Shown piece by piece: positions 1-64,000 of a stretch of 64,000 nucleotides of DNA (its first letter is position 1; every line of letters begins with the position of its first letter). Origin of the DNA: Eukaryota sp. TZLM1-RC (lineage: Eukaryota; Protista; Metamonada: BaSk clade); assembly GCA_040285825.1 (NCBI GenBank), contig JAUPSS010000007.1:1772689-1836688 (forward strand), given 5' to 3'. The translations under genes were made by a program, and so were the position numbers. The notes beneath the pieces are model-generated. The model was not told where the DNA came from. It was given only the letters and a program-made list of their open reading frames with translations, and made no database searches.

Positions 1-130
1 AAAAACAATTGGTAGATAAGGTTGTGCTTATTTAAATTTACTCTCTGACCTGAATACTAAAATTAAATTTGAGAAAGAATAAAAAAATCATTTAATATGT
101 ATAATTAATATTTATAGAACATACAATCTT

Positions 131-1411
131 CTAACTCATTCTAACCGAATACGACCCTTCACTTGCACCAGTAACGTATCGTACCCAACGAACACTTTCA
201 TATCCACTATTCTCAATTACTTTGAGAAATTGTACCTTGATTCCTGAAGCAGCGTACATTGGGATGGAAAAGTTCACAGTGGCAGGAGGCCGCACCCACT
301 TGATGGAAGTAGACTGAGTTGACAGTAGTTCAACATGAGAGGTGAGGACGAATTCTCTTTTTCCATGAAACTTTTTGATTTTCCAACTAATACCACCATT
401 CTCCATGTCATACGTCGCTTTTCCCCCTCCTTGACTGACAGAAGACGAAACTTTGGCAGTAGATGGTGGTACTGGAATCAACATATCAAAGCTATTTGCA
501 TGTTGGTGGGCACCAAAAGTAGATCGAACCACAACCATTAAATCCAGCTTATTTTGTCCAATTTCATTGATAACAATCTTACATACAAATGGTGGTTTTA
601 AAACCTCAGATACCCTATAAGACATTAATTCAAACTCGCCATCAGGGGGGATAAAGTTGACAGTTCGTTCTAATTCTAAATCAGAAAGTCGCACACATTG
701 AGCAAATGTCCAATCTTCAATGGATACTTGCTTTCCTGAAGTAGATCTGTTACCAGCAACCACTAACTTATCGTTCAGACCAAGTTTACATTCTGGCATT
801 CCCGAGAGCTGACTCTTAACTACAACTTTACCTTTAATATCACAGTTCAAGACTTCACCATCCACGGACATCATCATTGAAATGTTCTCAACAAAATCCA
901 TATAGATTTGGTTCTTTCTATGTTTAATACCTTGGGGTCTCCATGACACTTGCCCTGTTGCCTGAACTGTGACGTCTTCTGGCTGGGTCTTTTGGGACTT
1001 CCCTGCATTGGAAATAGTAAGACGTAAGATATCACCAGCAGTGTTCTGGGGGTATCCAAAGTCTATGGATTCATCAAGAAGTTCATAGAGAAGGACAAAG
1101 TTTGTTCGTATCGAGTCTTCAGTTATTTTACCACCAACGAACTGCTTGAATGTGTTCATCATTTGTTGGAGATATTCAAATACAGAGGCAGTGTTTGCAT
1201 TGGAGCGTGTAACAGCAACAAAGAAGACATTTTGTTCACGTATGTGGAAAAAAGTACATTGACCGAGTTTGGTGATTGGAGACCCAAACTCCTTGGCAGC
1301 GACAACTTTTGTACGGAAAAAGTCAGCTTCTGCACGGGATACATCACCACGGTAGCGACGCCAAATAAGAACTTCTCCTTTGGTGTTCAGTAAAAGTAAG
1401 GCGTTGATCAT
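131..1411 (-). CDS. AP2M1: AP-2 adaptor complex mu subunit
   Basis: 426 aa; N-terminal longin-like part (KGEVLIWRRYRGDVSR), YELLDE..DFGYPQ, SWRPQGIKHRKNQIYMD, LSGMPECKLGLNDK, FIPPDGEFELMSYR, C-terminal RWVRY. Confidence 0.92.
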   Translation of the reverse strand: MINALLLLNTKGEVLIWRRYRGDVSRAEADFFRTKVVAAKEFGSPITKLGQCTFFHIREQNVFFVAVTRSNANTASVFEYLQQMMNTFKQFVGGKITEDSIRTNFVLLYELLDESIDFGYPQNTAGDILRLTISNAGKSQKTQPEDVTVQATGQVSWRPQGIKHRKNQIYMDFVENISMMMSVDGEVLNCDIKGKVVVKSQLSGMPECKLGLNDKLVVAGNRSTSGKQVSIEDWTFAQCVRLSDLELERTVNFIPPDGEFELMSYRVSEVLKPPFVCKIVINEIGQNKLDLMVVVRSTFGAHQHANSFDMLIPVPPSTAKVSSSVSQGGGKATYDMENGGISWKIKKFHGKREFVLTSHVELLSTQSTSIKWVRPPATVNFSIPMYAASGIKVQFLKVIENSGYESVRWVRYVTGASEGSYSVRMS

Positions 1412-2566
1412 TGTTGCAAATGATGGCTAGGTCAAGGAATAAACGGTTAGTTGATAAAAATCTTGTCTAAGTCTAGTCTATAAAAATCTATTGGAATCCT
1501 TCTGTTCTCCACGCTGCTATGAGTTAAACCTATCCCCTTGAATTCAGGTTCGGACTCTTGAGAAAGACGATTTTCTGGTTAATAGCTTATTTCTGAACCT
1601 TCACTGTTTTGAATGTGCGTGGTTGATAATAATATTGCATGGTGATTAATATTTATATAATATAATATATATAATAATATACAATTTTAGTGACGGTAGT
1701 ATTATAGGTGATTTAAATTGTTACTAAAAGTGCTAATACTCACCACATAACTAATAATTCCAAAATAAATATTATCGATTCATGTTTTATTATATTGTTC
1801 GTTCAAGTGTTGGTAAATAGAATAGTGTTGGTGAAAGAAGTGGTGTGGTGAAAGAGGATTTTATAATTATGTGTACAAAACGAAAACCACAGTTGAGCTT
1901 TTCGAGATAATTTCGCATCCTGCCTGCTGAATTAAGATCTGGTTTCCCTCACAGTTCAGAGAACACGCTAAAGCTGTTTTATGTGGGATTTTGCAATTAT
2001 GGAATTGAACAAATTTAATTGATGTGGCAATGTCAGGGTTTGGGAACACATGTAATTGGTATGTTTCCTAACCGAAAAAACAAGCGGAGACACATCAGAT
2101 ACGTAAAAGTGGAAAACATGGAAACGTCTCGTGTTCCACTACAATGGCCATAATTTTTAGGTACATGTTGAGGACGGTTACGAGTAGAACAATTTGAGAT
2201 TAAGAAAATTGGCAATTCATCTGCACCTACTGAACAATAATCATAAATTTAGTGACTTTGTGCTAAATTGAACAAAGTTTAGCTTTAGAATAAAGTTTAA
2301 TGTACAAAAAGACCTTTTTATCAGTTGAAAATCATACAAATTTTGATCAACGAAACTGATAAATATCTGGTTGTTGATGCTTTACTGGGGTGATAGATAT
2401 TCACTGTCCATTTGTCAAGATTAAGTGGTTAAAAAGTGGCTTTATTCATCATTTTTTTGATGCTGATGCTGTGTTTTAGGAATTTCAAAAGCCTATTCAA
2501 TAAGCTTCAATGGATTAACAAACCAAAAACATCAAGCACAAAAATAAATTAATTAAAATAAATTAA

Positions 2567-3742
2567 TTAAAAAAACACGTCTTCCTGTGGTCTAGTCCAG
2601 GTAATTTCACTCTTTTCAACCCCAGAATCGACTTTGAACAACTTTATTGTACCATCCCCACAAGCTGTAATCAATCTCGACTGTGATTGATCAAATGTCA
2701 CGTCATTGATTGACATTTCTGATCGTCGACACCCAGGAAAAGGTGCCAATAAATGTTGAAAGCAATGTCCCGAAAGGTAATCCCAGAAATACATCATTCC
2801 GTCCCTTCCTGTGCCAATCAACACGTCATCATCGCTGACAATCAACCTATTTATGACCGACCCTTTATGATCTTTATAATTACCCATTATCTTGCACTCA
2901 GGAAGTTTCCAAATTTTGGCAACATCAGAATCAGCACTAGCAAACGAATATAACCTGGGATGTATCACCACAGATCTTGGAGGTTTGGAGTGATGAGTCA
3001 ACGTTTGTTGGCATTTGGCCATTTTGAGGTCCCAAAGCTTAATGGTCAAATCAAATGAAGAAGATATAAGTTGTGGTTCTGCTTGCTGGGCTGCTATACT
3101 TGCCACCCCATCCAAATGTCCAGCAAGATTCATCACGGGCCGAGGACTCCTTAGGTCCCAGGCTTTGATGTCCTTATCCCTCCCAGCAGAAAAAAGGAGA
3201 GGTAAGGTTGGGTGGAGGACGAGAGAGGTGATTGTAGATGAGTGTCCAAAGAATGATCGCACTTTGGCATTGTTGTTGCTACTTAGGTCCCAAGCAAAGA
3301 TCTGTTTATCATCAGAGGAGCTGAAGAGAAGTGGCCATCGTTGATCTATAGCAAGGGAACGAACAGATGAAGTGTGTCCAGTCAGTGTTAATTTGACTTT
3401 ACCTAGAGCAAGATCCCATATTTTGATAGTAGAATCAGCCGAGCCAGAGCAGAAGAATTCATTCGACGAATCAACAATCACAGTGTTGACGACACCAGTG
3501 TGTGCTGCCATTACTTTGTAAGGTTTCCAGGGAGCATGCCATTTTGGTGGTGGATGTGATATTGCTGTGGTAGATGATATGGTAAGTGCTGTGGAAAATT
3601 GGGGTTTTGATGATTCAGGTTTGGTAACTATCTTCTCATGTGAAGAAAACCGATGTTTGGAAGTAGAAATAGTTGAATGTGCTATGCAATGTGAATACTC
3701 ATTACGTTGAGCTATTGAGCGTCTGATAGAGTGCGTTAGCAT
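2567..3742 (-). CDS. PRP46: WD40 pre-mRNA splicing factor PRP46/PLRG1
   Basis: PKWHAPWK signature followed by seven WD repeats (GSADSTIKIWDLA, LTLTGH); likely start is MLTHS at 3742, not the GTG at 3829. Confidence 0.88.
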   Translation of the reverse strand: MLTHSIRRSIAQRNEYSHCIAHSTISTSKHRFSSHEKIVTKPESSKPQFSTALTISSTTAISHPPPKWHAPWKPYKVMAAHTGVVNTVIVDSSNEFFCSGSADSTIKIWDLALGKVKLTLTGHTSSVRSLAIDQRWPLLFSSSDDKQIFAWDLSSNNNAKVRSFFGHSSTITSLVLHPTLPLLFSAGRDKDIKAWDLRSPRPVMNLAGHLDGVASIAAQQAEPQLISSSFDLTIKLWDLKMAKCQQTLTHHSKPPRSVVIHPRLYSFASADSDVAKIWKLPECKIMGNYKDHKGSVINRLIVSDDDVLIGTGRDGMMYFWDYLSGHCFQHLLAPFPGCRRSEMSINDVTFDQSQSRLITACGDGTIKLFKVDSGVEKSEITWTRPQEDVFF

Positions 3743-3959
3743 TCCCTCAATAAGTAAAAAAATTATTAACAAGAGAAGATGCGTGATCAACAATCCTTGA
3801 TGGGAAACGCTCACTACTGTGAATTTCACATATCATGAATTCCCCTGTGAAATTCACTCCTGTTTTCAACTTTCTCAATGTCTACTCACAGGCTGTAAGA
3901 GACATGTAGCGTCATTTGACAAAGACAATCATGATCTTCATCAATGGGCTACCTCACTT

Positions 3960-4089
3960 AAATGCACCTACTGCTTTCACAGAACAAAGCCTCGCGACTT
4001 GATGTATCTAAGTAGATCTACCAAATGCTACTAAGGCATTTGTAGATCGGTCTCAAAAGTTTTAGTTTCTGTATGCTCACGTTCCCTAT
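3960..4089 (-). ncRNA. candidate omegaRNA scaffold of Fanzor B
   Basis: Directly 3' of the Fanzor stop; hairpin GATCTAC-AAATGC-cttagta-GCATTT-g-GTAGATC and possible enclosing ACAGAA/TTCTGT pairing; boundaries inferred. Confidence 0.45.
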
Positions 4090-6039
4090 TCATCTCCTCA
4101 ACAGAGCATCTGGCCAAATGTATCTTTCCGGCCACAATTCCGCTTTCTTCTTAATTTGAATATTTTTTGCAGCGGAAATATCTCTGTCATATACTATTTG
4201 ACACTCAGTACAAATACGCATTTGCCATGATCCTGCTTGAATATTCTCGGCCATGCAACAACTGGACAGTTTGCTTGTATTAAATTCACTGGTTGACAAG
4301 TGCTTCACGTCCTTTTGATAACACAACCATTTTCTGAAAGCCCTTGCTGATCCATATCGATTGACTTTTTGGCAATGAGAGGGGAAATTAGCAGAACCCA
4401 CAGCAAGATAGAGTTTATCAGGATGTCCAGCCAGCCTTTGAAATTTGTTGAGAGTCTCTCTGAACCGTCTCTCTTTTCGTCTGCGGTTATCAAATTTAAT
4501 TATTTTCCATTTCTGGCGATTACTTTCCAAATACACTTTCCTCCTGACCAAATTCCAATGGTTCAAATATTGGTTGAAATTTTGAACGGAATATTGGTTG
4601 GGAGAGTGTTTACTGGGTGAAGGTTTTGTCATGTATCTTCTGCCAGTTGGACAAGGGATAACTCCACATTGATTATCATCTAATAAGTAACCACATAATC
4701 CTGATTGTCCCAGATCAACACCAATAAGGGGCCTTTCAGGTAAAATTTCGACTGGATGTCTACCTTTTCGACGGGGCATTTTTTAGTGCCCTTTAACTGT
4801 GTTTCTCTGGTTTTTTGGGCCTCAGGGTCACTTTTCATTTCATTTTTTGATCTTCTTTTCTTTTTCGGTGGTTCATCCAGCTCATCTGTGTTTTCTGAGT
4901 CATTATTTTTACCTTCAAAGGTCAAAAGCATTTCATTACCATTAGTTTTCAATAAAATATTTTTAAATATGTTTTTTAAACTTTTTCTGTCGATATTGAA
5001 TTTTTGGTAAGGACATTGATTGAATATTCAGACATGTATTTTTGATAAACTTTGTTTTCGAAGATGATCCTGCAATAAGTGGAATTTTTTTCACAGAGTG
5101 GAAAACATGTGAAGGTACCTCATGAAATTTTGAACCTTTATGAGAAGCTAAAGGTATTATTCTAAATTTCTTCCAGCAATGCATATGAGAAAAGAAAGTG
5201 AGTAAGTATTGTGAAATTTTAAGATTAAAGAGAAAAAGCTCACCAATTTCCTTTGATGAAAAGGTGATTTTATCATGTGAGGACAGTAGGGAGGCAGTGG
5301 TAGGAAATCTTTGAAGGAGATTCAAGATAAACTTACATGCATTTAATAAAAAGAATCTTTCTCTTGAATTATTCAAATCGAAATTGATGTAGTATTCAAG
5401 AACAGAATCAACAACTACTTCCTCGGGTTGGGCTAATGGTTCATCTGGCAAAAGAGAGAGAATATTATTTGCAAAGACATTTGTTTTATCCAGGGCTCTA
5501 CAATGAGCACGAATAAAGTTTTTTGTCCAGGATTGACAAATTTTAGGTAAACTTGTCTTCACGTTAGACGCCAATTGACGAGCCCGACAAGCAAGGTAAG
5601 AAGAAAGCCCTTTTCTATTGATAAAATTACAATTCTGAGAATGCAGCCAAGCATTGAGAAAAAGATTGAATAAATTTCTGTAAGGCACTAAAGAATTTTC
5701 CCACAATGAAACAAGAGACCTGTCTTGTGGGCATTCTGGAAGAAATCCATTGTAAAAGATATGGAGTAATTGGCGTTGGCCTTTAGATGTGGATGGCTTT
5801 GGAAAAGAACCAGTGGTGATGACGGTCATAAACAGATACCATACATCCTGTTCCACTAAAGCTCTAGATGCCAACGGAAAATTTAGAAGAAAAGATTGAA
5901 GCAATAAAGAAGCTTCATGACAAATCTCGGTGACCAAAGGAAGGTCAGTCCGAATTTGTTGCACCGCTGCAGGGGTCAGCAACGAGTTCAGTGCACAAGA
6001 CCGAGTGAATACACATGACACAGAGTGGGTGTCTGTCAT
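4090..6039 (-). mobile_element. Fanzor (TnpB-like RNA-guided nuclease), family B, about 650 aa split by two frameshifts
   Basis: ORFs 4963-6039, 4680-4952 and 4090-4779 join into one protein: WED-like LKTNGNEMLLTF, RuvC-I LIGVDLG, RuvC-II SEFNTSKLSSCC, Zn finger CTEC, RuvC-III YDRDISAAKNI. Confidence 0.85.
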
Positions 6040-6289
6040 GTAGTGAGAATAAAGAACTCATCTATCAAATTTTACACTTCTCACCCTATTTTCGACTTCT
6101 GGTTGCCTGTTCTGGGAGGTTTTTAACCCTCAACTTGGTTTTGGGAGGTTTTCACTATTCCCACACTTTCCCCTCACTTCATAAACTAGGTTCTTATTTC
6201 CCTCACTTAACTTCTTTTTTCGAGCTTTAGGACTCCCCTGTAATCTTTCAACTTCTTTCTATTACTCTTTCAGTTCATACCCCACTACT

Positions 6290-6603
6290 GGCCCTCCACA
6301 AACTGCAACTTATGCTCTACCACCGACGCCTCAACCGGTACAGTCCATGTACACACCTCATGCTCCTCGCTCATCCGGTAATAATACCAGGAAAACTTTC
6401 CTTGACAGCTCTGATTGGAAGTTAAACAAAACTGTTAGTCATTCATCAAACAAAACACTTCTGTCCCTAGCGTTTCACTTGGTTTGAAGCTTTGTAATGG
6501 CATGTCGAAGGAAAATGTTAACATTGAGCTAGACGAACGAGAGTTGGAAGCCTTTTTCAATAATGTTGAAGAAGATATCTCTGTTCATTTAGACAATCTG
6601 TAA
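6290..6603 (+). pseudogene. possible COMM-domain (COMMD) protein C-terminus, frameshifted
   Basis: LDSSDWKLNKTVSHSSNKTLLS, then after a 1-nt shift SVSLGLKLCNGMSKENVNIELDERELEAFFNNVEEDISVHLDNL*, resembling the COMM domain; 5' boundary unknown. Confidence 0.3.
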
Positions 6604-6801
6604 TAAAGTAAGTTATTTTGTAAATAAATAGTTTATATTGTTTGTTGTTTATTTGAACATTATTGGCACGTTTTTATGCTAAAAAGCTCCTGAACTGATT
6701 TGGTATTGGTTTTGGGGGAGGTTTTGGGGAGAACTAAATTTTGGAATGCTAAAAACTCCATCAGTTCACTGTTTTTTTTTCGTTTTTCGTTTGGTAATTT
6801 G

Positions 6802-7560
6802 ATGAGTACAAATAGAAGGCGTTCTGTTTCGAAAACGCCTCCTAAAACAGTAGGTTCCCCATCTGTTTCCACTCATTCTTCACCATCTCTCACGTCAAAA
6901 TCGTTGTCTAGGTCTTTTTCCCCTGTTGATCTTGAACATGCTCGCTCTTCTCTATCTGAATTACAATCACTCTTAAAAAAACAAAAGCTGAAGACATCGG
7001 CTATCAGAGATCGTCTAACAAAAACGGCAACTCCCTTACGTTCTTTAGAGACCACCCACTGCGAGGACTCACTTAACAGCATTTCAACTCTCCTTTCCAA
7101 ATACAATCCTTCTTTCGTTTCCCCCAATTATACCTTAACATCTCCTCTCCGAACACCTTCTTGTCCCTCTCCGAGCCAATCACTTCCTTCCTCCTCCTCC
7201 CCAGTGTCTGGTCAGATGGATTCACTGTCTTTGCCACCTATACCTTCTTCACAACCTGACTGTCCTAAATCAAATAATGAATTTGAACCAATAGAGTCAC
7301 CAAAGCGCCGATTTTCAACAAACAGTTTTCAACCCTCATATGACGAATTGGTTTCCTTTTGTAACGGTTTGGAATGTGAGAACACCAGACTCAAACAGAA
7401 AATGACTCAAATGGCAAATAATCATTCAGAAAGCAATCAGAATCAGAACAAATTATTGAAAGCTACTTTGACTGAATTATCCTCATTAATGGACAGGATT
7501 CAATATTTAGAAAAAGAATTAAAGCGAAGTTCAGGGAGTAATGTTCATAGTCCTTGTTGA
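6802..7560 (+). CDS. Ser/Pro-rich coiled-coil protein, function unknown
   Basis: Open ORF from ATG 6802 with host-like composition and two coiled-coil-like segments. Confidence 0.6.
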   Translation: MSTNRRRSVSKTPPKTVGSPSVSTHSSPSLTSKSLSRSFSPVDLEHARSSLSELQSLLKKQKLKTSAIRDRLTKTATPLRSLETTHCEDSLNSISTLLSKYNPSFVSPNYTLTSPLRTPSCPSPSQSLPSSSSPVSGQMDSLSLPPIPSSQPDCPKSNNEFEPIESPKRRFSTNSFQPSYDELVSFCNGLECENTRLKQKMTQMANNHSESNQNQNKLLKATLTELSSLMDRIQYLEKELKRSSGSNVHSPC

Positions 7561-8104
7561 TTTCTTTATTTTTTCTTGTGTAGCTTTTTCAACAAGGTTT
7601 TTGTATTATTAGTTGTTAATTTCTTTGTATACTTTTAATTTATTTTATTTTCTTGTTCTTTTAGGAATTCGTTTTAAATAAATTCTTGGATTATTTAATG
7701 AATGAACTCAGCTAGTAAAATATATAACCATAGTCAGCTTGCTACATTACGAAAACGAGAATAGAATAATCAGTTCCAAGTTTTTTTCGTCTCTTGTAGG
7801 AGAAGTTTGAGAATTGATGGATAGATTCTTATGTAGCGCTCTTGAATTCAATTCACCATGATTATTGCATTATTTCGGACTTTTCATCGAATATGAGAAG
7901 CAATGTCGAAAAAATAGGAGGATCAGTATTTTGTGAAGGAAATCTTTTGAGGTTTACAATTTTCAGGAATATCGGTCGAATCCAATTCTAGACTTCTACA
8001 ATTCTAGACCTTTCTTATGGGGCTATCTTTTGACCTTCTTTTGACATCTCCTGACATCTCCAATTGGTTCATTAATTTTTATCCCATTTGATTTACTTTT
8101 AGTA

Positions 8105-8400
8105 GTTAGTAGAAGAGGCGTGACTATTCAGACGAACTTGCACTTGAAGCAACTAGTGCTATTGAGAGTCATGAGTGGTGGCTCATGCTTGGTAGCTCAA
8201 CCCCAGAGCTTCAAAGATTAGCTGTAAGGGTACTGAGTACAGTCGTAACAGCGTCTGCTGGTGAACGCTTTTGGAGTATATATTTGTTTATTCACAACCA
8301 CAGACGTAACAGACTTATTCCTGTCAGAGCCAGAAATCTTGTTTTCGTGTATATAAATTTGCAGCTTCTGGAAAAGAAGTATGTAGATTTTGACGAATAA
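8105..8400 (+). mobile_element. hAT transposase C-terminal dimerisation-domain remnant
   Basis: EWWLMLGSSTPELQRLAVRVLSTVVTASAGERFWS...RRNRL. Confidence 0.8.
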
Positions 8401-8508
8401 TAAGTGGAATATTTCATCCTTCTGGAAATATTTTGCTCGAAAAAACAAAAATTGTTTTAAAAAAAATTTGGAAATAGAAAAATTGTAAAATCAAAAATTT
8501 GCCGAAAA

Positions 8509-11040
8509 TTGTGCTTACGTGGTCGTTATGGTGCCGCAAAGCAGTCCTTGTTTTCCTCTTCTTTGGCTGATGCAAACTCTGATACCCTTGAAAAACTTCA
8601 AAAGTTGCATTCTCAAGAAAATTTCAAGTGCAGCAAGCCTGATGTGTGTCCTTTTTGGATTGAAAATCCTATTAGTGCAATTGAAGTTCTTCAAGCTATT
8701 CAAAAATTACCAAAGGGGAAAGCAGCAGGCCCATCTGGAATTTCTTTTGATCTCTTAAAAATAGCGTGTTCCAGTGCTCCCGAAATTGCTGATGATCTAG
8801 CCCATTATTTTCAACAAATAATTGTTTTGAAAATTAATCCTCCATTTGAATTACTCGCTGCACGTCTGATTGCTTTAGTAAAGCCTGGAAACGGAATTAA
8901 ACCTGATGGAATACGCCCAATTGCTGTTGGTGAATCTCTTTCTCGTTTGCTGGCATCAATTGTGTTCGATCGTGTCAAAGACAAAGCTTCTACATTTTTG
9001 AATCCTCATCAATTTGGAATCAGAACAATTGATGGTGCTTTTGTTGCTGCTATTGCCTCTGATACCTTTTTTAATGCATAGGAAAATAATTTTATTTTTA
9101 ATCTCAACTTTAAAATGCTTTTAATTCTGTAAAGTGAGAAGCAATTTTTGAAGTTATTAAATCTGATTTTCCTGAGCTATCGAGTTTTTTCTACCATTTT
9201 TATGGGAAAGAATCAGATTTAATTTATAATTCATTTGGTCTTAAATCATCTTCTGGAGTGAAGCAGGGAGATCCTTTAGGCCCATTATTGTTTTGTTTAG
9301 CTATTCACAAAACTTTAAATATCATTAAGCAAAAATACCCATCTATAAAAATAGTTGCTTATATGGATGATATATCCTTGATTGGTTCATTTGATTTACT
9401 AGAATTGGTTGCGCAAGAAATTGCCGATTCATATGAAAATATTGGGCTTCATCTTAATGCGAGCAAATGCCTTCTGATTGGCTCTTCTGCTCAAGACCTC
9501 GTGATAAACGATTCTATTGTCCCTTTTACTAATTATAGTAGTGATGCTTTTAAGTTCCTTGGTTGTTGGTTAGGAAACGTGCCTCAAATTCAGAATGAAT
9601 TGCAAGTTATTTTGGAAAAAATGAAAATTGAACTTGATTCAATTTCTTCTTTAGATATAGAAAAACATATTAAATTTTTCATGCTTAAAATTTGCTACAC
9701 TGGGAGAATAACCCACATTTTGAGATCTTGTGCTCCTTCCACAGCATTAGATTTTTGTCGTTCTTTTAATTCATTGAGAACAGAATTTTTTGCTGATTTA
9801 TTGGATGTAGAACCAGGAATGTTGAAAAGCCACTTATTTTCTTCAGCAAATTTGGGTGGTATTGGATTTACTAAATCTTCAATTTTGTGTCAATCAGCAT
9901 TCTTGGGTGGTGGCAAAAATTTTATTTATGAATTTTCTCGTAGATTTCCTGATGATTCTCATCTGTTAGTTCCCAATTGCAGTCCCTATTTGTATGAGTT
10001 ATCTTGTGAACTTGAAAAATTGCCGCCACAAATTTGGACCAAATGTTTTCCTCAATCAATTCAAGAAATTCCAAACCGATCTCTTTTTAATTTACAGTTT
10101 TGCTGTAAAAAGCTGCAACAAAAATTGTCAAAGATTATTGAAAGCTTGGATTATGATGTTAGACTTGGCTTGGCCAAGAAAAAGAATCCCGCTTTTGCAA
10201 ATCGTTTACAAGATATGTGTGATAGTACTTCTTCTGCCTTAGTAACAACAATTCCTCAAGTTTATGACACTCTCGTAACTGATTTAGACTGGACTTTGAA
10301 TATGAGATTTCGTTCCTTTATATGGCCTGATAATTTACCTCATAATTTAATTTGTAAATGTTCTGGAAAAATTACAATTACACATTTGTTAAATTGTAAA
10401 CATCTTATTTCTTTCAGAAGCAAGGTTCACGATGCTGTGGGGGGCCAATAATATTGTATGTGTAAGTCTAATAGAATTGAATCCTTTTTGGAACCTCTGT
10501 TATCAAATCTGTTTGATGCTGAAGATGATTTACTTAAGAGTAATGGAGGTGATGTCATAATATCTGGATTAGATGTAACCTTCATTTTATTGGAAGTAAT
10601 GTCTGCTGTTCCTTTAATGCCTCAAATCAAAGGCTTGCAAATTCTGAAATTCACAGTCCTCTTTCAAATACTGAAAATTTCAAAATCAAAAAATACAATG
10701 AACCTTTGTCCAAATTGTCCACCCAACATCATGCAAAATACAATTTGTATCCATTTGTATTTTCTCTATTTGGTTCACTTGCTCCCACGGCTATACGATT
10801 TTTGGCAGATTTTGAAATGATTGTAAAGAGAAGAACTAACAGACATTTTAACAGATTGTTTTGGCAAAATAGAATTGTGTTTTCTATTTTTAAGGGGATG
10901 TTGAAGATGGTTTCTGATGCTTTGCTGTCTCTTGGATCTCACTATGAGAGAGTTGCATCTAGTGTTTTTGTTTTGGGAGAGATGGATTTTTTAGATGTTG
11001 ATTTATAGGTTTTGAATAAAATTAAAATTAAATAAACAAA
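8509..11040 (+). mobile_element. CRE-like RLE non-LTR retrotransposon (family F1), 5'-truncated and decayed
   Basis: KAAGPSG, RPIAVGESLSRL, KQGDPLGPLLF, AYMDD (RT); CKC..HLLNC knuckle; RLE region; A-rich 3' end; several stops and frameshifts. Confidence 0.9.
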
Positions 11041-11993
11041 AAGATTTTGACGATTACGTCGTTAACAATTCTATTTAAACAATCTGTTACAGCTTGAAGT
11101 TCAACGTGAAAAAGAGTTGGTAGACATTTCTCAGCGAGATTCACTTGACATTTCGCATTCTTCTAACATCATGCAGCAAAACGAGAAAAAGAATAACAAA
11201 ATAACGGACCCGGTTTCCACCTCTTCATTCAACCTGGTCTTCTTTCCGAACTGCTCAGTTGGAAGCTTTGAAAAAAAAAACAATTGAAACCAAGTATGGT
11301 CAACAAAATTGAGCCAAGTCTTAGTGGTTTCAAGCCTGATCCTTCAATTAAGTTGAAATCTAAAACCACAAATCAAAATCTTCCTATGGTTATGAGCATT
11401 GATTTTGGAACATATCAGGATGGTGTTTTTCACCAAAACCAGAAAAATCAATTTCTCAGATTATCAACAAAAAATGAAAAGATGATTCAAATCTTTTGAA
11501 AAGAAGAAGTGCTGAACAGTTGAATGAATGGATTTCAGATCAAAAAGGGTTTTTTATTTCAATTGTTATGTTTAGGTTTGACTAACACAGTATCTTTTTG
11601 GAAAGCAAATATTCGTTACTATTGAAGATGAATTTCCAAATCACGTCTCTACATGAAATGGATATGAATGTTAAGGTAGAATTATTCTCTAACGAAGAAA
11701 CTTTGCTTCGTAGTTTTTCAAACCTTATAACAATTACCAACCACATTGTTTACCGAATCACAATTTAATCAAATTTGGATTACAAGTATTGGAAATTCGA
11801 TTTCATGAATTTAATTCAACATTTCCCACTGTTCCAAATGATCCAATGGTGGATGTATTCAATCAACTTTTCTCCAAGATGGGGAAAGGTTGTCATCAGG
11901 ATCAATTGCTTTTATCTTTCAGATACTCTGGTATTTGTCAGGAAGTTTATTAAAATCCCCTATTGATAAGGCTTAGGCAATCTGGCATATGAA

Positions 11994-14397
11994 ATGATTT
12001 GTGAAAAGAAAATCAAACTTCATCAGGAATTTACCAATATTTCACCAATTGATTGTTTGGCTACTTTTCCACTGACACAAAATTTAATTCAATATAAACT
12101 TCATGTTTTTTTCTTTGTCCGAACCTCTTCGTGCTGTTTCAAAAAGACAAGTTCATTTTGCCATCTTATAAAACCATTCGAGCAACCGTCAACTCAATGG
12201 TTCAACATTCAAATGTGATACTCAAATTGAAAGAAACTGTTCCCAAATTACAACAGTTACGAATTCATACTACATGTTGAAGTTGTATTTGAAGTCCCGA
12301 TTTGAACGTAATTTAGTACTACCACAAATATTTGCCAAACTATATCAATCACTCATGTCCAGAATTCGTTGAATTTCAGCGGAGCATTATGGGCAAAAAA
12401 TGGTAAAACCACGAAGTGCATTTTCACAGGATTTTGAAGATTTTGTTTATGGTGAAGGAGTTTATACTTTTAAAACTACCTTTGAGCAACAAAAGTTAAA
12501 CAAAACAATGAGTTATCTTGATCACTTAAGAAACAAGCCTGAACAGTTTCCACGATTTCCAACTGATGGATTCAGTAGACCACCTGAATATATGGTTCCA
12601 ATTATGTTTACTAAATTTGAGAATAATTTTAAATCAAATTATGAAAAACGTATCAATGGTTTTATTATTGTTTATTTTGACAAACCAGATGTGGAAAATG
12701 TGTTAGCAGAAGTGCACAAGCTGGGTGGAAAGTCAACGCCATTATCTACAATTATTTCATTATTTAGATTTAGGCTTCGTCAATTCAAAAACTTGTTTTT
12801 AGTTAATGAGAAAGATTGCTTGAGTTCTTTGTTTCATCATCCTGAAAATATTTCAGATCTTCTGAATGATGAATTGTTCGTGTTATGTGAATAACATGAT
12901 GTAAGAAATAATGAATTTAGAGACATATTTGAAGGTCTTATTGTGCCATTTACTTGTCAAATTGAAAATTTGGTCACTGACGAGACTTTTGTTGATAACA
13001 TATTTCCAGTGAATATGCAGTTTCTTGTAGACGCTGTTGAAAAAGATCCTCAAATATTCCTAAAACCAGCAATTACCATTGCCCAATATATCTCCTGTAG
13101 AGAGAAAAGACCTGTCATATTTCTCCTGTGTTAAGCACTGTAAGTCCTATTTTCCTATTGATACAAGAACAATATGGACAATTATGAGACAAACACTAAT
13201 TGATAATATATTATCTACATAGACGCTGAAAATGCCAAATACACTAGCCCCAATTACGATAGTCAAACCACCTCAACAATTTGAATTTAAGTCTAATATT
13301 CTCGATTTAAACCAACCAGTGTTCAAACAGAAGAGCTATACATTCAACATTATCCACACAGATGGATTCAATATTGCAGTAGAATTTGTTGTTCGTCGGG
13401 ATTTACAAGGTCAAAAATGTAAGCCAGACAACAAGGCTAGTATTTCTGATTTATATATTGATGATGTTGATGTTGATACGTTTCAAGGCAAACGAATTGT
13501 TGTTAGTGATCCTGGAAAACGTGATTTATTGTATTTTGGGAGTAAAAAAACTGATGAAGAACTAGCCAAGGTGCCTGAACATGAAACGATACAGCAAAAA
13601 ATTAGTCGGGTGATGAATCAAGACAAGGAATTTCAAATGGTTGAGAATGACTCAAATGTCCTGGTCTATGAAAAGTAGAATTAATGAAAAAGAAAAACGT
13701 TGGGCGACAAAGAATACTGAGGTAGATTACGACAGGAACCAAATGATAGAGTCTAAGGAAATGACAATCGAAGATGCTAACACCGAATTATCCGCGTTTG
13801 CTGCCAATTCAGCAACTTTTATAGATTTTTCCAACTTTGTGGTTGCCAAACTTCGGCAAGTTTTTTTTGACAATTGACTTTTACAGTCTAGACTTGAAGT
13901 ACATTCATAAAATGCAAGCTTTATTCACAAGGATAAGACTGAAAGTTGGTTGTTCACCAGTTTAACAATCCAAAAGTCACTTTAGACTAATGGGTGATTA
14001 TGGTGACAAAGGTTCCAAGAATTTGAAACAACAGAGACCTACTCGAGGCACTGGATGGATTCAATTTCTGAAAAGAAATGGATTTGAAGTATTGATGATT
14101 ACTGAAGCTTTCACTTCAGCAAAATGTCCTGTTTGTTTTGAAAAGGTTGCTACGTTTTTGAGAGTAACAAATCCCAGATGCTAGAGAAGAGAAAAGACTC
14201 CTGTTACTACATGTCATGGTTTATTAGCTTGTAACAGTGAGAGTTGCAAACACAGTAACAAAGGCTCAACCAAGCTTTTCAATAGAAATAAGCTGGCTTG
14301 TCTGAATATGTTTGCAATTGCTGAAGCTAAACAGTGGTAATGAGAGGCCTCAGTATCTGTGTAGTAGATAGTTTTTGTACCTATTTCACACGAAAAT
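11994..14397 (+). mobile_element. Fanzor family A, copy 1 (pseudogenised)
   Basis: IIHTDGFNIAVEF (WED), IVVSDPGKRDLL (RuvC-I), MGDYG, ITEAFTSAKCPVC (RuvC-II), LLACNSESC, FNRNKLACLNM (RuvC-III), ERPQYL; several stops; 5' boundary approximate. Confidence 0.85.
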
Positions 14398-14488
14398 TAA
14401 TCGTGTATTTATGGGAATTTCCCACATCAAATCACATCATTTTGTCTCACCCAATCCCTATCCTCTGAATCCTCATTTATACCTACTT

Positions 14489-16171
14489 ATGTCCATTAAT
14501 CTCATCAATTCTTCTCGTGATGTGCTCTTCTCTATACTCAGAGATGTTTCTGGGATGAAAGCCCTCCTTCTTGACCCTTATACTGTTTGTTCCACTTCTC
14601 GCTAACCGTAGTCCTCTGTTGTATCACATGTGGCTTCCCAATCAGAAATTATTGCAGAACAAGTTTTTCTTGTCAAACGTCTCTCTTCCCCCTGTTCTGA
14701 ACCACTGCACCATCTCAAAGCCCTTGTTTTCATATCCCCCACACCTGAATCTATAACTTGCCTCTGTGAAGAACTTAAACAACCAATGTTTTCTTCCTAT
14801 TCCATTGTACTAACCTCTGACCTTTCAGATGACGTCATCAAAGAGATTGCTTTGGCTGACACCTCATCAGTTGTCACTTCACTCCGTTCTTATTATCTCA
14901 ACTTTTGTCCTATTACTCCCCACACCGCTTACTCAACTCTATCACATCTTAAACTCCTCCCTTCCGAAACCTCCCAGGCCTCTTCTTTACTAACGTCATT
15001 ACTTATTGCTCTTGGATCTCCCGCCTCAATTAGGTATATTAAAGATAGCGATCTAACCCGAACTATCGCATCATCGTGTCACTCTCAGCTTCGACAACAC
15101 AAAGATTTGCTCAACAAATCTTCCCTTACCCAAGTCCTCGTAATGGATCGAAAGGAGGATCCTGTCAGCCCGGTGGTATTGCCTTGGACTTACCATGCAA
15201 TGATTGGCGAATTTAGTTCTTCATTTATCAATAACAGAGCAGTCATTAGAAAAGATGGTGAAGAAAAGGAATATGTTTTTTCCACTTTTAATGATTCTTT
15301 TTTCGAAAACCATCGCAATTCATCTTTTGGGGACGTGGGCGTTGCAACTCATGATTTAGTTTGTGAATTTTCAAAGCAGCAGTCAAGCGCAAAAGCCTTG
15401 AATTCTATAGAAGATATCCAATCATTTGTCGAATCTTTACCAGAGTTTAGAACGCAAAAAACCACAATGACCAAGCATGTGGCAATGGTTTCTTATTTAG
15501 CAAAGGTAGTTGAGGATAGAATGTTGATGGATTTGGGTGAAGTTGAACAATCTTTCTTGGCGAGTCATGGTCACTCAAATCGTGAATTGATTGATTGGCT
15601 TAAACGGTCAAAAATCTCTGACAATGATAAGCTTCGGTTATTGGTAATGTTGAACATCAAGGATCCAAGTTTTGAATTACCAACTGAAATTTCCGAGTCT
15701 TGTCCATTTTTGGTGACTGCAAACGACAAAATTAAGTCTTTCATTTCAAATCGGCAATTGGATTTATTTAAATCCAGAAATTTGCTAGCAAAAGCTCATT
15801 CGGTGGTGAGGAAGCAAGTTAAAGGAGTTGCTAATGTGTATGCTCAGTATCAACCAATGATTGCTAATTTAGTTGACCAAGTTAGAAATAGAAACTTAAA
15901 GGAATCTGTTTGGCCTTTTGTTGATGGACAGCATTCAACTGAAAAACCTTCAATATTGGTTGTACTCATAGTGGGTGGTATTTCTTTATTAGAAGCCCAA
16001 TACATTGAGGAATTCAATTCTCAGAATAATGGGTTTCAGATAATACTTGTAGGTACTAGTCTGTTGAATAGCAAATCATTTTTAGAGTCCATTGTACAAC
16101 CTGATTCTTCTTCAGGGCCACTCTCTCTTGCTCATGGTGCTATTAATAAGATGTTTTCGTTCTTTAGCTGA
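14489..16171 (+). CDS. VPS45: Sec1/Munc18-family protein VPS45; intron 14585-14611
   Basis: GMKALLLD exon 1 spliced in frame over a 27-nt GT..CTAAC..AG intron; HLKALVFISPT, DRKEDPVSP..PWTYHAMIGE, KGVANVYAQYQP. Confidence 0.9.
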
Positions 16172-16467
16172 AAATTGTAAATGGTGTTGTTATAAATTAT
16201 ACTTCCTTTTGTTTTGAAATGTTACATAGGTTGCTACTTGTTAATAACTTTGGTGTTTTTCAGTCCAAGCAACGGTGTTTCCTCAAATTCATTCCAAGAA
16301 TTCGTAAATAAAACAACAAGGTTATCCTATTCTAAAATTGATTCGAGGAATAGAGACTGAAATACTTTGTTGAGTATGTTGGTTTTGGTAGAAGTTGAAG
16401 TAAGTGGAGGTAGTTCCAATACCAATAGAGGTGATCAATATTCAACACCAAATTGGGTTTCATTACC

Positions 16468-17249
16468 ATTAAAAAAAGGTGTGTGCGAGAACAAGTCATC
16501 AGATTCTTCACTATTTGTCACCATCGTGCCACGAAAGTTTGGGCAATGTGCTTATAATGACGATTTTGTAACAAAAATGAGATTATATCTGAATAACCCT
16601 ATTAACCAACTTCAACGAAACGTGTATTTGTTCGAATTCACCTCAGCTCACTTTGCGTCATGCTTTAAATTGTCCCAAATTGGTAACTTATCGTTCTTCA
16701 TTACATGATGCTGTTAGAGACACTGTTTTCAATATTGCACAAGCTGCAAGAATATCGTGTATCAAAGAGCTTCTGCTGAAGGAAACACTGTCTCTGAATA
16801 ATTTTGGTTCTGATGATAGAGGTGATGTATACTGTGATTGGATTGATAACTCGAAGCTATTGTTGTCTTTGCCTCATGTAATGTTGCAAATGACACTTTG
16901 GTTCAAAGCATGGAACTTAATCCTGTAATAGCTCTCGAATATAAAGCCAAAGAAAAACATAGAAAATATGATAAAGATATTGAAGCTAATGCCGATAGAA
17001 ATACACCACTGGTATTTATTGCTTTTCCATTTTCGATAAACTGAAAACTATCAGTAGAAGCAGTAACTTTTTTGATTGATTTCCAAGAAATGGTTCAAAA
17101 ACAGCAATGAACAGAGTTGTTGTGTTTTTGTGGTGGTCACATATTTAATTTGCCATAATTAATAGATTACCTCGGTTCGTTTATCGAATAAGAGAAGCAA
17201 TGGCAAGAAAACAAGCAGGTCAGGATTTTCTAGAGGAAATCTTGGTTCA
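16468..17249 (+). mobile_element. CRE-like non-LTR retrotransposon 3' fragment (family F2)
   Basis: Nucleotide match to 18882-20354; DDRGDVYCDWID RLE motif; decayed. Confidence 0.85.
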
Positions 17250-17347
17250 TTGGATCACTTAGGTCAGATTGAATTTGATAAAGCAGGAAATCTCCCACTT
17301 CCAAAAAACTCAGTTTCTCCACCTATTCCATTGTTATATCTGTCAGC

Positions 17348-17764
17348 ATGGGTCGACCTCAAGGTAATTCAAAAGTCAAGAGACATAAGTCGGTTACTAG
17401 ACGTTATGCTGGACATAAACGCACAAAAGATCTCGATCAAATACATACAGATCTCAAGCCTGAAAACATCGTAAAGTTAGTCAACCAGGAAGACGGAGAT
17501 CTTCCTGGTCTTGGAAAAAACTACTGCATTGCATGTGCTCGTCACTTCATTTCTCAGGCTCACTTAGAAGCTCATTTCAAATCCAAGCCTCATAAGAAAC
17601 GTATTAAAGCTCTCAAGGACACCCCCTATACTGATTTAGAAGCCCAATTAGCAGCAGGAAAAGCTCCACCAGACAATGGGAACAACAAACCTTCAATCTT
17701 ACCAGAGCCATCCTCTTTACCAGTTACGTTGGACCCGAGTGAATTGAGGAAGGAGTCGGTGTAG
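17348..17764 (+). CDS. BUD20: BUD20/ZNF593 C2H2 zinc-finger ribosome biogenesis factor
   Basis: RTKDLDQIHTD, DLPGLGKNYCIACARHF, HFKSKPHKKRIK. Confidence 0.9.
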   Translation: MGRPQGNSKVKRHKSVTRRYAGHKRTKDLDQIHTDLKPENIVKLVNQEDGDLPGLGKNYCIACARHFISQAHLEAHFKSKPHKKRIKALKDTPYTDLEAQLAAGKAPPDNGNNKPSILPEPSSLPVTLDPSELRKESV

Positions 17765-18224
17765 CTTGTGCTTTTGAAATGGAGTATCTCCTCGTGTTCC
17801 TTGTGTTTGTTTAGTCTTTTTTAGCAGTATTTGTTTGCTCTTTCCATTTATTTGTGTGTATAAATGTTCTTCAATTATTAGTTTTGTATGATATTGTCTG
17901 AAATCACATCTGCTTTACACTGGACAGGAGTACATCTAAACTCCTTAATGGTACCACATTGAAAGATGGCAAACTGACAGTATGTGTAACTTCTTCCATC
18001 ATGAATTTTTGCTCCTTCAATTTGTAATATTGATTAAAATGAAATAAAATTTTTAATTGGTGCTGAAAAGAAAACCAAACTTCCACTAAGTTCTCAACAT
18101 CGTACAACCCTTGTGTATCTATTCGTTGAAGCTTTTTGAAAACCAGATGCAATCTAGAAAATATTTAATATTTGTGATGAATATTATTTGAACTAAATGC
18201 TTCTATGCATAGATTACTCTTCAA

Positions 18225-18345
18225 CTTCGAAAAAACTCGACTTTTTGACCAGCATCAGATTTGCGGATTGTCGCTTTTTACGGAATTTCTGTTCCAAATT
18301 CCCGAAAACACACAGTCTATTTTCGTGTGTAAAAATACAAAAACT
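18225..18345 (-). ncRNA. candidate omegaRNA scaffold of Fanzor A
   Basis: 3' of the stop; hairpins ACACAC..GTGTGT and GGAATTT-ggaacag-AAATTCC; first about 25 nt similar to copy 1. Confidence 0.4.
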
Positions 18346-18881
18346 ATCTGCTAGACAGATACTGAGGTCTTTCATTACCACTCATTCTGGCTTCAGCGAT
18401 TGCAGACACATTCAGACACGCCAGCTTATTTCTACTGAAAAGCTTTGTTGAGCCTTTGTTACTGTGTTTGCAACTCTCACTGTTACAAGCTAATAAACCA
18501 TGCCATGTAGTAACAGGATTTTTTCTTATATAGAATGTGGGATTTGTTACTCTCAAAAACGTAGCAACTTTTTCAAAACAAACAGCACATTTGGTTGAAG
18601 TGAAACCTTCATTAATCATCAATACTTCAAATCCTTTCCTTTTCAGTAATTGAATCCATTCAATGCATCGAGTAGGTCTCTGATGTTTTAAGTTCTTCGA
18701 ACCTTTTTTTTGCCATAATCACCCATTGGTATTACAGTGTCTTTTGGATTATCAAATTGGTGGACAAGCTTTTTGAACAACCAACTTTCAGTCTTTTGCT
18801 TGTGAATAAAGTTTGCATTTTATGAATGCTCCACAAGTCAAAACTGTAACAGTCAATTGTCAAAAAAACTTACCGAAGTAT

Positions 18882-20354
18882 TTATTGAATTTGCACACTT
18901 GATTAAATTAAATCATAACTAATGGGACGACTATCATTAAACCAAGATTTCCTCTACAAAATCTTGATTTGCTTGCTGTCTAGCTAAAGCTTCTCTAATT
19001 CGATTGAAAAACCGCGGTAATCTATTAATAATGGCAAATTGAATCCGTGAACGCCATAAAAAAATATCAAATCTTTTCATTGTTTTTTCTTTCACCATTT
19101 TTTGGAAGTCTTCCAAAAAAGTTTCTGCTTCAACTGATAATCTTCCATTTATCGAAAATGGGAAAGCAATAAAAACCAGCTGTGTATTTCTATCGACATT
19201 TGCATCTTCAATTTCTTTATCATATTTTCTATGTTTTTCTTTTGCTTTAAAATCCAGAGCAGCCACAGGATTAAGTTTTCTTCTGTGAACCAAAGTATCG
19301 TTTGCAATATTACATGAGACAAAGTCAACAATAGCTTCAGAATTATAAATCCAATCACAGTATACATCACCTCTATCATCAGAACCAAAATTATTCAGAG
19401 AAAGTGTTTCCTTAGGCAGGGGCTCTTTGATACACGATATCCTTGCAGTTTGTGCCATATTGAAAACAGTGTCTCTAACAGCATCATGTAATGAAGAACG
19501 ATAAGTTATCATTTTAGAGCAATTTAGAGCATGGCGCAAAGTGAGTTGAGGTGAATTCGAACAAATACATTTTTCTTTTGATAATAATTGGTTAATGGGG
19601 ATGTTCAAATATAATCTCATTTTTGTTACAAATGCTTCATTAGTGGCACACAATCCAAATCTTTGTGGTACAATGGTTACAAAAAGTGAAGAATCTGACG
19701 CCTTGTTTTCACAAACACCCTTTTCCAATAACAATGAGTGAAGATCTTGATTTAAAACAGCCGAGCTGCAAATATTATTATAAAGATCTGTTTCATACAT
19801 TCCAGTCAATCTTTTCTGTAATGTTCGAAGAGTGTACTTCAAATTTAAAACATTTTTTTCTGGAATATTGCCATTGAATGATTGGGGAAAACATCGACCC
19901 CATTTTTCCACATCAATTCTTGAAATTTCTTCATTTAATGCAAAAACAGTGGAACTTTGCGTTGTCATCAATAAATCTTCCCAATCTGCAAATCTTTCGG
20001 AAAACTCAAAGATTGCATTTCTGCATCCACCAACAAAAGCACACGAGGTAAGAATAGAAGCCTTCGTCCACCCTAAACCACCATAATGTGGACTAAGGTA
20101 AGCATGATCTGGAATTTGAAACATTTTACATCCCAGTAATTGAGACAGAACTTTTGCACGTAACTCATTAAACTTTTGAGCCAAAGGTCTAGTGACAAGA
20201 GGATTTGTAGATCGAAATATATGATTAAAATTGGAACTAAAACACAGTCCTATAATGGTAAATTTGATGTGTTTTTTTATATCTAAATTCATCATTCGGT
20301 CAATTTTGTCAGAAATTGAGTTCAACTTTTCAAACAATTTTTTGGTAATTTCAT
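18882..20354 (-). mobile_element. CRE-like RLE non-LTR retrotransposon (F2), 5'-truncated, 9-bp TSD
   Basis: 466-aa open frame with GGLG thumb, CICS..HALNC knuckle and RGD..D..K RLE; CCGAAGTAT duplicated at 18873-18881 and 20355-20363. Confidence 0.92.
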
Positions 20355-21420
20355 CCGAAGTATGGTAACCACAAAGTTAAAAATATCTATAAAAGTTGCT
20401 GAATTGGCAGCAAACGCGGATAATTCGGTGTTTGCATCTTCAATTGCCATTCCGTTAGACTCTATCATCTGGTTCCTGTCGTAATCTACCTCAGTATATT
20501 TTGTCGCCCATCGTTTCTGTTTTTCATTCAGCCTACTTTTCAAAGACCAGGACCTCTGAGTCATTCTCAACCATTTGAATTTCTTGTCTTGACTCATCAC
20601 CCGACTATTTCTTTGCTGTTCAGTTTCAGTCTTTTTACTCCCAAAATACAATAAATCACGTTTTCCAGGATCACAAACAACAATTCGTTTGCCTTGAAAA
20701 GTATCAACATCACCATCATCAATATATAAATCAGAAACACTAGCCTTTTTGTCTGGCTTACATTTCTGACCTTGTAAATCCTGACGAACAAATTCTACTG
20801 CAATGTTAAATTCATCTGTGTGAATAATGTTGTTGATTTTATAGCTCTTCTTTTTGAACATTGGTTGATTTTAATCAAGAACATTAGACCAAAATTGAAA
20901 TTTCTCAGGTGGTTTGAATCTATGAACTTGGGCTAGTGTATTGACCATTTTTAATTTCTGATCAGGCAACAAATCGTCTATCAATGTTTGTTTAATAATC
21001 CTTCATATTGTTCTTGTATCAATAGGAAAATATCCAGGACCTACAGTGGTTGAAACAAGAGAAATATGATATGTTTTTTTCTCTCTACTGGAGAGATATT
21101 GGGCAATTTTAATTACTGGTATTAGGAATATGTGAGGATCTTTTTCAACAGCGTTTGCAAGAAAATGTACATCCACTGGAAATATGTTATCAACTAAATT
21201 CTCGTCAGTGACCAAATTCTCAATTTGACAAGTAAATGGCTCAAAAAGACCTTCAAAGATGTCTCTCAAATCGTTATTTTTTGCATCATGTTGTTCACAT
21301 AAATCAAAAAATTCATCATTCAGAAGGTCTGACATATTTTCAGGATGATGAAACAAAGAACTCAAGCAATCTTTATCATCAACTAAAAACAAGTTTTTGA
21401 ATTGACGAAGCCTAAATCTA

Positions 21421-22500
21421 GACCCTGACTAAATGTACCATTGATTGCACCATAAATTATAATTTTTTGGTAAATGTACCATAATGAAAACGTACCACAA
21501 TTTCATCAACGTACCACATTCTGTTTCGTCTGAACTTCATATATGGACTTCTCTGATCTTAAGGCAGACAGTTTCACCGATATAAAAACCTCCCTTTATG
21601 CACGCTGTTTTGCTTCCGGCTATGCTCTGATAGTAGATCATTCATCTGACTACACTTGTCATTTCTGTTGTGAAAAAGGAGGTAACTTCCGTTGTAAAAA
21701 CGAAGGTGGTAAAACCCGCAAAACAGGTTGTCCCTTCAACATTCGGGTCACACGGACAGAAAATAATTGGGTGGTTGTTAGTCAACACAACTTCTCCGTT
21801 CTTTCGTACGAGATACTGATCTGGAAGACAAAGTACGAAGTTTATGGAAATCAGTTTGCTATGCCGGGGACCACGTGTCAATGCTGCAGAAAAAGAACAA
21901 AATTGATCAGGAGTTCCACATGTTTCCTCAGTTGATTGATTATCTCGATGATTTGGTTGACAATTATGGCGAAAAATTTCTGGTTTGTCATACAACTTAT
22001 GATTTCTACCTTGGACAGAGGGCTTCATCTCGAGTTGAATCAATTCACAGTATTCTCAAAAGATATCTTAAAGTATCCACTGGTGATTTGGCAAATATTG
22101 TGGAGAAGACGGTTGTTATGTGGTCGAATATAGTGGCTGAACACAAATTTCAAGAGACTAGAGACGCTGATATTAACTTGATCTATTCAGAATGCGTAAA
22201 TTCTTTCATTCAACCTATCTTGAAAAAACTTCCCAATTTCATCTGCATCCTGGTTGCAGACAAAGTGATAAGATCACAATCACGATGCGGATCTCTTCCC
22301 AATGATCGGCTTTCATCCAACTTTGGTCTTACGTCATTATCTCAGCTTTTCAACTGTATGAAAGCGGAAACCAACTCTCAGTCGATTTATTCCATCTTCA
22401 CTGGCATTGGGAGCATTCCCATGTTCCTATTCAAGTTCCCTCACAGCCACAAGTTCCTGTTTCAACTGATACCACGCCGTTAGAGCTTCTTTCTTCCGCT
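21421..22500 (+). mobile_element. Mutator/MULE (FAR1-like) transposase remnant
   Basis: CCEKGG..KTRKTGCPFNI Zn domain; RASSRVESIHSILKRYL catalytic-Glu region; repeated (A)TGTACCA motifs at 21431-21518; central DDE region deleted. Confidence 0.75.
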
Positions 22501-24412
22501 TCGTTATCCGAAGAACAGCGTCAATTTGTGACGTCTTCTTTATACCAATTGGTGACATCCGTACAGAACATACCTTTTGCTTCTTCTGTAAAAAAGACAA
22601 GGGGACGACCTTTAGAATGCGAAGAGTCAAGATAATCTCACTGTCTGACACGATGTCTGACATGCTGAATGCAATTTCAATCAAATAGCTAATTTCCACA
22701 ATGGTATCAAATGCCTATCCAATGTATCTCTATTAGTGGTCAGCAGCATCAGCTCGATTTACCTTTCAACTGATATTGTTACCAAAGTTTCCCACTCTTC
22801 TTCTTCACTTGTTTCCATTTCTGAACAACAGCGCCTAAATCAATCATTGTACGTCTGCAATCTGGAAAATCCTGTCGACAAATTGATCTTGCTTTGTAAG
22901 GTCATTGTTGACAATTTCTGTACACAATCATGATATGATTGTTCTATGCTTCTATAATAAGTGTTTTGTGCTTCTACTTCCATAGAAGTAGTGTTCACAT
23001 CTTCAGTATCATTTCTTCCACTGTGGATCATTACTGGATGGAATTTTGTTTGAAGGATATCGCTCAATAATTTTGAATCAGGATTCCTGATCATCGCTAT
23101 GAGACTGTTTAACTTCCACAGATTTACAAAACATGAGTAATCATATTTATTCGTCGTCGTTGGATGTTTGGGGAGATAATTGCCCTGATCCAGTCACGAA
23201 ATTGCGATGAGAAGTATAATCACATCCTATGGATCTTTGAGTAAATCTTTCGCTTCAATACATCATGAATGATACAGGAATATAGTATGTAAAAATATTG
23301 CAAAAATATTGGGTTCAGGTTCAAAACCGGTTCAGCCAAAGTCTCGGTAGGTTTTTCTACCATTAGTTATAAGTATTGTTGAGTTATTGCTACGACTTCC
23401 AAGTCAGTATACATTATTCAATAATTAATAAATTCATGATCTAATTTCTATTCAATTTGTGTCTTCATTGTCATACGTTGAAAAACAGTTTATAATTTGC
23501 ACTTGGTTTATACTGGTTCCTATCCATGGAAGAACAAACACTATCTGCTCCTTTATCTTCACCCAACAGGTCCTGGATTCTGGAGTACCCCTCTCCTATA
23601 TGATCATGTTCGTAGTGACGTTACTACCTGTGATCGACATGCCGACCCATATTGTTTTATTTTGTTTTCAAAATATAAAATTGAATTCAGTCTTGGTGGC
23701 AGATGTGGGTCTGGATTCTGACAACTATTGGAATCCTTCTGTTCTCCACATGCCTATATCTCACTGGTTGCTGTTGCTGTTGTTTCGGATTTTGTGAGCT
23801 CTCAGACCCTCTTCGTAATGTGAACTCCGATTATGTTGTCTTGCTTTGATTTGTACTGTATTATACCCATTTCCTTATGATCGACTTTCGCACAACATTA
23901 TATCGTTGTTATCGGACCAAACCTTGTGATGGTTTCATCAATAGTGTTTCATAGATTGGTACAACTACTGGTAAGGATGCTTAGGTTAAATCATTGTGGA
24001 CATGCACAATAGTATCAAATATCTAGCTAAAGTGAGGAGACTAGGTGTCACCACTATTTGTGTGTTCCATCTTTAGATATAGCACTATAAAATAGAAACA
24101 TTTTCACTCGTTTGGCCTAGTACAGAGCTATAAGCAAGGGCTCATTTGAGGAAGTCACAATGCATACAGACATGCATCAAAGCAATTTATTATTAGCAGA
24201 TATTAAGAATGCTCAAAATGATCACAAATAGCATTAACAAGAATTATTTATGAGGTTACAATGGACTAAAACAGTATTAAAGCACACAATTGCCAAAAAA
24301 ATTCAATAGAAAAAAAATAAAAACTTCACTTGCTCATCAGAGACAGAAAAGCTTGTTGCTGCCTTACTAGCAACAAAGTTGACTTGGTAGCCATTATTCG
24401 ACAATGAATCAT

Positions 24413-25354
24413 TTAAACCCCATTCAGAACACTGGAAATCTCATCAAAAGTTTTCGCCGCTTGAACTCTTTGAATAACTTTCTTATGAGTTGACATTAAG
24501 TGAGTAAGAATATATTTATGAGATGCAGATCTTGTTGCCTCTTTGTTTTTGCTATCTTCTGCGTGTTGCAAGAATCTCTTTGTAACATCCACCTCATCCA
24601 CCAGTCCTTCCCTCCTAAATACCGAACAATTCATCATTGCTGCTCTACCAATCATCACTCCCTCGGCCTTTGTGACTTCTTTGACCTTTACTACATCCTC
24701 TTGAGAGGCGATGCTTCCATTGGCCACTGTGGGTATACCAGCCCTTTGAGCAATCTCCAATGCAAAACCAATCTCCTCCCAATCAGCTTTATCCCTTCCC
24801 TTCTGCTCCTGAGTACGACCGTGCACTGTTAAACAACAGACTCCTGCCTTGATTAGATTATCAACAAGTGTTTGGGTTTCTTGTCTAGTGCCTTGGATCC
24901 TGATTTTAGCACTCACAGGCATATTTAGGGCTCTGTTAAGGGTTTTGATCACATCAGCTGCAGCTTCTGGTTTAGAAGCTAATGCACACCCAATTCCAGA
25001 CTTGATATTGGGAGGTGCTGGGCATCCAAGGTTGAGATTTACTTCGGAAAAAGTATCCGCGATAGGAAGTAATCCCTTAGCTGCCCTGGCACCGTCCTTG
25101 CTTCCTATTTGAACGACAAGTTTGTCCTTTTCTGAACGAACAGTGGTGAAGACTGGCTTGCCATTTGGTTGTTTGTAGATAGTATAATCGTCTATGTCTA
25201 CTCGTTGACACTTTAATAAACCATGATCGATGAGTTCTTCACTATAGCCTATATCACATTCATAGTCATAACAAGTTAGACGAAACGGAAGAGTTGTAAC
25301 CCGGACCATTGGAGCTAATATTTGTGCATCATTGTAATTAAGACGAGATTGCAT
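24413..25354 (-). CDS. DUS2: tRNA-dihydrouridine synthase, DUS2-like
   Basis: LAPMVRVTTLPFRL, YSEELID, NLGCP, VSAKIR, LTVHGR, ANGSI, GVMIGRAA. Confidence 0.85.
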   Translation of the reverse strand: MQSRLNYNDAQILAPMVRVTTLPFRLTCYDYECDIGYSEELIDHGLLKCQRVDIDDYTIYKQPNGKPVFTTVRSEKDKLVVQIGSKDGARAAKGLLPIADTFSEVNLNLGCPAPPNIKSGIGCALASKPEAAADVIKTLNRALNMPVSAKIRIQGTRQETQTLVDNLIKAGVCCLTVHGRTQEQKGRDKADWEEIGFALEIAQRAGIPTVANGSIASQEDVVKVKEVTKAEGVMIGRAAMMNCSVFRREGLVDEVDVTKRFLQHAEDSKNKEATRSASHKYILTHLMSTHKKVIQRVQAAKTFDEISSVLNGV

Positions 25355-25730
25355 TGGTTCAGTACAGAAGCAGAGGGTGAGGGAAGAAGATGAGATGTAT
25401 TGTTGGAGGAAAATCTACTGTGATTTTCATTCTAAATGCATACTCTCTCTACTCTTTCCACAATAAATCCGTATCTTTAATTTTCATTTTTCAATGAATA
25501 ACCTTCCTACCACACCTGACAATAACTCACATCCTTCTCCTAATGCCAACACCTCAATGACATTTCCTGATGAGGCATCAACAATTCTTGAATACCAAGG
25601 GTTAGGCTAACTCATCATGTTCCATCAAGAAGTCGTAATTGTGTGGCATTAATATGTTTGTGAGTCGTAGGAGAAAGGAAGAAATTGGTGGCGGGACTGT
25701 TGGTGGTGGAACGAATTTCAGAAATGAATT

Positions 25731-26249
25731 ATGCACTACACAAGAAAACCCCAGTATCAAAATCTATCTATCTATCTATCTATCTATCATCTGATACATC
25801 GTAAATCACGGATCTCCAATATCACCATTGTTGCTTCCAGAAAATGTGCTCTGGCATATACTGTATTTCTCCTGTCTGTTTTTATCAACAAACTATGCAC
25901 AATACATCAAAGGAGTGTCCATGAGATAATAGACAATTTTGTAATATTAGTTTTTGCCTTCTTTTCCACTGGTGTTTTTTTCAGACATGTTGGAGTTGCA
26001 TGCCTTCAGTTTTTGTGTGTTGGAATGTATGGACTCGGTTCTTCTATACCTGGCTTGCTCAAAATGCGTACAGAATCTGAGTTTTGGTTCATAACAGTAG
26101 GGTTCTCTGTATTCTTTCTGTTCATTGTCCCACTCAGTACATCAATATTAGCTTTCGTAACGTTCAGATTACGTCGCCATATAACTTACTTCCGTGGTGC
26201 TTATTTGCAATTAGAATTCCCTGAAGAAACTGCTTCGGAATTTGAATAA
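25731..26249 (+). CDS. putative small multi-pass membrane protein (5' end uncertain)
   Basis: Three to four hydrophobic segments; an (ATCT)n microsatellite at 25762-25790 obscures the start. Confidence 0.35.
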   Translation: MHYTRKPQYQNLSIYLSIYHLIHRKSRISNITIVASRKCALAYTVFLLSVFINKLCTIHQRSVHEIIDNFVILVFAFFSTGVFFRHVGVACLQFLCVGMYGLGSSIPGLLKMRTESEFWFITVGFSVFFLFIVPLSTSILAFVTFRLRRHITYFRGAYLQLEFPEETASEFE

Positions 26250-26289
26250 TAGTTTATTGTAATTTAGATTTATTCACATGTGTTCATTA

Positions 26290-26732
26290 AACTTTGGTGT
26301 TTATAAGAGGATCGTCCTCCTTAGGAATTTTGTTTTCTATTATTGCTCTATGCTTATTTAAAACAAAGTGTTGGCAAATCAATATTAAATCAAAAAATAC
26401 CTACAATAAGTTCACAACCCATACATACGTCTGTAATGATTAGCCAAGTTTGGTGAAATTTCTAAACACTGAATCGTTTCCTTCGATGACGGCGTCAACT
26501 GTCATTTGTGCAAAAGATAGGGTACTACCAGTCATATCCAAGATGATGTTAGTAATGTTAAAGCCCTTTGTACTTTTTCGCTTGAAGTTGAACTCAATTT
26601 GCTGGGATTAATCAAACAACCAAGACAAACAGGTATATACTTGACAAAAGAGATAAAAAGCTTTACAGAACCTAAAACGTGGGAAAGAGTGAAGTTGATG
26701 TAGAGCGTAAGAATGGGACTGGTAATAAATAT
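26290..26732 (-). pseudogene. CTNS: cystinosin (PQ-loop) 3' part, separated from its 5' part by the LTR element
   Basis: Minus strand reads KYIP..NFKRKSTKGFNITNIILDMTGSTLSFAQM..NFTKLG* (second PQ loop; premature stop); 3' boundary approximate. Confidence 0.7.
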
Positions 26733-26860
26733 TGTTGTACTGTGGACAATTAGTCTAGTATAGACTTCACTAGTGACGGCCTTTATAAAGGCCAGTGAAA
26801 TTTAATAAATACCTTTATCTTTTATCTCTATTCTGTACAATGTCTAACCATACAGCATCA
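26733..26860 (+). repeat. 5' LTR
   Basis: TGTTGTAC...CAGCATCA; 127/128 identical to 33415-33542. Confidence 0.95.
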
Positions 26861-26892
26861 TTAATTAATGGCTCCGGCCAAGACATTAACCG

Positions 26893-27016
26893 TAATCCTC
26901 CTTCTCAGGAGAGTACTCCTTCTTCTCAGGAGAGTAATTCTCCATCTACGGAGAGTAATCCTTCTTTCGAGAAGAGTAATCCTTCCTTCGGGAAGAGTAA
27001 TCCTCCTAAGGAGAGT
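26893..27016 (+). repeat. about 6 degenerate 21-bp tandem repeats in the retroelement leader
   Basis: Unit approximately GTAATCCTTCTTCTCAGGAGA, encoding SNPSxxE-type repeats. Confidence 0.75.
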
Positions 27017-27097
27017 GAGCTTTCCGCTGAGAAGAGCCTTGCCTTTCAGAAATGAAGTCACCTCCCTAATAAGGAGAGTGGTAATCACGTTGCTGAT

Positions 27098-28579
27098 GTG
27101 ACAGAACTGTACACATACCCCAACAACTCCTCGGAGCTTCTTCCTTGTAGGAAGAGTTTTCTCACTCCGAGCGAGCAACGGAGATTCAAAGCGTTTGTTG
27201 TAAGTAACAAATTAAACGCTTGTACAGAAGGTGAAGGAGGCGAAAGCGAGCAACAGTCTACGACTAGCTCCTCACGTAAAACTCACTCCTCACCTACTTC
27301 TGACATCAGCTCAAGTGAGGGACCACAAAGTGATTCCAGAATATCTCATAATCAGAACAACAGCAGGAGAGGGGATGAGAGCAATGATGAACCACCTCAT
27401 ACACCCAATCCTTCTAATCCAACTCCTAGTTTTCCATCTACGGAAAAGACTTCTCAAGGTCTTTACCGAAGGAAACTAGCAAAGGCAGTTGAGGCTGTAA
27501 CTAGAGATTTCCTATTGGATCTCATCGCCAATCCTCCTGATGATGTAATGGATTGGAGCAATGATGAATTACTAAAAATGGCTGAGAATGAGGCAAAACG
27601 CCTTTCAGGAGACGTTGATTCAGCCGAATGTGAGAAGGTCAGACGTGACTATTTAACGAAACGTTGGCCCTTTCTCTTTGGGGAAGCCCACGGCAAAACA
27701 CTTGACGATGTCGTCTACGAGAGTTATGATCAGAGTCCAAATCTTTTAAAGAGATTGGATGATCTTACCGATTCGGTAGTCTCATGTGGGATGAGTGCAG
27801 TCGAGGATTGCTATTTTAGCGCACCTCGTTCAAAGTATCAAGCTGCTACTCCTAGGCCTGCCAAATGGCATAGGGATGCAATTGATGACCACAAAATATA
27901 TTTCAGTGGAAATCAAGAAGCTTACGACAGACTATTTTGGATAGCTAAAATGTATCCTCATAATCAACAAGGTAGAAACCTTAGAGGCGTCGTAAGGCAT
28001 TTCCTAGTGGAGAACGTACACCCAACAGATTCCATTGCGGACATTTTTATTATGCTTGGGGGCAGATTCGATGAATCTCGAGGTGACACCCTTCAATTTC
28101 ATACCAAAGAGTCCTACATTAGAGAAATAGGCACAAGGGTAATTGAATTGAAAGAGCAACGTGTTGGCCCTAACATGTTAAAATTAGTATATCCTGATGC
28201 ATGGATGGCAAAACTTAAGGCATGGGTTGATAGCTGGCCCGACCAAAATGTTTTTGAGAATGTCTCAATAAAGAGCAGTTGCCTTCCATATGATCATAAA
28301 CTAGCAGGGATTCCTAGAGGATCTAAAGATGCACCAGATTGGGTGGATTTAAGGCCACCAGCCCAGACCGTACTTGTGCAGGAGGAACCTCCTAAGACAA
28401 GATTTATCATAAAGTTGGGCGAAACATTGCCTTCAGAAGAGAGGAATATGAACCTATTTAGTACACCTTCTGTAGGGCCTCTGGCATCTAGGAGAGCTTC
28501 TTGTGAAGCAACTCCTACACAAGCATCTGTTATAAAATCAGCTATACCCACGCAACCCCTAGGAACGAATGCTCCTTAG
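27098..28579 (+). CDS. retroelement ORF1 of unknown function (extra ORF or Gag N-terminal part)
   Basis: 493-aa open frame inside the LTRs; same frame as 26795-27055 across one TGA. Confidence 0.65.
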   Translation: MTELYTYPNNSSELLPCRKSFLTPSEQRRFKAFVVSNKLNACTEGEGGESEQQSTTSSSRKTHSSPTSDISSSEGPQSDSRISHNQNNSRRGDESNDEPPHTPNPSNPTPSFPSTEKTSQGLYRRKLAKAVEAVTRDFLLDLIANPPDDVMDWSNDELLKMAENEAKRLSGDVDSAECEKVRRDYLTKRWPFLFGEAHGKTLDDVVYESYDQSPNLLKRLDDLTDSVVSCGMSAVEDCYFSAPRSKYQAATPRPAKWHRDAIDDHKIYFSGNQEAYDRLFWIAKMYPHNQQGRNLRGVVRHFLVENVHPTDSIADIFIMLGGRFDESRGDTLQFHTKESYIREIGTRVIELKEQRVGPNMLKLVYPDAWMAKLKAWVDSWPDQNVFENVSIKSSCLPYDHKLAGIPRGSKDAPDWVDLRPPAQTVLVQEEPPKTRFIIKLGETLPSEERNMNLFSTPSVGPLASRRASCEATPTQASVIKSAIPTQPLGTNAP

Positions 28580-29627
28580 AGATTCTCTCGCCTACACCCT
28601 CGGTCTTTATAGAACTCCTGTAACAGACGAGGAGAAATTGAGGAAAAGAATAGACGACAAACTCAGATGCCTAGTTAAGTTAAAGGAAGCGTTTGACGCC
28701 AAGAAGATCTTCGACTTCGTTCTTAACTTTGGCAATTGGGCTAAAACAGTTAGGGATCGCGATGGACCCACCAGAGCATTCACGCCGATCACCAAATACG
28801 GTCAACCTGTTCATCAGTACGACTTCGTTAGATCTATGTTCTTCGAAGTGGACCCTTTGTATTTGAAATTTATGATCGAGGGTAAGGTCATCGCAGCATG
28901 GCAGAGTTTTTATGGAGGCCGAACAAACGTGTTAGGCAACAACCCATTTGACGCCGAAATCTGGGAATATTTGCTACTCAGCACCCAGTACAAATACCCT
29001 ACCGATGTTGAGAAGGCTTTAAGGTCTGTAAGACCACCTGAGATCAGTCGCAGAATGACTGCTGAATCTTCATGGACAGCCTTCATAGAGCAGATCATAT
29101 ATATAATTCGACGCTCTACAATTATGCCTGGAACGGATGGTAATCCGTCTGTCGTCTACCCAGCAAAGAGATTTCTCGAAACTATTAACGACAAAACAAA
29201 CAATCAATTGATGGACACATATATCATTTGGATTGGCAAGTTTGATTCGAGCAACGAGAAACTGAGCTATGCGATTTACGATTTAGGTAACGCATTTGTT
29301 AATAAGGTCAACAGCCTTGACTCCTCGATCAAAGACATGAATTTGATAAGAACAGCTGTTGGTGCTCACGCTCCTGCGCAAAAAGGACGAAGCCAGTCAA
29401 AAGGTCCTTTTAAGAACCCTAGAGTAAGCAGTCGACCCATCCCTTCAGAGCAATGGTGTAGCTTATGCAAAACCAATAAACATCCTGAAGAGAAATGTTT
29501 TAAATTAGTGGGAAGACCAGGTTCAAAAAAGCGTCAAGGAGGTGAAAAACGTGATAGAAAACGTAAAAGTAGTAGTAATAAATTAGAAGATTATACATCT
29601 TTTAACAAAAACCTTACAAATAATTAA
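28569..29627 (+). CDS. gag: Gag with CCHC zinc knuckle
   Basis: CSLCKTNKHPEEKC = CX2CX4HX4C with basic tail, upstream of the protease. Confidence 0.8.
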   Translation: MLLRDSLAYTLGLYRTPVTDEEKLRKRIDDKLRCLVKLKEAFDAKKIFDFVLNFGNWAKTVRDRDGPTRAFTPITKYGQPVHQYDFVRSMFFEVDPLYLKFMIEGKVIAAWQSFYGGRTNVLGNNPFDAEIWEYLLLSTQYKYPTDVEKALRSVRPPEISRRMTAESSWTAFIEQIIYIIRRSTIMPGTDGNPSVVYPAKRFLETINDKTNNQLMDTYIIWIGKFDSSNEKLSYAIYDLGNAFVNKVNSLDSSIKDMNLIRTAVGAHAPAQKGRSQSKGPFKNPRVSSRPIPSEQWCSLCKTNKHPEEKCFKLVGRPGSKKRQGGEKRDRKRKSSSNKLEDYTSFNKNLTNN

Positions 29628-29645
29628 ATCAATTTCATTTATAAA

Positions 29646-32600
29646 ATGAGCAAAGCAGATTCGAATTATAAACACCTAAATCCATTAAAAAGATTTAGAG
29701 AGTCATCCAATCCTGTGGGTTCTATCCACAGTGTTAGACTATCCAGGGTAGCAGAGGACCAAGAAAGTTCTAACGGGGAACTTTGGTTAACCTGCACAAT
29801 AAATAACGTGGAAGTACAAGGCGAAATTGATAATGGAGCTGCATTTTCAGCATTATCAATGGATTTAGCCTCTAAATGTAATATGACAGTTAATGACAAT
29901 AAGACTGTCGAATACTTATCGGCAAATGGTATTCGCTCCACGACCCTGGGATGTGCAAGGGGTGTTCTTGCTCTAAATGTGGGTAGCTTGGCCACTCAAG
30001 TGTTTTTAAGGATCGAATTCCAGATCATTCCTGGTACCAACAATTTTTTGATCGAAAGAGACTTATTACAAACCTTGGGGCTACGCACGGAGCACGGTTT
30101 TAATATTAATTTGGATCGCGAACACCGCACCATCTTAAATGCTGAATGTGAGTTTGATAATAGAATTTGTCAACCAATTAGATTCATAGAACAATTGAGT
30201 AATAAATCAGACTTAGGCAATGATTTTGGGCATTCCACATTTAGACATGAGTTAGATGAGTTGGGCTGTAGAATATGCCTGGATGACATTAGGGACGAGG
30301 AACGCCTAGTCGTGCTACTCGAAAAATATAGAAATGTATTTAGTGGGCTACCTCACCCGGATGGAATTAATTGTCAGCCGATGACCATTCCATTTTATGA
30401 CGAAAGTAAGGTCGTCAAAAGGAAACCTCGAAGATTAAACCCAGAAAAACAACAGGTAGCCGAGGAAATTTTCAACGAATTGATCCGTAATGGATTTGCT
30501 GTGCTCGCAAAGTCTCAATTCAGTAGTCCCATCTGTCTTGTGATTTACCCTGATCACAGGAAACCACGATTAACTGGCGATTTTAGTGGTATTGGTGGAG
30601 TAAATGATTTAACTAAACCTGTAGAGGCAAATTTGCCCAGGATTAGCGACATTTTAGAGTTTCTAAGTAAAGCTAATTATATAGCAACTCTACATTTACC
30701 TAAGGCATTTTGGCAGCTCAAAATTGCAGAGGAGGATATTGATAAAACTACCGTATCAATTCCCGGGATCTCGAACAGTTTTAAAAGGGCTTGTTTTGGT
30801 TTGAAGAACGTTCCTGCAGTCTTGCAAAACATGATGATGGAAATATTTGATTCTAAGGGCGTATTTATTTATATCGATGATATAATAATAGTAGCTTCGA
30901 CCCTGGATGAATTTCCATCTAGAGTAGGTACGATCCTAGAACGCGCCAAACGTTTTAGAGTTAACCTTGGCCTACCCAAGTGTAGCTTTACCACTTGCAA
31001 ACATGAAATAAAAATTCTAGGTAGTATTTTTGTAAACAAAACCCGTTATATAGATGAATCTAGGAACGAGGGACTGATCAACCTACCCAAACCCAGGACA
31101 TTACCTGAAGTTAGGAGTTTTATAGGTTCGATCAATTATATACGTGACTGGTTGCCAAATTTGTCTGACTTGATAGAACCAATCAACAAATTAACCAGAA
31201 ACAAACCGTCAAAAATCAAGTGGACTCCTGATCATGACGAGGCTTTTGGTAAGATTTATAAATCTTATCAAAGCAAATATCCCTCTTGAATTGCCCTCAG
31301 AAGACAAGCATATTTTAATAAGTGCTGACGCGTCCGATGTGGCTGTAGGTGGAGTAATATGGCAAGAAGCTAACCCACCTAAAGATCCTACGACACCGCT
31401 AATTAAGAGAAAGGTTGTACCTATTGCCTTCTTTAGCAGATTATTATCAACTTCACAAAAGAATTGGTCTGTACTTCAAAAAGAGTTGTATGCAATTTTA
31501 CTAATTCTCACTGACAGTAGTTTAGAAAATTATTTAATTTCGAGGAAATTAACTATTTTCACTGATCATAGAAATTTAGTATACCTCATATCAGCTCCTG
31601 AAAAGAACAGAATTGTGAAGAGGTGGCTACCAATATTGTCAGAATTCAATTTTGATGTAGTCCACACTGCAGGTGAGGAAAATTATTGGGCAGACATGTT
31701 GTCTAGATTGGTTGACACCAAACCCAAAACTCCTCGAGTCCAACAAGTGAGAAACTTGGCACCTCACAGAGTTGAAGAACAATTACCCTATTTAAATTTA
31801 TTAACTAGAGTTATTTTGTTAAGGGATGATATTACTCAACCGTCCACAATTGAGCTACCCACGATCAATAGCTTATCTGCATTGAAAGAAGTAGTTGAGG
31901 ATACTAAATTTGATTTATTTGACACTTGGATCTCAAAGATTAGGCAAGAACATCTTATAGATGTTGATTCAAATCCTAATTATTACAAAGATTACAATTA
32001 TAATTCAGATATTCAATTGTATACCAACAATCGTGGGAAGATTGTTATCCCAGATAGTTTAAAGAAGCAGACTTTAACTATCATTCATGGACATGCAAAT
32101 GTTGGCCATCCTAGTGTGACGACTAGCGTAAAGAAATTACTCAATAGTGATTACTTTTGGCCCGACATGCGCAAAGACATGATTAATCATATTATGAGAT
32201 GTCCAGCATGTCAAAAGACGGCACATGTGCCTAAAAATGTCATTGAATCATCTGGCTCTCTTTGGGCTGATCGACCTTTTGCACGATTAAACGCAGACAC
32301 TATTGGACCATTACAACAAGATCATAATGGATTCAAATATTTAATAGTTTTTGTAGATTCGTTCACTAGGTATACGATCATTTGCCCTGCAAAGGAATTG
32401 AATAATCACCTCCTATGGAGTGTAGTATCAATTTTTGGTATCCCACTGTTGATTCATAGTGACAATGGTATTGAATTTGCAAATGCCATATTCAAAGGGT
32501 TATGCGATTTATTAAACATTGAAGTAAGTCGTTCACTAACTAGTTTTTCACAAAGCAATGGTTTAGTAGAAAGACGACACAGAGACATTTTACAAAGTCT

Positions 32601-33414
32601 AAGAAAGATTTTGGTGGACTCTGGCGATTATAGCAATTGGAGTGAATATATCCCAATTGTACAACTTCAAATCAATTCAACTATTAGTAGAGTTACTGGT
32701 CATTCGCCCTACAATTTAATGTTTGGTAGCGACCACAGCCCTGGAGCTGATTCTAGTAATATGTTTGAACTAATAAAATCAGCTAATGTTAATATTCCCT
32801 TTGTTAAAGATCTTGAAGCAAAACTTGAAAGGATTTCAAAGAAGAGAGAAGAGGCAGAGCTCAGGCAAGCTCAACAACTGCCTCAAGTTAACAAACATAG
32901 GAACCCTTTTAATGAAGGTGACTTAGTTTTGCGATCAAAGACTAATGGTAAACTCCATGGTTGCTTCGCTGGCTCTTTTCTCGTTGAAGAAGTTAAATCC
33001 AATAAAAGTTTATTACTCAAGAATCTCGTCACTGGTTCGATGTCTACGGCAAGTATTAATCATTGTAAACTATACCTCTCTGACTTCCCCAAAGAAGATA
33101 TAGATTGGCATAAGAACATTGCTGCCGGTGATATGGAAGAATCTGTAATTATTAAGGTTGTAGATCACTTCGATTTTATAGACTCGAATGACAATAAAAT
33201 TCCTTATTGCACCGCAGTTTTTTATGGCGGCGAAACATCGTCTGTCCCAGTCGCTGACGTCAAAAGCACTGAGGCATACCAATCATATTTGCGAACCCTT
33301 GGTCCTCACTCTACCAGGAAACGGAAAATGAATTCCAATTCTAAATCTAAGACTAATTCCCCTGCAGTTAATTCTTACAGCTCTCGTACGAGACCTAAGA
33401 GAGGGAAAAGGTAG
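29646..33414 (+). CDS. pol: Pol (protease, RT, RNase H, integrase, chromo-like tail); frameshift near 31255
   Basis: EIDNGA protease; YIDD RT (LHL in place of LDL); ADASD/KELYAI/TDHRN RNase H; H..GH..CPAC, ADTIGP, HSDNG, NGLVER integrase. Confidence 0.92.
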
Positions 33415-33542
33415 TGTTGTACTGTGGACAATTAGTCTAGTATAGACTTCACTAGTGACGGCCTTTATAAGGGCCAGTGAAATTTAATAAATACCTTTAT
33501 CTTTTATCTCTATTCTGTACAATGTCTAACCATACAGCATCA
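33415..33542 (+). repeat. 3' LTR
   Basis: Direct repeat of 26733-26860, followed by ATAT. Confidence 0.95.
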
Positions 33543-33922
33543 ATATAAAAGCAAGAATCCAGCAAAGATATGAAACCTTTTGATTGCCCCTCTCATAGAA
33601 TACAATTTGCAAACATGTGAATGATGTGATCAAAAATGCATGCACCTTGAATGAAAAGACAGATTAAAGGACAAACAGGAAACGCCAAATCAGAGATGTC
33701 AACGTGTTTGGGCTCTTTTTCCCATTCAAGGTAGTTTATCCAAGAATAGATGCTGTAGTAAAAGAATCCAATGAGATTGTACACTTGAAAATGAAAATCG
33801 AAAGATAATCCATCAACACTCTTCCGACAATAGTTGAGAAATATTTGGGGGTAAAAAGAGAAAGACCAGGAAGTGAAATAACCGACACCAAGGAAATTTA
33901 TAGCAGTCCTGTCAAGAGTCAT
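33543..33922 (-). pseudogene. CTNS: cystinosin (PQ-loop) 5' part
   Basis: GYFTSWSFSFYPQIFLNYCRKSVDGLSFDF, and FYERGNQKVS in a shifted frame up to the LTR. Confidence 0.8.
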
Positions 33923-34194
33923 TGTTAGATTGAGTGGTTTCTATTTAAAGATTAAAGAAGTGTCAAGTTGGTCACATTATGAAAATAAACTTTATGTGAA
34001 CTCATTGAAACAACACGTTTCCTTGATTGCATATGCTAATGTTATCACCTAAAAAAACATTTTCAACTGTAACCGTATCAAGAAAGAAAATAGTTGCGGC
34101 AGCTTGAGTATTACGTATTATAGTGTTTAATTATCATTTTGTTCAGGCTTTGTATTTGTATAGATGTAAGAAGTTGTAAATAAATAAAATTTTT

Positions 34195-34905
34195 ATTGTT
34201 TTTTTTTCCCAAAACTGGAATATTTATTGAGATAAAAAAACCCATCTAGAATTCAATATCCTCCAAACAAGCGTCACTATTACTGAACCTACTCACAGCA
34301 TTACGTTCATATTCTACACCAATAGCTAAAAGTGCCTTTGAAATCATTGTTGGAATAGACTTGAAAAAGCAAAAAACAATTCTATTTATCCAGAAAGTGG
34401 AGTTCATTGTTTTACCAGACCTATTCAGTAACACTTTTTTAAAATTTTCAAAAAGTGCAACCCTGAAAGTCCAATATTGCCAAAAAGAGAAATTGCAAAC
34501 AGCACAAACTGATATTTCACATGTTCCACTCTACCTAACTGTGCCAAAGGCTCTTCACATTTTTTTATCTTCTTTTTTTCGGCATTAGATAACGGCGAAT
34601 CAGCGGAATACACTAAACGAGCAGCAGAATTTTTGCAAACATCAACTGAGACAACATCTACAACATTGAGAACACCATCGATCCCTGGAGCTACTAAATC
34701 TGCCCTTCTTTTACCAAAGGAATCATCCGTTTGATCTGAAGACAGCTTACGTACTAGTGGCTCAATAAATGCCTCTATATTGAAACTTTTGCACATGGCA
34801 TATAATTGATCACGAACTGAGTCATGAACAATTGAGCGATAAGTTATAAAATACTTACAGTTTAAAATATGGGAAAGCGTAACAACACTCTTGCAGCGAC
34901 AAATT
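34195..34905 (-). mobile_element. CRE-like non-LTR retrotransposon 3' fragment (family F3)
   Basis: CRC..HILNC, KRRADLVAPG..D..K RLE, 3' UTR with A-run; near-identical to 63340-63870. Confidence 0.88.
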
Positions 34906-36494
34906 ATATTTTTATTGTTGTCTGTCTGATCTTTTCTCGACTGACGTATTCACCCCAATGGTAAATCCAGAGTTGCCACGTCGAGGGCGTGTACTCCCCT
35001 GGGAGGTTAACCGTCGTGAGCAACCAATAAACGACAGCAAGACGACAGTTCCAGCAAGTGCTGCTCAGTTCTTCTCTACTGCAGCTCTTATTTCTATGGA
35101 AAAACAGTTTCGCTATATTCGAACTGTCACTGTGCTTGCTGTCCGGTTAGCACAGCTGTTTGTCCTGCAATATCCGGAAATGGCTTTCTGGTTATATCAA
35201 CAACAGTTTTGGTATCAATGCCAAGACTTTGTAATGATATTTCATCCGACTGTGAGACGCCCATTCGAGAATCATATGGGAGTGTATTGCGCACTCTATG
35301 ATGTCTCTTTCCGACCTGGCAGGACGTTTCCTCCTATTGGCTTTCAGAAGGGAACCGACAAGTGGTGCCGCTCTGATATTAGAAGCTTTCGCGCACTGCA
35401 AATGGCGAACAGCTTTTGTCAAATACTTACTGATGGCCCTGTCTCCTGGAAGCTGAACTTCTTCCGGACAATGGCTACCTTCTTTGAGTGCTCTTGCCCA
35501 AAGAAATATGCTTCATTAGTGGTGAACACAACTGCAGCCACTATTTCTGACTCTCTGCGTGCATGGTATAATGAAGGTCACCATAAGTACATAATGTACC
35601 TATTTACTCAGCAGGTTGCCGACCCTCATCGTTTTGACGCTATGTTGATCTCAATCCAGACAACATCACCTTCTTATTCGCTGCTGGGCTAAATGTTTTA
35701 TCCTTTCTGGAAAATATTGCATCTGACACCATGCGAAGAAATGCCGTATCCCCATCCCCCAGTTATTCTCCTGACTTCATCTCTTTTAGTCAAAAACTGG
35801 AAAAGCATTTTCTCTCTTTTAATGCCAACCACTGTCTACTGAAAGATCCTTTTGCTTTTTTCAGAAAAAAGAAGTATCTGACTTACACAATCAGTTCAGA
35901 TGCTGTTTCAATCCGCTTCACTTTTTTTGCCCCCAAAAAAATAAGAATCGCCGGAGAGCCAGAAAATTGGCAACCAGCCAGTGGGGAACTCGATATTCCT
36001 GCAAAGAGTCGAAAGCGAAACTCTAGACTTCAACAACAGGTTCATCCTAGGCAACGTCGAAGAACTGACGACGGCTATGAGCCTCCACCAGTTGACCCAA
36101 TTGATTATTCATACTGTGCAATTGATACCAACCACAAAAATTTGTGGGTATTCAATTGGATCAAGAATTGATAATAACAATGTGAACCATCAACTTTTGG
36201 GCCTTGTTCTGAATCCAAAGGCAAGGAAGATCATTCAACCACCGGTCTTGACCCATGCATCACCAAATTGCTATTTCGTACAGAATTTCCGCGAATATCT
36301 GTAAGAAATAGCAACGCCTTTGATGTGGGTCCACAGGAAGAAATCAGCATTCCCGACTTCCGTCCGAGAACTTTATTAGACCAACTGCTGATAAATGGAG
36401 ATCGCCGAGCCCTGCGCCGCTACAAGTCTGATTTCTTTATAAGAAGGAAAAAAAGAATAATGAGATTTGTTGAAAAAAAAACTAATGGCTAATT

Positions 36495-36535
36495 TTTTTT
36501 GAAACTGGAATATTTATTGAGATAAAAAAACCCAT
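36495..36535 (-). mobile_element. about 40-bp 3' tip of an F3 retrotransposon inserted in Fanzor C
   Basis: Matches 34212-34245; absent from copy 2 (50325-50345); CTAAT on both sides. Confidence 0.8.
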
Positions 36536-36885
36536 CTAATGGAAGAGAAACCATAATTTGGTTTGGCAGTGGAGCTGATGGAACCTCAAGACAGGCTGTG
36601 AAAACCCCAAGGAAGCGCCTTTTCAAGGAGATTCAAAAACATTTTACATATGTGAAGCCTAATGGTGATGAATTCTCCACATCTGCCAAAACGAATTGCT
36701 GTAAGGTATTCAATCAAAAGTTGTATCACGATGATGGGAGGGTGAACAATGATAAGTTTGTATGCCCTCAATGTCAGACACTCTGGTCGAGGGACATCTC
36801 AGCCTCCAGAAACCAACTGGAGATTGCCATAAGTGAGCACTACTACAATGAAAGACCGGAGGCGTTCCAGAGACCCCATAGATAA

Positions 36886-37029
36886 GTGTTTTTTTATGTA
36901 TTGCGTACCTGTACGCATATTGCGATGTTGCTGCTTTAACTATCATTTGATCGTGACACCATATGGTGATAGAACTAAAGTAAGCTTAACGTCTATCAAG
37001 ATTGCATGAATTGGTCAAAAGCCAGAAGT
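36886..37029 (+). ncRNA. candidate omegaRNA scaffold of Fanzor C (copy 1)
   Basis: About 145-nt non-coding tail highly conserved with 49841-49984; hairpins TGCGTA-cctg-TACGCA and CTATCA...TGATAG. Confidence 0.6.
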
Positions 37030-37339
37030 ACATTTTGATAGAAACTTACAGTTACAGTTTGGTCTTTCACTTTGCACTACGTTGCGTCACAATTCACTTT
37101 ATCTCACAAGCTGAATCACTTCATCTTTCCAAGACTAGTCCACGAATCGGTCTAGCTTGCTAATGTAGGCTCAGTGGACCTGTTTAAGTGCAAAGACAAT
37201 TCTTCCTCTCTACTTCGAACATCTTTTTATAGATTTTCGTTCGAGAATTTTGTCTCGGAAATTTTTAGCCAAAAATGTACACCAGGATCAGCTGTGCAAC
37301 ATGATATTCACATAAGCTGTTTTGTTTGTTAAATATATA

Positions 37340-38295
37340 TTTTTGTTCCAACTCTTACAAAACATTAAAAAAAGTAGAACTCAATATCCTCAATACACGC
37401 ATCATCATCATCAAATCTCTTAAGCGCGCGATTTTCTACTCTATTCCTAACTGTATCAGTGTTTTTGCAGATATTTCTCGCATTGCTTCGAGAATATTTA
37501 AAACAATTCTATTGTGCCAAAAATTGAAGTTCAATTCTTTTCCTGCTCTTATTAAACTTCTGAAGCCTTCGAGAAATTTAGTGCCAGATATTCCAATGTT
37601 ACTAAAACAAGAAACATCAAATGGAACCAGATGATACTTTACATGCTCAACACGTACTAGCTGAGATAAGGGTTCGTTGTTCTTTTTGATTTTGCTGTTT
37701 TCAGCAAAGCAAAACGGAGTTTCATATTTGTTAGCAATATGAAATGCTGAATCCTTACAAACAACAACAGTGACAACATCAACAACTTTGATTGTTAGCC
37801 TTGGATAATATTTATAATAGTTTATTTATAGTTTATTAATAGTTATTGTATTATTGCGCTTAAGTTAAGGGAAATCCTCATTCCCTTGTAATAAATTACA
37901 TTTAAGGTATACCCAATGTCTAACCCCCACAGATCATCAATACGTATTGATGATCTGCGGGTGTTATGACGGGACATGACCTTATATGAAAAGTAGAGTA
38001 ATTTATTACAAGGGAATGAGGATTTCCCTTAACTTAAGCGCATGGGCGCAATAATACAATAACTATTAATAAACTATAAATAAACTATTATAAATATTAT
38101 CCAAGGCTAACAATCAAAGTTGTTGATGTTGTCACTGTTGTTGTTTGTAAGGATTCAGCATTTCATATTGCTAACAAATATGAAACTCCGTTTTGCTTTG
38201 CTGACACACCATCAGACCCAGGTGTAATTAAATCAGCACGGCATTTCCCAAAAGTATTTTCATCTTCATTTTCGGGTGACAATTTACGCACAAGT
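37340..38295 (-). mobile_element. CRE-like retrotransposon 3' fragment (family F6), interrupted by the foldback
   Basis: RADLITPGSDGV (38205-38245) continues as IKVVDVVTV..ENSKIKK (37792 downward). Confidence 0.75.
37701..38204. repeat. 504-bp foldback: two tail-to-tail LTR-like units (37793-37939 and 37948-38112) plus 92-bp inverted flanks
   Basis: Arms are reverse complements around ATACGTAT; each unit runs TGTTAGCC...CAGATCATCA. Confidence 0.9.
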
Positions 38296-38354
38296 GGTTT
38301 TGTTTGCCGACCTCCAAAAGGGGTTGTTGTGGCAGATAGAAACCAGACAGAAAC

Positions 38355-38640
38355 AGACATCTTGTTTTTATTGCTTTCCCATTTTCGATAAACGGAAGAC
38401 TATCAGTAGAAGCAGGAACTTTTTTGAATAATTTCCAAATGAATGGTTCAAGAAAAAATAAACATTTTTTAAAAGATAAATAAAAAACAAAGAACAATGA
38501 CAAAATTTGATATTTGTTTATTGCGCTCTCGGATTCAATTTGCCATAAATAATAGATTACTTCGGTTTTTCAATCGAATTGGAGAAGCTTTAGCTAGACA
38601 GCCAGCAGATCAAGCAGGAACTTTTGTAAATAATTTCCAA
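38355..38640 (+). mobile_element. rearranged F2 retrotransposon 3' fragments
   Basis: LVFIAFPFSINGRLSVEA and RSRIQFAINNRL match 18937-19200. Confidence 0.75.
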
Positions 38641-38940
38641 AAAATTAAAAAATGGAAATGTCGTTTTCTGAAGTATCTCAAGGCTCGATTTCCAACCGTG
38701 AAGAATGGTGATGAATACTATAGATCTGCCAAAGTGAGCTGTTGCAAAGTTTTCCATGAAGACCTTTACTTCATAGAGAATGGAGAAAGGAAAAAGTCTA
38801 AAGCCTATTTTGCATGTCCAGAATGTGGGATGGTTTGGTCAAGAGATACATCTGCATCGAGAAACCAGTGGGAGATTGCAGTAAGCGAGTACTGTTTGAA
38901 CACACTAGACCCCTACCTTTTAGAAGACCTCAATAAAAGT
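38640..38940 (+). mobile_element. Fanzor C-related subfamily, C-terminal fragment
   Basis: NGDEYYRSAKVSCC, CPEC, WSRDTSASRNQWEIAVSEY; shifted end TRPLPFRRPQ*. Confidence 0.8.
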
Positions 38941-39662
38941 CTTCAAATCCAACGTATTTTGATCTAAGCCAATCATCTCCGCATGGTTAAGTTTAGACAT
39001 GTGGGTGGATGTGGTTGAAGTATTGGAAATTGATATTTCCGATGAAGAATGCATTTCTGGTGAAAACTTACCCCAACAGGTAGATATTGAACTCTTAAGG
39101 GCCGACAAGTCTTGCGTACAACTGTGATGCAAATCAGTGACTTGATACGGTTGTTTATGTTCATAGACTCAATGGATTCAATGAACAACAGTACTGTTAT
39201 GCTAACCGAAACAGACATTCTTAGTTCTGCCATTGTTTTCTGTATTTATTTAAACTAAAAAGTGGTTCACAGTTGCACGTTCAAACACTTTTAAGGAGTG
39301 GAAGATTTTGTTATTGATAGTGTCTTCTTTAAACCTTCATATACCTTGGCTCTTTGGAGATATACTGATCTATCTTTACAATAAACTAAGAAGTGGTTCA
39401 AAGTCACACCTTCAAACATTGCAAAGCCATTCAATTTATTTATTGAATATACATTTTTCTGATTGACTGTACATCCCAATTAAGTATAAAGAACTAGAGG
39501 TAGAGTTGTCCAAGAAGGTGGAGAAGGGTGAGGAATGAAGTTGTGTGGTAAAGGTGTATTGAAAATTAACAGTATGTGTTCAAATATAAAACTACAACCT
39601 TTACCTTAATATGATACAAAACAAGCTATTCACAGTAATTACAATGCTAAATACAATTCAAA

Positions 39663-40511
39663 CTACCCCTTACCCAAATTACTTCCAAGAGAGCTAGCTC
39701 TTGATCGCATTCGTTGTAGCCTTTTCATCTTCCTATTTTTAAGATTCTCTTTGATGTCTACTGGCTCAGCAACCACCTGTTCCTTTGTGTCTTCCTTCTC
39801 TTCCTCTTCATCCAGTGAAGTATCAAGAGACACGGTGGAGAGAGACCGCCTCAATTTCGAAAGAGTACCAACGAATCGTTCTGCATGGGATTCTATTTGA
39901 CCAACAGTTTCATTTAGCAGTTCTTCTTCCTTTTTAAATTCATCATCCGCTTCCCTGTCCAGAGGAGCAGGGAAGTCCAGGTTCAGGTTAGCTTGCGATT
40001 GGGCAAGTTCCTTTCTCTTTGCGTCAGCAATGATTTTCTTGACATCGAGTGAAGGCGTTGATTGTTGGCAAAGGGAATTTTGAATGTTTGAATAGTGGGC
40101 AAGGCGAGTAGATCTGAGTTTGGCAGCATGCTTTGGTCTATAAACTGCATTAAAGAGGTCGCGTACATCATCCGAGAAGGGACCAGCATCCAAGGAAAGA
40201 ATGGATGAGCGGCATATATGACAAAAGAGAGCACCAGTTTCTACATTCATACAGATAGGATGAGAGAACTGGGACTCAGGCAGTGTCTGGGTTTCAGAGA
40301 AATGTGCATAAGAATGACAGCTTGCATCAGAAGAACAAAAGACCTGGTTACATTTAGGTGATAGACATGCCCAGAGAGGACTGACAGAGTAACAGTGAAG
40401 AGTATCACAATGTATAGTGCCGATTAATAGCTTCCTTTGAAACTGACGGCTAGTAATCCATGAAAAGCAATCGTCAAAGTCTATAAGAGCAAGATGTGGA
40501 CATGTACACAT
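39663..40511 (-). CDS. zf-UBP zinc-finger protein without a USP catalytic domain
   Basis: CPH..C..LWACLSPKC..FC..HSYAHF..HPI..FCHIC pattern; coiled-coil/acidic tail. Confidence 0.75.
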   Translation of the reverse strand: MCTCPHLALIDFDDCFSWITSRQFQRKLLIGTIHCDTLHCYSVSPLWACLSPKCNQVFCSSDASCHSYAHFSETQTLPESQFSHPICMNVETGALFCHICRSSILSLDAGPFSDDVRDLFNAVYRPKHAAKLRSTRLAHYSNIQNSLCQQSTPSLDVKKIIADAKRKELAQSQANLNLDFPAPLDREADDEFKKEEELLNETVGQIESHAERFVGTLSKLRRSLSTVSLDTSLDEEEEKEDTKEQVVAEPVDIKENLKNRKMKRLQRMRSRASSLGSNLGKG

Positions 40512-40829
40512 GGATATTGTTATTGAGTGTGCTTTTCCAATCCTTAAATTTCATTTCACCCACATCCAATTCATTGTCATCTAAAAAGCTGTCCTCTAGA
40601 AACCCTCTATAATTCAAATAATTAATCATTTAGTTCCAAGTAACCTTGTTTATTGGCACATTAGAATACCAACACAGCTGGTTTAATGTTTAAATCTCTT
40701 TATAGAAGAAAGGACAAAGTGTGATTATTAGTAGCATGGACAAGATAACACACAAAATGGGAATAAAAATTTATTTCAATAATTAATTAGAGAAAATAAA
40801 TAAAAAAATTTATAAATACAGAATATACA

Positions 40830-43800
40830 TCAATTTCCAACAAAAAACCCACTAGCTTCACCAAAAATTGCACCAAAAGTGCTACTATCTTCACCTACTA
40901 ATAAATGCTTTTGTGCAATATCTTCCACTGCATTCCTTCTAGCCAAGAAAGGCCATCGAAAACCTGCATTGGTTATTCGAACTACCCTATTGGCGTTGAG
41001 AGCAGTTTCTCTGACAAGATCAGAGGCTGAGGACAAAGGAACAACAGCTCCATTGTAAAGAGGTCCAAAATGAGGAATTGAATCATCCTTCTTATAGATA
41101 TTAATCTTAACTAATTGTGGGGTTATGGGAGTCACGACTAAATGAACAAAGTTGAACTGTGAAGTAATAGTATTTGGACTATAAACTCCACCACTCTCAT
41201 TGAAAACAATGTGAACAAAGTCATTTCCAATGTGCTTTTTCTTGTGAATTTGTTGTTTTTCCCTAACATTGGTAGGCATTAAAGTATTAACATGGAAAAC
41301 AACCTCATTGTGAGCGTCACAATAGTAAATAGTAGAATTTCCCGTGATTCCATAACGATCCAGACCGCCCAAAAAGCCTGTATGTGAAGCAATGTTGATT
41401 GGAACGCCAAGAGAATAGAGGAAATTATTGAAAAGTTCGGAACCTTCATCATTTGCAAGAATCTCATTTTGATCTACTTGGCCTTCTCCAACATAGACAA
41501 CACCAATCTTGGCACATTCCCGATCAGGAAGAACATCCAAGTGTCTAATAGAACGAGCAAACTTGACATCGGTATTGAGAGAAAAGAAAAAGGGTTCAGG
41601 TTGGAGGAGATCAAGCAACCACATAAACATTCTTGATGAAGTAATGTTTGAATGAGAAGATGGTCTTGCAATTGGAATGGTGCAATTTTTAAAACTTGAT
41701 GTCCTGGTTGTTGAAAGATTCATAGACTCAGACCACTGAGAAAGACATCTCGCCCATTGTGACATTAACGGAAAGTTGTTGTTAGATGAGAACGATTTAG
41801 CGTAATCAATCAATTCTGATGGATTGGGGAGGTCAAAATTAAACTGAAAATGATTGGATATTGATGGTAACAAAGTAGATTTGAACAAATTACTACTGTG
41901 TGACTTCTCTTTCGGACCCAATTTCCCAACAGGCAGCTCAAAATAACATGACTCACCAAGACCAGTTTCCCCAGTACAAAAGGAAAGTTTCCAGCAGAAT
42001 CTGTTTGCAAAAGTTCTAATCAAAAAGATTGATTCGTTCTTTTTGGAATCCAACACAGTCAAGATCACATCATCATTGACTAGGAAAAATCTCAAAAGTC
42101 CCCTTAAGTCAACATCAATTTGATCTTTTTCAAGTAAATTCTGTTGCCGGCATGTCAAGTAGTTAAGCAAATCAACCTCAGTAACGTCACTAGAAAGACT
42201 CATTTGGAAATCCTTTGAATAGCTTAATAACAAATGACTGGTCGCAGGAATTCCCTTGAAAACATGGCAGACAGACAAGACTGTAGACAACAACGACTGA
42301 GCTGTGCAACGTGTCAAGCCAGCAAGAGAAATATTGCCCTTGTCACTGCTTGTCTCAGATCCCTTCTTGGTCACGGGCTCATCTTCCACTTTTGCATAAC
42401 TACATCCAACATACAGGACAGAATCTAACAAGGATGTGCATAGATTGGTGTCAGTTGATAATGAAAAAGACAGCTCTGGCCAGGCCAACATTAAATCCAA
42501 AGTTCGTAGAGCATGAACGTGGATAGGGAAGTTCAGGTTGGAGTGTTGCTGGTAGGGAGGCGGATCCTGTGCAACTTTGGAGATTCGAAGTAACAGAAAA
42601 GTAAGTATTTCTTTTGAGATCGGCAGCTTTAAAAGAAATGGCAATGAGGGTCGGATTGATTGGAAACAGTCTAAAACTCCTGTGTAGACCTTACCGTCCC
42701 AACTAGTAGGCCTTTTTTCGAATAATACCATTAAGGAACAAAGCAAAGAGAGCACTAATTCGTTACATTGGATAGATTGTTCATCGTCTTTGCTGGTCGA
42801 AACGACTCTGATAAACTGAGAAACAACATTGAGAGAGGCTAGTAATACTTCAATGTTTCTTTCCATTTTGAGAAGAGAAATTAATGATGATTGAATCAAA
42901 ACAAGACCATCAAAATAAACTGAAAGACTTCCCAAAACGGAAAGTCCGTCATTTGATGATTGAAATAAAGAGGCAACCTTGGCAACTAATTCAGAGACTC
43001 CGTTATTGACCCCTTCCTCAGTCCACAACTGATTGATTACCTTCCGATCACCCAAATCAAAACCTGATTCACTTACCAACCCATCCAAAGCCAATTGATC
43101 TAATGGACATTCAAAAGCATTTGTAAAGGGATTGAACGCAAGCTTACCCAAAAGTGTGCTAAATATAGAAACACAACACAGCCTAATTGATTGATGTGAG
43201 GGACTCTTTGTTGGAGGGGACAGTAAACCTAAATGCCTGCTACCTTGAACAATACTTAAGGGAATCATCAATGGCAGGTATGTTGAGAGGTAATTAGCAG
43301 TAAACATTGCAGGAACAAAAGAAAGAATGGTCCGAACTGGTAAATCTTCATTGAATAACGATAAAACATGCAAAACTGTTTGAATAAATAAAGGAATCTG
43401 AATGGTGGGAGTTGTGGATGAGTTGGTTTGAGGAACAAATACAGAGCATATTAATTTAATTGCAAAGGCTTTTGCTTGTTGAGAAACTGTAGTTGGCGAA
43501 AGAATAAGAGACCAGCACCAAGGACCAAAGATTTTTAAAATATTATTTGGCGAGAAAACAGCAGCTGATTGATTACGATTAAAGGTTATTAACCGGTCAA
43601 CAACTGATGATAACGTTTCATAAACAACCTCCAGCAACTTCCCATCATGAATAGAACTTACATCACCAAGTACATACAAGCATCTCAACCAAAACAAAAG
43701 TAGTTCATCAAAAACGACATCAATAGCCTTGCTTCCAATACCAAACTTAGTTGGCCAAGCAAAGGAAGCCATGCAAGAGGAAGAAGGAAAGCAACTAATT

Positions 43801-44714
43801 AAACAGTCAACAAGACTCTTCAAGACTATTGACCAAACTTGACCTACCAACTGCCTAGCCCCTGGACCACTAACCAGGGTCCAACCTTTAGATTTATCAG
43901 AATCTCTTGAATCCCGAGAGTTAGAAGAGGAAAGAGAAGAGGAAGTGGTGGAAGGAGAGTGTCTGGGTCCACCTCTGAAAGCAATCAAAATACGTGATAG
44001 AGTGGTCCATAAATCAGATTGACTCTCATTGACTTTTAAAATCAAGAACAAATCAAAAAGCACCGGAAGCACAGTAGGGCACACTTTGGAAGCAAAAGAA
44101 ATTGAAGAATTAGTGGTGGGCTTAGCTGAATAGTCAAGTCTCATTGTAAGATCAACTGCAGTGAGAATAGAATGAAGAAGCGAAGTTTGGAGCAAGGAGA
44201 AGAAGTTGTCTTGATCAGGTGAAGAAGGAAGATTGGGGGAAATGAAGAGAGAAACATCACGGTAAAAGGAAAGAGTTTCGACGATTGAGGAGTGTTGTAG
44301 TTCCAAGGATGAGTCAGAGTCAGAAGAGTCAGTACGGGGAGAAAATACTAGAAGGGAGTAGAGTATTATGTCTGAAACAATAGATAGCGATGAAGGGAGT
44401 ATAGAAGGGGATGTGTTGGACGAAGAAGAAGATGTTAGCCACTTCTTGAAAATAGAAATGGCCTTGGAAATGAGTGTAGAATCTTCAGAAGAGGTGAAAG
44501 GAAGATCAAACGCAGCTCCCATGAAATCTACTGCAATTTTTAACTGCGACTGGTCACAAATTACAGTATCAACATTAGAGGCTCCATTAATTGCAGAAAT
44601 CAGTGAGGAAATCAAAGTACGACGTACACTGAGAGGGAAGGTTCGAAGAGGATTAGCATCTGAAGGAACAGACTGCAGGGCAATGTGATGCTCAAGCCAG
44701 GTCCAACAATGCAT
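40830..44714 (-). CDS. Rap/Ral-GAP domain protein (RALGAP/TSC2 family)
   Basis: C-terminal KIGVVYVGEGQ..EILAN..GS, FLGGLD, EVVFHVNTLMP, KKKHIGNDFVHIVF, FGPL. Confidence 0.88.
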   Translation of the reverse strand: MHCWTWLEHHIALQSVPSDANPLRTFPLSVRRTLISSLISAINGASNVDTVICDQSQLKIAVDFMGAAFDLPFTSSEDSTLISKAISIFKKWLTSSSSSNTSPSILPSSLSIVSDIILYSLLVFSPRTDSSDSDSSLELQHSSIVETLSFYRDVSLFISPNLPSSPDQDNFFSLLQTSLLHSILTAVDLTMRLDYSAKPTTNSSISFASKVCPTVLPVLFDLFLILKVNESQSDLWTTLSRILIAFRGGPRHSPSTTSSSLSSSNSRDSRDSDKSKGWTLVSGPGARQLVGQVWSIVLKSLVDCLISCFPSSSCMASFAWPTKFGIGSKAIDVVFDELLLFWLRCLYVLGDVSSIHDGKLLEVVYETLSSVVDRLITFNRNQSAAVFSPNNILKIFGPWCWSLILSPTTVSQQAKAFAIKLICSVFVPQTNSSTTPTIQIPLFIQTVLHVLSLFNEDLPVRTILSFVPAMFTANYLSTYLPLMIPLSIVQGSRHLGLLSPPTKSPSHQSIRLCCVSIFSTLLGKLAFNPFTNAFECPLDQLALDGLVSESGFDLGDRKVINQLWTEEGVNNGVSELVAKVASLFQSSNDGLSVLGSLSVYFDGLVLIQSSLISLLKMERNIEVLLASLNVVSQFIRVVSTSKDDEQSIQCNELVLSLLCSLMVLFEKRPTSWDGKVYTGVLDCFQSIRPSLPFLLKLPISKEILTFLLLRISKVAQDPPPYQQHSNLNFPIHVHALRTLDLMLAWPELSFSLSTDTNLCTSLLDSVLYVGCSYAKVEDEPVTKKGSETSSDKGNISLAGLTRCTAQSLLSTVLSVCHVFKGIPATSHLLLSYSKDFQMSLSSDVTEVDLLNYLTCRQQNLLEKDQIDVDLRGLLRFFLVNDDVILTVLDSKKNESIFLIRTFANRFCWKLSFCTGETGLGESCYFELPVGKLGPKEKSHSSNLFKSTLLPSISNHFQFNFDLPNPSELIDYAKSFSSNNNFPLMSQWARCLSQWSESMNLSTTRTSSFKNCTIPIARPSSHSNITSSRMFMWLLDLLQPEPFFFSLNTDVKFARSIRHLDVLPDRECAKIGVVYVGEGQVDQNEILANDEGSELFNNFLYSLGVPINIASHTGFLGGLDRYGITGNSTIYYCDAHNEVVFHVNTLMPTNVREKQQIHKKKHIGNDFVHIVFNESGGVYSPNTITSQFNFVHLVVTPITPQLVKINIYKKDDSIPHFGPLYNGAVVPLSSASDLVRETALNANRVVRITNAGFRWPFLARRNAVEDIAQKHLLVGEDSSTFGAIFGEASGFFVGN

Positions 44715-45144
44715 AGACTTGGCAAGACTTGGGGTATTCTTTAATTATTGATTTAATTTTGAAAACTCTTTTGTATTTAACCAACACTTTGACAGTGCTA
44801 ATTTGAGTATACTTAGTAATGTATCCACAGTCTGACTGCGAAAATTATGCTTTCAAATTAGAGTCAGAGATAGAACCTAGCAGCAACTATATTTTTCCCA
44901 CATCGGGAGGATGATACATTGAATTGTTAAAACTGGCTTTTATAATGAGTGACTTTCAAACCCACACTAGACTTGATTGTTTTTCCAGTAATTTATCATT
45001 TTTTAACAAGTACAATTTTAACAAAGTCTTAAATTCAAATTGACCTCCATAATAAGGTTAAGAAACTCATATTTCGTATGTTGGCCAGGAAACATTCCAT
45101 TGACCTCAATTGATCAAATTTCCTTTTTTCTTCTTTCTTCCGCG

Positions 45145-45534
45145 ATGCCTCTTCCATCCAACGTTACTCGCGAATTCACCATCAATCTTCACAAACGTGT
45201 CTTCGGAACGTATGCTACTACGAGTCATGAACTCATTCCAGCCAGTTCAAGAAGCGCGCCCCCAAGGCTCTCAAGGAAATTAAGAAGTTTGTTGCCCGCT
45301 ACATGAACACCGAAGATGTCCGTGTCGATCCCGCCGTCAAGTATGTGTTAATCGAGCCTATCTCATTTCAGCAAATTCTGTTGGGTCAAGGGTATCCGCT
45401 CTCCCCCTAACCGTATCCGTGTCAGATGTATGAGACGCGAATCTGAAGAAGAACCAGGCAAGCTCTTTACTCGCGTTGTTCTTGTTGAAGTCAACACTTT
45501 CAAGGGTCTCTCAAACCAAACTATTGTTGAGTAA
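45145..45534 (+). CDS. RPL31: 60S ribosomal protein L31; introns 45210-45241 and 45341-45371
   Basis: Spliced product [51 protein letters not shown]. Confidence 0.93.
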
Positions 45535-45685
45535 GTTTAACCCCATGAGTTGTAATGTCTTTTTAGCATCCTCTTCAACGTTTTTTCAACGTTGTTCAGA
45601 AATTCCAATAAATCATAGTGTGAGCATTGTTGCCCATGAATTATATCTGTCGCTATTCTCACTGTACACATTGATATTTATACAC

Positions 45686-46199
45686 CAGGGTTGTCAAAAA
45701 GTTCAGTTCAGTTACAGTTCATGAACCGGATCGGTTAACGCTATTCGTGCACCGGTTCAAATTCAGTTCATGGCTAATGCACCGCACTGAACCGTTGTGA
45801 ACTGGTAATTTATTTTATCCATTATGTACCATTTTGAATAAACAATTCAACAATTTAATGTTACGATTTCGAAAGGTCTGTTCTTATTACCATAGACATC
45901 ACTTCTTCATCTGACAGGGACATGCCTCTAAACATTTCTTCAGACGAAGAATCTAGCAACACTATCAACTATTCTAATGCACATGTATTTTAAAATTCAA
46001 GATTGTGTTTTGAGAAAATAGTTTTATTATTTTTGTTTTGCTTTAAAAATTTGATTTATTTGAATAAATAAAATTTAAAGAATTGGTTTTATGATTACAA
46101 TTGAACTGTGGTTCCTGTTTTTGAACTGCAATGTGCACCAGTTCAGTTTAGTTCATAATTAATTTGAACTGAACTGAACTGATGCGATTAACAACCCTC
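45686..46199. mobile_element. hAT-type MITE
   Basis: TIR CAGGGTTGTCAA / TTAACAACCCTC; 8-bp TSD TTATACAC (45678-45685, 46200-46207); subterminal GTTCA/TGAAC repeats. Confidence 0.88.
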
Positions 46200-46762
46200 T
46201 TATACACGTTGTATGTTTGTTTAAGTTGACCTTTTCCAAGCACTTGTAACAAAGTGTTTCTCTTTATCAAACTTTATTACACAAAATAACACATCTCACG
46301 AATTATTCCCTTGATACCTTTTATGGAACGTTCTTCCGAATCACACTCCATTCAATACTACTACAGTTATAGAAAACAAGAAATCAACAAAGATTCATTT
46401 CTTTTTTTTCTAGCAACATTTCCACTTCACATAAACTATTTCTATTAACTGTAATTTACCTCAAGGTAAGCTAAAAGATTGAAAAATAGTCTGGTATCAG
46501 AATAGGACTACCAGTTTTATAAATAACACAGGCGTATTACAGTGAGATTTTTCATTCAGATCACATCTGCCATCAAAAATAAACTTCAAAAAAGGTCATC
46601 ACATCACCAATTCGTACCAACGATCAAATTCCTGTTCGAATGACCCATGAGGCCAAGCACAGCTGTTTAACCATGATCTCAATGAAAAACGATCTCCTGA
46701 GATTACTGCTTAACAATTGCCACATTTAAACATTAAAAATATACATTTATTTATTTAACAAA

Positions 46763-47350
46763 TTAACCAGTTCCTTCAAACTCAGCTAAACGAGCTGTAA
46801 GAGCTGATATTCTGGAATCCTTTAGACGCACGAGTTGACTCAACTTTGTTAATTTAGATTCCAGAATCTCGACAGTACTTTGTAAATGTCGTATTTGGGC
46901 GTCCTTGTCGTCTGACCCACTGGGCTCCCTGACGGGAGCTGGATGAGACTTGGGTGGCGTAGATTCCGTCTTGGTGACTTTTGTCCTAGATGGAGTAGAT
47001 GTTGTGTCTTTGGCAGACTTTGGGGTGTCCAAGAAGTGCTTGAAGGCTTTGAGTATTCTTTCAATGGCACCAGGAACAGAGTTTGTGGCAAGTTCCACGT
47101 CTCTGGAATCTAACGAGAACTTAAGCTTCTTCAATACTTTGAACTGTAACAGATCCCAGTTTGCTGCTTTTGCTGAAACAGCATGACAAGGAACGAAATT
47201 GTGTAAATCTACCAAGTGCGGATAGAAATGATGAACAACTTCTGCAAAAAGAACACAATCTGAAAAGTCCCGCGCAATGTTCTTCTTTGGACGAGAAAGA
47301 GGAATAGAGTCAACCCAGGCGTAAAGTGCTGATAGATCGAAGTCTTGCAT
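46763..47350 (-). CDS. SPEF1: SPEF1/CLAMP-like CH-domain microtubule protein
   Basis: LYAWVDSIPLSRPKKNIARDFSD, LVDLHNF; C-terminal KLSQLVRLKDSRI. Confidence 0.88.
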   Translation of the reverse strand: MQDFDLSALYAWVDSIPLSRPKKNIARDFSDCVLFAEVVHHFYPHLVDLHNFVPCHAVSAKAANWDLLQFKVLKKLKFSLDSRDVELATNSVPGAIERILKAFKHFLDTPKSAKDTTSTPSRTKVTKTESTPPKSHPAPVREPSGSDDKDAQIRHLQSTVEILESKLTKLSQLVRLKDSRISALTARLAEFEGTG

Positions 47351-47583
47351 CTAAAGGGTTGAAATGAAAATGTTGTAAATTCAGTTTGAAGCAGACCTTT
47401 GAATTCCATTATTCCTGGAATTCCAGTAAGTACTGCTGTATTTCCTGAAGTATTTCTTTAAGTATTTCTTTAAGTATTTACCTGGGTCGTTGGAATTCTG
47501 GAATTCCAAAATGAAAAGTTGGAATTTAAAGGTATTGCTTGAAGTATTTAGTTTCAGTGAGATTACTTTTGGAATAAAAATCT

Positions 47584-48323
47584 ACACCTTCTGAGGTGGA
47601 ATTAGTCTCACTTATTTTTGTCCTGAGACTAATTCTATACTGAGACTAATTTTGTGCTCAATTGTTGAATTCATTTAAAGACAATACTACACGATTCAAA
47701 ACGATTTAATAATAAAACTATTCTATGATATAACACTCATCATCATCTACATTTTCCAAAACAAAGATTGCCTGTTGGTCAACTAACTGTACCGATTCTT
47801 CTTCTGATGGCATGTGAACATCATGTTAGTTATCATTGTTGTCAACATCACTTAACTCGCGCCATGAATCATCATCATAAGTAGGTTTTTCACCATCAGA
47901 ATTGACTATATTTTTTGTGATTACAGATTTGAGCTCAGGACGCAGTTGCTCGATAGACCATACTCTGTTGTCATTCACACCAAGTCCAACATTCCAACAT
48001 TGCTACTCGAGCGTACGAAACGCCGTTTCCCTTTGTTCTGACAGATTCACCTATTTCATTTGTCAATTGCAGAAAGCATCTTGTACTTAATTTTATTCGC
48101 AAATCTGTGTCAAATTTGTTATTTCAGATTTCATTATTAATGTTAATAAATGAATTATTTTCTTCATCGGACTAAATCAATTAAAATTACAAAAATAATT
48201 AATGAAAACCAGATTTTGTTCAGGCCAAAAATAGTCTTACACATAGATTTTGAAAAGAAGCCACGATTACTTTAACGTCACTGAGACTCATTTAGTCTTG
48301 AGACTAATTACTTCCAGCAGTGT
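47584..48323. mobile_element. non-autonomous TIR element, probably Tc1/mariner type
   Basis: TA-CAC...AATTAGTCTCA at the left end and TGAGACTAATT...CAGTG-TA at the right; internal TGAGACTAATT repeats; imperfect TIR. Confidence 0.55.
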
Positions 48324-48956
48324 ACCTCAAAGCAGTTAATAGGACATGTTTTTCTTGAACAGTATTACTGGAGTTTTGCTGTACCACCTAAACACTGTTT
48401 CTATTTTTGAGCTGAATGTGATATAATAAAATGACAAAATGCATAAGTTCCTTAACCTGTAACTGATTGTCATTTTGATAAAATTTCGATTGAGAAGATT
48501 TGCTTGAAGAAAAGAACTTATAGAAATAAGAAAATTTGGATTTGTAATGAACAGAACCTTGTACATTTGATAAAATTTTCCTTCAAATAAGCACAAAATA
48601 CTGATGAAATGTGGTTCACATTGAGGTATCAGTAACGACTTTATTTCTTATACATTTACTCATCTACGTAACCAACTAATTAGTCAGTCCATGCTCAAAG
48701 GCCTAATTCTCTATTGTTTTCAATTAGTTAAACTATCTCATGCTTATTGTATCAATCTCATAGTACAACGCACACTTGAAATGCTACTACTGGCTCGAGC
48801 AAAAACATGTTGTTAGACTTGTTCATGACCTACTGAACAAATTGAAATGTTGTTCGAGATGCAAAAAGTAATGAGAACAATAAAATACAATAATTTAATA
48901 AAAGATTGTGTTAAAAATATACAATTAAAAATCAAAGACAAAAAACAGAAACAAAC

Positions 48957-49400
48957 TCAACACCATTTACTTCTGATAAGCTGTAGCCTAGAATAAGTAA
49001 AAAAAGCCAATAAACATACATAATATCCACGAATTCTTGAGCAGAAGTAACACTTTTGTCCTTGATGAATTCATAATCATTGGCAGTAAAACAACCTAAC
49101 TCACGGAGAGCTGCTTCAAGAAGATTAGGTGGTGGCACAGGAGCTTGTACAAGTGAATGATAAAGAACTTCTAGGTCGTTGTGGTCAAAGTTAAATAAGT
49201 ATTGATCCTGCGATGAGCAAAGGAAAATCAAAACAAACATCTGTCTGAAGACGCTCCAACTCCTTTATCAAGAAGTCACGAGGAGAATCAGGTTGTTCGA
49301 ATAAGAGACGAGACATTAGATGTTCCATAAGATAGGAAAGATGGTGTTCCTTGGAATAAGATATAGCTGCTTCTTTGGCTTGTGGATCTATAATCGCCAT
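48957..49400 (-). CDS. EFCAB10-like RIIa/DPY30-type dimerisation-domain protein; introns 49208-49238 and 48988-49019
   Basis: AISYSKEHHLSYLMEHLMSRLLFEQPDSPRDFLIKELERL; removing two GT-AG introns (31 and 32 nt) gives one frame. Confidence 0.7.
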
Positions 49401-49644
49401 TTTTACAGATATTGTCTAGCAATGAAGTAAGTGTCCGTTACACTGATGTGGAGGGTCTGAATTTTGTTAACTGTCTGTGGTTTTCATTTGAATTGCATAC
49501 TTTCTTCAAGCATCATTCAAACTTATTCCAAGAACTTTCATCCTTGGTGAGATCGTCCACAGACGTTCTAGAATCGTCGAATAATATTGCCCACCAATCT
49601 CAGTGAGCCCATCTCTCCTCTAGAACAATACGTAGCTTTGAAGC

Positions 49645-49757
49645 TAGTTTCTTTGCGGTCTCTGGAACGCTTCTGGTCTTGTTCCATAGTAGTGCTCACT
49701 AATTGGAATTTCTAGCTGATTTAGTGATGCAGAAATGTATCTAGACCAAACTTCTGA
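49645..49757 (-). mobile_element. tiny Fanzor C C-terminal remnant
   Basis: EVWSRYISASLNQLEIPISEHYYGTRPEAFQRPQRN*. Confidence 0.7.
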
Positions 49758-49817
49758 GTTCTATATATTTGGTTAAGTGCACGACTTGTAGTTGACATTG
49801 AATGGGAAAATGCTACT

Positions 49818-51152
49818 ACTGTGAATTTCTATGAAAACGCACTTCTGGCTTTTGACCAATTCATGCAATCTTGATAGACGTTAAGCTTACTTTAGTTCTA
49901 TCACTATATGATATCTCGATCAAATGATAGTTAAAGCAGCAACATAACAATATGCGTACAGGTACGCAATACATGGAAAAGCACTTATCTACGGGGGTCT
50001 CTGGAACGCCTCCGGTCTTTCATTGTATCAGTGCTCACTTATGGCAATCTCAAGCTGGTTTCTGGAGGCTGAGATGTCCCTCGACCAGAGTGTCTGACAT
50101 TGAGGGCAAACAAACTTTTCATTGTTCACCCTCCCATCATCGTGATACACCTTTTGATTGAATACCTTACAGCAATTTGTTTTGGCAGATGTGTAGAATT
50201 CATCTCCATTAGGCTTCACATATGTAAAATGTTTCTAAATCTCCTTCAAAAGGCGCTTCCTTGGGGTTTTCACAGCCTGTCTTGAGGTTCCATCAGCTCC
50301 ACTGCCAAACCAAATTATGCTTTCTCTTCCATTAGCCATTAGTTTAATTATTTCAATAAATCCCATTATTCTTTTTTGCCTTCTTATAAAGTAATCAAAC
50401 TTGTTGCGGCGCAGGACTCGGCGATCTCCATTTATCAGGAGTTGGTCTAGTATAGTTTTCGGATGGAAGCCGGTATTTTTGATTTCTTCATGTGTCGGTA
50501 CCCAAAGGCAATGCTATTTCATTAAGATATTTGTGCAAATTCTTAGCAAAATAGCAATCTGGTGGTGCATGGGTCAAGACCGGTGGTTGAATGATCTTCT
50601 TTGCCTTTGGATTTAGACCAAATTCCGAAAGTTGATGGTCAACATTGTTATTATCTATTCTTGATCCAATTGAATAACCACACAAATTTTTGTAGTTGGG
50701 ATCAATTGCACAGTATGAATAATCAATTGGGTCAACTGGTGGAGGCTCATAGGCGTCGTCAGTTCTTCGACGTTGCCTAGGATGAACCTGTTGTTGAAGT
50801 CTAGAGTTTCGCTTTCGACTCTTTGCAGGAATATCGAGTTCCCCACTGGCTATGGTGGTTGCCAATTTTCTGGCTCTCCGGCGATTTTTCGTTTTTTTGG
50901 AGGCAAAGGAAAATATGAAGCGGATTGAAACAGCATCTGAACTTATTGTGCAAGTCAGATACTTCTTTTTCTGGAAAAGGCAAACGGGTCTTTCAGCAGA
51001 CAGTGGTTCGTATTAAAAGAGATACAATGCTTTTCCAGTTTTGACTACAAGAGATAAAGCCAAAAGAATAACTGGGGGATGGGCACACGGCATTTCTTCG
51101 CATGGTATGAGATGCAATACTTTCTAGAAAGGATACAATATTTAGCCCAGCA
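49818..51152 (-). mobile_element. Fanzor family C, copy 2 (5'-truncated) with 3' tail
   Basis: Homologous to 35682-37052; CAIDPN, GDEFYTSAKTNCC, CPQC, WSRDISASRNQ. Confidence 0.87.
49841..49984 (-). ncRNA. candidate omegaRNA scaffold of Fanzor C (copy 2)
   Basis: Conserved with 36886-37029. Confidence 0.6.
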
Positions 51153-51431
51153 ATGAATTTAACCTAACACCACTCAAGCAATTCATCAAGAATTGGGCCA
51201 AGCGTTGCTTTACTTGTCATAAAAACACAACTCGCAGGGTGTCCAACAAGCAAGAGACTTTAGTTGATTCCATGGTACAAAACAGTAGTATTTTGTTTCA
51301 CAAATTTGACCTTAAACTTAACCAAAGATCAATTTCAACCATCTTAGATAAGGAATTTTAAAGTTAAAAAAGGGTCATCACCACGGCTGAAGATGTGTTG
51401 TCACTGGTCTCTTTTTAAGAACTTGCAGATT

Positions 51432-51970
51432 CCTGCTGAAGGAAACACTTTCTCTGAATAATTTTGGTTCTGATGATAGAGGTGATGTATACTGTGATTG
51501 GATTGATAATTCTGAAGCTATTGTTGACTTTGTCTCATGTAATGTTGCAAATGATACTTTGGTTCACAGAAGAAAACTTAATCCTGTGACTTCTCTTGAT
51601 TTTAAAGCAAAAGAGAAACATAGAAAATATGATAAAGATATTGAAGAGGCTAATGCCGATAGAAATACACAGCTGGTTTTTATTGCTTTCCCAGTTTCGA
51701 TAAATGGAAGATTATCAGATGAAGCAGAAACTTTTTTGAATGACTTCCAAAAAATGGTGCAAGAAAAAACAATGAAAAGATTTGATATTTTTTATGGCGT
51801 TCACGGATTCAATTTGCCATTATTAATAGATTATTTCGGTTTTTCAATCGAATAAGAGAAGTTTTAGCTAGACAGCAAGCAAATCAAGATTTTGTAGAGG
51901 AAATCTTGGTTCAATGATAGTCGTCCCATTAGTTATGAGTTAATTTAATTAAGTGTGCAAATTCAATAAA
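51432..51970 (+). mobile_element. CRE-like retrotransposon 3' fragment (F2)
   Basis: Same sequence and 3' end (GTGTGCAAATTCAATAAA) as 18882-19420. Confidence 0.88.
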
Positions 51971-51994
51971 TATTAATAACTAAAGATGCGGAAA

Positions 51995-52505
51995 ATTTAC
52001 CAAAATGATACAGTTAAGCAAAAATTAATTTCACTTTTTCTCTTAAAATTTGAAAACACAAGCCTTTTTTGCCAGTGAACACGATTGAAAATTCTTTCCG
52101 TTTTTTCCTTTACAACACTGAAATCTTCAAAAAACGCCAAAGCAACATTACCTAAAAAACCGAGCAAAGAAACAACAAAAAAACATAAATTAAATTGGAC
52201 AAGAGAATTTTCATAATCACAAAAAATAATTTTCTCTTTTGTATTTTCCCCAGCAAGAAGAGTTTGATTGACAGCCGAATTAAGGAAATGGTGATCAAAA
52301 GAATTACAAGGGTCAATAGACATGGCATCTAAAATTCTGCCTTTTAAGCTTCCATTTACGCTAGGAACAGCCAAATCACCCCGAGTCAGACCCATAGAAG
52401 ATCTTTTGCAATGCGTACTATCACTGTTGGGATCTTCGAAAATAAATTTTGATAACAATGGTTCTAGAAAGGAATTTATTCGATATGATTTACACAAGAC
52501 ATAAT
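51995..52505 (-). mobile_element. CRE-like retrotransposon fragment (family F4)
   Basis: TRGDLAVP..DAMSIDPC; homologous to 53722-54384. Confidence 0.8.
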
Positions 52506-53699
52506 TTGTTGGAATATCAAGTGAACCTATATTACCATCAGTTCAAAGTACCGTATATTGGTTAGAATTGGTTCAAAAAATAGTGGGAATTTTTTAAAAG
52601 TTCCCAATGTTCCCAATGTTTTTCTAAAATTGTTGTATGTCATATTTGTGCAAAGTTGATTGAACACAGATAACAAAATTTTATAGAAACACTAAATGTA
52701 TCAACTATTGCTCTATATTGAAATGTTAGACATGGTTTTCGTCTATGTATATGCTTGATAAATCACTAATCAACGAAACGTTCTTTTAAGAAGAGAAAAA
52801 CGCCAGTATTCAAGGATTAGGTGATAAAAGAGGCAACACAGCAACACTTACAATTTCGAAAGCTGGAGATTTGCTGCCATTACAATTGATTTGGGAAGGT
52901 AAAACACAAGTCAGTGTTCCAAATTATGAATGGCCCAGTGAAGTAATTCACTCTTTATCACCAAAAAATGAGGGTGTATCAAAAGCTGCTGTTACAAAGT
53001 GGCAAAATGGACATAGTATTGTCGAGTATTTGAGATATGTAGTAGGGAATTATTTGAAACGAGTCAGAACTGAACTTAAGGAAGGGTTTAAACTTGCAGG
53101 AGTACCAATGGGCGAACCTGCGTTGATGATTTCGGATCACCACCATTCTCATAAATGTGAAAACGCTGTCCAAGTTTGCCAGGAGCTAAATATTGATCCT
53201 ATTATGATTCCTGAAAGATCAACCGATCTCTTTTGTGTCCTTGACATTTCAATAAACAAAGAAATTTAGGCCAATTTGAAAGACAGTTTTGCAGACTATT
53301 GTGCTGAACACGTCCAAGATGCATTGTCAAAGGGAGTACCTGTAGAATGCCTCAAGATGAAGTTGACCAAAGGAGCTTTGAATCACCATTTGGTAAGATG
53401 GATCATGACTGCTTTTCGTTTCTTTGAAACAAATGCGACTCAATGGATCGCGTCAGGATGGGAAAAGGTCGTTAAAAACATCTCCACTTGTCTAGAATAT
53501 GAAGCAGGTGATATCATAGAAATCAGATCAGATTTGTCTGATATTGAGTCAGAGTATGAATGATTGTAGTTTGGTTTAACTTTTGCTTATAAATGTTTGT
53601 CTTTAAAATTTGCACACGTGTTACCAAAAAGTGCACACGTGTAAACACCTTAAAAAAATGTCGGAATTGTTAAATCGTTTTCTTTTACTCAACAACAAA

Positions 53700-54770
53700 T
53701 ATGAAAACATAAAAAACACAATTAAAACTCCACATCCTCAAAACATGCCTCCCCTACATCAAAACAATTAAATGCCAAAGATTCGGAAAATTTCCCAAAA
53801 GAAGAAAGTGAATCAGAAATCAGTTTCACCATTCCCTTAAAAATAGAAAATACAATCCTGTTTTGCCAGTAAACACGATTGAAAATTTTTCCAGTTCTTT
53901 CCTTTACAACTACAACAAAATCCTCAAGGAAAGCCATACCAGCCTTACCCAAAGATCCAGGCAAAGAAAAAACAAAGGGACATAATTTATATTGGGCATG
54001 AGAATTTTCATTAATCGAGGAAATGGGTTTCGCATATTTAGCAATTTCATATTTTTCGCCTGCAAGAAGAGGATTATTTACATCCAAGTTAATGAGATGT
54101 TCGTTAGATGAATTACAAGGGTCAATAGACATGGCGTCTAAAATAGTAAAACTACCATTTAAACCGGGAACAACTAGATCACCTCTAGTCAGACCCATAG
54201 AAGCTCTGTTGTAACGCATACTATCAATATTGGGATCATCAAGAATTAATTTTGATAACAGCGGTTCTAAAAAGGAATCTACTCGATATGATTTGCACAT
54301 TACATAAATTTGGTCCCTGACGTTATTATGCACTTTGCTTCTAAATGTAATGAAATGTTTACAGTTCAAAAGATGAGTAAACAAAAGAGGTTTACCACAT
54401 TTACAAGTTAAATGATTGGGCGAATTGTTAGGCTATAGAAATCCATGAAACGCATGTTTAGAAGTTATTCATTGTTTTTTAACAAAAGTCCATAAACAAA
54501 GGGAATTTGAGTTACTAAAGCAGCAGCAGAACTATCACGAATGTCCTTTAAAAAAATACCGAAAGCGGGATTTTATGTTTTGGCCACGCCAAGTCTTACT
54601 TCGTAATCCAAGCCTTCATCTAATTTGACTAGATGGTGCCGAAGCTTTTTCAAGCAAAAACGTAAATTTGGAAGTGATCGGGTGGGAATTTCTTGAATAT
54701 TTTGAGGAAAACACTGAATCCAGATATCACTAGGCAAATTATCTAATTCAATTTGAAGTTGATTCAAATA
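53700..54770 (-). mobile_element. CRE-like retrotransposon 3' fragment (F4)
   Basis: CKCG..HLLNC, TRGDLVVPG..D..KY, YWQNRIVFSIFKG. Confidence 0.88.
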
Positions 54771-54831
54771 AAAATTTGTTAATTTTTAAATTAAATTGTT
54801 AAATTTTTTTTAATGAAAATTAATTTATTTT

Positions 54832-55180
54832 TAAAACTGGAATAATTATTGAGATAAAAAACCCATCTAGAATTCAATATCCTCCAAACAAGCGTCACTA
54901 TTACTGAACCTACTCACAGCATTACGTTCATATTCTACACCAATAGCTAAAAGTGCCTTTGAAATCATTGTTGGAATAGACTTGAAAATGCAAAAAACAA
55001 TTCTATTTAACCAGAAAGTGGAGTTCATTGTTTTACCAGACCTATTCAGTAACACTTTTTTAAAATTTTCAAAAAAGTGCAACCCTGAAGGTCCAATATT
55101 GCCAAAAAGAGAAATTGCAAACGGCACAAACTGATATTTCACATGTTCCACTCTACCTAACTGTGCCAAAGGTTCTTCAT
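54832..55180 (-). mobile_element. CRE-like retrotransposon 3' fragment (F3)
   Basis: Matches 34210-34557 with an intact frame (PFAISLFGNIGPSGLHFFENF). Confidence 0.88.
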
Positions 55181-55241
55181 AGTGGGAAAAAATTCCCACT
55201 ATTTTTTGAACCAATTCTAACCAATATACGGTATTGCAGCA

Positions 55242-55314
55242 GCCCAAATGGCTCAGTTGGTAGAGCATTCCTTTAGTAAGGGAAAGGTCCTGAGTTCGAT
55301 TCTCAGTTTGGGCA
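55242..55314 (+). tRNA. tRNA-Thr(AGT)
   Basis: GCCCAAA/TTTGGGC acceptor stem, GCTC/GAGC D arm, TTCCT-TTAGTAA-GGGAA anticodon arm, CTGAG-TTCGATT-CTCAG T arm, TTTT downstream. Confidence 0.95.
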
Positions 55315-55493
55315 ATTTTATTAGATACATGAAATAGTGAAAAAACAAGAAAGAGTTTTCAATAATGAAAAACACTAATGTTTTTCTAGAACAGAAAATA
55401 AAGTAGGTGACCACTTTTTTTGAAAATTTTTCCCAAATCATCTGAACTTATTAGATCTGCGTTCCCAACAGTACCAAAAATAAAAATTGCAAG

Positions 55494-55648
55494 TGCCTTA
55501 GCTTGCTCTATTTTTAATTAGTTTAGAATACTTTATTCTAGTGTTTGTACAATTGCGCTCTAGCGCTCAAGTCGAAGGAAACCCTTTTGCCTTCGTAATG
55601 GATTACATTGCTTTTAGGTATACTATGTAGATACTATGCAGATCATCA
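55494..55648 (+). mobile_element. solo LTR
   Basis: TG...CAGATCATCA with CAAG on both sides; same layout as the units in 37793-38112. Confidence 0.72.
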
Positions 55649-55669
55649 CAAGTGGGAAAAAATTTGATG

Positions 55670-55960
55670 TTTCTGCCTCTTGCTCTATATAAAAGTTGAA
55701 CAACAACTTCCTATTTTGATTTCTTGGAATGTTCTGAAACTTTGAGTAAATATTGAATGTCGGTATTGTAACTTCTTTTCCATGAAGATACGGTGGTAGA
55801 ATCGATAATTAGTTCAGTTTTATCATACCATGCACATTCAATATCACCTCGTTTTTGGCTCAAACTGAAGTTTAATTTATCAAACATAGGTTCTCAACAA
55901 ACTGGGTAATGAGCACATTGTAACAGATCAAAAATACCATCATGAAAAGCATTGTTTATA
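55670..55960 (-). mobile_element. old RLE retrotransposon remnant
   Basis: FHDGIF..KRGDIECAWYDKTELIIDSTTV in broken frames. Confidence 0.5.
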
Positions 55961-56579
55961 ATTGATCTTCTTTGAGTGAAAAAAAGATATTCTGAACTAT
56001 AATTAAAATATCTTAAATTATATTCTGGGACCGTTTAATAATTTCAATTACTATATCATCTCAAATTCTGACCTCAAGTTGGAAATATTGATTGAAACAA
56101 GTCATCATAGATACTTGTTTCTTTATTTGTTCCCAAACTCCACATTTGAATTGTTGACATTAACATATCTTCACTGCGGAAATATCAGTTGTAATACAAA
56201 AATAATTGCAATTCCACCACTGTCAAAATTTTTCAGACATAAGGTGTGCCTTTGGTGGATTGGTTTGCAGAATTGGCTTTGTAAGCTAAAGAACGTCTTA
56301 CAAAGAGAAGCGTTATTAGAGGGTAAAGGGAAAAAAGATGTCATTGTAACTAAAGAGAGATAGTAGGCGGGACAATGTTAAAAATCTATTTGATAGTGTT
56401 TATTAATGAATGTTATTAAAAAAAATGAACCTACGACCAAAAACATTACAAACTGTCCCTTAAAGGACTTCCATTACTTGCTTTCAATCGCGAAATTAAT
56501 TGCCTCTAAGAAAACAGCCCCAATTAAATAATTTAGTTTTTGAACCACAGCATAACTTATCAACATGAAATTTTACAAC

Positions 56580-57690
56580 CACCAAATTTTTTCAAATGAT
56601 GATGATTTATTGAATTCTGCAAGTAAAAATTATTTAAGAGACCTTGAAAATGCTTTTCATTGTTTGCCCCCTCACTTTTAGAGCAAATGCTTTCCCGATA
56701 ATGCACAGAAAATACCACCTAGAACACTAGTAAATTTGAGGTATTGTGTTAAAAACTTGCAACAAAAATTAACAATAGTTTTGAAGGCTTGGATTTTAAT
56801 GTTCGTCTTGGATTGGCCAAAAATAATTGTCCCGCTTTCGCAAATTTTCTGTTAGATGCTCAAAACAGTTCTTCTTCCTGTTTAATTACTCAAATTCCTC
56901 AAATTTTTGGTCTTCTTTTAGATGATACCATATTTTCTTGTAAAATGCGCCTTCGATGTTTCCTTGGCCTGTTGACGTACCACATAATTTCACTGGTAAA
57001 TGTGGGTCAAAAAAAATTTCCAAATCCTCTTTTTATTTGTAAACACTTTGCTACTTTCCGATCAAAAATTCATGATGTAGTTAGGGATCAACTCTATTGT
57101 ATGTCCAAAATCACACAGAATTGTTTCCTATTTAGAACCATGACTCTTTCGTTTGATTGATGAAAATAATTTAAATTCTTTTGGTCGAAATAGAGGTGAT
57201 TGGATGTTTGAAGGTCTTGAAGGAACGACTATCATTACTGATGTGAGATGCACTGATGTGTGTAATAATATTTTTATACCATTAGCTCGGTCAGAATACA
57301 TGAATCCGATGTCTGCTGTCGAAAATACTAAAATTGATAAATGTAAAACAAAGTTACTTTCTTAATGCCCAATCTCACACTCATTATGTCCTTTGTCCAT
57401 CTTCTTTTTCCCTACATGGCACGCTTGGACCACTTGCTCTATCTTTCTTGGATGATTTTGTTGAAATTGTAAAACAACGTACAGGAAGAATTTTTGACAA
57501 AACGTTTTAGCAGAACAGAATTGTATTTTTAATTGTTAAAGGTGTGGTTTCCTTATTATTTTCTGCTTTATTATCTCTTGGTTGCTTTTATGAAGGAAAA
57601 ACTTCCAGTCAATTCTTTTGGGCTGATTTGGGATATGAAGATTTAGAACTTTAAGTTTGTTGTTTATTTTTTCGGTGGAATAAATTAATA
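56580..57690 (+). mobile_element. CRE-like retrotransposon 3' fragment (family F5)
   Basis: VRLGLAK, FRSKIHDVVRDQLYCM, RNRGDW..TDV, QNRIVF. Confidence 0.83.
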
Positions 57691-58093
57691 ATAAATACAA
57701 ATTTTTTGAAAGGCAATGTTTTTATCTTTGTATTAGTTTTGTCTCTAATCATATCCTGTTACTCCCTACTATTAAGAACGACTTCACTGGGACAAGTCTC
57801 TAGTTGTAACATATAATTTATTTCATAATTAAATAATTTTAGCCTTTTTTATTTTATTTCTTGGTGGGCAATTGTGCTTGATTCTGATAATGTTTTCCAT
57901 TTCTTGACACTTTGTCAAAATCTAATTAAAAATAATGAGGACATAAAAGAGATCTATTATGTGATGCTAGCCTAAAATCTTAAAACGATTTACTATGTTG
58001 ATTTATGAAGATAGTTCAATTTAAGTTACATATACATCCATCGAAACATGCACTTTTTGAGTTACCAACAAGTGTATGTGCTATACAAATTCT

Positions 58094-58564
58094 TTATTCA
58101 ACCATTGCTCTAAACACTGGCAAACGTTGAGAACGTGGTCTCTGTGGTGGAGCTTGTATACTCTCTTCTCCCTGAAGAGCAGGTAGAATCACTATAGTAT
58201 TTTTGCTGATACTATTTATCACCACTACTTCAGACGAAAACCCTTTTGAACAGGTCAATCCTTCTCTATGCTTGTAACAACATCGGGTACCATAAAAGCA
58301 TATATATCCTGCGGCTTTTGAATGAAAGTTTCGACATTTTGTAGTTTTAAACCGTTTATGAAGTTTTCGTCCCCTTAGTTCTCGTTCACTATGAGCAAAC
58401 ACACATTTGTTCCCAAACTTGCACGATCCAAGTTCCACATAAGTGTTGCAAAATTCAGTTTTGTGCATCTGTGATCGAGGTGAAGAAGTTGCATCATCAA
58501 TGATGTTAACACCCGAAAACGTCGGAGTTGCCACTGGTGTAACTGTTCTTGAGTGAGTGGACAT
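58094..58564 (-). CDS. TIS11/ZFP36-type tandem CCCH RNA-binding protein
   Basis: HKTEFC..C..C..H and FKTTKC..C..C..H; C-terminal RLPVF NOT1-binding motif. Confidence 0.88.
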   Translation of the reverse strand: MSTHSRTVTPVATPTFSGVNIIDDATSSPRSQMHKTEFCNTYVELGSCKFGNKCVFAHSERELRGRKLHKRFKTTKCRNFHSKAAGYICFYGTRCCYKHREGLTCSKGFSSEVVVINSISKNTIVILPALQGEESIQAPPQRPRSQRLPVFRAMVE

Positions 58565-60030
58565 GGTGATTGGGGAATGGGTAGCTCATGTCTATCATTG
58601 ATGATACCTGAGTGACAGTAGTCACTGTAAAATGCATCAGGTATATTGGTACATTTATTCGAATGTAGTTTTCTTGTACAGAAACAGTTCCGTAAATGCA
58701 ACACCATTTTCGGTTCCAAAAATTTCAGTAATTGTTTATTGGAAACTGAGCCTCAATATCTGCAATTTCAGTCTAAGTGAAAATTGCAACGTATTTCAAG
58801 TCCCACTAAGGCAAATTAAACTGAAACTCCCTCCTTAGCTACAACGGAATTCAAAACATTATAACATGTCATATTACTCTTCATTAGAGAGCTCTCTGGT
58901 TCCAGTTGTGTCAAATGATAATGGGAGTTCGAATATTTTTTCTATAAAACCAATTTCCTTCCTCTATTTTACAGAATTGTCTACATGGTTGAATGGGGAG
59001 GAAGCAGATGACGTTATAGGACTTGATTGATTGGGAAACTACTTGGGAAATACACAATTTATGTATTAATTGTATTTTTGTAACTGTATTTATTATTCTG
59101 GTACTATTTCAAAATAGATATCAATAACAAAAATACAGATGAAGATAATTAAATATAGCGGTGAATATTGTAGTGTACATTGAATAGGTCTTAACAAAAT
59201 AATTCCAATGAAATAGTAGTTTAATAACTATAAAAGTGCTCTGTTTGTCAGTTTTGGAGGTGTTTATTAGAATTTGATTAGTCAAAAGAGCGCCTCATAT
59301 TTCTATTGAGGATTTTTTGTGATTGGCTGTAGACTTTGAAAGATCCACTATAACTGCAATTTCCATATCTGCAACGTTTTTTTTCCGGTCCCAGCCCAGT
59401 GCAGATATAGAGGGTTCAATGTATCGAGTCTGAAATGCAATGTAAACTAAATGCTAGTACTTTCCTTTTTGAGGAAAGATACTTCACTAGTGAAGTATCA
59501 GTGATGAAGAGCTGAGAGTGTGGCTTTTGTCCAGGAAGACAATACCCAATTGAAGCAAATTGTCAACGTAATTAAATTGGACACTCAAAAAGTGCTAAAT
59601 TAATAATGTTTTTGATAAACAAAAACCTTTAAAACACTTTGAAAACTTGAAATCTGGAAAAAAAGGAATACTTTAAGCAAAGAGCAGTATAGTTTAAACA
59701 GACAGTACTATAATACCAAAGAAAAATGAGCTGGCAGGTGTCATTAGTGATTGTGACACGTGGCAGTTGTAAACTTGGACGTTTTCCAAGTAGCACAACC
59801 ACCACTTCCGGAAAAATGACAATAGATTAGTAACACAATCAATTTCAATTATGTGATTGAGTTAAGTTTGAAACTAATGGGTGTGGTATATATATGGATA
59901 CTGGGGATTGCAAAGGTGTTATTCAAGTATAAAAGAGCCTTCAACTAATAATTGTTGATCAATGTCGGTGAACAATGAAAAAATGATAAAGCAAAGATAC
60001 ATTTACACTAAACAAATAAGAAAAACTACT

Positions 60031-62421
60031 TTACCGACTATTTTCCAAAGCAATTCTTTTCCGTCGCAGCTCCTCCAGTTGTTTCCTCCTATTTTCAAGT
60101 TTCTCTGCCAGGTTGATCCTGATTGACGACACTGAAGAGGAGGTAGAGGGTATTGGAGTTGAAGGAAGATTGAGATTGATTGTTTGAGTTTCTGGTTGTG
60201 ATTGATTAAATGATTGAGAGACAGTTTCCCTTTCATCATCTGCTTGTGATTGATTAAACGATTGAGAGACAGTTTCCCTTTCATCATCTGCTTGTGATTG
60301 ATTAAATGATTGAGAGACAGTTTCCCTTTCATCATCTGCTTGTGATTGATTAAATGATTGAGAGACAGTTTCCCTTTCATCATCTGCTTGTGATTGATTA
60401 AATGATTGAGAGACAGTTTCCCTTTCATCATCTGATTGAGAGACAGTTTCCCTTTCATCATCTGCTTGTGATTGATTAAATGATTGAGAGACAGTTTCCC
60501 TTTCATCATCTGCTTGTGATTGATTAAATGATTGAGAGACAGTTTCCCTTTCATCATCTGCTTGTGATTGATTAAATGATTGAGAGACAGTTTCCCTTTC
60601 ATCATCTGCTTGTGATTGGTTAAATGATTGAGAGACAGTTTCCCTTTCATCATCTGCTTGTGATTGATTAAAGGATTGAGAGACAGTTTCCCTTTCTTCA
60701 TCTGCTTGTGATTCAGAACGATTTTCTAAATGCACTAATCTAAGTTGGTTTTCCACAAACAAACCTGAATGTTCTTCATCAAATACAATCAAATCTGACT
60801 GATTATCTGAAAGATCCCCACCGCTCAAACCCTCAATATCTCCATCCTCGCTGGAATCAATAGAAACAGAAGGAACCCTAATGCTTCCTAAAGAACTTAC
60901 AGTCCCTTTTTCTTCCCTTTCTTCCCTTGAAACCTCAGAAATACAATCCTCAAAAGGACGAGATAGAACTTCAGAATTTGGAGTATTCAGTGGACAGATG
61001 CAAAGGGATTGTTCCAATAAGGAAAGGTCAAGTCTGGTCCTGCTGAGTAGCTCAAACAGATCTCTTTTTTGAGCCATGACGTCATCTAATGCACTTTCAA
61101 TCTTTTTTGATTGAATATCCAATTTATCTTTTGATTCTTGAGTGGTTAAAGACTTACTCAAATCAGTTAACCTATTAGCTAAATTGACCAAAGAGTCTTC
61201 TTTCCCTTTCAATAGCATGATTTCTTCTTCAATATTGACTATTTTGGTTTCCAAAAGAGCCAATTGACCTTGCTGCTCACTAGTAAGTTGATGTGATGAA
61301 TCTGGTTTTTTGGGAGAATTCTTGGGACTTCTTTTCTTATTTAATCTTGGTTTTAGCAGATCTTTGCCTAGCAACCCAGCTCCGGCAGAAAAAGATATTT
61401 TTGGAAAAGGGCTTAATTTTGGTTCATTTTTGGGTAGTGGTCGTATGACTTCAGGAGACTTTCCCTTTTCATTAGTTAACTTACAAATTCCCAAATCAAT
61501 GCTAAAAACTTCTGTTTGATTTTCTTTTTTAATCTTGAAAACTTTTTTTAACTCGTAAACCAACTGGTCACAAAAAGGCATTGGAGGGGTAAAGGAAATA
61601 AAATAAAGATTATTCTTAGAGTTTCCTAATTTTAACACCAATTTAATAGCAGATTCAGTATTAATGGCCAAATTACCCAAATTTAAAACTTTTAAATTTT
61701 GCATGCCAAAAACTGTTTCAATCAATGCCAACAAAACACTGCTGACCATACTGTTAGGGTGATCAATTACCCCTTCTTCAAGTAATTTAAATAAGGAAGT
61801 TGTGACATTGGATACGGCAAACCCCTTCCTTAAAATTGAATAAGCAGAACGTTGTTGAATGGAATCTAGGTGGTTTGTTTTTTGTTTTGGCAATGTTAGA
61901 TTTGAGCAGTCCAGTTCTCTAAGAAAAGAAAAACCAGGTAAGTACTTAGTTAAGAGGCTAAAAGAGGAGGAGGTAAAACCAACAGATTGCAAGGTCAAAG
62001 AGGACAGCTTACACGTGGCAAGAGAGGAGAGAAGAGTGGGGAGATGGGATGAAGAGAGAAAGGAGTTTGTGAAAGAGAATACTGATAAACCTCCTCTTTC
62101 TGACAATAGCTGTAACAGCGTTGTCAGAGATTCCATGGTGGTGTTTGAAAGTGGGCAATTCGAAATAGAAAGGGTATGTACATAAGGGAGAAGAAACTCA
62201 CGCTCAGGAAAAGGCAAGGGGAGAGAGACTATGAATGTGGTGAGAGAAAGAAGGGCAGGTACAAGGTTATCTTCTGTTAAGCTTGGATCAGAGAACTCAA
62301 TTTTGTGAATAAATGGTGGTGCATTGTTGATGGTTACATCAGTAAAGTTGTGAAAGATGGAAGGACAGACATCAGAACCATTGTCTAGACAATATTCTTC
62401 ATAGTGAGCACCAAGATCCAT
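60031..62421 (-). CDS. RNI-like leucine-rich-repeat protein with coiled coil and acidic tandem repeats
   Basis: LxxLxL motifs (VHTLSISNCPL, LRELDCSN, LKVLNLGN); coiled coil; SQSFNQSQADDERETV repeats. Confidence 0.7.
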   Translation of the reverse strand: MDLGAHYEEYCLDNGSDVCPSIFHNFTDVTINNAPPFIHKIEFSDPSLTEDNLVPALLSLTTFIVSLPLPFPEREFLLPYVHTLSISNCPLSNTTMESLTTLLQLLSERGGLSVFSFTNSFLSSSHLPTLLSSLATCKLSSLTLQSVGFTSSSFSLLTKYLPGFSFLRELDCSNLTLPKQKTNHLDSIQQRSAYSILRKGFAVSNVTTSLFKLLEEGVIDHPNSMVSSVLLALIETVFGMQNLKVLNLGNLAINTESAIKLVLKLGNSKNNLYFISFTPPMPFCDQLVYELKKVFKIKKENQTEVFSIDLGICKLTNEKGKSPEVIRPLPKNEPKLSPFPKISFSAGAGLLGKDLLKPRLNKKRSPKNSPKKPDSSHQLTSEQQGQLALLETKIVNIEEEIMLLKGKEDSLVNLANRLTDLSKSLTTQESKDKLDIQSKKIESALDDVMAQKRDLFELLSRTRLDLSLLEQSLCICPLNTPNSEVLSRPFEDCISEVSREEREEKGTVSSLGSIRVPSVSIDSSEDGDIEGLSGGDLSDNQSDLIVFDEEHSGLFVENQLRLVHLENRSESQADEERETVSQSFNQSQADDERETVSQSFNQSQADDERETVSQSFNQSQADDERETVSQSFNQSQADDERETVSQSFNQSQADDERETVSQSDDERETVSQSFNQSQADDERETVSQSFNQSQADDERETVSQSFNQSQADDERETVSQSFNQSQADDERETVSQSFNQSQPETQTINLNLPSTPIPSTSSSVSSIRINLAEKLENRRKQLEELRRKRIALENSR
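60197..60713 (-). repeat. coding 48-bp minisatellite, about 11 units (one shortened to 30 bp)
   Basis: Contiguous near-identical units with no spacers. Confidence 0.93.
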
Positions 62422-62509
62422 GCTAATGGAACTCCTTTACACCAATAAAGTGATCTAAAAAACATAATTAAAAAAATATGGTTATTAATTTGAAAAATCT
62501 TGGGAATCG

Positions 62510-63105
62510 ACACTTTTAGAAGCAAGGTTCACGGTGCTGTAAGAGACCAATTATATTGTATGTGTAAGTTGTAGAATTGAATCTTTTTTGGAACCTCTGT
62601 TGTCAAATCTATTTGATGAAGATGATTTTCATAAGAATAATAAAGGTGATGTCATATTACCCGGATTAAATAAAACCTTCATTTTATTGGATGTAATGTC
62701 TGTTGATCCTTGTAATGCCTCGAATGAAAAGCTTGTTAATTCTGAAATTCAAAATCCTCTTTCAAATGCTGAAAATCTCAAAATGAAAAAAATACAATGA
62801 ACCATTATCCAAATTGTCCAACAAACAGCATGCAAAATACAATTTGTATCCATTTGTATTTTCTCTATTTGGTTCACTTGCTCCCACGGCTATACGCTTT
62901 TTGGCAGATTTTGCAATGATTCTAAAGAGAAGAACTAACAGAAATTTCAACAGATTGTTTTGGCAAAAAGAATTGTGTTTTCTATTTTTAAGGGGATGTA
63001 GAAGATGGTTTCTGATGCTTTGCTTTCACTTGGATCTCACTATGAGAGAGCTACATCTAGTTGTTTTGTTTTGGGAGAGATGGATTATTAAGCTGTTGAT
63101 TTATA
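62510..63105 (+). mobile_element. CRE-like retrotransposon 3' fragment (F1)
   Basis: Homologous to 10410-11010 (KYNLYPFVFSLFGSLAPTAIRFLADF). Confidence 0.88.
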
Positions 63106-63169
63106 AGTCTTCTGATGAATGAATCTTTTTTTTAAAAAATTATTGTACGCAATTGGCAAATTTGTACGT

Positions 63170-64000
63170 CTTAGCTTGGCTAAAGAAAAAAAATGCCGTT
63201 TTTGCAAACTTTTTGATTGATCTTGAAGACAGTTGCTCAAGTTGCCTAATCTCCCAAATTCCCAACATTTATGGCCATCTACTCAATGATCACCAATGGA
63301 CCACTGCAATGAGAATGAGATGTTTTCTATGGCCTTGTTCTTTACCAAATGATTTAATTTGTCGCTGCAAGAGTGTTGTTACGCTTTCCCATATTTTAAA
63401 CTGTAAGTATTTTATAACTTATCGCTCAATTGTTCATGACTCAGTTCGTGATCAATTATATGCCATGTGCAAAAGTTTCAATATAGAGGCATTTATTGAG
63501 CCACTAGTACGTAAGCTGTCTTCAGATCAAACTGAAGATTCCTTTGGTAAAAGAAGGGCAGATTTAGTAGCTCCAGGGATCGATGGTGTTCTCAATGTTG
63601 TAGATGTTGTCTCAGTTGATGTTTGCAAAAATTCTGCTGCTCGTTTAGTGTATTCCGCTGATTCGCCGTTATCTAATGCCGAAAAAAAGAAGATAAAAAA
63701 ATGTGAAGAGCCTTTGGCACAGTTAGGTAGAGTGGAACATGTGAAATATCAGTTTGTGCTGTTTGCAATTTCTCTTTTTGGCAATATTGGACTTTCAGGG
63801 TTGCACTTTTTGAAAATTTTAAAAAAGTGTTACTGAATAGGTCTGGTAAAACAATGAACTCCACTTTCTGGTTTCCCATTGCTTTCCCATTTTCGATAAA
63901 TGGAAGATTATCAGTTGAAGCAGAAATTTTTTTGGATGACTTCCAAAAAATGGTGCAAGAAAAATCAATGAAAAGATTTGATATTTTTTTATGGCGTTCA
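63170..64000 (+). mobile_element. F3 retrotransposon fragment (to about 63871) joined to an F2 fragment that runs off the window
   Basis: RMRCFLWP, CRC..HILNC, RRADL; then IAFPFSINGRLSVEAE of F2. Confidence 0.85.

Follow-up and report, generated by a model that had tools for sequence, protein, structure and literature searches.

Fanzors represent the TnpB superfamily in eukaryotes; a zinc ribbon splits their RuvC nuclease. A preliminary description of a 64,000-nucleotide stretch (the window) of a 3.2-Mb contig of Skoliomonas litria TZLM1-RC reported a dense, multi-family Fanzor system. The locus raises the question of whether such a system works there, to which Fanzors it is related, and how its members came to their present sites.

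Fanzor-derived segments of the window

Comparison of Skoliomonas Fanzor proteins with the window by tblastn gave matches at 4034-6177 on the minus strand (family B); at 11133-11243 and 12400-14331 on the plus strand, and at 18347-18878 and 20325-21428 on the minus strand (family A); and at 35042-36882 and 38506-38904 on the plus strand, and at 49647-49757 and 49995-51157 on the minus strand (family C). Seven Fanzor-derived segments in three families, all within 3815-51158, were thus recognized, and this search revealed no further Fanzor-derived locus in the window. With the Pfam profile Cas12f1-like_TNB (PF07282), B (29.2 bits) and the family C copies C1 (26.4) and C2 (30.3) exceeded the cut-off, the ORF at 38497-38967 (25.4 bits) fell slightly short of it, and A scored weakly (17). 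All the loci named in the preliminary description are TnpB/Fanzor-derived.

The three families showed no nucleotide similarity to each other in a self-BLAST of the window, as had been stated, the two family A copies, A1 and A2, being 85% identical and C1 and C2 87% identical. The B and C proteins are nonetheless related (tblastn E 2e-12; profile E 1.4e-9), and the two families have an 11-14-nt 3' terminal motif in common, and A aligned with B/C with an hhalign probability of 81%.

The profile or structure search that had been proposed as a check of Fanzor identity shows that family A, by sequence, and a C-type relative, by predicted fold, are Fanzor1-like. The family A profile matched SpuFz1 of Spizellomyces punctatus (8GKH) at E 6.9e-9, and C-terminal proteins of this family matched PpFz1 of Parasitella parasitica (E 2e-16, P0115) and SpuFz1 (E 1e-9). 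The AlphaFold model of P0051, an intact C-type relative (pLDDT 67), matched SpuFz, PpFz and GtFz (Guillardia theta) with Foldseek E values of 2e-12 to 2e-7 and VIA Z scores of 16.4-18.4 over 442-483 residues, whereas Z was only 10-12 against Cas12, TnpB and Fanzor2; giant-virus Fanzor-like proteins were matched at E values down to 2e-15. By sequence, the B and C profiles reached solved structures via the zinc-ribbon region only, at E 3e-4 or weaker. Because the model of the intact B protein is poor (pLDDT 52), B was assigned to Fanzor1 through its homology to the C type.

Both B and C have the RuvC-I Asp, a Gly at the canonical RuvC-II Glu, an alternative Glu before the TS..CC zinc ribbon, and the RuvC-III RD; a rearranged RuvC-II site has already been described for Fanzor (PMC10530073). 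Family A differs from the solved Fanzor1s in its RuvC-III, FNRN, where Asn stands at the position of Asp, and in a PolB-type 3'-5' exonuclease domain upstream of the Fanzor part. The expected Fanzors of 600-800 aa therefore do not describe this family, which is an exonuclease-Fanzor fusion.

Structure of the individual copies

The family B element, a pseudogene, occupies 3815-6191 on the minus strand, with a 5' leader (6040-6191), remnants of the ORF (4090-6039) and, at its 3' end, a non-coding tail (3815-4089). Two further copies with unrelated flanks, L001 and L002, match it at 95.3-95.4% identity over 2.38 kb. L001, in S. litria, encodes P0012, an intact protein of 651 aa, in one uninterrupted ORF, and family B falls in an 82-member cluster at 90% identity. 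The window copy has a 5-bp deletion near 5030, which leaves 82 codons out of frame and brings in a stop at 4963, and a 1-bp deletion near 4785, which reduces A7 to A6. A repeat search detected a subterminal hairpin (3819-3857, minus strand) whose 12-bp stem is perfect and whose loop measures 15 nt, and the element terminates in ...GTGAAATTCACAG about 2 nt past it. The sequence GAAATTCACAGTAG is found exactly at this end (3814-3827) and at the end of C2, and the B terminus is also kept in a GEM-RC1 relative. Nucleotide identity between S. litria and GEM-RC1 is 80% in the B 3' tail, compared with 67% in the coding region. The RNA fold of this tail has a z of -2.7, and five of its base pairs are preserved by compensatory changes, a covariation drawn from a single divergent sequence. 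A host WD40 gene (2567-3748, minus strand; Pfam WD40 and beta-propeller matches) is co-oriented with B and follows it downstream, with about 66 nt between the B 3' end and the first ATG of the gene.

Copy A1, also a pseudogene, runs on the plus strand from at least 11132 to 14433, and comprises a decayed PolB-type exonuclease region (about 11284-12218), the Fanzor1 part (12400-14331) and a hairpin-bearing 3' tail to about 14433. It shows 80-84% identity to L004, whose ORF corresponding to the A1 upstream region matches PF03104 (DNA_pol_B_exo1) at E 1.7e-9, and it carries several frameshifts and stops. A co-oriented host gene of the Sec1 family (14489-16171, plus strand; Pfam Sec1 E 4.6e-76) starts 55-75 nt past the A1 3' end; its sequence suggests a 27-nt intron at 14585-14611 and an N-terminal exon. 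Pseudogene A2 (18283-21423, minus strand) has many frameshifts and was recognized by family A protein matches in tblastn and by two blocks of identity to A1. Its family A parts (18296-18879 and 20355-21423) are separated by a nested, 5'-truncated non-LTR retroelement fragment with a 466-aa ORF (18879-20355, minus strand), which breaks the homology between A1 and A2 and is found again at 16460-17252, 51432-51972, 38346-38614 and 63868-64000. A detached piece from the upstream part of a family A element is located 5' of A2 (22614-22812, minus strand); it shares 89% identity with L004:453-651, a segment upstream of the L004 exonuclease ORF. At least 43 family A fragments were annotated, with 66-87% identity.

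Pseudogene C1 (33972-37052, plus strand) consists of 33972-34200 plus 34908-37052, with coding remnants at 35042-36882 and a tail at 36886-37052. It is 89% identical, in two blocks, to L005:3233-5554, and 40-45% identical by tblastn to the annotated proteins P0080 (589 aa) and P0079 (612 aa), with at least four frame changes. Its 5' leader is interrupted by a retroelement fragment (34200-34908, minus strand) that is missing from L005 and is 97-99% identical to 54824-55179 and 63352-63871. A 3' fragment of another C-type Fanzor (38506-38904, plus strand; tblastn 44-54% to C-type proteins) lies within the ORF at 38497-38967, in which a retroelement tail (38346-38614) is followed in frame by the C-type fragment; at its N-terminus this ORF has the C-terminal sequence of the 466-aa retroelement ORF. 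Copy C2 (49818-51158, minus strand) is a 5'-truncated pseudogene with several frameshifts and an intact 3' end (...GAAATTCACAG), and is 91% identical to L005. Between C2 and a co-oriented 69-aa ORF (ATG at 49400) lies a 37-aa C-terminal stub of a further C-type subfamily (49647-49757, minus strand; 84% identity to the P0082 C-terminus), and a terminus-like GAAAACCACAG is found about 76 nt ahead of that ATG. The sister isolate TZLM3-RCL holds intact 592 aa paralogues, both of its two examined copies being intact. The loci of the preliminary description are thus real, but its boundaries are not those of the elements: B, C1 and A1 are wider and have the limits given above.

Ends of the elements and mode of spread

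The B and C elements are single-gene units of about 2.4 kb with fixed 5' and 3' ends, and the 3' end GAAATTCACAG is common to both. Neither contains a transposase, in agreement with the earlier observation that no cognate transposase lies inside the loci, and a repeat search found no terminal inverted repeats in them. That copies have unrelated flanks shows that they reached new sites by transposition and not solely by homing. We propose that the elements are non-autonomous and would depend for movement on an enzyme that is encoded elsewhere and acts in trans, and that the conserved 3' tail may be both a putative omegaRNA scaffold and a cis-acting right end. In intact copies, a Fanzor-omegaRNA complex would cut sites without the element; cleavage of element-free sites has been shown for TnpB and other Fanzors. 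We infer an omegaRNA, transcription and nuclease activity for the Skoliomonas elements.

It is possible, though doubtful, that the elements are non-autonomous rolling-circle (Helitron2-like, HUH) transposons carrying Fanzor1 only, as are CRe-1/2/3 of Chlamydomonas. The lack of terminal inverted repeats, the 3' subterminal hairpin, the fixed ends and the absence of a target-site duplication in full-length copies fit such transposons, as does retention of the 3' end in truncated copies (C2, 38506-38904, 49647-49757 and L006:637-1334). Furthermore, the L011 copy, with 12 nt missing at its 5' end, has a flanking 7-9-bp duplication, which is the CRe pattern (PMC3627910). However, this duplication was found only once, a RepHel gene was not encountered, the repeat search revealed neither the asymmetric terminal inverted repeats nor the 5' hairpin of Helitron2, and the termini differ from TC...CTRR.

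The preferred settling point of the elements would be just upstream of host genes in the same orientation, and at the start codon in young sister-isolate copies. The next downstream gene was co-oriented in 12 of 14 informative loci, counting genes within 500 nt downstream and using gene models of which several are without Pfam support. The element end abuts the ATG of RtcB in L011 (0 nt) and lies 4 nt ahead of the ATG of a PDCD2_C gene in L008. Survivorship under selection in a compact, repeat-rich genome, or a GAAATTCACAG that is itself a host promoter element, could produce such an arrangement with no targeting at all; we consider this unlikely. In its favour, the distance from element end to next ATG in the window copies is 55-76 nt, not 0-4 nt, a near-exact motif occurs 61 nt upstream of a Dus gene without a Fanzor body, and the sample is small. 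Yet the motif is missing upstream of the AP-mu, RapGAP and 796-aa ORF genes, and homology between copies stops at it. Moreover, young TZLM3-RCL copies (95-98% identity, intact ORFs) already end 0 and 4 nt ahead of start codons, with a co-oriented downstream gene in 4/4 cases, and the strand bias would not be expected from selection alone.

Spread as RNA, copied in trans by the abundant restriction-like-endonuclease non-LTR retroelements in the manner of SINEs or retrocopies, is in our judgement distinctly unlikely. It would agree with the intronless ORF, with 5'-truncated copies whose 3' ends are intact, with flanking duplications of variable length (7-9 bp in L011; a 10-bp direct repeat plus an A-run past the element end in L005), with fragments of one retroelement family within or adjoining four Fanzor loci, and with the reported association of Fanzor1c with LINEs (PMC10530073). 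On the other hand, most copies are missing a poly(A) or simple-repeat tail, three full-length B copies are without a target-site duplication, and the Fanzor elements and the retroelement have no clear common 3' end, only a loose GTGCAAATTCA / GTGAAATTCA likeness.

Decay and lineage restriction

Every copy in the window is a pseudogene through frameshifts, deletions or truncation, so that the term system does not hold: a working one is absent. That the window contains a functional multi-gene system, perhaps a domesticated one, with at least B intact and the frameshifts due to assembly errors or introns, is highly improbable. B does retain all catalytic motifs, and its indels total 6 bp, one of them within an A-run; but homopolymer error does not explain the 5-bp deletion, and no intron is expected in B because its intact paralogue is a single uninterrupted ORF. 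In addition, the assembly was built with 206x Illumina data (PMC11316075), and the remaining copies all have many frameshifts, truncations or nested retroelements (frameshifts are numerous in A1, A2, C1 and C2, two of which carry retroelement insertions).

The suspected lineage restriction was supported. A profile search gave only 27 matches in 1.84 billion representative proteins; those traced, together with all word-index matches, came from three Skoliomonas assemblies, and no relatives of B or C were found outside these genomes. An origin from prokaryotic TnpB or giant viruses, by contamination or recent transfer, is scarcely credible even though many Nucleocytoviricota proteins are among the closest neighbours by language model and by fold, since ordinary eukaryotic genes flank the copies on the 3.2-Mb contig, loci are many across three related genomes, basic NLS-like runs are present, copies diverged by 5-15% are hence old, and no viral or metagenomic relatives were recovered.

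Comparison with known systems

SpuFz1, PpFz1 and GtFz1 have the same overall fold as the C-type model (Z 16-18), and the solved Fanzor1s resemble the Skoliomonas proteins in the rearranged RuvC-II (Gly in the canonical strand, Glu before TS), the CCxC-type zinc ribbon, the (W)xRD RuvC-III, a length of 590-650 aa and an NLS-like run of basic residues. They align directly with family A by sequence, whereas profile searches miss B/C, with 11-13% identity in structural alignments.

Fanzor1-only non-autonomous Helitron2 elements of Chlamydomonas are also without a cognate transposase (PMC3627910, PMC10530073). CRe-1/2/3 (CrFNuc) of Chlamydomonas reinhardtii (Bao and Jurka 2013; Jiang et al. 2023) likewise have one Fanzor1 gene, several families, many copies, a 3' hairpin, a conserved 3' non-coding region, 5'-truncated copies retaining the 3' end, and a target-site duplication in a truncated copy only. 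They differ in their Helitron partner, asymmetric terminal repeats and 5' hairpin, none of which was found for the Skoliomonas elements; the latter have intronless ORFs, ends of the form ACCTAG... / ...GAAATTCACAG, and copies upstream of co-oriented genes.

The Spu-1, GtFz1, NlovFz2 and MmeFz2 loci have no associated transposase (Saito et al. 2023, PMC10432273). They too are multi-copy and transposase-free between their ends, with action in trans proposed, and include "ghost" loci keeping the RNA part only; Spu-1 has inverted repeats, unlike the Skoliomonas elements, which make up three or more families, with hundreds of fragments across a genome of 31.9 Mb. With TnpB/omegaRNA of IS200/IS605 (ISDra2) the Skoliomonas elements share the RuvC and zinc-ribbon core, an expected guide RNA scaffold from the gene 3' end plus the element right end, a subterminal hairpin, and the absence of inverted repeats and target-site duplication; they differ in the absence of TnpA, the eukaryotic host, the larger protein, the rearranged RuvC-II and a weaker fold match (Z about 10).

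The absence of a cognate transposase at Fanzor loci, and multi-copy, transposase-free Fanzor loci as such, are consequently not new and have already been published. The three families are new and seemingly confined to Skoliomonas, and the window very probably holds seven dead remnants of these Fanzor1-type mobile-element families, which multiplied in this lineage.

Fanzor loci of the window and the state of their copies

When all collected Skoliomonas Fanzor proteins were used as tblastn queries over the window, they marked precisely the loci that a preliminary description of this DNA had named as Fanzors, and none besides. Family B matches at 4034-6177 (-); the two copies of family A match at 11133-11243 and 12400-14331 (A1, +) and at 18347-18878 and 20325-21428 (A2, -); and family C matches at 35042-36882 (C1, +) and 49995-51157 (C2, -), together with two C-type stubs at 38506-38904 (+) and 49647-49757 (-). 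The division into three families without mutual nucleotide similarity was also borne out, self-BLAST of the window finding none between families and identities of 85% between A1 and A2 and 87% between C1 and C2. In B, C1 and C2, as well as in the proteins P0012 (an intact 651-aa B protein), P0038 and P0051 (an intact 592-aa C-type protein of the sister isolate TZLM3-RCL), the TnpB/Cas12f zinc ribbon PF07282 scores above its curated cut-off; in an ORF at 38497-38967 it falls just short. Family A reaches 17 bits, below the cut-off; its Cys/His ligands nevertheless align with those of PpFz1. The host genes around these loci are ordinary eukaryotic ones (AP-mu, WD40, Sec1, Dus, RapGAP and a CH-domain protein). 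The window is DNA of Skoliomonas litria TZLM1-RC, the genome of which has been published as 31.9 Mb with 35.8% GC, 55.4% repeats and 206x Illumina coverage, in a paper that does not mention Fanzor (PMC11316075).

The suggestion of a working Fanzor system in the window did not survive, since every copy is broken and the window is a graveyard of these elements. Copy B, which had been thought possibly intact, shares 95.7% identity with the copy encoding P0012 and has lost 5 bp near 5030 and 1 bp near 4785; together these two deletions put 82 codons out of frame. At least four frame changes each are required to read through A1, C1 and C2. In addition, A2 is interrupted by a 1.5-kb retroelement fragment, the leader of C1 holds a 0.7-kb retroelement fragment, C2 is a 5'-truncated copy, and the matches at 38506-38904 and 49647-49757 are 3' stubs of two additional C-type subfamilies. 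Intact paralogues found in nature took the place of consensus or repaired proteins in the analysis, and no joined spliced models entered it.

Relationship to solved Fanzor1 proteins

Judged by profile and pairwise matches, family A is a direct homologue of Fanzor1 proteins of solved structure: the profile built from its C-terminal third matches SpuFz1 (8GKH) with an E-value of 6.9e-9, and the family-A fragment P0115 matches PpFz1 with 2e-16. By the same measure, B and C are far more divergent from these proteins than A, and match solved structures by sequence through the zinc ribbon only. Profile searches against solved structures with the B alignment and with the C alignment gave no match, and the joint B and C alignment gave matches at the level of the zinc ribbon only (Cas12m, TranC and TnpB, E 3e-4 to 6e-3). 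The relationship between B and C shows in a profile match (E 1.4e-9) and in tblastn (E 2e-12), and A is weakly related to both (hhalign probability 81%).

All three families have the RuvC-I aspartate strand (V/I)D(P/L)(G/N), as GVDLGQS in B, AIDTNH or AIDPNY in C and VSDPGKR in A, and its Asp is almost invariant across the B and C alignments. Known Fanzors have a rearranged RuvC-II, in which Gly or Pro replaces the canonical Glu and an alternative Glu lies about 45 residues downstream (Jiang et al., PMC10530073). This rearrangement is found in all three Skoliomonas families, where the canonical strand has Gly and a Glu precedes the TS..CC motif, the two being 32-38 residues apart (LAVGSAN ... 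TSEFNTS in B, VWFGNGG ... GDEFxTS in the C type and LILMGDYG ... INEAFTS in A, whose strand aligns with VVMGDWS ... LLDEYKTS of SpuFz). The RuvC-III RD is present in B (YDRDISAAKNI) and C (WSRDISASRNQ). SpuFz1 and PpFz1 have WNRD at this position, whereas all four family-A copies examined have NRN (FNRN in A1, FSRN in A2 and NRN in P0115 and P0126), that is, Asn in place of the catalytic Asp, family A being a Fanzor1 homologue with a probably inactive RuvC site. The element of this family also continues further 5' than the preliminary description had drawn it, window positions 11261-13098 aligning with L004:1244-3094 at another family-A locus, where the ORF of the aligned region matches the PolB exonuclease domain PF03104 (E 1.7e-9). 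The exonuclease fusion together with the RuvC-III Asn hints at a Fanzor that serves as an RNA-guided binder and brings in another nuclease.

For the C type we folded the natural intact protein P0051 (mean pLDDT 67). The model retrieved SpuFz, PpFz and GtFz at the top of a Foldseek search, with E-values of 1.9e-12 to 2.3e-7, all matches outside Fanzor1 having 3e-3 or worse. VIA-align of the model with Fanzor1 gave Z-scores of 16.4-18.4 over 442-483 residues (GtFz 18.4, SpuFz 16.4-17.4, PpFz 16.5-17.1), and the best score outside Fanzor1 was 11.8, for Cas12o, with 10.2 for TnpB and 10.1 for ApmFz2. The predicted C-type fold thus resembles solved Fanzor1 more closely than TnpB, Cas12 or Fanzor2. 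The AlphaFold model of the B protein P0012, built on a 13-sequence alignment, had a pLDDT of 52, with the RuvC half below 50, and was left out of the fold search. The viral neighbours of the P0051 model are 570-880-aa 'transposase' or TNB-domain proteins of giant viruses, and a language-model search led to the same protein clusters, which carry PF07282 and DUF8286. An identity as Fanzor2 or IS607-type elements was rejected, there being no TnpA serine recombinase in or near the elements and the ApmFz2 match being weak (Foldseek E 0.2, Z 10.1).

Ends and tail of the elements

Three copies with unrelated flanks define the family-B unit, which is 2,377 bp long, starts ACCTAGTTTATG... and ends ...GTGAAATTCACAG, and consists of a 152-nt leader, a single ORF and a tail of about 270 nt. 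The family-C unit measures 2.37 kb and shares with family B the end GAAATTCACA(G); in L006, which represents a more distant C-type family, the end is GTGAAATTCTCAG, and one C-type element of TZLM3-RCL, 2,613 bp long in four copies that are 95-98% identical, ends ...GAAAAACACAGA. The B tail has a better predicted fold than shuffles of it (z -2.7) and is 80% identical between S. litria and Skoliomonas sp. GEM-RC1, where the coding region is 67% identical; in this comparison with one divergent sequence, five predicted pairs are kept through double (compensatory) changes. The tail has the look to be expected of a putative omegaRNA scaffold or right end.

A near-exact copy of the terminal motif (GAAAATCACAGTAG) is found at 25415-25428 (-), 61 nt ahead of the ATG of Dus, with no Fanzor body or tail homology beside it, and could represent a solo or 'ghost' end of an element. 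The motif GAAATTCACAG was considered as a general host promoter motif and dismissed, as it is missing upstream of several host genes. A reading of the element as a giant intron, from GTGAGG near the 5' end to the terminal CAG, was judged unlikely because the sole inferred host intron is only 27 nt long. This intron lies at 14585-14611 (+), where excising 27 nt (GTTTGT...CTAAC..TAG) restores the Sec1 frame; introns in S. litria may thus be very short and have a yeast-like branch site. At L005, another family-C locus, a 10-bp direct repeat (GAAAATGACC) stands at 3214-3223 and 5569-5578, 9 and 14 nt from the ends of the copy, and the 3' spacer is an A-run (AAATCAAAAAAAAA), an arrangement that resembles a retroposition footprint.

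Mode of movement

Fanzor loci without a transposase have been published before (PMC10432273), and non-autonomous Helitron2 elements that carry Fanzor1 alone are known to have 3' hairpins, to be truncated at the 5' end and to show duplications in truncated copies only (PMC3627910; PMC10530073). The Skoliomonas elements could be of this kind: B has a perfect 12-bp subterminal hairpin 2 nt short of its 3' end, truncated copies retain the 3' end, and one target-site duplication, a single case, was seen as ATGCCTA(AA) on either side of the element at L011, a C-type locus of TZLM3-RCL. However, the asymmetric terminal repeats and 5' hairpin of a Helitron2 were not found, and no inverted repeat joins one end to the other in B, C or the TZLM3 element. 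As a second possibility, the elements could be copied by the abundant non-LTR retroelements, a reading consistent with the variable length of the duplications, the A-run in L005 and the nested retroelement fragments. A 3' end common to the Fanzor elements and the nested retroelement family was looked for, and proved a loose likeness only. The lack of inverted repeats speaks against derivation from a DDE transposon (MULE, hAT or Mariner) that carries Fanzor1, and the three full-length B copies lack any target-site duplication, where one of fixed length would be expected.

Position relative to host genes

For 14 element copies a gene, annotated or supported by Pfam, lies no more than 500 nt downstream; it is co-oriented with the element in 12 cases and convergent in two; the one-sided binomial probability of this is 0.0065, in a small sample of loci fetched for other purposes and not built for this test. 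Within the window, the distance from the element end to the ATG of the next gene is about 66 nt for B (WD40) and 55-75 nt for A1 (Sec1). In TZLM3-RCL the RtcB start codon follows directly after the element end at L011, the PDCD2_C start codon lies 4 nt past it at L008, and the annotated start at L012 lies 47 nt past it. An ATG 1 nt past the L012 element does not share the frame of the annotated gene, and was not counted as a case of start-codon abutment.

One explanation, which we put forward as unlikely, is that the Skoliomonas Fanzor1 elements select gene starts, inserting or homing just ahead of the start codon of a host gene and in the same orientation as that gene. If so, the guide that follows the omegaRNA scaffold would be the first codons of the host gene and the 3' end of the element would become the upstream control region of that gene; and if the choice of site were RNA-guided, eukaryotes would provide a natural example of transposon placement directed by a guide. 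A bias towards co-oriented genes, if upheld genome-wide, would bear on the benefit of Fanzor to the element and on promoter rewiring.

Retroelements and other features of the window

One family of 5'-truncated non-LTR fragments, with a 466-aa ORF that has a restriction-endonuclease-like C-terminal part, is present at window positions 16460-17252, 18879-20355, 38346-38614, 51432-51972 and 63868-64000 and at L005:8308-9389, and its fragments lie inside or adjoin four Fanzor loci. Fragments of a second retroelement family are found at 34200-34908 (in the C1 leader), 54824-55179 and 63352-63871; that at 54824-55179 stops 63 nt upstream of a tRNA-Thr(AGT) at 55242-55314 (+), the sole RNA gene found in the window. 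The open 156-aa ORF at 38497-38967 (+) joins a retroelement C-terminal tail in frame with a C-type Fanzor zinc-ribbon and RuvC-III end, and is probably a chance chimera from nested insertion.

A Ty3-like LTR retrotransposon occupies 26730-33545 (+) between Dus and C1. Its gag, protease-RT and RNaseH-integrase ORFs (27098-33414) are long and open, and its short ends (26730-26863 and 33412-33545) match each other. Just 3' of C1, a 504-nt segment at 37701-38204 forms a long palindrome, with 89% identity to its reverse complement. Between A2 and a detached upstream A fragment (22614-22812), overlapping Cys/His-rich ORFs of 130 and 202 aa at 21543-22483 (+) have no significant Pfam match, and there is likewise no Pfam match for a 796-aa ORF at 60031-62421 (-), which has internal tandem repeats at 60191-60713. 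Outside the window, a MULE-type transposase gene (PF10551, PF00872, SWIM) at L002:8698-9667 lies about 2.8 kb downstream of a B copy, outside the element.

Distribution and significance

Family B makes up a cluster of 82 members at 90% identity, and family A is represented by at least 43 annotated fragments. The C-type proteins fall into several subfamilies across TZLM1-RC, GEM-RC1 and TZLM3-RCL; one cluster has eight 592-aa members in TZLM3-RCL, four loci of which were fetched (95-98% identical), and L008 and L011 translate to intact proteins. An HMMER scan of 1.84 billion representative proteins gave 27 matches, and all those traced came from the three Skoliomonas assemblies; the profile kept 579 of 651 positions and lacked the C-terminal columns, so that distant TnpB relatives were out of its reach via their most conserved region. 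Pattern scans of JGI metagenomes and IMG/VR yielded no relatives. Multi-copy, transposase-free Fanzors as such are already known. What is new here are apparently genus-restricted Fanzor1 families with an exonuclease fusion and a RuvC-III Asn, a common 3' terminus and placement before co-oriented genes.

To our knowledge, Fanzors are the sole RNA-guided DNA nucleases native to eukaryotes. We found no mention of metamonads in the Fanzor papers searched, and Skoliomonas adds a deep-branching group to their hosts. Two very divergent Fanzor1 families, with intact natural proteins of 592-651 aa and defined 3' tails, are candidate compact editors, and the hundreds of copies, of several ages and in three related genomes, constitute a large natural experiment on the movement of transposase-free Fanzors.
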